DNA from: an uncultured bacterium | GTDB lineage: Bacteria > CAYUVA01 | Direction: 5' to 3' | Assembly (NCBI GenBank): GCA_964448115.1 | Contig: CAYUVA010000035.1 | Span: 1-52,063 of the forward strand | DNA length: 52,063 bases | Shown here: one piece after another, positions 1-52,063 of the stretch | Layout of the letters: the number at the start of each line of letters is the position of its first letter | Numbering within the stretch: the stretch's first letter is position 1 | The notes under the pieces: generated by a model | What the model was told of the DNA's origin: nothing | Databases searched by the model: none | Seen by the model: only the letters and a program-made list of their open reading frames with translations | Program-made: the position numbers and the translations under genes

Positions 1-1867
1 TCGTCGCCGGTCCATAATCATTCTGCTCCCCGGCAGGGCACTCCTCGAAGCCCATTGAATAATGTCCCGGAGCATCGGCTCTTACGATCTCCGCCCTCTC
101 GACCCCTCTAAGCCTGACCAGCCCAATGTTCTGACTAATCCCAAGAAATGGTCCGGATGGCAATCCGCAATCCTCGGTATATTGATACCACCAGTAAAAA
201 CCTGTAAGAGCATTCGGACCTGGCACATCATTACCCGATCCGTTCCAGAATCCATAAGGAATATCATAAGACCCGGCTGCATATAAAACCTGGATATGAT
301 CCGGAATCCCTTCATCAATCATCTCCGGCGGACAGAAATAAAGGGCTGGCTTAGTAAAATGATACCAAAGAAATAAGCTCTTTCCAGAGTACAATGGAAA
401 TTCAATAGGATAATCGAGCAGCTTATTGTTTACAGTTAGCCACATCAATGGCTGATTTGGATACAACGGTAATGTATTATTGATCGTTATAAACCAAGTC
501 GGCGTGGGTGTTGGACTATATATAGGCGTTGGCGTATTAGTATATTCACTGTAGATAATATTTGCTGTCGGTATCACTGGAGTACAACAAGAGTCATTCT
601 TTTCACTATTGCTCCATTTATCGCCTGGCGAAAATAATGCCACATCGTAGTTATCGCCATATACAGCAGCCAGTACATCTCCCTGTGGATTCACTCCCAG
701 GCTTAAAGCATCGCAGATCTCTAAATCATTTAGGTTTAAGGTGTGTTGATAGTAATTGGGGTATGAGGGCATTACTTGATTATCAAAGATTATCTGGTAA
801 CTACAAACCGAACTTACCAATTGAATAGTTGGTATCTCCGAAGCCATTACATATATAGTAACCTCCTGTTCATAAGGATCGCCGTGATAGACCGATTTGT
901 CAAAGAATATAATGCCAGAAGGTGTTGGCGTTGCGGTCGGCGTAGATGGCTGAATCGGCGTAGGCGTAGCGTAAGGCTCCTCTGTAGGCATCGGCGTTGG
1001 AGTAGCGCCCTCATCATAATAGACCGTGAATACCTCGTTGCTATGTGGGCTTAAATCTTCAACCTGATAGCTTATAATTACATAATAATATGATGAAAAA
1101 TCGGAAACATCTTCATCAATGAATAATGCACTGTTATCCTGAAACAAAATTTCATTGTCCGAATCAGAGGAGATCAATTGATATATTCCGTTACTATTAA
1201 AATATTCTGCTCCGGATGGAATGCTACTTCGGTAAACCATAAAACTGCTCGGCAATCCTTCGATATTCCACAAAAGAGCTGCGCCAGTATAAATATTCTC
1301 GATATCTATTGGCTCAGGATAGTTCGGTTTGCCGCAACCTGATAGTATTATTGGTGGTAGGCTGGCATCACCCGCAGGCACTAGCCCGTAAATTGCGTTG
1401 CATTGTCTTGGATGAGAGATGGTAGAGATCTCCAATGTGAACTCATCACCAACCTGTACATCAGGAAAATTACCAAAGTCAACATAAAAAATGCCCTGCC
1501 CATCAACAACCTGATAACCTCTATCCGGGGCGATCTCACACTCGAAATTATCTTCGGTAATAATATTGCTCAAATCTCCGTTGATATAACAAATAAAAGA
1601 TATATCTCCCTCTGCAGGGCTACTTGTACCGTCCTCTAAAGATACAATCCCAGAAATGACCCCTGGCACTTCTGTGGGGGTGTTGGTTGGCGTCGCAGTA
1701 TATGTCGGTTCAGGGGTGTTAGTATTCGTAGGGGTATCGGATGGGATGGGTGAATTGGTGTTGGTAGGTGTAGGTGTCCTTGTAAAAGTTGAAGTTGGAG
1801 TCGGTGTAGGTGTGGGATCCGGCTGACACCCCTCGCAGCCGGTGAATGTGATGATGGAATATCCCAT
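1..1867 (-). CDS. Large Pro/Thr-linker-containing exported protein, possibly a lipoprotein; runs off the left edge and is absent from the ORF track
   Basis: Manual translation of the minus strand shows a stop-free frame from TGA at 2059-2057 to base 1. First in-frame ATG is 1867 (MGYSIITFTGCEGCQPDPTPTPTPTSTFTRTPTPTNT...). It has three PT-rich linkers and an FN3-like segment (LLWN...FMVYRSS...YYYVII...SPHSNEV). The true start may be TTG 1992 across the G11 tract. Confidence 0.85.
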   Translation of the reverse strand, partial: MGYSIITFTGCEGCQPDPTPTPTPTSTFTRTPTPTNTNSPIPSDTPTNTNTPEPTYTATPTNTPTEVPGVISGIVSLEDGTSSPAEGDISFICYINGDLSNIITEDNFECEIAPDRGYQVVDGQGIFYVDFGNFPDVQVGDEFTLEISTISHPRQCNAIYGLVPAGDASLPPIILSGCGKPNYPEPIDIENIYTGAALLWNIEGLPSSFMVYRSSIPSGAEYFNSNGIYQLISSDSDNEILFQDNSALFIDEDVSDFSSYYYVIISYQVEDLSPHSNEVFTVYYDEGATPTPMPTEEPYATPTPIQPSTPTATPTPSGIIFFDKSVYHGDPYEQEVTIYVMASEIPTIQLVSSVCSYQIIFDNQVMPSYPNYYQHTLNLNDLEICDALSLGVNPQGDVLAAVYGDNYDVALFSPGDKWSNSEKNDSCCTPVIPTANIIYSEYTNTPTPIYSPTPTPTWFITINNTLPLYPNQPLMWLTVNNKLLDYPIEFPLYSGKSLFLWYHFTKPALYFCPPEMIDEGIPDHIQVLYAAGSYDIPYGFWNGSGNDVPGPNALTGFYWWYQYTEDCGLPSGPFLGISQNIGLVRLRGVERAEIVRADAPGHYSMGFEECPAGEQNDYGPAT

Positions 1868-1937
1868 GATCCCTAAAAATGAACACAGTAGTATGACTTT
1901 CCATACTGGAGCTATCGGGTTACGGAAATATTCTTGC

Positions 1938-1948
1938 GGGGGGGGGGG
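1938..1948. repeat. G11 homopolymer (C11 on the coding strand) in the 5' region of the edge gene
   Basis: ttcttgc-ggggggggggg-ataat seen directly. Confidence 0.95.
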
Positions 1949-2031
1949 ATAATGCCCAATAATTGAAGTACCTTTGCTACAATGGCTATCAAAACCGCTC
2001 CCTACAACAAGTTTATATACATCTTGAATAT

Positions 2032-2060
2032 AATATAATACTTTTTTACTCTGTTGTCAA
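2032..2060 (-). promoter_or_regulatory. sigma70-type promoter for the edge gene
   Basis: Minus strand TTGACA-17 nt-TATATT. Confidence 0.65.
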
Positions 2061-2103
2061 GAGCTTAATGAACAAAACATTAAAAAGATCGATTGTTTTT
2101 TTC

Positions 2104-3141
2104 TCACCTTCTGCGTTGGTATTTGTTGACTGCATTTACATGATCTCGATAGCTGGTGCTGAATACATGCGAACCATCGTTCCTAGACACGAAAAAAAGA
2201 TAATCAACCTCAGCAGGCGAGACCGCTGCTAATAAAGCCTTCATTCTAGGATTGCAGATAGGTCCCGGCGGTAAGCCCTTGTGAACATAAGTATTATAAG
2301 GATGATCCCTGTGCAGATCCCGCTTGCTTATGTTGCCCTTATAAATGCCTAGCAGTTTCATGGAGTAAATTACCGTTGGGTCGCACTGTAAGGGCATATC
2401 CTTTTTCAGCCTGTTATGATAAACCGCTGAGACTAAAGGATATTCCTCGGAGAGCATCACCTCAGACTCTACTAGCGATGCCATTGTTATCGCACTATGC
2501 AAGTCGAGGCCAACCTTATGCGCTCGCTGGTCATAATCTGCTGGAAGGCTAGAGAACAAAGCCCTTACAACGGTCATAATCACGGACCTGGCATCGGTGC
2601 CGAGCAGAAAGCTGTATGTCTCCGGCAAGATATAACCCTCGAAATCATCATGAGGGATGCCAAGCTCCTTTAGAAGCCCCTTATCTCGCAGTATTTCATC
2701 TATGCTCTCGGCGCCGGCTATGAAATCTGATTCCCTGATGATTCGGCTCACCTCGAAGATGTCGCAACCGGGTGGGAATGTTATGCTATGCAGCACCTGC
2801 TCACCCTTGGCGAGTATGTCGAGTATGCGTTGCGGGTTCATTCGCCCATGGAGCCTGTATTCTCCAGCTTTCAGCTTTTTTGCCATGCCCCGCTTTTTAG
2901 CCAGCATCTTGAATAAAGGCGCGCTATCGATCAAATCCGCTTGTGCTAAAAGGTTTGCTATCGCATCTGCATCGGCTCCAGGCTTTATGATGATCGTCTG
3001 CGGGGCAGGGCTTCCATCGTGGAATTGTTTGCCCCAGCGATCAAGATGCGACTCGAAGGCAAGCCAGCCGATGACTGCCATTACGATCATCAAGCCGGCA
3101 GCTATTGTTATGATAAGGATATACCTTGTTCTTTTAGCCAT
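2104..3141 (-). CDS. mltG: Endolytic transglycosylase MltG (YceG family)
   Basis: N-terminal TM helix; motifs LKAGEY, EGYILPETY, ASLVESE, NRLKKDMPLQCDPTVIY, PYNTY...GLPPGPICNP, YLFFVS. Confidence 0.95.
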   Translation of the reverse strand: MAKRTRYILIITIAAGLMIVMAVIGWLAFESHLDRWGKQFHDGSPAPQTIIIKPGADADAIANLLAQADLIDSAPLFKMLAKKRGMAKKLKAGEYRLHGRMNPQRILDILAKGEQVLHSITFPPGCDIFEVSRIIRESDFIAGAESIDEILRDKGLLKELGIPHDDFEGYILPETYSFLLGTDARSVIMTVVRALFSSLPADYDQRAHKVGLDLHSAITMASLVESEVMLSEEYPLVSAVYHNRLKKDMPLQCDPTVIYSMKLLGIYKGNISKRDLHRDHPYNTYVHKGLPPGPICNPRMKALLAAVSPAEVDYLFFVSRNDGSHVFSTSYRDHVNAVNKYQRRR

Positions 3142-3539
3142 GATAAGTAGTTTTGCAAGATTAGCACCGCTGCTGCCTGGTCGATGACCTTTTTTCGTTT
3201 ATTTCTTCTCATACTGCCCTCAATCAACGCTCGTTGAGCCTCCAAGGTCGATAGCCTTTCATCCCAGGGGATGACCTTGCCTGTAAAGCGCTTTGCTAGT
3301 TTTCGCGCAAACTCCTCGATTTTTTCTCCTTGATCGCCAATTTCACCGCGCAGTGTGCGTGGAAGCCCATAGATTATGGTCTCGCACTCATGCATGATGG
3401 CTAATTCTATTATGGTGTCGATATCCTTATCTATGTTTTTGCGCACAAGCGTTTGAAGCGGATTGGCGGCGATGAGCAGCGTATCCGAGACTGCTATCCC
3501 GATCCTCACATCGCCGATGTCGATTGCCATTATGCGCAC
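3108..3539 (-). CDS. yqgF: YqgF/RuvX RNase H-like nuclease (pre-16S rRNA nuclease)
   Basis: MAIDIGDVRIGIAVSD, GLP, WDERLST, DQAAAVLILQNYL; upstream of mltG as usual. Confidence 0.93.
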   Translation of the reverse strand: MRIMAIDIGDVRIGIAVSDTLLIAANPLQTLVRKNIDKDIDTIIELAIMHECETIIYGLPRTLRGEIGDQGEKIEEFARKLAKRFTGKVIPWDERLSTLEAQRALIEGSMRRNKRKKVIDQAAAVLILQNYLSWLKEQGISLS

Positions 3540-3556
3540 GGTTTTAATAACTTAAT

Positions 3557-3838
3557 TTACAGAACCCCTCTTTTCTTTTTCATTATCTCCTCAAATGTTT
3601 TGCGGTATAGTATATCCCATTCCCTGCTACCCTCTGGCGGTGCTTTGGATAATGATTGTATGCGTTGCCTTGCTAGTTTATCGACCTGTGCATCGAGCCT
3701 CATCTCAGCTAAAATCAACTCCTTAATGAACTTACGAATCTCGTTTTTACTAGTAAGGAACTCGACACAATCATCATTTTTAAGGTTGTTAGTGATTAGA
3801 TGTGCTAGGTGGTTTATCTTTTCTGGTGATAATTTCAT
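3557..3838 (-). CDS. DUF507 family protein
   Basis: MKLSPEKINHLAH...GSREWDILYRKTFEE; paralog of the adjacent gene. Confidence 0.75.
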   Translation of the reverse strand: MKLSPEKINHLAHLITNNLKNDDCVEFLTSKNEIRKFIKELILAEMRLDAQVDKLARQRIQSLSKAPPEGSREWDILYRKTFEEIMKKKRGVL

Positions 3839-3840
3839 GA

Positions 3841-4119
3841 TTACAAGATGAGCTTGCGTTCCTTAACCAACTGTTTTTTTACCATCTTGAACATCTCATA
3901 GTATTGGATATCGTCTCTATCGATTCGGTCAGCGAACTGTTCAAGGATCTGGTGCACCTCCTTGTCCAGGTCATCCTCTACCTTTAGATCTCTATGAACG
4001 ATGTCCCTGATTAAGAGCCTAGCAGCTTCTTTATCGTTTACTTTTACCAGGCGATTCTTCTGCAGAGCCTCTATGATAAGGTCGCCCAAAAATTCGATCA
4101 TGTCCTTGGTTAGACGCAT
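3841..4119 (-). CDS. DUF507 family protein
   Basis: MRLTKDMI...EDDLDKEVHQIL...MFKMVKKQLVKERKLIL, typical DUF507 C-terminus. Confidence 0.8.
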   Translation of the reverse strand: MRLTKDMIEFLGDLIIEALQKNRLVKVNDKEAARLLIRDIVHRDLKVEDDLDKEVHQILEQFADRIDRDDIQYYEMFKMVKKQLVKERKLIL

Positions 4120-4377
4120 CTTCTCAATTTATTCTAACTTTATTATATATCAAGAATGATATTGAATGTAAAGTTGTTAATCAACCGGGATCTAAATTTT
4201 AGGTATGATTGCGGTGTCTGGCATAAATCGCTTTAGGTTATGGCCAGTCTATCAAGGTAACCTTGTCGCGTCCACTGTCTGAGTAACAAAACAGCCTGAT
4301 ATTAGGCATCTTAGTCTTGTAACTTCTCGCATATATGTTATATTTATGATGCTCAAATCAATGAAGAGGTGGGTTTT

Positions 4378-5739
4378 ATGTTGGATTATGATCTTATAGT
4401 GGTCGGCGCCGGAGCCTCAGGTTCGATTACAGCATGGACAGTTGCCAAACTCGGATATGATGTCCTGCTGGTAGATAGGCTAAAAAGTAAGGCTATAGGA
4501 CATCCCTGGCAGAATGGAGTGGAAAGAGGAGCATTTAGCGCGCTGGGGATACCAGAACCGCAACCACCGGAGCTACTGACAGCCCCCAAAAGGATCAGAT
4601 TCACATCGCACTCTGGCAAGTTAGTTGCCGATTTCCCCAATCCTATGTACGATTATACGCTAAATCAACAACTGCTTGACAAACGGCTCCTAGAGTATGC
4701 AATTGATGAGGGTGCCAGGTTGATGGATGAAAGCGAGGCGATTGACCTGGTTATAAAGGATAATTCGGTTAAAGGCGTGAGACTGCACAATAAAAAAGAT
4801 GCAGAATTCGAGGTGCGAGCAAAGATGGTGGTAGATGCTACCGGTTTTGCAGGGGCACTACGCAAAATGACCCCCTCATCATTCGAAATACAGCATGAGA
4901 TCGATGAATCCGATACCGTAAATGCAGTCGTATTCATCCACCAGGTTGACATAAATAGACTTAAGAATGCATCACAAGCTCTTAATCTTGAGCTTGATGT
5001 CTGCACCATAAGGCTTGGACATAACGGCGCCTTTTCCGCTCTTACGCTTCAAAGCGAAGGAAACATTGTTATACTTATTGGAGCTAGGAACCTTCCCGGC
5101 TATGCGGAGGCTAAGGATACCGCCGCAGAGCTTATTGAAGAGCATGATTTCATTGGGAAAAGGTTGCTTGGAGGTGGAGGTAATATTAGTATCCGCCGGC
5201 CACTTCCCAAGATGGTGGCAGACGGTTTTGCCCTGGTAGGTGAAGCTGCCTCCATGGTGGTACCGCTTATGGGGAGCGGAGTCGGCTCCGGGATGCGTGC
5301 TGGAAATATCTTAGGGAAAGTTATTGTCAGCGGGCTTATGGAAGATAATCTTAGCACCGAGAAGCTCTGGGAGTATAACAGAGAGTTCATGCGCACTCGT
5401 GGAGCAATACTAGCCTCGCAGGATGTGATCAGGCTAGCTTTGCAGAACCGAAGCCCAATGGAACAGGAGGATGTACTCGACTCCATGATGACAACGCCAA
5501 GAATTTTTCATGCCAGTATGGCTTTGAAACAAGCCAAGCCTGGGGTTAAGGAGATCCTCTACGGGTTATACGGGGCAATATCATCGCCAGTTAAAACCAT
5601 GCCGTTGATCCGAGCTTCCCTCGATGCCAATCGGGCATATAATCTTTATCGCAATTTTCCTCGTTTTTATTCTCCCGCACGGTTTCACAATTGGCGGCGA
5701 CTGGAAAAGAAAATCTTTGAATCTTATGAGAGTAAATAA
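4378..5739 (+). CDS. FAD-dependent oxidoreductase, geranylgeranyl reductase-like family
   Basis: YDLIVVGAGASG Rossmann motif, VVDATG, DGFALVGEAASMVVPLMGSGVG. ATG 4378 follows GAGGTG; the ORF track starts at GTG 4369. Confidence 0.8.
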   Translation: MLDYDLIVVGAGASGSITAWTVAKLGYDVLLVDRLKSKAIGHPWQNGVERGAFSALGIPEPQPPELLTAPKRIRFTSHSGKLVADFPNPMYDYTLNQQLLDKRLLEYAIDEGARLMDESEAIDLVIKDNSVKGVRLHNKKDAEFEVRAKMVVDATGFAGALRKMTPSSFEIQHEIDESDTVNAVVFIHQVDINRLKNASQALNLELDVCTIRLGHNGAFSALTLQSEGNIVILIGARNLPGYAEAKDTAAELIEEHDFIGKRLLGGGGNISIRRPLPKMVADGFALVGEAASMVVPLMGSGVGSGMRAGNILGKVIVSGLMEDNLSTEKLWEYNREFMRTRGAILASQDVIRLALQNRSPMEQEDVLDSMMTTPRIFHASMALKQAKPGVKEILYGLYGAISSPVKTMPLIRASLDANRAYNLYRNFPRFYSPARFHNWRRLEKKIFESYESK

Positions 5740-5770
5740 AAAAACAGTACGAAGTGCGAGGAAAAGAAGT

Positions 5771-6095
5771 CTCACGCAAAGACGCAAAGAAAAAAGGACA
5801 AGAAGCTCCATCCCCCGACCCCTTCCCCAAGTTTGGGGAAGGGGAGTCTTGAATCCCCTATCCCCTCCTAGCTCCCTTTCGCTGGGAGAGGGCTGGGGTG
5901 GGGGTCTTTCTTTCCTCTATCACTTTATCATGGTAGCACGGTATCACTTCTTTCTTTGTGCCTTTGTGGTTGAATACGCCTTTATCACTTGATCAATTTA
6001 TCACCCTATCACTGCCCGTGATTACTGGATTCCCGCCGGAGTTTACCCCGCACTTGATGCGGGGCGGGAATGACAGAAGGGGGTGCGGGAATGAC
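5771..6095. repeat. Cluster of nested REP-like palindromic repeats
   Basis: cacgcaaagacgcaaag (5773) with a near-complementary ctttgtgcctttgtg arm (~5953); perfect 12-bp stem ccccttccccaa/ttggggaagggg (5819-5844); ctggattcccgcc...ccccgcacttgatgcgggg...cgggaatgac (6025-6074); a second gcgggaatgac (6085-6095). Confidence 0.8.
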
Positions 6096-6593
6096 ATGGA
6101 GGAACCTGGTGGCGACAAAAATTATATATCAAGGGCAGCCCCCATCCCCACCTATTCGGGAGGTATGAAAATTATGACGCGCGAAATTGAGTTACCTTTT
6201 TAGGTAAATAATCTAAGTTAATTGCACGCACAAGCAATGAGAGGAAAAAGCGGAACCAAATCGATGGTTGTATGTTAATATGGTTGGAAGGGATGAAGAA
6301 GCCCTCACTAGGTTCTTTGAAGGAAAAAAGAATAAGGCAATCAAGCAAGAATAAAAAATGTTCTTTGCAATCAGGTGGAATAAAATCTTCACCTATGGTG
6401 TTATAAGTATCGTAACAGAAAAGTTCTTTGAAGGTTATGAAGTTTCTCCAGGGGTGGGGCAGGTCTCACCAAAAGGCCTACATATCTCCAATACACCGAA
6501 CCATCCATCCCTCTCTAAAGGTTCAACGAACGAGACCAAACCTCCTATGATTTACCCCCACAATGGAAGATAACCCCATCTCTTCTCCTACAA

Positions 6594-6628
6594 CATCAGG
6601 GGACAATCTCTCCGATTGTCCCCTGATG
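6594..6628. repeat. Perfect 15-bp inverted repeat (REP-like or terminator-like hairpin)
   Basis: catcaggggacaatc-tctcc-gattgtcccctgatg, ~90 nt downstream of the minus-strand rSAM gene. Confidence 0.8.
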
Positions 6629-6716
6629 CTCCCACCAAAAACTAGATACCATTATGCCATGACATCGTATTATGGTTTGTATCGGTTATTGGAAGCTGTC
6701 GGTGCTACGGTACCTC

Positions 6717-8075
6717 CTAAGACGAAAGATAAGCCAAGCCCATCTTAATGAAATACTTGATCTCCTCCAGGTCGGCATCGAATAGCCGCCTGGTTATATA
6801 CGATGGTCTCAGATAAAAACTGCGCACAAAGCGACGATGCCTCGCCTTATATACTGGATTGTCCGACTGGAAGTAGCTAACCTGGTTGTAATCAAGCACT
6901 TTCCCTTTTGAGACCAACTCCTGATATGCCTCGGTGCCTGGAAGCGGAATGAATATTGAGACCCACAGATAATCGGGGGAGATTCGCTTGGCTAGTTTCA
7001 CTGTCTCCATGAAATCTAACTCGCTTTCATCAGGCAATCCGACCATGAAGAAAGCCTTGGTTCTGATCTTGGCTTTGCGAGCGAGATCGAATGTCTTTAT
7101 CACCGTTTCGACCTTGCTCGATTTCTTCAGCTTATCGAGCATTCTCTGGCTACCGCTCTCCACGCCGAAGCCGATCAGCTTGCAGCCGGCAGCCTTCATC
7201 GCTTCGATTGTATCCTGCATCAAGCCGACCCTTGCATAACACGCCCAGTGAAACGGCTTTTTAAGATCTAGCAGCTCCTCGCAGAACTCGATAGTGCGCT
7301 TCTGGTCGATGGTAAAAGTATCATCGATGAACATGAAATAATTCGAGCCATACTTGCCATAGAGTTCCTCTATCTCGGCGAGGATGTTGCTTGGACTTCG
7401 AGAGCGAACCTTCCTGCCGAAGGTCTTGAACGAGTTGCAAAAGGTGCACTTAAATGGGCAGCCACGGCTGGAAAGAAGTCTAAACATAATCTTATCAAGC
7501 GGCACCGGGAAGCCGAACTCCACATCGCGGCGATAAAGGTCGAGGTCGAGAAGGGACCTATCCGGATACGGCATATCATCGAGGTTCTCAAAGCTATTTA
7601 GCGATGGATTATGCTTCACATCATCGTTTTGCCTGTAGGCTATGCCGGCAACATTCTCCAAGCCATCACCATCCATGATTTTAAGCAGGGTTGCTTCTCC
7701 CTCTCCTATCACGGCGATATCGGCATGGGGGATCTCATGGAGCGAGACTTCCTCTACCGAGGTTACATGTGGTCCGCCGATGATGACCTTAGCTCCAGAG
7801 TTCTTAGCTTTATTAGCCAACTTCCTGGTCGCCTCAACGAGGGGGGTTGATACCGTGATGCCGACAAACCTTGGATTGTACTCTTTTAGCGCTGCATCAA
7901 AGTCCTGGTCAACTATCTGATCGCAGATCTTGACCGAATAGCCTCCATTTTGTGCAGCGGTGGCAAGATACAACAACCCCATTGGCTGGTGCTTATCTCC
8001 CAGCCTCTTTTTTGCTGGAATGCGCTCCAGGTGGAGATCCCGCTTGGTCGGCCTCACCAGCAGAAGGTCAATCAT
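6717..8075 (-). CDS. Cobalamin-binding radical SAM protein (class B methyltransferase-like)
   Basis: PMGLLYLA, IGGPHVT, GEGEAT (B12-binding domain); SSRGCPFKCTFC (CxxxCxxC); FIDDTF, GVESGS. Confidence 0.92.
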   Translation of the reverse strand: MIDLLLVRPTKRDLHLERIPAKKRLGDKHQPMGLLYLATAAQNGGYSVKICDQIVDQDFDAALKEYNPRFVGITVSTPLVEATRKLANKAKNSGAKVIIGGPHVTSVEEVSLHEIPHADIAVIGEGEATLLKIMDGDGLENVAGIAYRQNDDVKHNPSLNSFENLDDMPYPDRSLLDLDLYRRDVEFGFPVPLDKIMFRLLSSRGCPFKCTFCNSFKTFGRKVRSRSPSNILAEIEELYGKYGSNYFMFIDDTFTIDQKRTIEFCEELLDLKKPFHWACYARVGLMQDTIEAMKAAGCKLIGFGVESGSQRMLDKLKKSSKVETVIKTFDLARKAKIRTKAFFMVGLPDESELDFMETVKLAKRISPDYLWVSIFIPLPGTEAYQELVSKGKVLDYNQVSYFQSDNPVYKARHRRFVRSFYLRPSYITRRLFDADLEEIKYFIKMGLAYLSS

Positions 8076-8185
8076 CAGAAATTCCCTTTTTAATGTTCAT
8101 AGCAATGGTAACAGGTGCTTGAACTGCTAGGTTTGCGCTTTATTTATAATACAAGCATCCGCTGTTGTCCATTTGGATACCGATA

Positions 8186-8215
8186 TTGACAACAAGGTTT
8201 CCAGGCTATTATACT
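8186..8215 (+). promoter_or_regulatory. sigma70-type promoter of tRNA-Cys
   Basis: TTGACA (8186-8191), 18 nt, TATACT (8210-8215), 11 nt before the tRNA. Confidence 0.6.
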
Positions 8216-8226
8216 AGACAAGTCAA

Positions 8227-8271
<45 letters not shown>

Positions 8272-8298
<27 letters not shown>

Positions 8299-10596
8299 CT
8301 TATTAGCGCTTACAATCCACAATAGCAGCATGGCAATATTCAGGGTAGCTACCAGCATACAGGTACGCGGGATGCCATAAATGGGTACGAAAAAACTCCC
8401 AGTGATAAGCGCTCCCATGAATGCGCCCAGGTGATCGAAGCCATCAATCATACCAGCGCTAACCACCGTATCTTCCGATCCACTAACATGAATTACAGCA
8501 GCCAGCGGAAATGCAGCGCCGGTCAGGCAACCAGCAATCGAGACCATTAAAAGATATGATAATACTAAAAACCAGGCAGGCAGATCAGATAAATAACCTT
8601 GACTCATGGAGACTAGAAGCCTTGTTATCGATAGCGCAAATATTGCAATCAAAGCCTCCAGTGCTATGAAAATGTGCCTGGGACCAGCGATGCTGGTCGC
8701 TAGCCGGTTTGCAATAAAACTGCCCACAGCCAATCCAAACATGAACGAGGCACCGAGCGCACCGACCATGAGATATAGCGCACCAAAAATATTCTGAAAT
8801 GCAATTAAAAGAAGCAGATTCAACGACATTGCGGAAAAGCCGCCTATAAAAACAGCACCCAGTGCATTGAAGGCATTAACCGAGCCGACCCTTGGCTTTC
8901 GTAACCACTGATAGAGCAAACGAATGAGAAATATGGCTAGGATGAATGCTAAAAACACAACGAAATCTATGCTCTGAATAAATGCGAATACCTTAGCAGC
9001 AATGCTGAAGTTGCCCTTTTTTGAAGAAGAGGAAAACACATCCCAAAGCAGGAAGTTATAGCTATAGGTTATCGGACTCAGGTCTGTGTTTATCCTGGCA
9101 GGCAGTCTCTCATCCTGAAGGGTTTCCTTGAGTTTCTCCACTCGATCGGGCTGATAATCGATCATAAAGGCATAAGGATTGAATCTGTCGCTCTTTAATT
9201 TTCGCCTCTCGTATCGATCGACCAAAGTTTTGACATCATCGCTAACTGAAGATGGAGCATCGGATGCGAAAAAGAGACTCTCGCTGTTTGCACTGACCGC
9301 TATATAGTCGAATACCTCTTTTAGGGTGCGATAGACCGAGGCTGCATACCTGCCGACCAGCTCGCCGTAATAGTTGGTGGCGGTCGAGATCGAAAGACCG
9401 ATAGTCCCTCCTGGCTTGAGTTTCCTTTCCACCTCTCGGAAGAACTCTCTTGTATAATATCTATTCAGCATTGCAGTCGATGGATCCGGCAGGTTTATGT
9501 ATATAAGATCGAAGTTGCTTGGAGTAGATCGTAAATAGAACCTGCCATCGCCAGGTTTGATCACCAGCCTCTCTGAATTAAGCGCTTCTTTTACCTCACC
9601 TGCAAGGTAATCGATGAGAAGCTCCATAAGTCTGGGGTCTTGTTCCACATATACAATTGTTTCTATGAAGGGGAACTTGAGCATCTCGGCGATCAATCCC
9701 TCTATCCCGGCTCCGATAATAAGCACATCCTTTGGTTTCGGGTGTTGGATGAGGATGCTGTTGGCTAGCATAATATTTGCGTAAGGATCTGGGAAGCTGC
9801 TGCGCACCGTGCCGTTGGTATATAAAGTGTACTGCTCTTCATGCCTTGCCAAGACCAGGTTTTGATACCTGCTATCCGCCGATTCAAGCAATTCACCCCC
9901 TTGCTCCAGCAGCCTCCAGCGCATTTTTATGCTCCAATCCTCCAAGCCGGCAAATGCAGTAAAGGCAGCTATTATAAAAAGCAGAGCATATACCCAAAGA
10001 TGCCTTAATTGATATAGCCATAAAAGCAACAATAGCAGGCTAACAAGCACTATCCAGAGAACCAGCAGGCTGGCTATCCTTCCAGCAAGCAAGTAAGTAA
10101 AGATCATCCCTCCCATAAGGCTGCCCAATGCCTCCCACATATAGACCTTGCCTACCACTTGCACACCTCTTGGATCAGAGCTTCCCAATGCTCGTATCCC
10201 CAAGGGAAAGGTGAAACCGTAAAGAAAGCTGAAGGGTATCATGACCAGGATGACCACGATAACCAGGTGATCCATAGAGGGATATTGTCCGCCGGGCAGG
10301 CTCAGAAAGGCTCTCGAAACTCGCACCGCTAACAACTGCATTACCGAGACGAGGCATACGGCTAACAGGCAATTATTGAATACGCGCAAGGGATTGCTTA
10401 CTCTGGACGCAATCCGTGCTCCCGTATAGGCTCCCATGGTTATCCATAAGAACCAGGCAGCAAAGATGATGCCCAGGCTCATCTCGTTGCCATAAAAGAT
10501 AGTTAGAAGCTCCCTAACCATGATGGTCTGAGAGATGATGGAGCTAAAGCCTAGGAATAAGTAAAATAAAACCAGCCGTGTGGCTTTGCTGGTCAT
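8272..10596 (-). CDS. Membrane-fused spermidine synthase-like / class I SAM-dependent transferase
   Basis: Two multi-TM blocks flank a soluble domain with SRYQNL, VLIIGAGIEG, VEQDP, GDGRFYL, FDLIYINLPDP, YTREFF. The GGGDG motif of true SpeE is degenerate. Confidence 0.85.
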
Positions 10597-10611
10597 CGAG
10601 GTCAGTCCCCC

Positions 10612-11724
10612 CTAGCCCTCGAAGCGCATGACGCAACAGCCGATGCACCCAGGAAAGATCTTTGCAGCAGCCAGCGCACTGCGGAAGTTACGATATGGCT
10701 CGCCATTCCATATAGCCTTCAACGAGTGCTCCCTGATATTGCCCATATTGAAGCTGAAGCATGGAAAAACATCGCCATAGGGATTGATGTGCATAACGGT
10801 CCATGCTGCGCTACATGAGAAGCGTCTTATGTCCAGGTTATTTTGGTAATGCTCTGCTATTATCTCTTTTGGTGCTGCTGGATTGAAGCGAAGCTCGCTG
10901 CGGCTCTCCTTGGCTCTTGCATAAAGCTCATCGATGACCTTGAGAAGGGCGTTTCTGTCGATCGCTTCTACATGTTTCGGCTCTTTGAGATGAATCTTAG
11001 GATCCACCGTGTACAAGCCATAAGATGATTCCTGGTTGTTTTGGATCTGAAAGGAACATATATCCATATCCAGGCTCTCGGCAAGCTCGAAGATATCCAC
11101 CAGGCTCTCATAGTTATCCTTTGTAATAACTACCTTCAAATCGAGAAAGGGCAATCTTTTGCCCATAGCGGATCTAGCCTTAGATAAAAGCCTGATCGCC
11201 TCGCTAGTGCGCTCGAAGGCATCCGAAACACCCACGAAGCGATTGTGTAAATCTCGCAAACCTTCCAGTGAAACACCGATAGATACAAGCCCTTTTCTGA
11301 AGCTATCGCCGATCCCAGATGGCGCAAAGGATATCAGACTATTAGCCTTTGATGCATCGATTAGATAGGCATTGGTTACCAGATGAACCCGGCGTTTGGC
11401 ACAGGCTCTATCGATTATGTTGAAGATATCCTTCCTGAGCATCGGCTCCCCCCCAGTAAGGGTGATTATGCTCCAAGGAGGGGATTGAGCGATCACGCCG
11501 AGTACCTCTTCGGTCGTTAAATGTTGCTTTTCTTTCGGCCTCGATTGCCTCCAGACAAAGCACATCCCGCAGCGCAGATTGCAGGCATGTGTCAGAACCA
11601 AGCCGATCCGAAGCGGAGGGAATGCCCACCCTTTGCCGAAGCGCTTCGGAAGGTAGCTATATAGATCGTTTATCCTTCGGTAAAAGTTAGTTATCTTCAT
11701 CAGGTATCCTGCACTTATTATCAC
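10612..11724 (-). CDS. Radical SAM protein with SPASM/twitch domain
   Basis: THACNLRCGMC, TGGEPMLR; C-terminal CSAAW...PYGDVFPC...MGNI...IWNG...CIGCC. Start may be ATG 11700. Confidence 0.9.
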   Translation of the reverse strand: MIISAGYLMKITNFYRRINDLYSYLPKRFGKGWAFPPLRIGLVLTHACNLRCGMCFVWRQSRPKEKQHLTTEEVLGVIAQSPPWSIITLTGGEPMLRKDIFNIIDRACAKRRVHLVTNAYLIDASKANSLISFAPSGIGDSFRKGLVSIGVSLEGLRDLHNRFVGVSDAFERTSEAIRLLSKARSAMGKRLPFLDLKVVITKDNYESLVDIFELAESLDMDICSFQIQNNQESSYGLYTVDPKIHLKEPKHVEAIDRNALLKVIDELYARAKESRSELRFNPAAPKEIIAEHYQNNLDIRRFSCSAAWTVMHINPYGDVFPCFSFNMGNIREHSLKAIWNGEPYRNFRSALAAAKIFPGCIGCCVMRFEG

Positions 11725-12115
11725 TTTGATCCAGCAGGTTCAAATTTGAGTATGGACTCAAATTCTCGGCTTGGATTTGGCAACGGAAATCTTTTGTGAG
11801 AATATACATCCTTCACCACTCAAAATGAGCCTAGATAGTCAAACCAAACAGAAAATATGATTACTTTATACCTCATAACCAGAGAAGGTACCTTATAGGT
11901 GAATTATTTAACCCCAGACCGCCAAACTCCAGAGCCTTTTCATAAAAAGGGTTATCCCCCAAACTCACATCCCAAGAGCTGCATCAACTATGTTCTTCCA
12001 GTAAAAAGCTCGAAGCACATAGTCGTTGTCCACCTCAGAATGTTCACTTTGTGCGCCGGTAACAACAAGAAGGGATGATTTTCAAGGATAGAATGATACT
12101 TCTTTCAAGAAATGC

Positions 12116-13120
12116 CTAGTTGGCTGCTAATTCATCGATCATTCGATTAAGTAGCGTGTTAAATAGACCAACATTTATGATCCTCGGTTCACCTATGAGA
12201 ATCCATCCTGCATCATCCACTTCCAGATCGACCTGAACGCAGCCTTGCGCCAGGCATTGATAGCCAAACTCAAAAGCTGGATTCAGGTGTGCAAATCGGT
12301 GGGAAGGTTTTATCTTGAGGTGACCGCTTAACATTGGAATAGAGCCAAACGAGAAGCCGCTCCTTCCGCTTATTATCCGTTCCCAAAGCTCAATCCAGTA
12401 ATCGGCGACTATCTCCCCGCAGTTGAACAAGCCTCCCTCCGGATAGTCATAATAGTTGGCTGAGCCCCATGGCATATCAGTCCTGATCTTGTTGTAAACC
12501 AAAGGCGCAGCAAGCCTTTCACCAAACGAGGCGACCTTCATCACAGCATTGCCAATGATGATCTCATTCGGGTTGAAGTGATAGCCCATACGCTGGTACA
12601 CGCAGAGAAGATCCTGCACCGGTACCCACCATTCGGGGTGTGCCAGCCATCGGTCGTAATCGATGATACTTAGAAAATCGATGCCTGTATCGCAATAAGT
12701 ATGCGCCGTGCTGTAGTCGCCGTTAAAGTCCTCCTCGGCGACCCTGACGATGAATAGCTGATGATATGGGGGATCATCAGCCACATGCGAAGCAGCGCCG
12801 AGCATGAAGGACACAAGGCGTGGGCAATCATCGTAGGGTCTCTTGCTCTTGTCATTGATGTAGTTAACAAAGGCATCGATGAAATCGGTGCTGTGTGATA
12901 GCTCCGCATATTCGCTGGAGATCGGGTATCCAGAGTCCGGATACACAGCGCCCACCATGTAAGCATCATCGTAATAGTTAAGGAGCTGGCGGAGTTTCAT
13001 CGGTTGAAGTAGCTCCCAGGCAATGTCAGCCATGAATATATGCTGCGTCATACCTGCTGCATAAACACTTTGGGTAATTAAAAAACTCATTACAATTAAC
13101 ATCTTAGCCATTTGTCTCAT
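12116..13120 (-). CDS. Secreted Zn-dependent phospholipase, GPI-phospholipase D catalytic-domain homolog
   Basis: Signal peptide, then GMTQH, GAVYPD, LVSFMLGAASHVADD..YH, DFNGDYSTAH..D.G.D, WWVPVQDL, GERLA, YPEGGL. Confidence 0.85.
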   Translation of the reverse strand: MRQMAKMLIVMSFLITQSVYAAGMTQHIFMADIAWELLQPMKLRQLLNYYDDAYMVGAVYPDSGYPISSEYAELSHSTDFIDAFVNYINDKSKRPYDDCPRLVSFMLGAASHVADDPPYHQLFIVRVAEEDFNGDYSTAHTYCDTGIDFLSIIDYDRWLAHPEWWVPVQDLLCVYQRMGYHFNPNEIIIGNAVMKVASFGERLAAPLVYNKIRTDMPWGSANYYDYPEGGLFNCGEIVADYWIELWERIISGRSGFSFGSIPMLSGHLKIKPSHRFAHLNPAFEFGYQCLAQGCVQVDLEVDDAGWILIGEPRIINVGLFNTLLNRMIDELAAN

Positions 13121-13245
13121 TCTCTAGTCTCCTCTTCAAAGTTTTTCCAAAAAGCATATTCCCATAATCTATTTTTACTTTCAACTGGATCACCGGTTAT
13201 CCAGTTGTTGATATAAGAATTTGTGTCGCCCCTTAGCGATTTTTC

Positions 13246-14091
13246 TTACTGAGCGAATATTAGCGATGACTGCCGAATGACTATCATATTTTTCAATCGA
13301 GCAATCGATAAGTTAATAAATTCGGACTCAAGTTCCGTTCCTACGAACTTTCTATGATTCTTTATGGCGGCTACGCCAGTGGTTGAACTGCCCGAGAAAG
13401 GATCAAAAATCAAATCTCCTTCCCTTGTCGATGCCAAGATGATTCTATCCAAAAGAGCAACCGGCTTTTGGGTGGGATGCTTTCCAAATTCCTTTTCCTC
13501 GCCATTTGGTGCATTGAAAGACCACACGGTCTTCATCTGTTTACCATCATTTAGTTGGCGCATCTTCTCGTAATTGAAGTAATGCTTAGACTGTCTAGAT
13601 TTTGCTGCCCAGATTATCGTTTCGGTCGAATGAGTAAAATAACGACAGGACAAGTTAGGCGGTGGATTAGGTTTTTCCCAGGTAATATCATTCAGAATCT
13701 TCATTTCAAGTTGTTGCATGGCATAACCAACAGAATGAATTACATGGTGTGTCCCAGATACCCAAATAGTACCATCGGGTTTCAATAGTTTCTGACACCT
13801 CGACAACCAAGCCAAGTTGAACTCGTGGTTCAGTTCTGGTCCATTAGATTTGTCCCATTGTCCTTTGTCAACCTTAACCATTTTCCCAGCCTGGCAGGTA
13901 ATGCCACCATTTGACAGAAAGTATGGCGGATCTGCAAAGATCATATCGAACTTACCTTCGGGGTATTTTTTAATAATCATATCCATAAACTCGATGCAAT
14001 CGGCATGGTATAGCCACACCCCGATTCGTTCATTCTGAAATACACACTGACTTGGTGAATATTCAGAGCTTCCCATGGCTATTATTGGCAA
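13246..14091 (-). CDS. Orphan DNA N6-adenine methyltransferase, beta class, DpnA-like
   Basis: MIFADPPYFLSNGGITC, WEKPNPPPNLSCRYFTHSTET, HPTQKP, DPFSGSSTT. No restriction endonuclease adjacent. Confidence 0.92.
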   Translation of the reverse strand: MPIIAMGSSEYSPSQCVFQNERIGVWLYHADCIEFMDMIIKKYPEGKFDMIFADPPYFLSNGGITCQAGKMVKVDKGQWDKSNGPELNHEFNLAWLSRCQKLLKPDGTIWVSGTHHVIHSVGYAMQQLEMKILNDITWEKPNPPPNLSCRYFTHSTETIIWAAKSRQSKHYFNYEKMRQLNDGKQMKTVWSFNAPNGEEKEFGKHPTQKPVALLDRIILASTREGDLIFDPFSGSSTTGVAAIKNHRKFVGTELESEFINLSIARLKNMIVIRQSSLIFAQ

Positions 14092-14182
14092 GGTGTACTT
14101 TTTTTAAAGTTTCTTTATTTTTCATGTTGTTTCCTACATTTTATGCAAAGCGAAAAGCGGCTTCACTGTACACAAAATGTCA

Positions 14183-16966
14183 TTAGTCTAGGCATTGGAG
14201 GTACGGCGCAAGCAGGCTCTGCAAGCCTAGCTCGTTGGTAGCCTTGAACTCGAAGAGGTACCGTTTGGCTTCAATACCTGCGCCGACCGGGATATCGACC
14301 AGCCCAAATACGCCCTCGTATTCTGGGATCGCTGGCAGGTAGGCGCCGGTCCCTATCCCTGTGTAGTAGATCTCCACGCTGGTAACCTGCGCCGGGTTGG
14401 GATCATCGGTGAGCACGTACACGGCGAGCAGCCCTCCATCAGCTTCGGTTATGCTAGTGTACATGTAACCGCATGCGAGTATCATCGGTCTCAAGCCAGC
14501 GGTTGCGGTTGGAGTCGCAGTGGCAGTGGAGCTAGGCGTAATGGTAGCAATAATCGTAGGGGTAAAGGTCGCCGTGTAGGTATTTGTGGGCATGGCTGTA
14601 GGCGTACCTGTCGGGGTAGGGGAGGAGGGTATTGTCGGAGTCGAGGTATCGGTTGCGGTCCAAGTTGGTGTCGGCGTCATTGTCGTAGTCGGCGTTGCAG
14701 TGGAGGTGTTGCTCGGCGTGTAGGTCGGCGCGCCGGAAGGCGTAGCGGTCGGCGTTGCAGTAATAAGATAAAGCTCAATCAGCTCCATCCGACCCTCATC
14801 GAGCGTATCATCCCCGAAGCCGACCTCACGCTGAATCATGCGCGCGAACCACTTGGCATCTGGCGCATAATAATAGTGCAGTGTCGTGTTCCCGTCGCGC
14901 GCATCCTCGAAGATATAATGGCTCTCGAAGCCATTGACCTCGGTTCGGTAAAGGCAGGCGATGTTTAGATCAAGCTCGAACTCGCTGTCAAAGGTTTCAT
15001 AGCCGATCATAAACTGGATGTTCATATCGCCGTAGGTATGCACCGTGCTATGATCCCTCCATCTATCACCGACTCTCAAAGTAAAATTGTAGTCCCTGAT
15101 CGGCGGCTGATAGTCCTCGTACTCGTTGAAGTAGATATATCCGACCTCTCCCCAGCCAGCTCCCATGTCAATCTCAAGGATGCCGTACATATTGCGGCTG
15201 CGATGCACGGTCGATAGTTGATCCGTGGTCAATAGCCAACTGCCCCGGTAGTCGCCGTCCCTGACCCGAAGATCCACTGCGAGCTTGTCGATATCAAAAT
15301 CTATGTAAGTTCTTCCCAACAGGTCAAAGGTCCCGTTGATCTGAAGGTCATATACATCTACATCGGGCACATTCTCAGCAATGGGAAGAGGATGGCTGCC
15401 AAGGTTGTAATAGGTGGCTGTGGTCTGTATATCGAAGAAGCCGTCCTCGCCGATGGTAGGACCGGTTATGTAAAGGCTCTCATCGAATACCCACCAGTCG
15501 CCCTGGAACCATATCGGCGCATCGACGCCAGGCACTGTGGGAAGCGGAGTAGCGGTCGGCGTTGAGGTCGGCATCATGGTAAAGGTGCTTGTCGGCGTGG
15601 AACTTGGGGTCGGTGAAGGCGTAGCGCTCGGAAGGGATGTGTAAGTGGCGCTCGGTGTGGCTGTCGGCTGCTGGGTCGGGGTATTTGTGCTGGTTGCCGT
15701 TGGTGAGGCTGTTGGCGTGTTGGTTGGCGTTGATGTTGGGATTAATGTATCTGTGCTTGTTGGCGAGGCTGTGGGCATCGATGTGTAGGTATTGGTCGGG
15801 GATGAAGTGCTTGTGGCTGTTGGAAGCAATGTCTCGGTCGGTGTCATGGTCGGCGTGCTGGAGGGGGTGAAGGTATTTTCTCCGGTTGGCGTTGCGGTAG
15901 GAGTGTCGGTAATTGTCGGCGTTGTGGTTGGCGTTGAGGTTGGAATGGCTGTATTTGTGATGGTCGGCGTCAATGTGGCTGTGGATGTTACTGTTGCTGT
16001 CGGTGTTAGACTCGGCGTCATCGATGGCGTGTTTGTGGGAGTCATGGTTGGTACCATGGTCTCGGTTGGCGTGGCAGTGGGGGTTGAGGTTGGGACTGAG
16101 GTAGGGGTGCTTGTCGAGGTCATTGTTGGTGTAGCTGTTGGTGGATCCGGCTCCAGGTGATAACCGGTCAAATCAGCTCCCCCGCTTTCGATGATTGTCC
16201 CGCTTCCTAGACTGTAGTTATCATAGGAGATCTTTGCATTATAACGCACAGTTGGCGCATACCAAAAGGTCATGCTTCCATCAGCGCCACGATCCTGGAT
16301 GACCTTGTAGGAGAAATAGCCATTAGCGCTCTCTGTTGTGGGACATGTGTAGTTGAAGGTCGCCGTCTCGTTATCATCATAGTACTCGGTGCCCTGGGTG
16401 GGGATAGTCGAATACCCGTAATAATAATAGGTGAAGGAGTGATTCCACGCATCACCTGCATCCAACGGGAAGTCATATTCGTCCAGCGGGGGATCGAACT
16501 CTTCGCTCATCGAGATGGTCATGGTGCCTGCTGGCCACCAGAAGAACCCAGTCCAGATCTCCAGGGTTCCGCTGTAGTAACGATAGCGATAGACCATGTC
16601 CAGGTAGTCCTCTGTGTACCAGATGGTCCAACTGGCAGTGCCGTTATCGATCTTGATATCGGTCAGGCTGCCTTCAAACAAAGCAGCGCCTAGCATGTTA
16701 AATACGCCATCTGTTTCTTTAAGCTCATAGACGCTATATTCATAGCCGGTCTTGCTTTGAGTCTTGTAGCCTATATAGGTGCAATCGAGGGTATATGTGC
16801 CTGTCAAATCCATGTAGCCACCCTCGCCGAGGTCCTCACCGACTATATGCAGCGACTCGTTGTAACTCCAGTAGTTATCCACCAGCCACAGGGGCTTTTG
16901 AGCCTCAGCGTGAACCTGCGAGGCAATTATTGTTACAAGAAAAACTATTACTAGCTTCAACTTCAT
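14183..16966 (-). CDS. Secreted protein: two copies of an aromatic-rich ~250-aa domain, long Pro/Thr linkers and the shared C-terminal domain
   Basis: Signal peptide [20 protein letters not shown] from ATG 16966 (the track's TTG 17002 coincides with a -35 box); PT linkers of ~200 and ~90 aa; ends [11 protein letters not shown]. Confidence 0.88.
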
Positions 16967-16973
16967 ATTCGAG

Positions 16974-17002
16974 ATAATACTATAATCTATAAAAGAGGTC
17001 AA
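16974..17002 (-). promoter_or_regulatory. sigma70-type promoter, probably giving a leaderless transcript
   Basis: TTGACC-17 nt-TATTAT-7 nt-ATG with no SD sequence. Confidence 0.6.
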
Positions 17003-17029
17003 GTAGAAGCATCTATCCCTTATTAGGGT

Positions 17030-17043
17030 TTAAATCGATTTAA
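17030..17043. promoter_or_regulatory. Perfect 14-bp palindrome, candidate operator in the divergent intergenic region
   Basis: TTAAATCGATTTAA. Confidence 0.4.
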
Positions 17044-17197
17044 CTATTATTATGAATGACATCTTCAGGCAACGCCGCTACCAACCTCCAGCCATAATAT
17101 CGTTTCTTAAGATCATGTTGTAACTGCTTGAGATTTTAGATATCATTCTATGATACCAGTAGGTAATGAGCACTTTATACCAATAAGGAGGCTGTAT

Positions 17198-18649
17198 ATG
17201 ATCGGGATCGTCTCTTACGGGGGCTATATTCCAAGGCTGCGCTTGAACCGACAGGACGCGTTCAATGCCATGGGATGGTTCGCCCCGGCTATCATCATGG
17301 TGGCGCAAGGAGAGAGATCGGTCTGCAACTGGGATGAAGATAGCCTGTCCATGGCAGTTGAGGCTTCTATGGATTGCCTCAAGGGAATGGACAAGGCGAA
17401 GATCGATGCCTGTTTCCTGGCTTCGGTAACCCTTCCTTATGCGGATCGACAGAATTCGGGCATCCTTGCCACCGCATTGAATTTAGGCAGCGAGATCGGC
17501 ACATCCGACTTCACCTCAAGCGTGAAATCAGGCACTTCGGCGCTTATAGCCGGGCTGGATGCGGTTCGAAGCGGAAGCAGAAAACAGGTGCTGGTAACCG
17601 CCAGCGACAAGAGAGAGACAAAGGCAGCATACTTCTACGAGCTGTGGTTCGGCGATGGAGCAGGCTCACTACTTCTGGGAAAGGAGAATGTAATCGCAGA
17701 GTTTCTGGGAGCACACTCGGTCTCTTACGACTTCGTGGATCACTACCGCGGCTCGCTCAAGAAGTACGACTATATGTGGGAGGAGCGCTGGACACGAGAT
17801 GAAGGCTACTCCAAGATTATTCCAGAGGCGGTCGGTGGCTTGCTATCCAAGACCGGCATGAAGATCGGGGATTTCGCACAGATCATCTATCCCTGCTTCT
17901 TCTCTGCTGAACACAAGAAGATCGCCAAAAAGATCGGAGCTGACAAGGACCAGGTACACGGCAACATGCACGAGGTCTGCGGCGAGACCGGCTGTGCACA
18001 TCCGTTTGTGATGCTAATCGATGCCTTGCAGGATGCGAGACCTGGAGACAAGATACTCCTTTGCGGGTTCGGACAGGGCTGCGATGCCTTAGCATTCCAG
18101 GTTACGGATGCGATAAAAGACCTGCCACCTCGAATGGGGGTCAAGGGATGCCTAGAGCGGAGAAAGCAGCTCGACAACTACCAGAAGTACCTCAAGTTCA
18201 ACGACCTGGTCCAGGTGGAGATGGGCATTCGCGGCGAGGCTGGCGGTCAGACCGCGATGACAACACTATGGCGTAAGCGCAAGATGATCCTCGGACTGGT
18301 AGGGAACCGCTGCAAGGTGTGCGGCACGCCGCAATTTCCACCAGCACAGATCTGCATCAATCCCCAGTGTGGTGCGGTTGACCAGCACGAGGACTACGAG
18401 TTTGCCTATCGTACCGCCAGGATTGTCATGTACACCGGCGATATGCTCGCTGTCTCCCAGGAGCCACCCGCCATTTATGGCTTGATCCAGTTCGAGGGCG
18501 GCGGGAGGATGCTCGCTGACTTCACCGATTGTACGCTCGACGAGGTCAAGGTGGGTGGCAAGGTGCGCATGTCATTCAGAAAGCGCTGGTATGACAAGGA
18601 TCGAGGATATACCGGTTACTTCTGGAAAGCAGTTCCAAAGGTCAACTAA
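17198..18649 (+). CDS. HMG-CoA synthase-like domain fused to a DUF35 Zn-ribbon/OB-fold domain
   Basis: AAGGAGG RBS; MIGIVSYGGYIP, DEDSLSMAVEA, GDGAGS, GETG; C-terminal CKVCGTPQFPP..ICINPQC and YFWKAVP. Confidence 0.88.
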   Translation: MIGIVSYGGYIPRLRLNRQDAFNAMGWFAPAIIMVAQGERSVCNWDEDSLSMAVEASMDCLKGMDKAKIDACFLASVTLPYADRQNSGILATALNLGSEIGTSDFTSSVKSGTSALIAGLDAVRSGSRKQVLVTASDKRETKAAYFYELWFGDGAGSLLLGKENVIAEFLGAHSVSYDFVDHYRGSLKKYDYMWEERWTRDEGYSKIIPEAVGGLLSKTGMKIGDFAQIIYPCFFSAEHKKIAKKIGADKDQVHGNMHEVCGETGCAHPFVMLIDALQDARPGDKILLCGFGQGCDALAFQVTDAIKDLPPRMGVKGCLERRKQLDNYQKYLKFNDLVQVEMGIRGEAGGQTAMTTLWRKRKMILGLVGNRCKVCGTPQFPPAQICINPQCGAVDQHEDYEFAYRTARIVMYTGDMLAVSQEPPAIYGLIQFEGGGRMLADFTDCTLDEVKVGGKVRMSFRKRWYDKDRGYTGYFWKAVPKVN

Positions 18650-18668
18650 TAGACGAGGAGGCGATATT

Positions 18669-19880
18669 ATGTCCACGGGAATTAAAGATAGAGTCGCTAT
18701 CATCGGAATGGGGTGCACCAAGTTCGGCGAACGCTGGGATGTCGGCTCCGAGGAGCTTATTGTCGAAGCCTTCCTGGAGTGCATTGCCGACGCCGGGATC
18801 GAGAAGCGAGACATAGATGCTGCCTGGTTTTCAACCTGTCTTGAGGAGATAAATGTCGGTAAAAGCGCCCTGCCTCTGTCAGCCACACTTCGATTACCCA
18901 ACATTCCAGTAACCCGCACTGAGAACTTCTGCGCCAGCGGCACCGAGGCATTCAGGGGCGCATGCTATGCGGTCGCTTCGGGAGCCTCGAAGATTGCGCT
19001 GGCGCTCGGCGTGGAGAAGCTCAAGGATACCGGCTATGGCGGTCTGCCCAACCAAGGCTCCGGGGTCGGTTCGCTGAATTGGCTCTGGATGCCGAATATG
19101 ACTGCGCCGGGGACTTTCGCCATGCTGGCGAGCAGTTACGCTGCCAAGTATGGAATAAAGGATGATGAGCTAAAGAAAGCAATGGCGCATGTCTCGGCAA
19201 AGAGCCACTATAACGGCTCTCTCAATCCAAAGGCTCATCTTCAGAAGGCGATTTCGGTTGATGCAGTACTAAGCGCGCCGATAATAGCGCATCCGCTGGG
19301 ACTTTTTGACTGTTGCGGTGTCTCAGACGGGGCTGCTGCTGCCATCGTTACTACTCCCCAGATAGCAAAGGAGCTAGGCAAGAAGGAGCTGGTCTCGGTC
19401 AAGGCGCTGCAACTGGCGCTCTCCAATGGCTTGGAGGCACAATATCACACCTGGGAGGGGGATCACTTCATCACCACCAGCAAGGCTGCGGCAGCAGCAT
19501 ACAAGGAAGCCGGCATCGAGGATCCTCGCAAGGAGATCAGCATGATGGAGCTGCATGACTGCTTCTCTATCACCGAGTTGGTTACCTACGAGGATGTCTT
19601 CATCTCCGAGCGGGGACGGGCGGTCAAGGATATCATGGACGGCTTCTATAACCTCGATGGCAAGATCCCTTGCCAGCCGGATGGTGGCTTGAAGTGTTTC
19701 GGACACCCGATAGGCGCCAGCGGACTGCGCATGTTGTACGAGATGTACCTCCAACTGCAAGGCAGGGCGGGGAAGAGGCAGATCAAAGATCCGGTCTATG
19801 GTATGACCCATAACCTGGGTGGTATGCCCTTTATGAACATCAGCAGCATCGCTATTATCGGGCGCTACGATGCTCACTAG
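18669..19880 (+). CDS. Thiolase (acetyl-CoA C-acyltransferase), SCP-x/archaeal type
   Basis: GAGGAGG RBS; VAIIGMGCTKFGE, ENFCASG, DCCGVSDGAAA, ELHDCF, GGLKCFGHPIGASG, HNLGG. Confidence 0.92.
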   Translation: MSTGIKDRVAIIGMGCTKFGERWDVGSEELIVEAFLECIADAGIEKRDIDAAWFSTCLEEINVGKSALPLSATLRLPNIPVTRTENFCASGTEAFRGACYAVASGASKIALALGVEKLKDTGYGGLPNQGSGVGSLNWLWMPNMTAPGTFAMLASSYAAKYGIKDDELKKAMAHVSAKSHYNGSLNPKAHLQKAISVDAVLSAPIIAHPLGLFDCCGVSDGAAAAIVTTPQIAKELGKKELVSVKALQLALSNGLEAQYHTWEGDHFITTSKAAAAAYKEAGIEDPRKEISMMELHDCFSITELVTYEDVFISERGRAVKDIMDGFYNLDGKIPCQPDGGLKCFGHPIGASGLRMLYEMYLQLQGRAGKRQIKDPVYGMTHNLGGMPFMNISSIAIIGRYDAH

Positions 19881-19950
19881 GTAGGCTACGAGGAAAGTGA
19901 TGAAGTGGTAGAGTGATAATGTGATAATGATAATATCAAGGAGATAAAAA

Positions 19951-22464
19951 ATGGGACTCTTTGATGATAAAGTGGTGGTCATCACCGGCGCTGGAAGGGG
20001 CTTGGGCAGGGAGTATGCCCTCGCCTTTGCCAAACAAGGCGCCAAGGTTGTGGTGAATGACCTAGGTGGAGAAAGAGATGGCAGCGGTCAGATGGTCAAG
20101 GCGGTCGCCGATGAAGTGGTCAATGAGATCAAGGCGCTCGCCGGCGATGCGGTGCCTAACTACGACTCGGTCGCCTCCATGCAGGGGGCGGAGAATATAA
20201 TCAAGACAGCGGTCGATGCCTTTGGAAGGCTCGATGTGCTGGTAAACAACGCCGGCATCCTGCGCGACAAGACCATCGTCAAGATGACCGAGGAGATGTG
20301 GGATATCGTCATCGAGGTGCATCTCAAGGGAACCTTCGCCTGCTGTAAAGCTGCTGCCCTGCAGTTCCTCAGACAGGGAAGCGGGGGAAGGATCATCAAT
20401 ACAAGCTCGCTGGCTGGACTGAAGGGCAACTTCGGGCAGACCAACTACAGCGCGGCAAAGGCAGGCATTGCCGGCATAACCAGAACGCTCGCCCTGGAAC
20501 TTGGCAGGAAGGGGATAACGGTAAACTGCATCGCCCCGCTAGCCAAGACCCGCATGACAGATGATATCGACATGATCCCGGATGAAGCAAAGCCAGAGTT
20601 GGTGGCTCCGATGGTGCTCTACCTCGCCTCGGATATGGCTTCAGGCGTGAACGGGCGCATCTTCGGGGTGCACGGCAATCACATCTTTGAGTATGTCATG
20701 GAGATGACCGATGGCGTTGATAAAAAGGACGAACCATGGACACCCCAGGAGATACACGAGCGCATTGCCGAGATCTCGATGACCGCTGCCGAGAAGGAGA
20801 AGAAGAAAAAGGCAGCCGCACCCGCTGTGGGGGAAGCCTCGCCAGAGCAGATCGCCTTTGATGTGCTTACCGCTATGAGCAGCGCATTCCTGCCAGATAA
20901 GGCGGGTAGTTGGAACGCCAACATGCACTTCGATATCGCTGATGCCGGCAAGTTCACCATGAAGGTATCTGAGGGCAAATGCACCGTAAATAAGGGCTTC
21001 ACCGGCGATGCTACCTGCGTGGTCAACATGGGCTACGACACCTTCATGGGCATGGCAAAGGGCGAGATCGACGGCAACCAGGCGTTCATGCAGGGCAAGA
21101 TCAAGGCAACCAACATGAAGGACATGATCAAGTATGGCTTCTCCTTTGATGCCAAGAAGGCGCAGGAAGCGGTCAAGAAGGTGCTCGCCTCAGCCAAACC
21201 TTCGGCTGGTGGCGGTCCCAAACAGCAGGTCTTGACCGCGCTAAATGCTATGATTACTGCCTTTTTGCCCGATAAAGCCGGGGACTGGAAGGCAAACCTG
21301 CACTTCGATATCGCCGATGCGGGACAGTTCACCATGAAGGTCGCTGATGGAAAGGTCTCGGTAGAAGAGGGATTTGATGGAGAACCGACCTGCGTGGTCA
21401 AGATGGGCTACGACACCTTCATGGGTATGGCAAGTGGGGAGATAGACGGCAACCAGGCGTTCATGCAGGGCAAGATCAAGGCGACCAACATGAGGGACAT
21501 GATAAAATACGGCACCTCCTTTGATGCCAAGAAGTCCCTGGAGGCGGTCAAGAAAGCCCTTGCCGGCGGGGAAAAGGCAGCCGAAGAGGAGAAAAAAGAG
21601 CCAGAAAAACCCAAACCAGAGGGTCTGAATCGAGAGATGCTGGGCAGAACCTACCGGTCAGCCCCTATCCTGGTGAAGCCGGCTGATACCATAGCTTACG
21701 CGGAGGCGACAAACGATCCCAATCCTTTCTATGTAGATAAAGGCATCGAGGGCGGCATTATCGCACCGGTGATGTTCCCGGTTCGGCTGATGCTGGGCGT
21801 ATTCGGTGAGATCATCCTCGACCCGGAGCTTAACCTCGACCTGATGAGACTCCTCCATGGCGAGCAGGACATGTACTTCCATGAGCCGATCTATCCTATG
21901 GATGTAATTTATCCTACTGCAACCATCAGCAAGATCGAGGATAAATCGACCGGGCAAACCATGGATATCAAGGGCGCTCTATACCGCCAGGACAGGATTG
22001 TGGCTGAGGTGATCAGCACATTGTTCATCAGGGCAAAGGATGCAAAGCGGGAGAAAAAAGAGGAAAAGCCCCAAGAAGCGCTCCCCGAGTTCATCTTCGA
22101 GGTGCCGATGCAGGTCAAGGAGAACCAGACCTACCTGTATGCCGATGCCTCAGGGGATCACAATCCGATCCATGTTGATGAATCGGTCGCCAAGGCTGCC
22201 GGCTTTAAGGGGGTTATATTGCACGGGCTTTGCTCTATGGCATTTGCCTCTCGTGCGGTGATCATGGAAGCAGGAGGCGGCGATCCAAGGCGACTAAAGC
22301 GTCTCAAGGCGCGCTTTAAGAATGTGGTCTATCCGCTTGATACCATAACCACGCAAGGGTATGTGGTAGAAAAGACCGATAATAGGCTGATACTAGGCTA
22401 CCGTGCCGTGAACCAGGAAGGCAAGGAGGTCATCACCAACGGCATCGCCGAGCTAGAGGATTAA
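19951..22464 (+). CDS. MFE-2-like multifunctional beta-oxidation protein: SDR dehydrogenase + 2x SCP2 + double hot-dog (MaoC) hydratase 2
   Basis: TGAGRGLG, VVVNDLGG, NNAGILRD, YSAAK; two SCP2 repeats (AFMQGKIKA); YADASGDHNPIH...ILHGLC hydratase-2 motif. Confidence 0.9.
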   Translation: MGLFDDKVVVITGAGRGLGREYALAFAKQGAKVVVNDLGGERDGSGQMVKAVADEVVNEIKALAGDAVPNYDSVASMQGAENIIKTAVDAFGRLDVLVNNAGILRDKTIVKMTEEMWDIVIEVHLKGTFACCKAAALQFLRQGSGGRIINTSSLAGLKGNFGQTNYSAAKAGIAGITRTLALELGRKGITVNCIAPLAKTRMTDDIDMIPDEAKPELVAPMVLYLASDMASGVNGRIFGVHGNHIFEYVMEMTDGVDKKDEPWTPQEIHERIAEISMTAAEKEKKKKAAAPAVGEASPEQIAFDVLTAMSSAFLPDKAGSWNANMHFDIADAGKFTMKVSEGKCTVNKGFTGDATCVVNMGYDTFMGMAKGEIDGNQAFMQGKIKATNMKDMIKYGFSFDAKKAQEAVKKVLASAKPSAGGGPKQQVLTALNAMITAFLPDKAGDWKANLHFDIADAGQFTMKVADGKVSVEEGFDGEPTCVVKMGYDTFMGMASGEIDGNQAFMQGKIKATNMRDMIKYGTSFDAKKSLEAVKKALAGGEKAAEEEKKEPEKPKPEGLNREMLGRTYRSAPILVKPADTIAYAEATNDPNPFYVDKGIEGGIIAPVMFPVRLMLGVFGEIILDPELNLDLMRLLHGEQDMYFHEPIYPMDVIYPTATISKIEDKSTGQTMDIKGALYRQDRIVAEVISTLFIRAKDAKREKKEEKPQEALPEFIFEVPMQVKENQTYLYADASGDHNPIHVDESVAKAAGFKGVILHGLCSMAFASRAVIMEAGGGDPRRLKRLKARFKNVVYPLDTITTQGYVVEKTDNRLILGYRAVNQEGKEVITNGIAELED
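20845..21570 (+). repeat. Intragenic tandem duplication of the SCP2 domain, 375-nt period
   Basis: cacttcgatatcgc at 20926 and 21301; atgggctacgacaccttcatggg and gacggcaaccaggcgttcatgcaggg are identical in both copies. Confidence 0.92.
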
Positions 22465-22550
22465 GGCTTGAGGATTATTTAATCCCACCAGAGTCGGAAC
22501 AAAAAGCTTGTCCCCGCAAAGACAGGGGGCACGAAGAGGAGAAAGAGAAG

Positions 22551-22640
22551 CACGCAAAGACGCAAAGAACGCACGGGAGAGGGGACAAGAGAAGGGGATT
22601 CTTAAAGCCCCTATCCCACACCCTTGCTCCCTCTCCTAGC
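22551..22640. repeat. Second copy of the composite intergenic repeat seen at 5773-5880
   Basis: Identical 19-mer cacgcaaagacgcaaagaa, then ggacaaga and aaggggattcttaaagcccctatccc (compare aaggggagtcttgaatcccctatccc). Confidence 0.75.
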
Positions 22641-22641
22641 A

Positions 22642-22795
22642 GAGTCTGTCTCAAAATCCCCCACATGTCATTGCGAGGAGTCCCGGCAAGTCGGGACGAC
22701 GAAGCAATCTTCTTTATAATCAATAAGATAGAGATTGCTTCGCTTTGCTCGCGATGACAGGGTATGGGACTTCTTGGACATTTTGAGACAAACTC
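22642..22795. mobile_element. MITE-like element: 16-bp terminal inverted repeats enclosing an RPE/REP-like palindrome
   Basis: gagtctgtctcaaaat ... attttgagacaaactc (1 mismatch); internal tgtcattgcgag...cgaagcaatct...agattgcttcg...ctcgcgatgaca stems. No transposase. Confidence 0.6.
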
Positions 22796-22881
22796 CTTTG
22801 GTAGAAGGCATTTCATTGCCCAAATGAATGGTATTAGTCATTTAAATTAGATATAGGGAGAGAAAGCCTTGGCTAACCGAT

Positions 22882-23805
22882 TTATATAGGCGTCTTTACC
22901 GAATTCAGAATCCGATTGATAATCCTCTCCGGGGTCAAACTCTGGTCATACCTTCTGTCCAGTATGAGACGATGAGATAATACAGGAACCGCCATGGTCT
23001 TTACATCATCAGGCAGACAATAATCCCTTCCCTCAATATATGCATAAGCCCTGGCTGCCTGATGCAAGAATATTGATGCTCGCGGGCTGGCGCCGAGCAT
23101 CACCCCATCAATGTTCCGAGTAGCAGCAGTAATAGCGATGATATACTCCATAATGGAGGGGTCAGTCTTTACCATTCGGCTTTGTTTTTGTATCTCAAAG
23201 ATCTCAGGCGGATGCATTACCGTCTCCAGCCTATCCGGATCAAGCGATTCTCCATGACTTATGAGTATCTCAAGCTCAGCCTTGCTCGCCGGGTAGCCGA
23301 TGGAAACCTTCATCAAGAAGCGATCTAACTGCGATTCAGGCAGCGGAAAAGTTCCATGATACTCGATCGGGTTCTGGGTAGCTATGACCATAAATGGTCT
23401 AGGCAGCTTATATGTGAAATTATCTACCGTAACCTGGCGCTCATTCATTACCTCAAGAAGCGCGCTTTGAGTCCTTGGGGTGGCGCGGTTGATCTCATCA
23501 GCAAGCACTATGTTGGCAAATATAGGTCCCTTTACGAATTCGAATTCGGAGGTCTTTTGATTGAATACCGAGACGCCGGTAACATCGGTGGGTAAAAGAT
23601 CACTGGTGAACTGGATGCGCCGAAACGATAAATCCAAGGAACGGGCTAGTGCCTTTGCCAGCGTAGTTTTTCCCACCCCAGGCACATCTTCAAGCAGCAG
23701 GTGCCCCTCGCAAATAATCGCAACCAGGCACAGCTTAATAACCTCATCCTTGCCCTTGATTATCGCTTTTGTATTGTCAAATAGGGATTTGAGCTTGCTA
23801 TTCAT
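22882..23805 (-). CDS. MoxR family AAA+ ATPase
   Basis: HLLLEDVPGVGKT, RIQFTSDLLPTD, LADEINRATPRTQSALLE, ATQNPIE, LPESQLDRF. Confidence 0.95.
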   Translation of the reverse strand: MNSKLKSLFDNTKAIIKGKDEVIKLCLVAIICEGHLLLEDVPGVGKTTLAKALARSLDLSFRRIQFTSDLLPTDVTGVSVFNQKTSEFEFVKGPIFANIVLADEINRATPRTQSALLEVMNERQVTVDNFTYKLPRPFMVIATQNPIEYHGTFPLPESQLDRFLMKVSIGYPASKAELEILISHGESLDPDRLETVMHPPEIFEIQKQSRMVKTDPSIMEYIIAITAATRNIDGVMLGASPRASIFLHQAARAYAYIEGRDYCLPDDVKTMAVPVLSHRLILDRRYDQSLTPERIINRILNSVKTPI

Positions 23806-25747
23806 CGTTTGAAGACTCGACCGCCCTTAGTATCTTCCCGTTATCGAATGCCTGGTTGAAGTACTTGATTATCTCGGGATCGAACTGTGAACCTGCGGCG
23901 GCGTTTATCCTCTCCTTTGCCACCTTGGGGGGTAGAGCAGGCTGATAAGGGCGGTCTGAGGTTATAGCATCATAAGTGTCGGCGATGGCGATTATTTTTC
24001 CTTCCAGTGAGATCTGCTCTCCCTTCAATCGGGAAGGATATCCGCTTCCATCGACCTTCTCGTGGTGTTGGGCAACACCCATAACAACATCTCGCATCTT
24101 TTTTATGTTGCTCAATATATCCTGTCCGATCTTGGGATGCTGGCGCATCAGGTCCATCTCGGATGGGGTCAACTCTGCCGGTTTTCCCAACACGGCGTCC
24201 CTGATGCCTATCTTTCCCACATCGTGCAGTAGCCCAGCCATGCGCAGTCGTTTAAGCCGAGATCGCGACATACCCATCTCCTCGCCGATGGCAACGCTTA
24301 TTTTAGAGACCCGATCCGAGTGCCCGTGAAGATAGCGATCCTTCGCATCGATGGTAGCTGCGATAGCCTTGATGGTATCGAAGAAGGTATCCTCGATCTC
24401 CGAATAAAGCTGGGCGTTCTTTATCGAGATGGCTGCATGAGCGGCAAAGGAGTTGAAGGCTTCCAGATCTTGACTGGTAAAAACCTTGGTTGTAGAGCGA
24501 CTATCAACATATAGCACACCGAGTGGCTTGCTCTTCTGGGCAAAAAAGCTGGTTGTTATGGCAGACTCGGAGATATTGTCATAATATAGTCGAGGCTCCT
24601 TCAAGGGAACGCACATAATAGTCCTAAGTTGCAGAGCCATTATGCTCTGCTGTTTCTTGAGGTTCTCGTCCTGATCAACATTGTTAGCGATCACCGCCTC
24701 CCCTTCTGAGAGTACCTTTTTTATCACCGAGCGACTGATAAGTATATCTTCCCTGCTAAGAGACTTACTGTCCTTGCTTTTACCGAGCCTGAATCTAAGT
24801 TCGCCGTCCTCATCAGCCAAGAGCAGAACCGCCCTCTCTCCCCCGGTTATGATAAGCACCTTGTCGATAACTATCTTGAGCAGGTCATCCAAAAAGATGC
24901 TTGAGCTTAACGCTTTTTGTATCTCGTAGAGCATCTGTAGGCGCTGGTTGCTCTGCGAGACTTCCTGGAAAAGACTGCTCATGTGGTGGTGCAACCAGGC
25001 ATTCTCTATGGCAATGGAGGCGTTGTTTGCCAATGCTTCCAGGATGGAGAGATCCGACTCGGAGAACGGCTTGGAGATGTCAGTGCTATCAACATAGAGT
25101 AGTCCGATTATGCGGGAACGGATATCCTGTAGAAATTGTTGCTTCTCATCATCCTTCTTAAGAGCCTTCAATGCGATGCCGCTTGCTGTCAGGGGCACGC
25201 ACATGATGGTCCTAAGTTGAAGATCGAGCACGGTATCGCTTTGCTTGAAGCGGCTATCCTTTGGCGCATCCAGGATCACCTGAGATTTACCTGTCCTTTG
25301 GATTTCCTTGATAATTGTAGAGCTATACTTGATCGGTCGGGGAAGATTGCTCTTGCGATAATCCCTTGCCACATGAACCTCGAATCCTGCTTCCCTTCTC
25401 TCCGAGGAATGCAAAACCGCCTTGGATATGCGTGATTCATAGTTCCTGTGCAGCAGAAGCAGCCCGCGTTTGGCGCCGGTAAAGGCTACTGCCTCATCGA
25501 CTATACTGTTCAGAAGCTCATCGATCTCGAGGGTTGTATTTATCTTGCGGTTGATACTTAAAAGCAGCTTCATCTTGTGAAGCTTGGTGTCGCTTGATGG
25601 TTCCTTGCCTTCGGCATGGGATGTTGAATCTCGATCATGGAAGCTACCAGACGATTCCGCATCCAGGTCCTTAGAACCGCCCCTTATCTTCTTAAGATCT
25701 TTTAATAATCGGATCTTCTCGGTATCGCCTTTTCTTTTATCTTCCAT
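23798..25747 (-). CDS. GAF-GAF-HD-GYP cyclic dinucleotide phosphodiesterase
   Basis: Two GAF repeats (LRTIMCVPL...YVDS...ASIAIENA / AAISIKNA); HSDRV, LLHDVGKIG, HHEKVDGSGYP, ADTYDAITSDRPY. Confidence 0.93.
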   Translation of the reverse strand: MEDKRKGDTEKIRLLKDLKKIRGGSKDLDAESSGSFHDRDSTSHAEGKEPSSDTKLHKMKLLLSINRKINTTLEIDELLNSIVDEAVAFTGAKRGLLLLHRNYESRISKAVLHSSERREAGFEVHVARDYRKSNLPRPIKYSSTIIKEIQRTGKSQVILDAPKDSRFKQSDTVLDLQLRTIMCVPLTASGIALKALKKDDEKQQFLQDIRSRIIGLLYVDSTDISKPFSESDLSILEALANNASIAIENAWLHHHMSSLFQEVSQSNQRLQMLYEIQKALSSSIFLDDLLKIVIDKVLIITGGERAVLLLADEDGELRFRLGKSKDSKSLSREDILISRSVIKKVLSEGEAVIANNVDQDENLKKQQSIMALQLRTIMCVPLKEPRLYYDNISESAITTSFFAQKSKPLGVLYVDSRSTTKVFTSQDLEAFNSFAAHAAISIKNAQLYSEIEDTFFDTIKAIAATIDAKDRYLHGHSDRVSKISVAIGEEMGMSRSRLKRLRMAGLLHDVGKIGIRDAVLGKPAELTPSEMDLMRQHPKIGQDILSNIKKMRDVVMGVAQHHEKVDGSGYPSRLKGEQISLEGKIIAIADTYDAITSDRPYQPALPPKVAKERINAAAGSQFDPEIIKYFNQAFDNGKILRAVESSNDE

Positions 25748-25821
25748 AAATTTGAATGATCCTTTTTATGTTTTTTTTTCAACAAACCTATAAGGATAAC
25801 AAGCACGGTGCTTCGGAGGGT

Positions 25822-26388
25822 TTATTTTATCAGCTTGGAGATCTTTCGGAACTCTTCGGTGCCAGCCCGGCGCAGCAGCAAATAAACAAGGGCTTCGGTG
25901 GTGGTTATTATCGCACCTGCCCTTGACATAAGCTGCAAGGCTGCCTCCATATCATCGCTTTTGCGCGAGGAGACAGCATCCCTAGGGACGAATACCTTGT
26001 ATCCGCTGGATAGAAGATCCAAGACTGTCTGCAGGACGCATATATGCGCCTCGATGCCGGTAATGACTACCGTCTTTTTGCCAAGATCGCTGAGTTGCTT
26101 CTCGCACTCCTCGCACTTGAGGGAGCTGAAGTGAATCTTCTCAATGGTTTCGATACCGCTTAGGATATCGATGAGCTGGAAGATGGTCGGTCCTAAGCCA
26201 TCAGGATATTGCTCCGTAACCAGGATAGGTATGTTTAATAGCTTGGCGACCTGGATGAGAATCTTATTGCTTCTTATTATCCGCTCCTTGTTCTCCATCG
26301 TAAGGAAGAGCTTCTCCTGGATATCTATTATCATAAGAACAAGGTCGTTCCTGTTTGGCCAGATGTCCCTAGTCGTATCCTTGCTCAT
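25822..26388 (-). CDS. Isochorismatase family cysteine hydrolase (ISOC/YcaC-like)
   Basis: IDIQEKL, TEQYPDGLGPT, KIHFS, GIEAHICVLQT, DAVSSR. Confidence 0.92.
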   Translation of the reverse strand: MSKDTTRDIWPNRNDLVLMIIDIQEKLFLTMENKERIIRSNKILIQVAKLLNIPILVTEQYPDGLGPTIFQLIDILSGIETIEKIHFSSLKCEECEKQLSDLGKKTVVITGIEAHICVLQTVLDLLSSGYKVFVPRDAVSSRKSDDMEAALQLMSRAGAIITTTEALVYLLLRRAGTEEFRKISKLIK

Positions 26389-26714
26389 CTCATTAGCCTC
26401 CCTTCCTAGCTTTTGCTTTTATCATACTAGTTACTCAAGGCAATTTATTGGCACTTTTCTGCTGTTTACTATTATAATTTACTAAATTTTTACCCTTATG
26501 GAAAGAAGAAAATGCGTCCCTTCAAGAACAGGTCTGAAGGCAGGCAAATGGAGTCCAGGGCTTCCTGGGATTGCGATCGCCCTAATTAGGGGCAAGGGCA
26601 AGCCGTGTCCCCCCTGGTTTATTACACCATTTCCTTTAAGGACCTATGCTTATATGCTCCCCCCCGCGCCTTAATAAGCTATCCTAGCCGGAGGATGTCA
26701 TGGTGGGTAGTAAT

Positions 26715-28574
26715 CTATTCTCCTACATTCAGGTAGGGCCATAGATCGCTAGGTTGTTCATCTTTCTTTGCCATGTATTGGATAAGGGTGCTGCCTGGCG
26801 CGATGCCCGGCTCCACAGGTACCTGGTACATTCCGAAAATGCCCATTGCCGGGTCGAGCACTGGAACCATTTCGCCGGTCGGGTTACCATCAAGATAGAA
26901 CTCGACGCTGTCTGCTGCTACTAATTCCTCGGTGGCGGCATAGACCAACAGGCTCATATTTCCGCCCGCCTCTGCCGTAATGAAAGTTTCCATGTACCCA
27001 GCCAAGTAAATAATAACCTTCGGTGGCTTTGCTATCGGTGTGAATTCCAGCTGAGGCGTCGGGGTATTTGTGGGCGTTGCAGTTATGGTCGGTGTTGCAG
27101 TTGGTGTTGGAGTAGGCGCTGCCAATGTATGCGCTATGACATCGACCGATGGATTGCTCAGCGAACCTTTATTATCCCGTGCAGCAACCGCGATGAAATA
27201 CAAGGTATCTGATGCTAATCCACTCAACTCCGCGCTTGTCTGTGTAACATCGACATACTCTCGCTGATCGATCTGTGGCTGGTCGCCATAGTAAACCCGA
27301 TAGCCGACCAGGTGGCTCTCCGAGTTGGGCGACCAGTGCACCGAGACGATCTCTGTGCCTATCTCATCGATGGTCAAGCCCTCTGGATTGGAGAGATTGA
27401 GGTTCATATCCTTCAGGAACCAGACCCTGTTTGCGAACCTAAAGTAGGGATCGCTCTCGCCGACATCGCTTCTTATGCGCACGGCAGGACCGATGCCGGG
27501 AACGATCCACTGGTACTCCATGTTGGGAAGCATTGTATAAAGGTCGGTGCGGAACTGATAAAGGAGGCACGGATAATCGACTAAGCCCTTGGATTCGAGG
27601 TTAAGGCGAATCTTACCCTCGGAGAGTATCTTCTTATAGGTATTTGCCACGAAGTCGGCGCTATACTCGCCGGCAGGCTGCTGGATCTCACCGACCACGA
27701 AGTTACTCCAGCTCATGTTGTAGTCGGTTGGAAACAATAGACTCTGTTCATAACTCTCTTCATAAAGGGTAATCAGCTTCTGCGAGGGGAGATTCTCCCC
27801 AAGGATATATCCGTAAAGCGCCTGCTGTTGGGAATCATTGCCGTGAAACGAGTAGTCCCGGTCATCGTTGTCCGGGATATCGATCTTTAGGATATAGTCT
27901 GGATCATTAAATAAATATGGCAGGTAGTCTGCCTGTGGGGATTGGTCTAAGGCTACCACGGAGGTGATCTCCTCCTTGTAAAGGTAGCTTGCAGGTATGT
28001 TGCTGAAGTCCCAGAAGGTAACCTGCGAGGAGAGATTCTGTGGATTTATATAGGCGGAGACATTGATATCGGCTGCCTTTTTATCCGAGCCTTCCTGCCC
28101 ATAGACCCAGTAGAACTCGATCGTATCCCCGACCTTAGGGGTGCTGGCGTCTGCTTCGAGCAGAACCGACCTCTGGTACGGATCCGGATCGTCCATAGAG
28201 ACGATCACAGGAGGGCTGAATTCCTCGGCATCATCGAACACAACGCCGACCTTGTATTGATAAGCCTCCCCGCAGACGATATCCCTATCGATATAGCGGT
28301 AGCTGGTTATCGCCTCGGCATTGATCTTTACGAAATCCCCAATTCCGTCATCGTAGCGATAGACATTGTAATAAGACGCATCTTCAACCAGCTCCCATCT
28401 TAGGTCGATGACACACTGGAGATTCCAGGTTGTGTAGATACCGTTAAGCTCGGTTGATTGCTTAATGGAAGCGGTCGCATTTCCGAGCATAAGCGGCGCT
28501 AAGATAAGACATGCCATCAAAGCGATAATAGCTTGGTCGCGTTTTTTCTTCATTGTCTCTCCCCTTGTGATCAT
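26715..28574 (-). CDS. Secreted FN3-domain protein with Pro/Thr linker and the shared C-terminal domain
   Basis: Signal peptide (MKKKRDQAIIAL...ATA; start possibly 28553); FN3 motifs LRW..YNVYR..YQYKV and VHW..GYRVYYG..LSGL..YFIAVAA; ends SDLWPYLNVGE. Confidence 0.88.
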   Translation of the reverse strand: MITRGETMKKKRDQAIIALMACLILAPLMLGNATASIKQSTELNGIYTTWNLQCVIDLRWELVEDASYYNVYRYDDGIGDFVKINAEAITSYRYIDRDIVCGEAYQYKVGVVFDDAEEFSPPVIVSMDDPDPYQRSVLLEADASTPKVGDTIEFYWVYGQEGSDKKAADINVSAYINPQNLSSQVTFWDFSNIPASYLYKEEITSVVALDQSPQADYLPYLFNDPDYILKIDIPDNDDRDYSFHGNDSQQQALYGYILGENLPSQKLITLYEESYEQSLLFPTDYNMSWSNFVVGEIQQPAGEYSADFVANTYKKILSEGKIRLNLESKGLVDYPCLLYQFRTDLYTMLPNMEYQWIVPGIGPAVRIRSDVGESDPYFRFANRVWFLKDMNLNLSNPEGLTIDEIGTEIVSVHWSPNSESHLVGYRVYYGDQPQIDQREYVDVTQTSAELSGLASDTLYFIAVAARDNKGSLSNPSVDVIAHTLAAPTPTPTATPTITATPTNTPTPQLEFTPIAKPPKVIIYLAGYMETFITAEAGGNMSLLVYAATEELVAADSVEFYLDGNPTGEMVPVLDPAMGIFGMYQVPVEPGIAPGSTLIQYMAKKDEQPSDLWPYLNVGE

Positions 28575-28834
28575 TTTAATCTTGGTTTAATAACCTCAAT
28601 CACTACATAATAATTTAATACTATTTTCTTTTTTTGTCAAGCATTTTTAATACTTTCAATAGATGACAAATTGAGTTTGGCTAAATGACCTTTATAACCT
28701 ATTGATTTCATGTACTTATTTGAGTATCTAGCCCCATAGACAAGTTGTTTTTCATTTTGAAAAAGGGGATACATTATACTAAGATACAAGCCGAATGATA
28801 ACGATCTTACCTTTACCAGTTAGGCTTTATTATT

Positions 28835-29464
28835 ATGACGAAAAAGGATGACGAATGGTACGAGTATCTTAATATCAGTCTTGGCGAGATATATAAGGAG
28901 GTATTCGTCCTTAGCAATCTTTCAACCGATGAGATCGAGTACCTCCAGGAGGTCATCTCCCCGGCAGAGATCATCAAAGGGGATTTTATCTATCGCAAAG
29001 GCGAACCGGCGACCAGGATGCTGATCATCTACTCCGGTTCGGTGGATGTTCTGCTCGATGAAAGAAGCGGTCCCCTGATTTCGACCTTGCGGCGCGGTGA
29101 TACCATCGGCGAGCTTAGCCTGCTAAACAGATACGAATATCATGTCAATTACCGAGCCGGCGAGGATGTGCTAGCCTTCTCTTTAGAGCGTGGCGTGTTT
29201 CAGTCCCTTTATCACGAGGCGCTTAACATCTGGTCTAAGATCAGCTTCAACCTGGCTCGTTTAGCTCAAAACAAGCTGCAGGACAGCATCGAGTCCCAGG
29301 AGAGGATCTTCGCAACCATAGAGAGCTTCAAGGAGATGATAACAAATAATAAAGTCAAGAAACTGCGCATCAACGAGGTGATGCAGTTTCTAAACGGCTT
29401 AAGCTCCTATCGGGTGGAGACCGGCTTTACAAGCGCAAGGGAAAGGCAGCGATGGAAGGCTTAA
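28835..29464 (+). CDS. Cyclic nucleotide-binding domain protein
   Basis: KGDFIYRKGE, IYSGSVDV, LRRGDTIGELSLL; no clear Crp HTH. Confidence 0.8.
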   Translation: MTKKDDEWYEYLNISLGEIYKEVFVLSNLSTDEIEYLQEVISPAEIIKGDFIYRKGEPATRMLIIYSGSVDVLLDERSGPLISTLRRGDTIGELSLLNRYEYHVNYRAGEDVLAFSLERGVFQSLYHEALNIWSKISFNLARLAQNKLQDSIESQERIFATIESFKEMITNNKVKKLRINEVMQFLNGLSSYRVETGFTSARERQRWKA

Positions 29465-30465
29465 TGGATGGTAAGGTTCTGGTGACCGGTGGCGCCGGGC
29501 TGATCGGCTCAAACCTATGCAGGGCGCTAATAAAAAGGGGATACACGGTCAGTTGCATCGATAACCTCAGCTTCGGCAACATGTATAACCTCGAAGATCT
29601 CCTTGATAATCCAAGGTTTACCTTCATTCATGCTGATGTGCGCGATGAAGAAAAGCTATGCCGGGCGGCAGAGGATGCCTACGGGATATTTCACCTGGCA
29701 GCCCTGAAGATACCTATTTTAGAGCTAAAGCGCTGCGATGTCATAAAAGCCAACCTGCTTGGGACCTTCAGTGTCCTCGAGGTAGCAAAGGATATAGGCG
29801 CCAAGGTAATATTCGCATCCACCTCCGATGTTTACGGAAAAAGCCTTGACATGCCCTTTCGAGAAGATGGAGACCTAACCCTGGGATCCCCGACAGTTCC
29901 CCGCTGGGCTTACGCTGCCAGTAAGATGGTCGATGAGCATTTATGCATGGGATACTACCAGGACCATGGAGTACCGGTTGTTATCCTGCGTTACTTCAAT
30001 GTTTACGGACCGGGTCACGACTTGTCTCCCCTGAGCGGCGGTCCCCAGGCGCTATTCATCGATGCCATCCTAAATAATCGGGGGATCACCATCTATGGAG
30101 ACGGTAACCAGAGCAGGGCATTTTGCTATATCGATGATGCGGTTGAGGCTACCATCGCAAGCTATGAAGTTCCAGAGGCGGTGGGAGAGATCTTCAACAT
30201 CGGCAACGACAAGGGAGTTATTAGCATCAAAGATCTGGCAAAGCTCATCTATGAGATCATCGATCCCGCTTGTATTCCTAACATCAAATACATCTCGCAC
30301 CAACAAGCCTTTGGCACCTATGAGGAGGTGCTGCAAAGGAAGCCGGATCTGTCCAAAGCAAGGCAAATCCTCGGTTATGAACCTTGCATTTCCAATACAG
30401 AGGGCTTGCAGCGAACCGTAGAATGGCACAAGAGGCTGATGGGCTTGAAAAGTACAGATGGATAA
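29452..30465 (+). CDS. NAD-dependent nucleotide-sugar epimerase/dehydratase (extended SDR)
   Basis: VLVTGGAGLIGS, FHLAA, ASTSDVYG, YAASK, LRYFNVYGP, GDGNQSRAF. Confidence 0.92.
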   Translation: MEGLMDGKVLVTGGAGLIGSNLCRALIKRGYTVSCIDNLSFGNMYNLEDLLDNPRFTFIHADVRDEEKLCRAAEDAYGIFHLAALKIPILELKRCDVIKANLLGTFSVLEVAKDIGAKVIFASTSDVYGKSLDMPFREDGDLTLGSPTVPRWAYAASKMVDEHLCMGYYQDHGVPVVILRYFNVYGPGHDLSPLSGGPQALFIDAILNNRGITIYGDGNQSRAFCYIDDAVEATIASYEVPEAVGEIFNIGNDKGVISIKDLAKLIYEIIDPACIPNIKYISHQQAFGTYEEVLQRKPDLSKARQILGYEPCISNTEGLQRTVEWHKRLMGLKSTDG

Positions 30466-30525
30466 CTAATAATTAAATCCCTAACAAGATCGGGACATGC
30501 AATAGTAAGAATATAGAGGGCATCG

Positions 30526-32535
30526 ATGAACAAGGAAGAGCTGATCGCCAAGCTGAAAAGTGGCGTCGATCTGAAGAACATCCAGCTTGAGAACCTGGAT
30601 CTCGGGGGAATCAACCTTAAGGGGATCAAGCTCAAGAACAGCGTGCTAAAGAATATCCGCTTCGATGATGCCAACCTGCAGGAGGCGGATCTCAGGAGCG
30701 TTACCTTTACCAATTGCTCCTTCGTGCGCACCAATCTACGATCGGCGACCCTGCGCGGTTCGGTGTCCAATGGCTGTAATTTCACGCTAGCGATCTTCGA
30801 TCACGGATTCTTGGAAAACACGACCTTTAGCAACTGCATCCTGGCAAAGTCTAGCTTTCAATCATGCGATCTCTCCGGCGCTAGTTTCCCCGGCAGCACC
30901 TGTGATGATGTAAACTTTAACAAGGCTAACCTGTTCGGCACTGTCCTAAAGGATGGCACTTTTGACAAGGCGAACTTCATCGGTTCCCGGTTGGAGAAAG
31001 CCGATTTTGCAAAGTCGAGGGTAAGAAACGCCATATTCACTGGAATGGATTTGCGCAAGGCTAACCTTAATTTCGCTGATTTTACCGATACCGACTTTAC
31101 CGGTGCCAATCTCGAGGGGATGAATCTCATGGGATCCGTCTTCTACGGCGCCAATTTCTCCAAGGCTAAAATGCGCAGGGTAACCTTGAGAAGCGCTGAC
31201 CTGGAGACCGCCAAGTTCAGGGCTTCCGACCTTAGCGAGGCAAACCTGGAGAAGGCAAAGATGAGCCATGCCTACATGATGGATGCAAAACTTATCAAGA
31301 CCAATTTGACCAGTGCTAACCTTTACAAGGCTTATTTATATGGCGCTTATCTCGAGGAGGTCATCCTGGATGATACCAACCTTGAGGAGGCGGATCTGCA
31401 GGCTTCAACCCTGAAGAATATCAAGTGCAACAACACCAACCTCAAGGGGACTAACTTCGAGAAGACCAAGATGATGAAGGTCGGCTTGACCGGCGCTAGA
31501 AACCTGTTCTTGACACGCTGGCCTGAAAAAGGAGTCGAGAAGCTCAATCATCCTAAGCTGAGTGAGAGCATCCGCGAGGACTTTGCCAGGTATCTTGCTG
31601 ATAGACAGGAGGGTTATCGCCAGGATACGACCGGCGCCGCGGCTAGGGAGACCCTCGAGGAGCTGAAGAATATCTATATCCGCATAGGGCTTATCATCCC
31701 TCTTGGCATGTATGCAAAGGCGCTAAACGACCTGGCAAAGTTCGTCCTCGACCTGAGAAAGACATTTGATGAGTTCGATGAACATCAGGAGATAGCTCAG
31801 CTCAATGCTTTATTTGTAGATATCAAGGAGCTATACGAGGGCATCACCGACAAGGAGCTGGTCTTCGATGAGCTGAAGGTCAGTCAAGATGACAAGCTGG
31901 AGTTCCAGACCAGCCTCGATTCCATGCAGATGCTCGACTTCATCGACCTTGTCAGCCTATTCCAGGAAGCCTATACCAGCAGCCTGTCCAAGCAGAAGGA
32001 CAGCTTCGAGGTGAACCTTTCATCCCTATTCTATGCTCCGATGCAGGTATCATTGCTCGCCGAGGAGGGCATGGGGCTGGTCATGAGCGGAAATGCAAAG
32101 GGACTGGTCTCCATTGCTCTGGTGATGCTCGATGGTATGAAGATCCTGGCTGCCAATGAGGTGAGCAAGGTGGAGAAGATAATAAAGGGATTCGCCAGTC
32201 GAAGCAGCAAGTCTGAGAGCACCGCCGAGCGCATGAAACAGCTCGATGCGATGGAGAGAGAAGCCCTGAGTATGGCTAATCAGAAGCACAAGATGTTGAG
32301 ATCGCTGCTTCGAAACATCCAGGATGCAAAGAAGAACTTGAAGAACAAGCCCTTGGAGCTGAAGATCGCCGATGAGAAGTTCCTTATGGATATCGATAAC
32401 TTTGCGCAGCAAGCAAGTACACGGAAGCTAGCCGAGAAGTACGCTGAGCTTAAGGTGGGCAATCGCATCCGGCTATCATTGCGCGGGGTCCTCATCTTCG
32501 AGCTAATCACCGAGATCATAAATGCGCCTGCCTAG
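30526..32535 (+). CDS. Pentapeptide-repeat protein with an unassigned helical C-terminal half
   Basis: About 320 aa of A(N/D)L/Fxx repeats, then ~340 aa rich in Leu/Glu/Lys with no recognised motif. Confidence 0.88.
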   Translation: MNKEELIAKLKSGVDLKNIQLENLDLGGINLKGIKLKNSVLKNIRFDDANLQEADLRSVTFTNCSFVRTNLRSATLRGSVSNGCNFTLAIFDHGFLENTTFSNCILAKSSFQSCDLSGASFPGSTCDDVNFNKANLFGTVLKDGTFDKANFIGSRLEKADFAKSRVRNAIFTGMDLRKANLNFADFTDTDFTGANLEGMNLMGSVFYGANFSKAKMRRVTLRSADLETAKFRASDLSEANLEKAKMSHAYMMDAKLIKTNLTSANLYKAYLYGAYLEEVILDDTNLEEADLQASTLKNIKCNNTNLKGTNFEKTKMMKVGLTGARNLFLTRWPEKGVEKLNHPKLSESIREDFARYLADRQEGYRQDTTGAAARETLEELKNIYIRIGLIIPLGMYAKALNDLAKFVLDLRKTFDEFDEHQEIAQLNALFVDIKELYEGITDKELVFDELKVSQDDKLEFQTSLDSMQMLDFIDLVSLFQEAYTSSLSKQKDSFEVNLSSLFYAPMQVSLLAEEGMGLVMSGNAKGLVSIALVMLDGMKILAANEVSKVEKIIKGFASRSSKSESTAERMKQLDAMEREALSMANQKHKMLRSLLRNIQDAKKNLKNKPLELKIADEKFLMDIDNFAQQASTRKLAEKYAELKVGNRIRLSLRGVLIFELITEIINAPA

Positions 32536-32607
32536 TAACCCTTGCATGACCATTGCACACAGAGACAACATCGGTTGCCTGACCGGCACAACCATTGACT
32601 GCGCTGC

Positions 32608-33384
32608 ATGATATACTGCCTTATACCTGTATATAACGAGGAGCTTGGCATCGGGTGCCTGCTCGATGACCTTTATGGGTACCTGCAAGCCCTGGTGGAT
32701 GACTTCAAGATGGTGGTGGTCAATGATGGCAGCAAAGACCGCTCTTTTGAGATCATCGAGGCATTCCCCCATAAAGAGCATCTTGTTTACCTTGAGCATA
32801 AGACGAACCTGGGGGTGGATAGCGCCTTCAAGACCGGGTTCGACTATATCCTATCCAGGGCAAAACCGGATGATATCTGCATCACTTTGGAGGGCGATGG
32901 AACCAGCGATATTAGGCTTATATATCCGATGATAGAAAAACTGAGAGGCTCTGGAACCGATGTATGCCTGGCTTCCTGTTATGCCAAGAAGGGAGCTGTG
33001 GTTGGCGACCCTCCATCTCGATATATCTTCAGCGTTGGCGCTAATATTCTCTTGAAACTGCTGTTTGATATCAAAGGAGTGCACACCTACACATCGTTTT
33101 ATCGCGCCTTTTATGTGAGGGTCATCCATCAACTGATCGACCATTATGGCAACAGGTTCATGGATACCCCTGGATTCACTTGCATGGCTGATATGCTGAT
33201 CAAGATGCGACATCTACCGATAACTGTAGTCGAGATCCCGCTGATACTGAAGACGACCAGGGAGACCTCGCAAAGCAAACTGAAGGTCGGAAAGACCATA
33301 GTCGGCTACTTTGTACTTTTCTATAGGAACCTGCTGCATAGGTTTTACTATGGCAAGAAGCTCAAAAAGCAGAAGAAAGGCTAG
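32608..33384 (+). CDS. GT2 glycosyltransferase, DPM1/polyprenol-phosphate sugar synthase-like
   Basis: IPVYNEE, VVNDGSKD, NLGVDSAFKTG, TLEGDG, YTSFYRAF. Confidence 0.88.
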   Translation: MIYCLIPVYNEELGIGCLLDDLYGYLQALVDDFKMVVVNDGSKDRSFEIIEAFPHKEHLVYLEHKTNLGVDSAFKTGFDYILSRAKPDDICITLEGDGTSDIRLIYPMIEKLRGSGTDVCLASCYAKKGAVVGDPPSRYIFSVGANILLKLLFDIKGVHTYTSFYRAFYVRVIHQLIDHYGNRFMDTPGFTCMADMLIKMRHLPITVVEIPLILKTTRETSQSKLKVGKTIVGYFVLFYRNLLHRFYYGKKLKKQKKG

Positions 33385-35365
33385 GCGACTCGAACAACAG
33401 GCTCCCAAGGTTACCTACCCCAAGTATATTCTAGGCTTGGTCATCTTCATTATCCTTCTGCAAAGCTATTTATTCATAGCCGCTCCCTTTGTCTATTGGG
33501 GCGATGATGGCGAGTTTCTCTTTGCAGCTCATTATCTGGATCTCTCTCATCCACCTGGGCATCCGCTTTATCTTCTCATCCTAAAGGGTGCTTTATACCT
33601 GCCCTTTGGAAGCATGGCGCTGCGAGGCAATTACCTGTCTGGGGTCTTGTGTGCGGCTGCCTGTCTGGTGCTATACTTTGCTTTATTCTCATTCTTTCAA
33701 AAGCATTTCAGGGGTTACGAGGCGTATATATGGTCGCCCTTAGGCGCCATTCTCTATGGTATGACCCTGTTTATCCTGCCCCAGACATATCGCAGCGAGA
33801 CTTATGCGCTGAGCTACCTCATGATAACCGTGCTTTTGTGCTTGATACTATGCTTAGCAAAGGAAAATGCCACCAGGAGCCTTTGCCTCATCGGTCTAGT
33901 CTTTGGATTGGGATTCGGCAATCATACGCTATCCATGGCAGTTTTCATGCCTGGATTGTTATTTATGATCATATATTCGATTTTCAAGTATAATCTGGGC
34001 ACAAGGCGGGTTTTTGTGGCTTTATTCATGGTGATCTTGGGAGCATCGGTTTATCTGTATCTGCCGATAAGAGGCTCGAAGCCGGTGTTCTTAAACTGGG
34101 GTGAGCCTACCAATCCGCGCAACCTGGTCGAGACGATCAGTGCTTCATATTACATGAATCAGGTCTTTGAGCAAAACTCAAAGGGTAGTATCTACGCCAA
34201 CCTGAAACGCCTAGTTCATCCATTGACCTACTTCTCGTTGTTTCTCGCCTTATGCTCGGTGGTTTACCTGGGAAAGGATCACTGGCAAAAGCTTGTGGTG
34301 TTTGTCTCCGCGGCGCTCATCGACCTGTTGCTCGTGAGCAAGACTGCCATATTCGATATGTCTAACCCAGACATTCTCGGTTATCTTCTACCCTTTGGCG
34401 CCGTATTCGGTATGTCTGCTGCCATCGGCGGCGGGTATTTCATGTACTACTTGACCAAGGAGGTCGGCGAGGCTCTGGGCATTATTACATTTATTTTCTT
34501 CATTGGCTTTTCGCCGTACTCGATAATTGCCGATGGTCTGGGGAATATCAAAAGTGCCAACCACCGCAAGGATGCATCGGCGTTTTATTTCGCTGATATA
34601 ATTCTTGAAAACCTGGCACCATCGCCGTTGGTGCTTACCCAGAGCGATATCTACTACACCCTGTTATATAGAGCCTTTGTCGAAAAGGCTAGAGATGATG
34701 CGATCCTAGTATCTCGCAATGGATTAAAGCGACATGGCTATCTCAAGAACCTGGTAGCGCGAGATCCTGAAATGAAGCCGATATTTGCCGCCCCTGACCT
34801 AAAGGCAGTGGTTAGAAACCTTGAGAAGCTATACAATAAGCCCTGGTACTGGGAGATCGGAGAGGACAGCTTCCTCATCGAGTTAGATGACTTCATACCG
34901 GGCAGCTTCCTGCTTCGATATATTAGTCATCCCCCAAAGCCGTTATACGATCAGGCACTGGCTGAATATGTGGATCTGAGCAGGTACTACGATGAGCTGA
35001 TGCGAGATACCGAGGCTTACGATGATTTTCACTATCGGGAGCTATATGGCATGACCAGGTATAATTTGGGCACCTATTTCTACAAAGTCCAGGATTACAA
35101 TGCAGCGGTCAGGGAGTTCTCCAATGCAGAGGATATTAACCCCGATAATCCTAGCGTATATGTGAATCTAGGCGCTGCCTATGCTGCGCTCGATCAATGC
35201 CCCAAGGTGGTGGTGTTATTGGAGCAGGGACACAGAAGGCATCCGCGCAATGAAAAGATAATCCTCAATTTAATCGCATGTTACGAAAGAATGGGGCAGG
35301 AATACCTGGTGCAGAAGTGGAGCAAGACCCTAGCGGAAGTTCAAAGTGGGAATGTTGTTAAGTGA
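33350..35365 (+). CDS. DUF2723/TMEM260-like GT-C membrane glycosyltransferase with C-terminal TPRs
   Basis: YWGDDGEF...HPPGHPLY, ETYAL, GLGFGNH, YLYLPIRG...NWGEP; TPR YNLGTYFY...VYVNLGAAY. ATG 33350 overlaps the GT2 gene. Confidence 0.85.
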   Translation: MARSSKSRRKARRLEQQAPKVTYPKYILGLVIFIILLQSYLFIAAPFVYWGDDGEFLFAAHYLDLSHPPGHPLYLLILKGALYLPFGSMALRGNYLSGVLCAAACLVLYFALFSFFQKHFRGYEAYIWSPLGAILYGMTLFILPQTYRSETYALSYLMITVLLCLILCLAKENATRSLCLIGLVFGLGFGNHTLSMAVFMPGLLFMIIYSIFKYNLGTRRVFVALFMVILGASVYLYLPIRGSKPVFLNWGEPTNPRNLVETISASYYMNQVFEQNSKGSIYANLKRLVHPLTYFSLFLALCSVVYLGKDHWQKLVVFVSAALIDLLLVSKTAIFDMSNPDILGYLLPFGAVFGMSAAIGGGYFMYYLTKEVGEALGIITFIFFIGFSPYSIIADGLGNIKSANHRKDASAFYFADIILENLAPSPLVLTQSDIYYTLLYRAFVEKARDDAILVSRNGLKRHGYLKNLVARDPEMKPIFAAPDLKAVVRNLEKLYNKPWYWEIGEDSFLIELDDFIPGSFLLRYISHPPKPLYDQALAEYVDLSRYYDELMRDTEAYDDFHYRELYGMTRYNLGTYFYKVQDYNAAVREFSNAEDINPDNPSVYVNLGAAYAALDQCPKVVVLLEQGHRRHPRNEKIILNLIACYERMGQEYLVQKWSKTLAEVQSGNVVK

Positions 35366-35391
35366 TCAGGAACATCGGAATCAGGACAATC

Positions 35392-36642
35392 CTATGCTTT
35401 AGAACCTTCGCGCACGCTGACTATGCTGATAATAATATATAGAGTTACCGAGCCTATGCCATAAGAGGCGACGGTGCCAATGGCTGCGCCAAGAAATCCA
35501 TAACATGGGATCAAAGCCAAGTCGATGGCTATCTTGCTTGCCAGCACTAAAAAGGAACTTATCGGGATCAGGTATTGCTTACCGATGCTGATGAGCGTGG
35601 TCGATATCAAAAAATTCCAGAACAAAAATACTACCGACCAGCAGATGATGCGCAGGGCATCAGCCGCCATGAGATATTGAGCCCCGGAAACCAGCAGGAT
35701 TATCCACTCCGATAGCAGATAAAGTACCACTGCTATGACCAGGCCGGCAAAACTCAATGCCAGGAATACCCGCTTGAAGATGTATCCAAGTCGCCTGGGA
35801 TCAGATAAATGCATCCGCGAGAATACAGGAAATAGCGCGCCAACAAATGCCAATGGCAGTACCTGAAGGTTCATCACCAGTACATGGGGCAGGTTGAACA
35901 GCGCTACCTCGGTCGAATCCTTCAACGCCTTTAGTAAAAAAACATCTGCCTTGAAGGCTGCGTGAGTGAAAAAGGCTGCCAGGGTTAGCGGCGCAGCATC
36001 TTTAAGGATAGCTTTAGCCATGCCAATATTAAAGGACAGATCCGGCTTGCAGAATCTCTTAAGTGTAAAAATTAGTGCCAGCGTTCCCTTAAGTACCGAA
36101 CCGGCTGCTATGGCGATGAACAGGGCGATGAAGCCGGCATCGGTAATAAAAACGATAATAATGGCTGCTATTATGGTTGTTCGTGAGGCTGCGGTTAGCA
36201 ACGTATCGTACTCCATGCGCTGAAAGGCGTTGAATATGCCATTGAAGGTCATGAAGTGGTGCTGGAAAAGCTCGGAGAATACGGCAACGACAACGGCAAT
36301 CATCATGGCGCGATCCAGTGTAAAAAATGGCGCTATTCCAAGCGCAAGCCCTATGAATACAAGCATCAATGCCCACTTGATCCAAAGGACGCTGCCAAGT
36401 ATGCTCGAAGCCTTTTGTGGCTGCTGAGCCACATTGCGGATGATGATCTTATCAGTCTCAAAGTTGACCGCCGGCTGGAAGACCAGGATATAAGCCCATA
36501 TCCAGGCGAAGTCGCCGTAGCGCTCCGGCGCCAGGTACCGGGTAACCAGCGCCACCTGTCCGAAGGAGAAGAGGATGTCTATAACCCGTGCAGCTAGGAT
36601 TACCGCCGAGTTCTTGGCTACGATACGCCTGGTGCTGGACAT
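35392..36642 (-). CDS. Wzx-type polysaccharide/oligosaccharide flippase
   Basis: IVAKNS, VTRYLAPERYG, ADVFLL, ALFPVFSR, LIPCYGFLGAAIGT; many TM helices. Confidence 0.9.
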   Translation of the reverse strand: MSSTRRIVAKNSAVILAARVIDILFSFGQVALVTRYLAPERYGDFAWIWAYILVFQPAVNFETDKIIIRNVAQQPQKASSILGSVLWIKWALMLVFIGLALGIAPFFTLDRAMMIAVVVAVFSELFQHHFMTFNGIFNAFQRMEYDTLLTAASRTTIIAAIIIVFITDAGFIALFIAIAAGSVLKGTLALIFTLKRFCKPDLSFNIGMAKAILKDAAPLTLAAFFTHAAFKADVFLLKALKDSTEVALFNLPHVLVMNLQVLPLAFVGALFPVFSRMHLSDPRRLGYIFKRVFLALSFAGLVIAVVLYLLSEWIILLVSGAQYLMAADALRIICWSVVFLFWNFLISTTLISIGKQYLIPISSFLVLASKIAIDLALIPCYGFLGAAIGTVASYGIGSVTLYIIISIVSVREGSKA

Positions 36643-36715
36643 TAGAGCACTATTGGTTCTTTCCTTAACTTCCTATTATTGCAAGAGTATCTTTGGAATT
36701 CGATATCCCCTTGCA

Positions 36716-39700
36716 TCAGTCTCCAACATTAAGATAGGGGAACAAGGTGCTGCTGTTATCGCGTCTGTCGAATGCCTTTACCTCAAGTAGGATGCTGGTT
36801 TGTGGCAGCCCGGCATCAAGGTTGAGTACATATCCATAAAGCCCGTCCCCGGCTACTCCATCGCCGTTAGCGCCGGTATCGCTTAGCCAAATGCCGGTCG
36901 GTAATCCCTGGTAGCAGAGTTCCACCCGCTGAATGTCGAAGATTCCCTGTGGATCGCTTACATAAGCGAGGATCTGCAAGGTTCCGCCGCTGTCCGAGTG
37001 CAGGCTGGTGGTTGCGTAGCCGCCGAGAAACACCATGGGAGGATCGCCCTGTGGTGGCTGGGTCGGAGTGCTAGTAGGGGTACTGGTGATTGCCGGCGTA
37101 TCGGTTGCTGTAGGTGTGTATGTGATAACAGATGTATCTGTCGGCGTAGGCGTGAATGTTGTGGTTGGCGTCCTTGTCGGCGTGGGTGTCGGTGTGGGAG
37201 GTTCGCCGCCGGCGCCCCCGATCCAACTGAGTATATTCACTGCCACCTTGCGCCGATAATTCTCATCGAGCTTCATGTAGTTTGCGCTGAGGAATGCAAA
37301 GGTTCCACCATTGTACATGTCTCCATCGTTGTCGCTGATGATGAGCGAGTAGTTATCGGCATCGCTCCAGCCGAAGATCCCCTGGGCGATACCTGCTTTT
37401 ATAATGTCATCGGAGTCGGATTGGCTTGAGTAAACCAAGGGAATATAGCTCGGCAATTGATGGGGCACTCGCGCCAGAACATGCGTATTGTCAAAGATGT
37501 GCAGATCACCCTTGGGCGAACCTGTTGAGCTGTCCGTGCGAAGCACTACCTGCGAGAAGAGCTGGTGCTCGGTGTCGTGAGCGCTGGCAACCTCTCCGCC
37601 TTCGATAACCAGTTTGCCGCCGGAGTTGACATAAGCGATGAGTTGCTGGCGATGGGCATCTAGATCGATCGGATTCGAGTTATCGCTGCTCGACCAGATC
37701 ACCAGGTCGTAGGTCTCATCGGTGAGGTTTACGCCATCTTCAGTATTTTGGACCGCGATCTCATAGCGCAGATCCTGTAGCATCTGGTACAGATCATCAA
37801 AAGAGGAGGATCCATCATTGACCAGAAGCACGCTTCCCATATCGCCCACCGTAAGGTATATAGGCTCGATGGTTGCGCTACCCATATCGCTTGTCCAATT
37901 AAGGCTGAACGCACAGATATGACCATCGGGTGTCTGCTCAGAAGCGCTTAGGGAAAAGTGCGGAGCTATGGAATGGCTGTTTTGTCCGTAGTCTGCCGGA
38001 CCGAAGTTCGCTGTATCATCGGTTATAGTAATGAATTGATCGCAGGTCTGAAGCACCCCGCTTATGCCCTGTAGATCGCTGCCTTCATTATGCAGCACTA
38101 TCGACAGGGTCGCCTCCTCCCCAGCCTCCATGATGCCATTGCCATTACCCTGGCTGCTGTCATTCAAGGTAAAGGAAAGTAATTCTAATTGAGGTGAATA
38201 TACTGTGATCTCAAAGTCGAAGAGTCCGCTTTCCTCGCCTGATTGCCAGTTCAGCCTAAAGCTAGCCTGGTGGAGGTTCGGTGTATCGTCTGCGACAGTG
38301 AGTGCGAAGTGGGGAGGCTGTGTGCTGCCTGCCTGACCGCCTGGGATATCACCGAAGTCAGCCTCGCCATTTGTTATTGTGATATATTCGCTCTGCGTGC
38401 TCAAGGTAGCGCTCACTGCTTGGGCATCAGCGCCGGAATTGGACAGGGTAACCGATAGCTCAATCTGCTCTGAGCGATCTGCCTTGCCGTTCTCATTGCC
38501 ACCGCTATCGTTTATCTCGTATCCCTCGAAGTGCAAAAACGGCACATCGCAGGGCGAGGAGTGAAACACCTTCACATCATCTATATTCCAGCCGCAGAAG
38601 GTTAAGCCGCCATCCGAGGTGCCCATGACCCATTGTAAAAAGACGGTTGGTTTATTATCGGCGATGCTTGAAATGTCGAACTCCTGGTAGAGCCACTGCG
38701 AGTCGCTCAGAGTCTCGCTGTTCTCCCAGAGCGTGGTCCAGGCAAAGCCATTGGTCGAGATCTTAAAATAAGCATGGTCATAGATGGACTCCTCGACACC
38801 CAGCCATCTCCAAAAGCCGACCCGCAAGCCTGTCTTGCCGCTGCAATCTATAGCCCGTGTAGTGAGCTTCTCCTGCCCCATGTTGTTGGGATAGTTGCCC
38901 TGAAGGTTGTAGCCATAGACATTGGTTCCGGTATAGCCGTTGTCTGGGTCAGGGTTCTGTCCCGAACCTCTTTGACCAGTCGGATCCCCGTAAGCCCACT
39001 TCATGAATCCACTGCCACCGACCACGGTCCAATCGGGATCGCTATCCATGTTAGCCTGCATTAGTACCGACTGTAGCCAGGTGGTGAAGTTGAAGTGATC
39101 CCCCTGGTTGTCATCTATCGCCTCGTTGCCGGCAAAGTCGGTGGAGCTGACCGAGAAGTAATACTTGGTGCAACCATCTAAATTGGGGATGGTGATACTG
39201 TGATCGGTGGTAAGGAATCCGCTCTGGACGCTATGACCGAGTTGGTGAGTGGTGCCATAGTAAACCTTGGAGTTGCTTGGCTCATCGGTTGTCCAGGTAA
39301 TTGTCGCCTTGTTGTAGCTTACAGCGCTGACATTTACATTGGATATTATTGGCTGCTGGGCATCGAGGTAAGCATAGGCGAACTTGTGGACATTTATTCC
39401 GCCCCTGCCATCATCCTCGTCCAGGTAATCGGCGGTCAGCTTATCGCCATGGGCAGCCTGAAGTATGCCATCCCCTGGCTGCACGCTGGTATCGGCGATC
39501 TGAATATTGCCCACGAGGGTTGCGGTGCCGAAGCCGGTCTCATGACAGGTAACCGTCTCGTTGTCTCCAGCATCGCTAGTTACCGTGATATCGACCGTAT
39601 CTATCTGCCCCGGATACTGGTTCAGGTCGCGGTCGATAACCGTGATAGCCATCGAGCTTCCCGGCGCGTAGATACTTTTGTCCATCGATATGATTCCATC

Positions 39701-41626
39701 CTTGCTCAATCCACCGCCCAGCGCCACGGAGGGATCTCCGAACAGGTTAAGCTGATAATAGCACCACCGATTAGCGCCGTAGTTAAGGAACGGTATGGTA
39801 TCCTCCTTGGAGTCCTGGTTAGCCCATCCAAGTTCAAGAATATCCTCGCCGAAGATGGCATCGAAGAACTGGCGATCGAAGTACTGCGAGGAGCCATTGG
39901 TGCTGCTGTGATTGCCCCATCCATACCTCGAATTTGTAACCGCCGCAAAGGCGCCATTGTCGTTTACGCAGGTGATGTGTTCCGAGGCGCAATCCACATT
40001 CTCGGTGGAGCCGTAGTCATCTCGGTTGTCAAAAGAGCCGCAGTAGCAGCCCTGGCTGTAGAAAAAGAAGTACTTGGTGTTATTCAGGGTATCTATGTCA
40101 GAGTTGTACATCCTTGCCATGTAATCGACATAAGAATGCCCCAGATGGTTGTAAACATGGGTATTGCTTTGATTAATTATGCCTTTAAGGGTCGATGCGC
40201 TCCATTCACCTGGCATATCGCGATCGTAAAGCGTCTGTACATTCCACTCGGCGGGGAAACCGACGGTGGTATATCCGTGATTACTTGAACCGTTCTTCAC
40301 CTCGTCCTTGTAGTCGCCACCGTAAGTGGGGTCATCCCAGAGCAATTCGCCGAGCATATACGCTCTCTTCAGATATGAATCATCTCCAGGAAGCGTCTCG
40401 TACCATATGGTCTTGGCAACGATATTGTGTATCTCTGCGAGGCTATCTGTGCAGAATCGCCCCACTGCCACCTCGGAGTATAGATCGACCTCGCCGCCGC
40501 CGATGCCGTCGTTCGGTTCAGCCCATCGGCTGTCATTATCGTAGTTGAAGCTGCCATCAAGGTTGGCATAGTACATATCGGCTGGAATATTGGAGTCAGA
40601 CTCGCCATAATCGGTCGAGGAATAGAAGCCACGATCCGGCACTATGACATCGCCGCTCTCTCCGCCGACATCGCTATGATCGCTATCTCCTACCAGCAGC
40701 ACGAACTCGGTATCCCAGTTTGTATAAGCATCGATGATGAAGTTACGGATCTTGGCTTGATTGTCTAAGCCTGGATAGTTGGCGTAGATCTCCTCTACTG
40801 TCTTTATGGTGGTGGAGTAGCCGCGTTGGGTCTTGTGTTGGGCAAAGTCCTGGAGAGAGTTCTGGCTTGTATCCGAGGCGAATGACTGGTTGGTTATAAT
40901 CACGAATCGATATGTGTCTTTCGCATCGCATAGGATCCCGCCTTTGGGGGGCTGGGGAACATAAGAGTCAATAAGCTGCGGATTATCGACCATCCTTTGC
41001 ACCCACTGGCGATCCCTTTGGTTGTTTCGGCATATAACGGTCGCTTCATCAGCCTTGCTGCCCTTTTTAAGTTCCAGGATAACCTGGAGATGTTCGTAGT
41101 AGTAAAGCTCGCCTGAATTCGGGACATATAAAGTAGGACTGAGTGTAAAGACCACAATGGAGTATCCACGGCAGTATTGCATGGAGACATCTCCGATAAT
41201 CTGCCTGGGATAAGGGAGATTAGATGTATATATTCGGGGGTTCGGCTCGGTGAATCGCCATTGGTCCGGCTTGCTCAGCGGAACCTGTACCTGGCCAGGA
41301 GCTAGCATGACATGGCGGGCAACGAGCTGCTTCTGCCCCGGCTCGACCCTTATGGCATGTAGATAATATCCCTGGGGTATGAGTACCTTGCCAGCCCTTA
41401 AGGGCATTGTTGGCATGCCTGGCTTACCGAAGATCTCGCAGCCTTCGATGTATGCTACCTGGAACTCAGCAGTCTTGCCATCCTGAAGTGGATAGGTCTT
41501 TGTCTTTATTATAGGATTAGCAAAATCGTACTGCACGACCAGGCTCGTATTATCAGCGATCGCTCCACCGGGGAAAAACAAGCCTACCAGGATGAAAAAA
41601 AGCATAGTGATTCTAATTATCGACAT
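36716..41626 (-). CDS. Secreted gingipain-like C25 cysteine peptidase with propeptide, FN3 and other beta domains, Pro/Thr linker and the shared C-terminal domain
   Basis: Signal peptide; GKPGMPTMP propeptide; IRNFI, VLLVGD, ADMYYANLDG, VAVGRF; catalytic NHLGHS and SQGCY; LNLFGDP; ends STLFPYLNVGD. Confidence 0.92.
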   Translation of the reverse strand: MSIIRITMLFFILVGLFFPGGAIADNTSLVVQYDFANPIIKTKTYPLQDGKTAEFQVAYIEGCEIFGKPGMPTMPLRAGKVLIPQGYYLHAIRVEPGQKQLVARHVMLAPGQVQVPLSKPDQWRFTEPNPRIYTSNLPYPRQIIGDVSMQYCRGYSIVVFTLSPTLYVPNSGELYYYEHLQVILELKKGSKADEATVICRNNQRDRQWVQRMVDNPQLIDSYVPQPPKGGILCDAKDTYRFVIITNQSFASDTSQNSLQDFAQHKTQRGYSTTIKTVEEIYANYPGLDNQAKIRNFIIDAYTNWDTEFVLLVGDSDHSDVGGESGDVIVPDRGFYSSTDYGESDSNIPADMYYANLDGSFNYDNDSRWAEPNDGIGGGEVDLYSEVAVGRFCTDSLAEIHNIVAKTIWYETLPGDDSYLKRAYMLGELLWDDPTYGGDYKDEVKNGSSNHGYTTVGFPAEWNVQTLYDRDMPGEWSASTLKGIINQSNTHVYNHLGHSYVDYMARMYNSDIDTLNNTKYFFFYSQGCYCGSFDNRDDYGSTENVDCASEHITCVNDNGAFAAVTNSRYGWGNHSSTNGSSQYFDRQFFDAIFGEDILELGWANQDSKEDTIPFLNYGANRWCYYQLNLFGDPSVALGGGLSKDGIISMDKSIYAPGSSMAITVIDRDLNQYPGQIDTVDITVTSDAGDNETVTCHETGFGTATLVGNIQIADTSVQPGDGILQAAHGDKLTADYLDEDDGRGGINVHKFAYAYLDAQQPIISNVNVSAVSYNKATITWTTDEPSNSKVYYGTTHQLGHSVQSGFLTTDHSITIPNLDGCTKYYFSVSSTDFAGNEAIDDNQGDHFNFTTWLQSVLMQANMDSDPDWTVVGGSGFMKWAYGDPTGQRGSGQNPDPDNGYTGTNVYGYNLQGNYPNNMGQEKLTTRAIDCSGKTGLRVGFWRWLGVEESIYDHAYFKISTNGFAWTTLWENSETLSDSQWLYQEFDISSIADNKPTVFLQWVMGTSDGGLTFCGWNIDDVKVFHSSPCDVPFLHFEGYEINDSGGNENGKADRSEQIELSVTLSNSGADAQAVSATLSTQSEYITITNGEADFGDIPGGQAGSTQPPHFALTVADDTPNLHQASFRLNWQSGEESGLFDFEITVYSPQLELLSFTLNDSSQGNGNGIMEAGEEATLSIVLHNEGSDLQGISGVLQTCDQFITITDDTANFGPADYGQNSHSIAPHFSLSASEQTPDGHICAFSLNWTSDMGSATIEPIYLTVGDMGSVLLVNDGSSSFDDLYQMLQDLRYEIAVQNTEDGVNLTDETYDLVIWSSSDNSNPIDLDAHRQQLIAYVNSGGKLVIEGGEVASAHDTEHQLFSQVVLRTDSSTGSPKGDLHIFDNTHVLARVPHQLPSYIPLVYSSQSDSDDIIKAGIAQGIFGWSDADNYSLIISDNDGDMYNGGTFAFLSANYMKLDENYRRKVAVNILSWIGGAGGEPPTPTPTPTRTPTTTFTPTPTDTSVITYTPTATDTPAITSTPTSTPTQPPQGDPPMVFLGGYATTSLHSDSGGTLQILAYVSDPQGIFDIQRVELCYQGLPTGIWLSDTGANGDGVAGDGLYGYVLNLDAGLPQTSILLEVKAFDRRDNSSTLFPYLNVGD

Positions 41627-41870
41627 AAATATTCCTTTCCAGTTAAAGGTTAATCAACTTCAAGGTAGATTGACGATTTGAGGGAGCTTGTCTGCTACGG
41701 TTCTCAATAACTTTGTATATGAGCGCTTTCATCTTGGATGAATTACCATCTTTTAGTTTAGCACAGATTAATCCTTTTGACCATTGAATTGGATAAAAAA
41801 CTTGTATCTCAGACAAATCAACTAATAAAGTAGAGACAAATGGCTACATCACCTATAATCTTAATAGACC

Positions 41871-43274
41871 ATGGAAGCGCTGAGTGTTTTGTTAATAAAG
41901 CCTTACCAGCCGACCGTTCACTGCTCGGTTGCGCCACCGTTAGGCATCCTTTCCTTAGCAGCCTACCTGAGAGAATATGCTGAGTTTCCCGTTCATGTCA
42001 GGCTGTTGGACATGAGAGTCCACAAAGGGGGATCATCGGCTATGACCGCGATGCTCAATGAATTTCAACCCGATATCGTAGGTATAAGCTGCCTTACCTA
42101 TGAGCATAGAGCGATGCTGGATATAGCCGCTCTAGTCAAAGCTCGTTGCCCCGAGTTACTCCTAGTAGTCGGAGGCGCCCATGCAACCGTGTATTATAAC
42201 GAGCTAATCAACCTCAGCGATATCGATGCTGTAGTAATCGGTGAAGGTGAAGGCTCATTTTTAGAGCTATGTAGTCGCTATTTTAATAAAGAGCCTATAG
42301 AAGATATAAAGGGCGTGGTAACCAAGGGCAACCTTGTGCCCGGCGCTGCGCAGTATTCACCTGTAATAGAGAATCTTGATGAGCTGCCCATGCCCGCCTA
42401 TGACCTTGTCGACCTTGAGGCTTATGCCAGGCTTCCCAATATGAATACACTGCTCAAGAAGCCACCCTACTCGGTGTTGCAGACCTCGCGTGGATGTCCC
42501 TACCGGTGCATCTATTGCCACAACATATTCGGCAGAAGATATCGCCGAAGAAGCGATGATGCGATCATAGAAGAGATGAGGACGCTTAAAAATCGCTACC
42601 GCATTCGGGAGATCCAGTTGATTGATGACCTGTTTCCGATGGATCTAGCTAAAAGCAAGCGCTTGATGGAGAGCATAATAAATACTAACCTCGGTTTATT
42701 TTTATCGTTTCCCAACGGATTGCGCGCTGACAGGCTTGATGTCGAACTATTAGAGCTTATAATCAGAGCAGGTACCTATTCAGCAGCCTTCGCTATCGAG
42801 TCTGTGTCAACCAGGATTCAGAAGCTAACCCGCAAACATCTCGATGTCGATAAAGCAAAACAAGCCATTGAACAGGCTGATAGGCTTGGTATCATCTGCA
42901 AGGGCTTCTTCATGTTCGGCATTCCAGGTGAGACTGATGAAGAAAGGCAAGCGACCATCGATTATGCGGTCGATTCACCGTTATTGCTGGCTGGTATGTA
43001 TATCTTAAACGCCCACAAAGGAAGCGAGGTCTATGATATGATCCACAAGCAGCGGGGCTTTGAGCCAAAGATTAACTTCCAGCAGCAGGATTATTACAAG
43101 GCAAAAGCCTATCATCCCAATGGTCAGCTTTTACAGCAGGTGCGAAGGGGCATCTATAGGTTCTATACCAAGCCCTCAAGGATCGCTCGCCTCGCTCGAC
43201 GCATTCCCAAGAGGGCATACCTATTAAGAGCATTCAAGGGTTTCCTGGAATTGACAGGAGGCTACCGGTTATGA
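41871..43274 (+). CDS. Cobalamin-binding radical SAM protein
   Basis: PPLGILSLAAYL, VGGAHAT, GEGEGS, TSRGCPYRCIYC, IDDLF, AIES. Confidence 0.92.
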   Translation: MEALSVLLIKPYQPTVHCSVAPPLGILSLAAYLREYAEFPVHVRLLDMRVHKGGSSAMTAMLNEFQPDIVGISCLTYEHRAMLDIAALVKARCPELLLVVGGAHATVYYNELINLSDIDAVVIGEGEGSFLELCSRYFNKEPIEDIKGVVTKGNLVPGAAQYSPVIENLDELPMPAYDLVDLEAYARLPNMNTLLKKPPYSVLQTSRGCPYRCIYCHNIFGRRYRRRSDDAIIEEMRTLKNRYRIREIQLIDDLFPMDLAKSKRLMESIINTNLGLFLSFPNGLRADRLDVELLELIIRAGTYSAAFAIESVSTRIQKLTRKHLDVDKAKQAIEQADRLGIICKGFFMFGIPGETDEERQATIDYAVDSPLLLAGMYILNAHKGSEVYDMIHKQRGFEPKINFQQQDYYKAKAYHPNGQLLQQVRRGIYRFYTKPSRIARLARRIPKRAYLLRAFKGFLELTGGYRL

Positions 43275-44764
43275 GCAAAGCTCGCAGGATATCCGCTTAT
43301 ATCGGATTGGTTGTATTGTTCGCCATCGCCATGTTTAATAGGATTCCATATCTCTCCAAGTACCTTTATCACTGGGACTGCTGCATCTACGAGTATGGCT
43401 GCAAGGATTACAATGTAGCGCTTCATCAACCTCATCCCCCAGGATATTTTCTTTATATTGCGCTGGCAAAGCTATTGCAGCCCTTTTTGTACTTCGAGCA
43501 CCAGTGCTTGCTGTACCTGGGAGTGATCTTCTGTGGATTCTCGGTGATAGGGTTGTTTTTCCTGTTTTGGGAGATGGAATCCTTGATATTCGGGTATCTG
43601 GGAGCTGTTTTGCTGATCACATCTCCGTTGGTCTGGTTCAACTCAGAGGTTGCATTTCCGTATATCGTGGAGCTGCCGTTCATCCTTTGGTTCTTGCATA
43701 CAAGTCATCGTATGCTCCGGGGCAGATCGATAAATCCCTGGCTGCTGGGGGCAAGCCTTGGGTTAGCTGCTGGAGTGCGACAGACCGCCATATTATTCAT
43801 GGCGCCGATGCTGGTTTACACGTTGATCAAGTTGGATAATAGGCGTAGGCTACGAGCTATTGCTTCGCTGGTGGCAGTATGCCTGGCTTGGTTTATCCCA
43901 ATGGTTGCTTTATCTGGAGGTTTCTTGGATTACCTTTACTCACTTGGCGAGCAAAGCGATTTCGTGTGGAGCAGCACATCGCTTTTCTTTGCCGGCTGGA
44001 GGGGAATAACCGAGAATATGGCTATTTTGCTTCAATCATTCTATGGTGTGTCTGGATACTTGGTTATCCTGTCGTGCATCGAGCTTGCCATAATGCTCTT
44101 TAAGCGCAGCAAATACAGGGATACCCTTAGATTCATTGGGCTATGGGTCAGCTTGCCGCTGTTTTGGTTTCTGTTCGTCCATATCAACAAGCCCGGTTAC
44201 CTGCTCATCGTCGCCCCAGCGGTACTATATCTTGGTATGCGTTTTATTCTTCGCGTAGCCAGGATCTTCTCCGATGATCGCATCTTTTGCGGTGCTTTTA
44301 TGACCATAGCGGTCTTATTTACCTCGTACTTGAATGTAGATAGCTTCCTGAACTCCAGGTCCATGCTGAGCCGCTACGAGATAAATAAGGCGAATGCAAC
44401 GGTGAGGCGCTTCTGCGACATGGTGTTGGAGCGCTACAGCGAGGATGAGACAATAATACTGGGCAGGGGATCTTATGGTTTGAGCTGGATGCATGCAAGG
44501 GCATATCTACCGGCATATAGATCCATGCCACTTACACCACAGGTTACGAGAAAGGGCAAGATATACAAGTATGCTCAGGGCGGAAAGGTATATTACCAGG
44601 ACAAGTTCAGGATACCTGAGGGGATCAAGCATGCCGTGCTTCTCACCCCTGCAAAGCAGCCGCTAAGGACCTTCGAGGAGTACTTCGACCCGGCTACCAT
44701 AGCCCCCCGCAAGGGCTTGTATGTCATAGATGATCCTATTAATGCCTTAAGAAAGATACCTTGA
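43271..44764 (+). CDS. GT-C fold membrane glycosyltransferase (DUF2723/PMT-like)
   Basis: WDCCIY...HQPHPPGYFLY first loop, SPLVWFNSEV, GVRQ; multi-TM; ATGA-coupled to the rSAM gene. Confidence 0.75.
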   Translation: MSKARRISAYIGLVVLFAIAMFNRIPYLSKYLYHWDCCIYEYGCKDYNVALHQPHPPGYFLYIALAKLLQPFLYFEHQCLLYLGVIFCGFSVIGLFFLFWEMESLIFGYLGAVLLITSPLVWFNSEVAFPYIVELPFILWFLHTSHRMLRGRSINPWLLGASLGLAAGVRQTAILFMAPMLVYTLIKLDNRRRLRAIASLVAVCLAWFIPMVALSGGFLDYLYSLGEQSDFVWSSTSLFFAGWRGITENMAILLQSFYGVSGYLVILSCIELAIMLFKRSKYRDTLRFIGLWVSLPLFWFLFVHINKPGYLLIVAPAVLYLGMRFILRVARIFSDDRIFCGAFMTIAVLFTSYLNVDSFLNSRSMLSRYEINKANATVRRFCDMVLERYSEDETIILGRGSYGLSWMHARAYLPAYRSMPLTPQVTRKGKIYKYAQGGKVYYQDKFRIPEGIKHAVLLTPAKQPLRTFEEYFDPATIAPRKGLYVIDDPINALRKIP

Positions 44765-44770
44765 TACCTC

Positions 44771-45907
44771 ATGCGTGTTTTACATATAAACTCCAAGGGT
44801 TACGGAGGCGGAGGAGCTATCCAAGCTCTGCAGCTTGCTCATGCATTGAAGGAGAGGGGGATTGAGGTTTGGTTTGCCAGTAAGCCGAACCAGGGCTGGG
44901 AAGAGATAACCGGGAAGCTTGGCTTGGAGTTCGTCCCTCTACCGCTAAGAGGGCATCTTGACCTGACCTCGGTTCGATTGCTCAACCGAACTCTACGCTT
45001 GAATAAAGTAGATATCCTGCACATACAAAAGGGAGTGGAGCACAGCATCGGCTTGGCGGTTGCGTACTTGAATCCCAAGGTCGGATTTATAGCCACTCGA
45101 GGGGTTACCTTTGCCTTGGATTATTTCAATAAGTGGAAGTTCAAGGTAGGAAGACTCGATGCCATAATCGCCAATGCGAGACATGTAAAGGATGTACTGG
45201 TCGCCAGCGGTGTGCCCCCGGACAAGATAAGGATCATCTACGGCGGTGTTGATCTAAGCCGCTTCGATAGGCGATTATGCGATGCTAGGCAGGTTCGTTT
45301 GGAGCTTGGCATACCCTCGGATGCCTATCTTATCGGATACATAGCCCAATTAAGGCGCTGGAAGGATCACGAGACATTGCTTCGGGCAGTTGCCAGCCTG
45401 AATGAAGCCAGGCTCAAGCCCTACATTGCATTCATCGGCGCTGATAACGAGGGTTTGAGCGAGGAGCTTAGCGGTAAAGCAACTAGATTTGGCATTGAAA
45501 AGCAAAGGCTGCTCATGACCGGCTATCGACCGGATGTGCCCCGAATGATCTCAGCGCTTGACCTTAGCGTCAACTGCTCCTATGAAGGGGAGGGGATTAC
45601 CGGCGCCCTAAGAGAGTCCTTGGCAATGGGGTGCCCGGTGGTGGCGACCGATATCGGCGGCAACCGCGAGCTTATCGAGCACCGGGTTAGCGGATTGCTG
45701 GTGCCAGCAAGGGATGTCTGCGCTCTGGCTGAGGCGATCAAGTGGATGATGGAAAATAAGGATGCCGCCGCCATGACCGCCAAAGCTGGCATGATGAGGG
45801 TTAGACAGCTTTTCTCCGTAGATGCACAGGTTTCCAAGGTCATGGCGCTCTACCAGGAGATTCTAATTTCGAGACAAGGGTGCGTACAGGGGAAAAATAA
45901 TATATGA
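44771..45907 (+). CDS. GT4 glycosyltransferase
   Basis: GYGGGA, IYGGVD, WKDHETL, EGITGALRESLAMGCPVVATDIGG. Confidence 0.92.
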   Translation: MRVLHINSKGYGGGGAIQALQLAHALKERGIEVWFASKPNQGWEEITGKLGLEFVPLPLRGHLDLTSVRLLNRTLRLNKVDILHIQKGVEHSIGLAVAYLNPKVGFIATRGVTFALDYFNKWKFKVGRLDAIIANARHVKDVLVASGVPPDKIRIIYGGVDLSRFDRRLCDARQVRLELGIPSDAYLIGYIAQLRRWKDHETLLRAVASLNEARLKPYIAFIGADNEGLSEELSGKATRFGIEKQRLLMTGYRPDVPRMISALDLSVNCSYEGEGITGALRESLAMGCPVVATDIGGNRELIEHRVSGLLVPARDVCALAEAIKWMMENKDAAAMTAKAGMMRVRQLFSVDAQVSKVMALYQEILISRQGCVQGKNNI

Positions 45908-45937
45908 TCATAGTCATAGTATGAAAGGGGATAGGAA

Positions 45938-46516
45938 ATGAGATTACGATATGGTCTCATACCAGGCATCCTGGTTATACTGCTCCTTGCCTATCAAGCC
46001 TCGTGGGGCAAGAGCCAGGCAAAGGACGAAAAAACAGGGGAATGTTCGTACCTGGAGGCTACCATCAATGGAGTGCCCTATCGATTCCCCAAGGGCGATG
46101 CGCTGCTTACAGTTGTGCCCAAGGTGGCTAGTTTGGGCGGATTCACCATCTACGAGGTAAAGGCTGCTGCTGGCTATGACAAGCGCGATTTCGCAAAAGA
46201 GCCTACTAGGTTATACAAAAATACTAAGCATCCACGCTTTCATCTTGTTTTCAGCATCACCAGCAACGATACCCTACCTAGAGATATTCAAATAAGGGGC
46301 TTCAACGACCGGCTAAGCTTCGTACCCCAAGGGGAAACCGAACCATACCAGGCTTTTATCCAAGGTTACGAGGATGCGAAGGGATTTATCAGGGTAGAGC
46401 GGATCGATTCCACCACTATTCGAGGGAGCTTCCACGGCTTGCTGGTGCAGACAAAAAAGGACAAGCTGAACAAGGTTAAGGTCGAGGATGGGAAGTTTTG
46501 CTTCAGGCTCAAGTAG
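45938..46516 (+). CDS. Hypothetical exported protein
   Basis: Signal peptide-like N-terminus, RBS, in operon orientation; beta-rich C-terminus IRGSFHG...VEDGKF. Confidence 0.7.
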   Translation: MRLRYGLIPGILVILLLAYQASWGKSQAKDEKTGECSYLEATINGVPYRFPKGDALLTVVPKVASLGGFTIYEVKAAAGYDKRDFAKEPTRLYKNTKHPRFHLVFSITSNDTLPRDIQIRGFNDRLSFVPQGETEPYQAFIQGYEDAKGFIRVERIDSTTIRGSFHGLLVQTKKDKLNKVKVEDGKFCFRLK

Positions 46517-46544
46517 CGATTAAAACCTAAAAAGAGAACCACCG

Positions 46545-46967
46545 ATGAAGAAGCTTGAAGTCTGGTTCGATGGAGCAAGTCGCGGCAACCCGGGTGCTGC
46601 CGGAGCCGGCGTGGTCATTAAGGATGACCAGGGAAGAATAGTGAGGGAGATCTATAAATATTTAGGAAAAAAGACCAATAACATTGCCGAATATTCTGGT
46701 CTGTACATCGGGCTTCTTGAGGCGAGCCGATTGGGAGCCACACACCTTGATATCTACTCCGACTCGCAATTAGTCATCTCTCAAATGAAGGGAGCCTGGA
46801 AGGTGCGTAATCCTAAGATAGGGGACGCTTACGCAGCTTGCCGGGGGCTTGTCCATCGCTTTGAGCAGGTCAGCTTCCACCATGTACCCAGAGCAGAAAA
46901 CAGCCGCGCGGATCGACTCGCAAACATGGCGCTGGATAAACATTACAGCGAACAAGAAAAGGGCTAG
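46545..46967 (+). CDS. rnhA: Ribonuclease HI family protein
   Basis: FDGASRGNPG, TNNIAEY, SDSQLV, HVPRAENSRADRLAN. Confidence 0.93.
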   Translation: MKKLEVWFDGASRGNPGAAGAGVVIKDDQGRIVREIYKYLGKKTNNIAEYSGLYIGLLEASRLGATHLDIYSDSQLVISQMKGAWKVRNPKIGDAYAACRGLVHRFEQVSFHHVPRAENSRADRLANMALDKHYSEQEKG

Positions 46968-46973
46968 TAAATT

Positions 46974-48626
46974 ATGGGCAAGGATCAAGGCATAGAGGTA
47001 ATCCTCACCGTCTCGGAGCTTGTATCCCGCATCAAGGGAACACTGGAGGAGAATATGGGTAACCTCTGGGTGCAAGGTGAGATCTCGAACCTGGTCAAGG
47101 CATCATCCGGGCACTGCTACATGGTACTCAAGGATTCCAGCGCGCAGCTCCGGGCGGTGATGTGGCGCTATATTGCTAAAAGTCTTTCCTTTGAGCCAAA
47201 GGATGGCGATGAGGTTCTCGCTTACGGGCAGGTAACCGTCTATCAGCCGCGCGGGGAGCTACAGATGGTCATCTCCAGGATGATGCCAAGGGGTATCGGT
47301 GAGCTTCAGCTTGCATTTCAGGCTCTCAAGGAAAAGCTCCAGAAGGAGGGCTTATTTGCTGCCGAACATAAGAAGCCGCTGCCCGCTATGCCCAAGAAAA
47401 TAGGCATTGTAACCTCGCCGACCGGCGCTGCTATTCGGGATATGATACGCAATCTAACCAACCGCTTCCCTAATATCCAGGTCCTCATCTATCCGGTCAT
47501 GGTGCAGGGAGAAGGGGCTGCCCAGCAGATTGCCGCTGCCATAGAGCATCTAAATAAGAGAAACGATATAGACCTGATCATCGTCGGTCGCGGTGGTGGC
47601 TCCATCGAGGATCTATGGGCTTTCAACGAGGAAGCGGTGGCACGGGCTATCTTTGCCTCACAGATACCAATAATCTCGGCGGTAGGGCACGAGACCGATT
47701 TCACCATCGCCGACTTTGTGGCTGATGTGCGGGCTGCCACCCCCACCGAGGCTGCCGTGCTGGCAGTGCCTGATAAAAGGGATAAACTGGAGGCGCTCAG
47801 ATCACTAAGACTCCGCTTGATCAACCATGTACAGAATAGATTGCAGCTATACTCGGAGACCTTGGGTAAGAGATTGACCAGGAACCTTATTTCAGCGGTT
47901 ACTCGGCTAATCAACCAGGGCATCCAAGGGATAGATAACCTCGATTATCGGCTCCGCTCGTTGATCGTCTCCGACATCAAGTTGAAACGCAATCTGCTAT
48001 ACAGCAGAAGCACGCAGATAGCTGATTTCCATCCCGCTCAAGTGATATCGAGCCAGCACGAGCAGGTATCCAGGCTAACCAATCGCATGGTAAATCTCAG
48101 CACCTGGCGGCTGCATAAGCTCAAGATGCTCATCGGCGCTCAACTGAAGCCGAACCTCAGGCAACTGGGACAGAAGGCGATCCTGGAGATGAAGGGCAGG
48201 GTATCGCTTGCCGATAACAAACTTCGCTACCTGACCAGATCGCTACTAAAGGAGCGACTTACTAAGAACAGGCAGTTATTAAGGTATTTATACAGTCTCG
48301 CACCCTCGAAGTACTTTTCACAAAGGCGCAAGGGGATCAGGGAGCTTGAAAATCGTCTCAAGCGAACAACGAGGGGTTATTTGGCTAACAAGCAGGAGCT
48401 AATCCGCTCTAAAGCACAGTTGATATATAATCTTGGACCGGGAGTATTATTTGCCAAGGGGTATGCAATACTGAGACGAAAGGGGGAGACGACACCGATT
48501 ACCGATCCTGAAAGCCTACAGCTCGAGGATACAGTGGAAGCGCTGGTTAACAAGGGGTATGTGGAGGCGACCGTTACTGGCAAAAAGCGCGTGAGGTTGT
48601 TTCTTGAACCTCCTAAAAAGGAGTGA
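46974..48626 (+). CDS. xseA: Exodeoxyribonuclease VII large subunit, with extended helical region
   Basis: WVQGEISN, SGHCY, VTSPTGAAIRD, GRGGGSIEDLWAFN, SAVGHETD, AATPT. Confidence 0.95.
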   Translation: MGKDQGIEVILTVSELVSRIKGTLEENMGNLWVQGEISNLVKASSGHCYMVLKDSSAQLRAVMWRYIAKSLSFEPKDGDEVLAYGQVTVYQPRGELQMVISRMMPRGIGELQLAFQALKEKLQKEGLFAAEHKKPLPAMPKKIGIVTSPTGAAIRDMIRNLTNRFPNIQVLIYPVMVQGEGAAQQIAAAIEHLNKRNDIDLIIVGRGGGSIEDLWAFNEEAVARAIFASQIPIISAVGHETDFTIADFVADVRAATPTEAAVLAVPDKRDKLEALRSLRLRLINHVQNRLQLYSETLGKRLTRNLISAVTRLINQGIQGIDNLDYRLRSLIVSDIKLKRNLLYSRSTQIADFHPAQVISSQHEQVSRLTNRMVNLSTWRLHKLKMLIGAQLKPNLRQLGQKAILEMKGRVSLADNKLRYLTRSLLKERLTKNRQLLRYLYSLAPSKYFSQRRKGIRELENRLKRTTRGYLANKQELIRSKAQLIYNLGPGVLFAKGYAILRRKGETTPITDPESLQLEDTVEALVNKGYVEATVTGKKRVRLFLEPPKKE

Positions 48627-50056
48627 ATCTGGACGGTGGAAGCATAAAGGTTGTTGTTCTCGGCATCGGTCCCCTACCGATCGAGAATGTCAACAAGAAC
48701 CTCGGTCCGGGCAGACGCTCGTGGCAATTCGCCAAGGGATTGGCTGAAGCTGGCTGCGAGGTCCTGCTTATCTGCTGCCGACATGTTGCCCACGGGGACG
48801 AGCTGGATGAAAGCAGGTTTGGGGATGCTGTCGAGTATGGTCAGAAACTTACTGTGCGCAACCTCTCGCAACCGGACTTTGAGCGTCCTGATATACTTGC
48901 CGAGCTGATCAGGTCTTTCGAGCCAGCCTGCCTGATCGGAGCCACCATTTACCCGTCTTATATCGCTGCTCGAATGGACTTGGGGCTTGGATTGTGGGCT
49001 GATGCCTTCGGGCACACTATGGCTGAAGCGCAGACCAAGAGCTTTGTTTATCGGGATAACTCATACCTGCACACCTACTGGCAATATCAGAGAACGATAT
49101 TGGACAAGGCGCATCGCTTTTCGGCAGTCTCAACCAGACAGAAGTATGCGCTTATCGGCGAGCTTGGATGCAGAGGGAGGCTCAGCGGTGAGACCATCGG
49201 GCAAGACCTGGTTCATACCATCCCCTGCGCGGTCATGCCCACCTGTGAGGTGCAGTCCAGTGAGAAAATCTTGCGCGGGAAGCTGGTCGCGGATGACGAC
49301 TTTATTGTGCTCTTCAGCGGTGGCTACAATACATGGACTGATACAGAGACTCTCTTCAGGGCTATCGAGTCAGCCATGGCTTCAAATGACAAGATCCGCT
49401 TCGTTTCTACCGGTGGCGGGCTAAAAGGGCACGATGAGCTGACCTACTTGCGATTTTGTGAACGAGTGAAAGGCTCCAGGCACGCCTCCAACTACAAGCT
49501 CCTCGGTTGGGTGCCTGCTGAGCATATCCCGCTGATCCACAGGGAAGCAGATATTGCAATAAACATCGACCGCTATAGCTACGAGGGGCTGCTGGGGAGC
49601 AGGAATCGCATCGTTGACTGGATGGGAGCACACCTTCCGCTGGTAACAACATTGTTATGCGAGCTATCGGGGATCATAGGTCGTAATGGGCTTGGTTTCG
49701 TGTTCAAGCCGGGGGACTGGCAGGGATTGTCCGATATAATCCTTCAGCTTGCTAGCGGGATGTACGACCTGGAGGATATCGCGGAAAAATCGTATCTTTT
49801 TGCGATGGAGAATTACTCGATAGGTGCCACGACCAAGCCACTTGTCGATTGGGTGCGAGAACAGGGCATAAATGGACCAGGCAAACCGCGGTTTATAAGC
49901 ATCGTTGACCTCGATGAGTCGCCTCCCAAGCGGAGCCGCCGACATATTTTAGAGAGCCTCAAGGCGCAGTATCGCTTAAAAGGTTTAAGGGGTGTGCTTT
50001 CTCTTTGCGCCGGCAAGCTCGGCGATGCAATAAAGAATCGAAGGAGCGCTCGTTGA
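48623..50056 (+). CDS. GT-B (GT4-like) glycosyltransferase
   Basis: GPGRRSWQFA, VLFSGGYNTWTD, LGWVP, RNRIVDWMGAHLPLV; GTGA overlap with xseA. Confidence 0.75.
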   Translation: MNLDGGSIKVVVLGIGPLPIENVNKNLGPGRRSWQFAKGLAEAGCEVLLICCRHVAHGDELDESRFGDAVEYGQKLTVRNLSQPDFERPDILAELIRSFEPACLIGATIYPSYIAARMDLGLGLWADAFGHTMAEAQTKSFVYRDNSYLHTYWQYQRTILDKAHRFSAVSTRQKYALIGELGCRGRLSGETIGQDLVHTIPCAVMPTCEVQSSEKILRGKLVADDDFIVLFSGGYNTWTDTETLFRAIESAMASNDKIRFVSTGGGLKGHDELTYLRFCERVKGSRHASNYKLLGWVPAEHIPLIHREADIAINIDRYSYEGLLGSRNRIVDWMGAHLPLVTTLLCELSGIIGRNGLGFVFKPGDWQGLSDIILQLASGMYDLEDIAEKSYLFAMENYSIGATTKPLVDWVREQGINGPGKPRFISIVDLDESPPKRSRRHILESLKAQYRLKGLRGVLSLCAGKLGDAIKNRRSAR

Positions 50057-51618
50057 GCTCGAACAGGATCCTTTTTTGCTTGATAGTCCTGTTGGCAACT
50101 GCCTTGAGGGTCTATCAACTCGGCGATTACGGGCTTTGGTACGATGAGGCTGCCTCGGTCTATGAGACCAGATTTCTTTCTGCTCCCGGCAAGTTCTTCT
50201 TCTCCTCGCCGCCGTTTTATCACCTGTTTCTTTATTTATGGATGCAGGTATCCAAGGGCGAGGTATGGCTGCGAGCCTTGAGTGTCCTGTTCGGTCTCGG
50301 CATTATCATGGCGGTCTATCATCTTTGCTGCATTACTTTTGATAAAAAGACTGCGCTGATTGCCAGCTACCTTTGCTCCATATCGCCGATGTTGATCTTC
50401 TATGCCCGCGAGGTGCGGATGTACTCGCTGTTTGCATTTCTGGTTTGCCTGTCATGGATCTTGTGGTCAAGGGTTATTAAGCTGGAAGGCTGGCAATATG
50501 CAATCGGTCTAACCTTGATCGATGTAGCCATCATCTACACCCACTATTTCGGTTTCTTCGTTATAGCAGCGCAAGGTTTTGCCATCATGCTGCTGGTCGC
50601 TGTGGATGCAACCAGTGATAACAGGCTGTTTATCGATACTAGGAGGCTAATCACCAGTGGATTGACCGCGTTGGGATTGATATTGCTTTTATACCTGCCC
50701 TGGCTGGGGCACAGCCTGTCATCGGCGAGCAGGGTAACCCAGAGGGCGAACTCGTGGATACCCAAGATAACTATCAAGCGGCTATTCTATTTCAGCAAGA
50801 ACCTGCTCGCAGGGTACAATGCGCCTCGGCTATGCTACTGGCTTATATTCATCATCTTCGTGATGCTTATTATATACGGTTGCATACGAATGTTTCGCAC
50901 TGACAGGCGTGGGTTATATTTGCTTTGTTGGGGGCTGCTCCCATTAGCGTTGACCATTATTGTATCCATTATCTTTGCAAATTCGATATTGCTTGAGAGA
51001 TTCCATATTTTCATTCTTCCAGCATTTTTCATTATTGCCACCGTCGGTCTAACCAGGCTCGGACGCAGGGAGATCATAATTATTCTATCGGTGATAACCA
51101 TTTTACAGTCCACCTCTATTCATAACCTGTATTGTAACCGATTTCCCAAGGAGCAAGCCAGGCATCATCCTGGGGTTCACGCCCGCAAGCGGACGGCAAG
51201 GGCAGCCAGGCTCGTAAAAGACGCCCTAAATCGGAGCGATGTTATCATCCATACCTGCAACAGCACCTATTTGCCGTTCATATACTACTTCGAGGATCGC
51301 TTCGGGATCGAAGATATTGAGCAGTTTACAGGGGATCTAAACGGCGTTTATCTTGCCGAGTTCACGGGTCGATTCCCGGGCATTGATGAAAAGGAGGTGG
51401 GCATAGCCCGCTTTTATCCGCGAGATATAAGAGCTTTTGCCTCTGATGCGCTGAGGGTCTGGCTTATCCATTCCGGCTGGGAGATCGCTGATGGTCAGTT
51501 CCACTGGGAGCAGGGGAAAATCTTGCGTGATTACCTTGATGCAACCATGCACCAATTGTACAGCCAATCCGTGGAGGGGATAGATATCTATTTGTTCGAG
51601 CCAAATCGACATCACTAG
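50053..51618 (+). CDS. GT-C membrane glycosyltransferase (PMT_2/GT39-GT83-like)
   Basis: GLWYDEA, PPFYH, WLRALSVLFG, YAREVRMYSL, YTHYFG; TTG 50053 after AAGGAG. Confidence 0.85.
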   Translation: MSSNRILFCLIVLLATALRVYQLGDYGLWYDEAASVYETRFLSAPGKFFFSSPPFYHLFLYLWMQVSKGEVWLRALSVLFGLGIIMAVYHLCCITFDKKTALIASYLCSISPMLIFYAREVRMYSLFAFLVCLSWILWSRVIKLEGWQYAIGLTLIDVAIIYTHYFGFFVIAAQGFAIMLLVAVDATSDNRLFIDTRRLITSGLTALGLILLLYLPWLGHSLSSASRVTQRANSWIPKITIKRLFYFSKNLLAGYNAPRLCYWLIFIIFVMLIIYGCIRMFRTDRRGLYLLCWGLLPLALTIIVSIIFANSILLERFHIFILPAFFIIATVGLTRLGRREIIIILSVITILQSTSIHNLYCNRFPKEQARHHPGVHARKRTARAARLVKDALNRSDVIIHTCNSTYLPFIYYFEDRFGIEDIEQFTGDLNGVYLAEFTGRFPGIDEKEVGIARFYPRDIRAFASDALRVWLIHSGWEIADGQFHWEQGKILRDYLDATMHQLYSQSVEGIDIYLFEPNRHH

Positions 51619-51836
51619 CATTATGGACTTTTTTGCTAATATCTAAATGTATTCAAAAATAGTTAATTGTTGAAATCGCTTCCTCCTTTGGCAAGTCAAG
51701 CAAACTTCGAGGATAAGTCATAGTCATAAGAAGCGGTTAAGAAGTCGATTTTTCTTTGCAAACTGTGCTGCTTTTGGTGTATCCTTTCTGTCGTTTAAGT
51801 AGATTGCAAGCTCAATCTAAAAAGGGGGTTACTGTT

Positions 51837-52063
51837 ATGCTATACAAGTTGAATGCCTTTGCCATCATAGCGTTACTGTTTTTCTTTGCTCAGCTTCAAG
51901 CTGAAACCACGGTATGTTATGACATCTGCGAGGATAAACAGCTAAAGGTAAAGCCCCAACAGGTAAAGCTTACCCCAAAAGAACAGCGTGAGCTTTATGA
52001 GGGACAGATTATAGCCAAGCTGCTAGATCCGGTCGATGAGAGCGATCCCTTCAAGAAGGGCTG
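51837..52063 (+). CDS. 5' part of an exported protein, truncated by the window edge
   Basis: AAGGGGG RBS; MLYKLNAFAIIALLFFFAQLQA-ETTVCYDICEDKQLK..., open to the end. Confidence 0.7.
   Translation, partial: MLYKLNAFAIIALLFFFAQLQAETTVCYDICEDKQLKVKPQQVKLTPKEQRELYEGQIIAKLLDPVDESDPFKKG

Follow-up and report, generated by a model that had tools for sequence, protein, structure and literature searches.

The window, by which we mean the whole stretch of 52,063 nucleotides analyzed here, encodes three proteins that have unrelated bodies and similar C termini (Table 1). Each has a signal-peptide-like N terminus, as the original prediction had proposed for the genes ending at 14183, 26715, and 36716, and in each a Pro/Thr linker is followed by an alignable C-terminal domain, here called the tail; all three domains were located, and the sequence blocks from which the domain had been proposed are all present. 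The bodies do differ as claimed. The body of P0001, which gave no match to Pfam or NCBIfam at E ≤ 0.1, is duplicated internally (27% identity over 243 amino acids, E = 7e-21), P0002 has an fn3 domain at residues 395–476 (Pfam, E = 3.2e-10), and P0003 consists of a C25 propeptide (residues 49–188) and a Peptidase_C25 domain (residues 241–635, E = 2.2e-58) followed by fn3-like and further unnamed regions.

The three tails align over 114 columns with 21 invariant positions, the second and third being 33% and 32% identical to the first, and in all three just 2 residues separate the xPYLxx strand from the end of the protein. A profile made from these three sequences detects further copies in the same genome with E values down to 7.6e-30, and the likeness between them is therefore far beyond chance.

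Table 1. Coordinates and layout of the tail-bearing genes in the window
Feature	Position	Strand	Description
Gene 1 (P0001)	14183..17002	-	939 codons counted from a TTG, with the Met at 16966 as the likely start; signal peptide, an unnamed ~250-aa aromatic-rich domain in two copies, ~230-aa PT-rich region between them, PT linker, tail
Tail domain copy 1	14186..14500	-	105 aa; stop codon at 14183-14185; without DDGxxGD loop; E = 1.8e-48 against the three-sequence profile
Pro/Thr/Ser-rich linker ahead of copy 1	14501..14779	-	
Gene 2 (P0002)	26715..28574	-	619 aa; signal peptide, body without a name, fn3, PT linker, tail
Tail domain copy 2	26718..27032	-	105 aa, residues 515–619 of P0002; C-terminal end DLWPYLNVGE; E = 4.9e-47 against the three-sequence profile
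Pro/Thr linker ahead of copy 2	27033..27128	-	
Gene 3 (P0003)	36716..41626	-	1636 aa; signal peptide, C25 propeptide, Peptidase_C25, PT linker, tail
Tail domain copy 3	36719..37051	-	111 aa, residues 1526–1636 of P0003; C-terminal end TLFPYLNVGD; carries the optional acidic loop DTGANGDGVAGDGLYG
Pro/Thr linker ahead of copy 3	37052..37210	-	

Abundance, placement, and range of the tail

A profile search of this genome (G000) yielded 200 copies of the tail within 162 reading frames, bearing out the expectation of many more copies genome-wide; the tail-bearing genes amount to 161 of the 2928 crude genes (5.5%). The last copy ends no more than 10 residues before the stop codon in 143 of the 162 proteins (88%), and in 128 of these 143 just 1–3 residues extend beyond the last strand. 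A C-terminal hydrophobic helix follows the tail in only 1 of the 162 carriers, in agreement with the proposed lack of a terminal transmembrane helix. Sorting signals with a transmembrane anchor (LPXTG, PEP-CTERM, and similar) were ruled out, the ends having no hydrophobic helix with a basic tail. Signal-peptide-like N termini, assigned by a crude rule, were present in 131 of 152 carriers compared with 609 of 2086 other genes, so the anticipated combination of C-terminal position and signal peptide holds across the genome. For 88 of 198 copies, proline, threonine, and serine together account for at least 50% of the preceding 40 residues, compared with 16% as background.

In the remaining 19 proteins the last copy lies elsewhere. 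Five have a copy directly after the signal peptide, with the PT linker and then the body downstream of the tail, and in 14 the last copy is internal. There are 36 proteins with two to four copies each, and the spacers between copies are 23–75 amino acids long in 36 of 38 cases. A WPYL-type strand is retained in 46 of 52 non-terminal copies (34 of 38 upstream, 9 of 9 single internal, and 3 of 5 N-terminal copies), a count that leaves out the tandem copies of which the last is internal. Upstream and downstream copies of tandem proteins were not separable as subtypes (42 of 70 assigned correctly in cross-validation), and there is thus no evidence of complementary partner types. Within the domain there are highly conserved Thr and Ser positions, and an acidic loop, DDGxxGDxxAGDG, was recognized by motif in 89 of the 200 copies, about half.

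Pfam families typical of extracellular proteins were found on 34 of 51 sampled carriers, and in none of the 51 did the best Pfam stretch fall on the tail. The cargo comprises C25, S8, M14, and C14 peptidases, metallophosphatases, GH31 and heparinase families, BNR, β-helix, propeller, and FG-GAP proteins, together with nucleases and peroxiredoxin-like proteins. Single-linkage clustering of the bodies chained 77 carriers into one 110-member cluster and was not used to judge relatedness.

The tail was found in only two phyla, the single-species phylum to which this genome belongs and a second rare phylum, that of G022, in which 11 of 14 genomes carry it; the distribution is as restricted as had been supposed. 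Among relatives from outside this genome, 110 of 140 stored sequences also end with the tail; the source label of one relative reads "lamin tail domain-containing protein." A conserved protein of ~200 amino acids consists of the tail and little else, and in G000 it is encoded at C4:99820-100407. In the phylum of G022 its gene adjoins khpA, fabF-like, selA, mfd, and ppiC-type genes and is also near genes for a 449-residue cytosolic-looking protein and a 582-residue multi-pass membrane protein, both without a Pfam match. None of this gene order recurs in G000, and we therefore read the neighborhood as housekeeping synteny.

Relation to known families and folds

When the tail domains were searched against Pfam at E ≤ 10, the sole match was to A2M_BRD (E = 0.13, one copy), and the precomputed Pfam lists of the relatives place families on the bodies and none on the tail. 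The uncharacterized model NF041940 ("choice-of-anchor X," 37 positions) is fitted by the loop L-x-DDG-xx-GD-xx-AGDG-x-Y and matches only this stretch of ~20 residues, spanning ~18–25 of the 37 model positions and about one-fifth of the 105-residue domain. It matches 74 places in G000 at E ≤ 0.01, with 50 flagged over the 25-bit cut-off, 5 of them only with frame neighbors. The loop of copy 3, DTGANGDGVAGDGLYG, scored 20.1 and 21.2 bits, under that cut-off, and the two other window copies, both without the loop, gave no match at E ≤ 10. The distribution of NF041940 is much wider than that of the tail family, with 1–6 matches per genome in 12 of 40 other genomes sampled. The name "choice-of-anchor" implies alternative anchors downstream, whereas here nothing lies downstream of the loop-bearing tail. 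The consensus had been proposed to fit no known family and this holds, with no Pfam model covering the tail and NF041940 overlapping its loop only. As judged by sequence comparison, the tail is not covered by a characterized family, and it is neither mostly internal or cytoplasmic nor confined to the window.

AlphaFold2 predicts copy 3 to be a seven-strand Ig-like sandwich (pLDDT 92.4, pTM 0.83). Foldseek returned nothing from the PDB at E ≤ 0.001, and in a VIA-align search over 48,161 chains the best Z was 7.7, with none at ≥8, values below 8 being the stated background for a common fold. The best matches were FN3/Ig-like ancillary modules of glycoside hydrolases, namely xanthanase 6fhn_A (Z 7.7, r.m.s.d. 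3.0, 93 residues aligned), the ChiA1 FN3 domain 1k85 (Z 7.6), and the CbhA Fn3-like domains 3pdd and 3pe9 (Z 7.1 and 6.7; 25–27% identity for the pair), with 78–93 residues aligned across these matches. They share no sequence-family match with the tail, and its N- and C-terminal motifs are apparently absent from them. The predicted structure thus places the tail within the common Ig/FN3 fold only, without a specific structural relative. The nearest clusters in the ESM Atlas are unnamed hypothetical proteins (score 0.94), with a common Pfam family in none of 30.

The terminal PYLxV strand had been thought reminiscent of the C-terminal domains (CTDs) of the type IX secretion system (T9SS). There is a general likeness to the type A CTD (TIGR04183 / PF18962 Por_Secre_tail): it, too, is a compact Ig-like sandwich of seven strands that sits behind a flexible linker at the very C terminus in diderm bacteria, where dozens to hundreds of Sec-exported hydrolases and adhesins with unrelated bodies carry it. 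The tail is longer, however (~105 amino acids compared with a 72-position model), and has N-terminal, internal, and tandem placements as well, which are not known for T9SS tails. Comparison of 41 tails with 20 T9SS CTDs by hhalign gave a probability of 1.0%, and this result, together with the WPYL strand kept in most non-terminal copies, does not support a sorting signal comparable to the T9SS tail. TIGR04183 gave 0 matches in G000 (7 candidates scored). T9SS tails were found in 16 of 40 comparison genomes (between 62 and 107 matches each in six) and in neither G000 nor G022. SprA (TIGR04189) gave no match in G000 (94% complete), G022, or G041, and was found in all three of the positive controls rich in T9SS tails (G004, G016, and G028). 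The ten FadL-like barrels of G000 scored 25–61 bits against the PorV/PorQ model, the cut-off of which is 90. With TIGR04183 and SprA unmatched here, the positive controls matched, and the profiles so dissimilar, identification of the tail as a divergent T9SS tail was rejected. The CTD of Porphyromonas gingivalis RgpB is described as a seven-strand Ig-like sandwich that dimerizes around a two-fold axis by exchanging its C-terminal strand, the swapped region being the export signal (PMC4804311); the dimer predicted below for the tail would be of similar geometry.

Predicted pairing and possible roles of the tail

Prediction of copy 3 as a homodimer gave a score of 0.75 (runs of 0.75, 0.76, and 0.52), and the best of three controls gave 0.00. 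Among the proteins used for calibration, 20 of 30 whose solved structure is a pair of one chain reached the mark, compared with 1 of 23 solved as single chains; these counts hold only roughly because the alignment was our own. At least 96% of contacts are common to the runs, and the pLDDT of the partner is at least 79. The predicted interface comprises residues 6, 8–15, 17–20, 22, 25, 28, 30, 32, 82–89, and 102–111, with two-fold contacts 10–10 and 105–105. Conservation is only a little higher in its columns than elsewhere in the domain (1.65 versus 1.30 bits; Mann-Whitney p = 0.067), and 9 of the 20 most conserved columns fall among the 34 of 105 columns that form the interface. A tandem pair predicted as a single chain gave a pTM of 0.78, with a 37-residue spacer at pLDDT <50, and we tentatively read this model as a fixed mutual orientation of the two copies. 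The dimer prediction supports binding without demonstrating it, and its pass may reflect a likeness to common solved Ig-like dimers.

The interpretation that we favor, with a probability of roughly 40%, is that the lineage-specific Ig-like tail is a common protein-protein association module that pairs with a second copy and so holds exported proteins together. About 160 Sec-exported proteins of unrelated function are fused to it, usually at the C terminus and usually via a Pro/Thr-rich stalk. The edge strands, an N-terminal P-I-x-x-AGY-x-DT and the C-terminal WPYLxV, would pair with those of a second tail; single-copy proteins would pair with themselves or each other, as in the predicted self-association, and tandem-pair proteins would satisfy the interface inside one chain. 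Exported hydrolases and binding proteins might in this way be kept together at the cell surface or in the extracellular matrix, although this retention is something that we infer, since the analysis turned up neither a scaffold nor a receptor or anchor protein.

Shared C-terminal domains such as T9SS tails, dockerins, and SLH address or organize bacterial secreted proteins. By analogy the tail may, tentatively, work more as a dockerin or surface-anchor module does than as a signal for translocation. The type I dockerin of cellulosomal enzymes is likewise a small module behind a Pro/Thr linker on many secreted enzymes; it is mostly C-terminal and sometimes elsewhere, and it serves assembly rather than export. 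Here, too, Ca2+ is probably bound. The analogy is one of function, because a dockerin is a helical EF-hand-like duplication whose partner is a different module, the cohesin of a scaffoldin, whereas the predicted partner of the tail is another tail copy. Membership in the dockerin-cohesin system was rejected, the tail being a predicted β-sandwich instead of a helical EF-hand pair and having no Pfam match, dockerin included.

Some 5.5% of the genes bear one unnamed tail in a lineage where neither T9SS tails nor SprA were found, and the whole extracellular enzyme set is thereby marked at once. The tail points either to an unrecognized mode of holding exoenzymes or to an unrecognized export route. 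As a small, confidently folding domain with predicted self-association, it lends itself to a test of dimerization with recombinant protein, no culture being needed, and a family profile would improve the annotation of both phyla, in which carriers are now labeled "hypothetical" or named by their body domain. A more speculative extension, which we consider improbable, is that the tail serves as an address label or assembly tag in an undescribed, T9SS-independent surface-display system common to these two rare phyla, both uncultured. Some 5% of the proteome would then be exported and zipped together, or passed to an outer-membrane receptor, by edge-strand pairing, and the universally conserved tail-only protein of ~200 residues would serve as a primer, cap, or adaptor.

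It is unlikely, in our estimate, that the tail is instead a C-terminal secretion or sorting signal of an outer-membrane pathway, like the T9SS CTD, recognized and perhaps cleaved by a translocon or shuttle that leaves the cargo attached to the surface. With 4 Omp85 proteins, LpxC, and 6 secretins, the organism is an LPS-bearing diderm, so its ~160 large proteins need a way out, and the tail stands behind PT linkers on typical exported cargo. The results for T9SS tails and SprA in G000, G022, and the controls would fit functional replacement. The C-terminal bias and the 1–3 trailing residues are expected of a terminal signal and are not demanded of a pairing module. Nor is the predicted dimer an argument against a signal, since RgpB is reported to dimerize via the region of its seven-strand CTD that is the export signal (PMC4804311). 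Against a signal stand the copies that follow a signal peptide, lie internally, or occur in tandem with the last strand intact, the lack of profile similarity to T9SS, and the lack of candidate machinery from neighborhood or phyletic tests.

Enrichment among the neighbors of tail genes in G000 (17 families) gave uncorrected p values of 0.014 for the FadL-like barrels (10) and 0.004 for a 4-member PMT_2-like GT-C family; both leads are weak and neither is convincing after correction. Phyletic tracking covered four candidate families on the 14 genomes of the sister phylum. FadL-like genes number 1–5 in every genome and do not track the tail. C25 matches number 8–26 in carriers and 1, 15, and 2 in the three non-carriers, and PMT_2/GT-C matches 19–71 in carriers and 11, 38, and 8 in the non-carriers, so that tracking by these families is imperfect and gives no clean split. 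The suggestion that phylogenetic profiling would reveal a co-distributed translocon or processing enzyme was therefore not realized, no partner emerging from the neighborhood or 14-genome tests.

The original prediction of a lineage-specific secretion or surface-attachment tag is upheld as regards the restricted range, the C-terminal position in 143 of 162 proteins, the PT linkers, and the unrelated exported bodies. The part that specified a C-terminal sorting signal is not supported: 5 proteins have a copy after the signal peptide, the last copy is internal in 14, several copies occur in 36, and 46 of 52 non-terminal copies retain the WPYL strand. The data sit more easily with a module for binding or assembly than with an export signal, while surface attachment, the second of the proposed functions, may apply. 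The tail probably pairs or holds exported enzymes rather than acting purely in export.

Still less plausible is the reading of the tail as one more of the usual ancillary Ig/FN3-like modules, serving as a spacer, stabilizer, or Ca2+-dependent binder of polymers or envelope glycans and spread by domain shuffling with no part in sorting or pairing. The best structural matches are modules of this kind (6fhn_A, 1k85, 3pdd, and 3pe9), N-terminal, internal, and C-terminal placements are usual for binding modules, and the motif of the acidic loop suggests Ca2+ binding in those copies that have it. However, those matches lie within the common-fold background, and the Foldseek search was negative. The presence of the tail on peptidases, phosphatases, nucleases, peroxiredoxin-like proteins, and propellers, and in the tail-only protein, argues against a substrate-directed module, and 88% terminal placement on 5.5% of genes is unusual for a spacer.

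Eukaryotic TMEM260 and TMTC enzymes O-mannosylate Ig-like domains, and by analogy the chief role of the tail might be to accept sugars in protein glycosylation from the large GT-C membrane glycosyltransferase set of this genome (90 PMT_2 and 18 TMEM260-like matches in 103 genes). We regard this as very improbable: a TMEM260-like gene (33311-35365) does lie two genes from the C25 gene of the window, the tail has its conserved Thr and Ser, and GT-C genes adjoin tail genes in 17 of 161 cases against 10.2 expected (±1 gene, p = 0.024), but the adjacency is gone at ±2 (p = 0.098) and ±3 genes (p = 0.25), GT-C numbers do not follow the tail in the sister phylum, where G052 has 38 GT-C matches and no tail, and the PT linkers are more obvious acceptor sites. 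An N-x-S ahead of WPYL was set aside as a glycosylation sequon: bacterial Ig-like domains commonly have a D-x-x-G-N-x-S hairpin, and the acidic residue found at -2 in the PglB sequon is lacking here.

Three window proteins with a common terminal domain

Three secreted proteins of the window with different bodies had been predicted to end in one alignable domain that follows a Pro/Thr-rich (PT) linker, and the translated reading frames of P0001, P0002 and P0003 agree with this in full. Each has a signal-peptide-like N-terminus and closes with a domain of 105–111 residues, here called the tail, in which every sequence block quoted in the original prediction was found. The other two copies are 33 and 32% identical to that of P0001, with 21 columns invariant among the three. 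The bodies differ as claimed: that of P0001, for which no Pfam or NCBIfam family was found, is an internal duplication of an aromatic, Tyr/Trp-rich unit (27% identity over 243 aa, E = 7e-21), that of P0002 includes an fn3 domain (Pfam, E = 3.2e-10), and P0003 is a C25 peptidase (Pfam, 2.2e-58) with its own propeptide (4.1e-09).

Coordinates of the tail genes and other features (C, contigs of the window's genome; all other positions refer to the window)
Feature	Position	Strand	Remarks
P0001 gene	14183-17002	minus	939 residues (ORF translation)
P0001 duplicated body	14603-16900	minus	two unnamed ~250-aa units, ~230-residue Pro/Thr/Ser-rich region between
P0001 PT linker	14501-14779	minus	
P0001 tail	14186-14500	minus	
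P0002 gene	26715-28574	minus	619 residues (ORF translation)
P0002 PT linker	27033-27128	minus	
P0002 tail	26718-27032	minus	
P0003 gene	36716-41626	minus	1636 residues (ORF translation)
P0003 PT linker	37052-37210	minus	
P0003 tail	36719-37051	minus	
GT-C gene	33311-35365	plus	
GT-C gene	50005-51618	plus	
GT-C gene	43271-44764	plus	weak match
Radical SAM gene	6717-8075	minus	
Radical SAM gene	10612-11724	minus	
Radical SAM gene	41871-43274	plus	
FadL-type barrel 1	C2:151798-153132		
FadL-type barrel 2	C5:111540-112778		
FadL-type barrel 3	C6:95482-96927		
FadL-type barrel 4	C10:44961-46241		
FadL-type barrel 5	C22:40230-41576		
FadL-type barrel 6	C27:2437-3750		
FadL-type barrel 7	C36:23670-24872		
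FadL-type barrel 8	C37:11132-12370		
FadL-type barrel 9	C39:31063-32367		
FadL-type barrel 10	C60:7249-8481		
End-motif carrier	C53:14180-17882	plus	strand-relative frame
End-motif carrier	C29:17490-19602	minus	strand-relative frame
End-motif carrier	C25:34137-37005	plus	strand-relative frame
End-motif carrier	C16:63839-66224	plus	strand-relative frame
End-motif carrier	C1:76592-78362	plus	strand-relative frame
Carrier with hydrophobic C-terminal helix	C1:100797-103248	minus	strand-relative frame
Tail-only protein	C4:99820-100407	plus	L046:31-615; relatives P0162-P0169, L052-L062

A Pfam search with the tail at E ≤ 10 gave a single match, A2M_BRD, at 0.13 in one copy. Among NCBIfam models only NF041940 ('choice-of-anchor X', 37 positions) matched, on the acidic loop of the P0003 tail with 20.1 bits against a 25-bit cut-off. 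This model found 74 places in the window's genome at E ≤ 0.01 (50 over the cut-off, five of these only with neighbours), usually spanning 18–25 model positions, and gave 1–6 matches each in 12 of 40 other genomes sampled. What the model captures is thus a loop motif of wide occurrence rather than the tail domain, so the tail is not fully covered by a characterised family, an outcome that would have spoken against the original prediction.

AlphaFold2 modeling with 41 aligned paralogous copies predicted a seven-strand Ig-like beta-sandwich (mean pLDDT 92.4, pTM 0.83). Foldseek against the PDB had as its best match a sulfite dehydrogenase C-terminal domain, whose E of 6.0e-3 misses the threshold of 0.001, and VIA-align against 48,161 chains gave no Z ≥ 8 for the model. 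Its best matches were xanthanase (6fhn_A, Z 7.7, rmsd 3.0 over 93), the ChiA1 FN3 domain (1k85, Z 7.6) and Fn3-like modules of CbhA (Z 7.1 and 6.7), which by VIA-align's own guidance place the predicted structure at the level of a common fold. A search of the ESM Atlas with the tail returned unnamed clusters only.

Copies, positions and bodies in the window's genome

The expectation of many more copies genome-wide was borne out. The three-copy profile matched at least 150 places in the assembly (3.98 Mb, 86 contigs, 94% complete), and iteration to convergence over every stop-to-stop frame of 60 codons or more gave 200 tails in 162 frames, of which 126 hold one copy, 35 two and one four. Tails occur in 161 of 2928 genes (5.5%) of a crude non-overlapping set, gene and signal-peptide calls both following crude in-house rules. 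The consensus reads.P.IllAGYmDT.l.s..GG.L.llAyv.Dp...di..VEiYY.G.PTGi.L.DdG..gD..agDGiYg....i.pG.ppg.yLLEl.A.D..Gn.S..WPYL.V, with Gly-8 (0.99), Pro-101 (0.98), Leu-103 (0.89), Tyr-9 and Gly-20 (both 0.88) most conserved. Not every copy has the acidic loop DDGxxGDxxAGDG: one loop column is filled in 118 of 199 aligned copies, and the motif is present in 89 of 200.

The last copy lies within 5 residues of the stop codon in 139 of the 162 frames, within 10 in 143 and more than 20 away in 19, and just 1–3 residues follow the WPYLxV strand in 128 of 143 C-terminal cases. Single C-terminal copies number 112 and C-terminal copies closing a tandem 31; the others are upstream members of tandems (38), single internal (9), last in an internal tandem (5) or single and directly after the signal peptide (5). 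These five N-terminal cases, a GH31 enzyme and an FGE-sulfatase-type protein among them, place the domain between the signal peptide and a PT linker that leads to the body. Pro, Thr and Ser make up at least 50% of the 40 residues upstream of 88 of 198 copies (background 16%). Thirty-four of 38 upstream, all nine single internal and three of five N-terminal copies retain the strand [WFY]P.[LIFV]; because of this the WPYL strand is part of the fold and needs no free C-terminus, which tells against its proposed role as a terminal signal. Tandem copies are separated by 23–75 residues in 36 of 38 cases, and these spacers hold a nearly invariant Trp within a short predicted helix.

In five carriers the tail is followed by a low-complexity stretch of 46–147 residues whose last residues, right up to the stop codon, form the motif P-x-x-NP-x-P-x-x-GA-x-x-V-x-PN(P)(D), which was not found in any other frame of this genome; none of the five frames runs on beyond its stop codon, and the motif could be either another short tag of the C-terminus or the remnant of a lost domain. 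One further protein has tandem tails and, after them, a 73-residue extension that includes a hydrophobic helix and has a basic end (...AISLLFVSIFSATCYLFYLLYRDRQLQDR), the sole carrier with a membrane-anchor-like C-terminus.

Among the 152 carriers that no contig end truncates, a signal-peptide rule (positive n-region, hydrophobic core of 9 residues, small-x-small site) was positive for 131, versus 609 of the 2086 non-carrier genes with a length of 200 aa or more, and hydrophobic N-termini are visible in several of the 21 carriers that it missed; a looser rule was uninformative (148/162 versus 830/1716). Of the 162 carriers, 51 were scanned with Pfam, drawn from 20 regions chosen to pack the most carriers per region; 34 of them had at least one family at E ≤ 1e-5, the best stretch never falling on the tail. 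Among these 51 are peptidases (C25, three; S8, two; M14, C14 and S15/PepX, one each), metallophosphoesterases (three), an endonuclease/exonuclease/phosphatase, GH31, heparinase II/III, BNR, right-handed beta-helices (six), PQQ-type propellers (three), FG-GAP repeats (three) and FGE-sulfatase, AhpC/TSA, prenyltransferase-type toroid, F5/8 type C, PKD and other families. The set matches that expected of extracellular degradative and adhesive proteins.

Distribution and the tail-only protein

The window's genome is the sole member of its phylum among 199,900 species genomes, from which we compared 40 that are kin to it at domain level only. Just one of these, G022, carries the tail (20 matches), and we added the 14 genomes of its own rare phylum (the sister phylum): 11 have 4–48 matches at E ≤ 1e-8, and G051, G052 and G053 have none. 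Against 1.84 billion cluster representatives of public proteins the profile gave 820 matches at E ≤ 0.001, 487 at 1e-10 and 142 at 1e-30, from sources named 'hypothetical protein', 'lamin tail domain-containing protein' and, once, 'candidate division CSSED1...'; candidate division CSSED10-310 is a phylum name in NCBI taxonomy. The tail ends the protein in 110 of 140 stored relatives from other genomes with a full-length copy; the ranking favours summed scores, and for that reason 131 of these 140 carry two copies. All this describes a genuine, rare family that, within the sampling, is restricted to two deep lineages. Among the papers listed on CSSED10-310 and on choice-of-anchor domains, no title or abstract opening describes the domain.

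The central part of the profile alone is matched by two giant metagenomic proteins: P0004 (7609 aa) 35 times, at positions 21–71, and P0065 (5880 aa) 25 times, at positions 17–51. Very large repetitive proteins elsewhere therefore contain a related repeat unit.

The window's genome and each of the 11 sister-phylum carrier genomes encode a small secreted protein of about 160–220 residues (open frames 171–264 aa) consisting of a signal peptide, about 60–90 residues with a conserved S-W-x-x-L helix, and the tail. It is the best profile match in 10 of the 11 and second best in G041, after the tail of a 1165-aa frame. The version in the window's genome is 34.5% identical over 194 residues, N-terminal part included. 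The gene adjoins khpA and other housekeeping genes in 7–8 of the 11 sister-phylum loci, a synteny that the window's genome does not share. From sequence conservation, this protein may have a core role in whatever the tail does.

Sorting, pairing and glycosylation

The terminal PYLxV strand had also been likened to the last strand of type IX secretion system (T9SS) C-terminal domains (TIGR04183); no sequence-level likeness to those domains was found. The window's genome, that of a diderm with LPS (four Omp85-family genes, LpxC, six secretin genes), has no TIGR04183 tails, and SprA, the T9SS translocon, was not found in it. As positive controls, TIGR04183 tails occur in 16 of the 40 other genomes (62 to 107 matches in six, none in G022), and SprA was found in three genomes rich in them and not in G022 or G041. 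Profile–profile comparison of 41 tails with 20 T9SS tails of the control genomes gave a probability of 1.0%, and relatedness was rejected. With all three lines negative, we conclude that the tail does not serve as a T9SS cargo tag; it fills the same architectural niche in lineages without T9SS.

Searches of the window, of neighbour enrichment and of phyletic patterns gave no candidate translocon, receptor or processing enzyme. Another carrier lies within 5 kb of 60 of the 162 carriers. All-against-all comparison with tails masked, followed by permutation of families within two genes of carriers (17 families tested), pointed weakly to a four-member PMT_2-like family (p = 0.004) and the ten FadL/OMPP1/TodX-type barrels (p = 0.014), neither of which survives correction for multiple testing. 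All ten barrels exceed the Pfam cut-off, their PorV/PorQ likeness is sub-threshold (25–61 bits versus a 90-bit cut-off), and five lie within two genes of a tail-bearing gene. Neither FadL-like proteins (1–5 in sister-phylum carriers; 4, 2 and 5 in G051, G052 and G053) nor C25 peptidases (8–26; 1, 15 and 2) nor PMT_2 (19–71; 11, 38 and 8) cleanly split carriers from non-carriers among those 14 genomes.

Homodimer prediction with two tails, a 41-row alignment of our own and three controls gave a score of 0.75 (runs 0.75, 0.76 and 0.52) against 0.00 for the best control. In calibration the tool's mark was reached by 20 of 30 solved same-chain pairs and 1 of 23 solved single chains, counts that are only rough here because our own alignment was used. 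The runs share at least 96% of contacts (partner pLDDT ≥ 79), and the model supports, without showing, that the tail binds itself. The predicted interface is two-fold symmetric (contacts 10–10, 9–9, 105–105), comprises residues 6, 8–15, 17–20, 22, 25, 28, 30, 32, 82–89 and 102–111, and is built from the AGY-x-DT, LLE and WPYLxV strands. Its columns are mildly more conserved (1.65 versus 1.30 bits, p = 0.067; 9 of the top 20), a weak argument for pairing. A tandem pair modeled as one chain (11-row alignment) reached pLDDT 80.9 and pTM 0.78 with a 37-residue spacer below pLDDT 50; we infer that tandem copies pack together, because independent beads should not reach this pTM. Upstream and downstream copies form no distinct subtypes (42 of 70 correctly classified).

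The strong C-terminal bias, the linkers, the cargo and the number of copies suggest a tag shared across the secretome. The copies at N-terminal, internal and tandem positions, a WPYL strand that is structural and the pairing that is predicted point to a module for association and away from a signal for translocation. Our tentative reading, at a probability of about 0.42, is that the tail is a self- or cross-pairing Ig-like module, through whose pairing exported proteins would be organised or retained. That it is instead a true sorting signal, read by some other machinery, we consider doubtful given those copy positions, the strand and the pairing. The solved T9SS tail of RgpB dimerises through C-terminal strand swapping, which its authors (PMC4804311) propose to reflect recognition by the secretion machinery; a tail dimer alone therefore does not exclude a signal function. 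We judge it unlikely, beside the pairing module, that shuffling has multiplied an ordinary module of the ancillary or binding kind. That the tail is a glycosylation acceptor seems highly improbable: a GT-C gene is immediately beside 17 of 161 carriers (10.2 expected, p = 0.024), but this adjacency is lost at distances of two (p = 0.098) and three genes (p = 0.25), and PMT_2 counts do not cleanly track carriers. The window's genome has 103 GT-C glycosyltransferase genes (90 PMT_2 and 18 TMEM260-like matches), about 3.5% of its genes and an exceptionally large expansion for 4 Mb, and the abundant PT linkers are their obvious candidate targets.

The three tail genes of the window are surrounded by fatty-acid, nucleotide-signalling, radical-SAM and polysaccharide genes. 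The radical SAM genes (two B12-binding, one SPASM) adjoin a spermine-synthase-like gene and glycosyltransferase genes.
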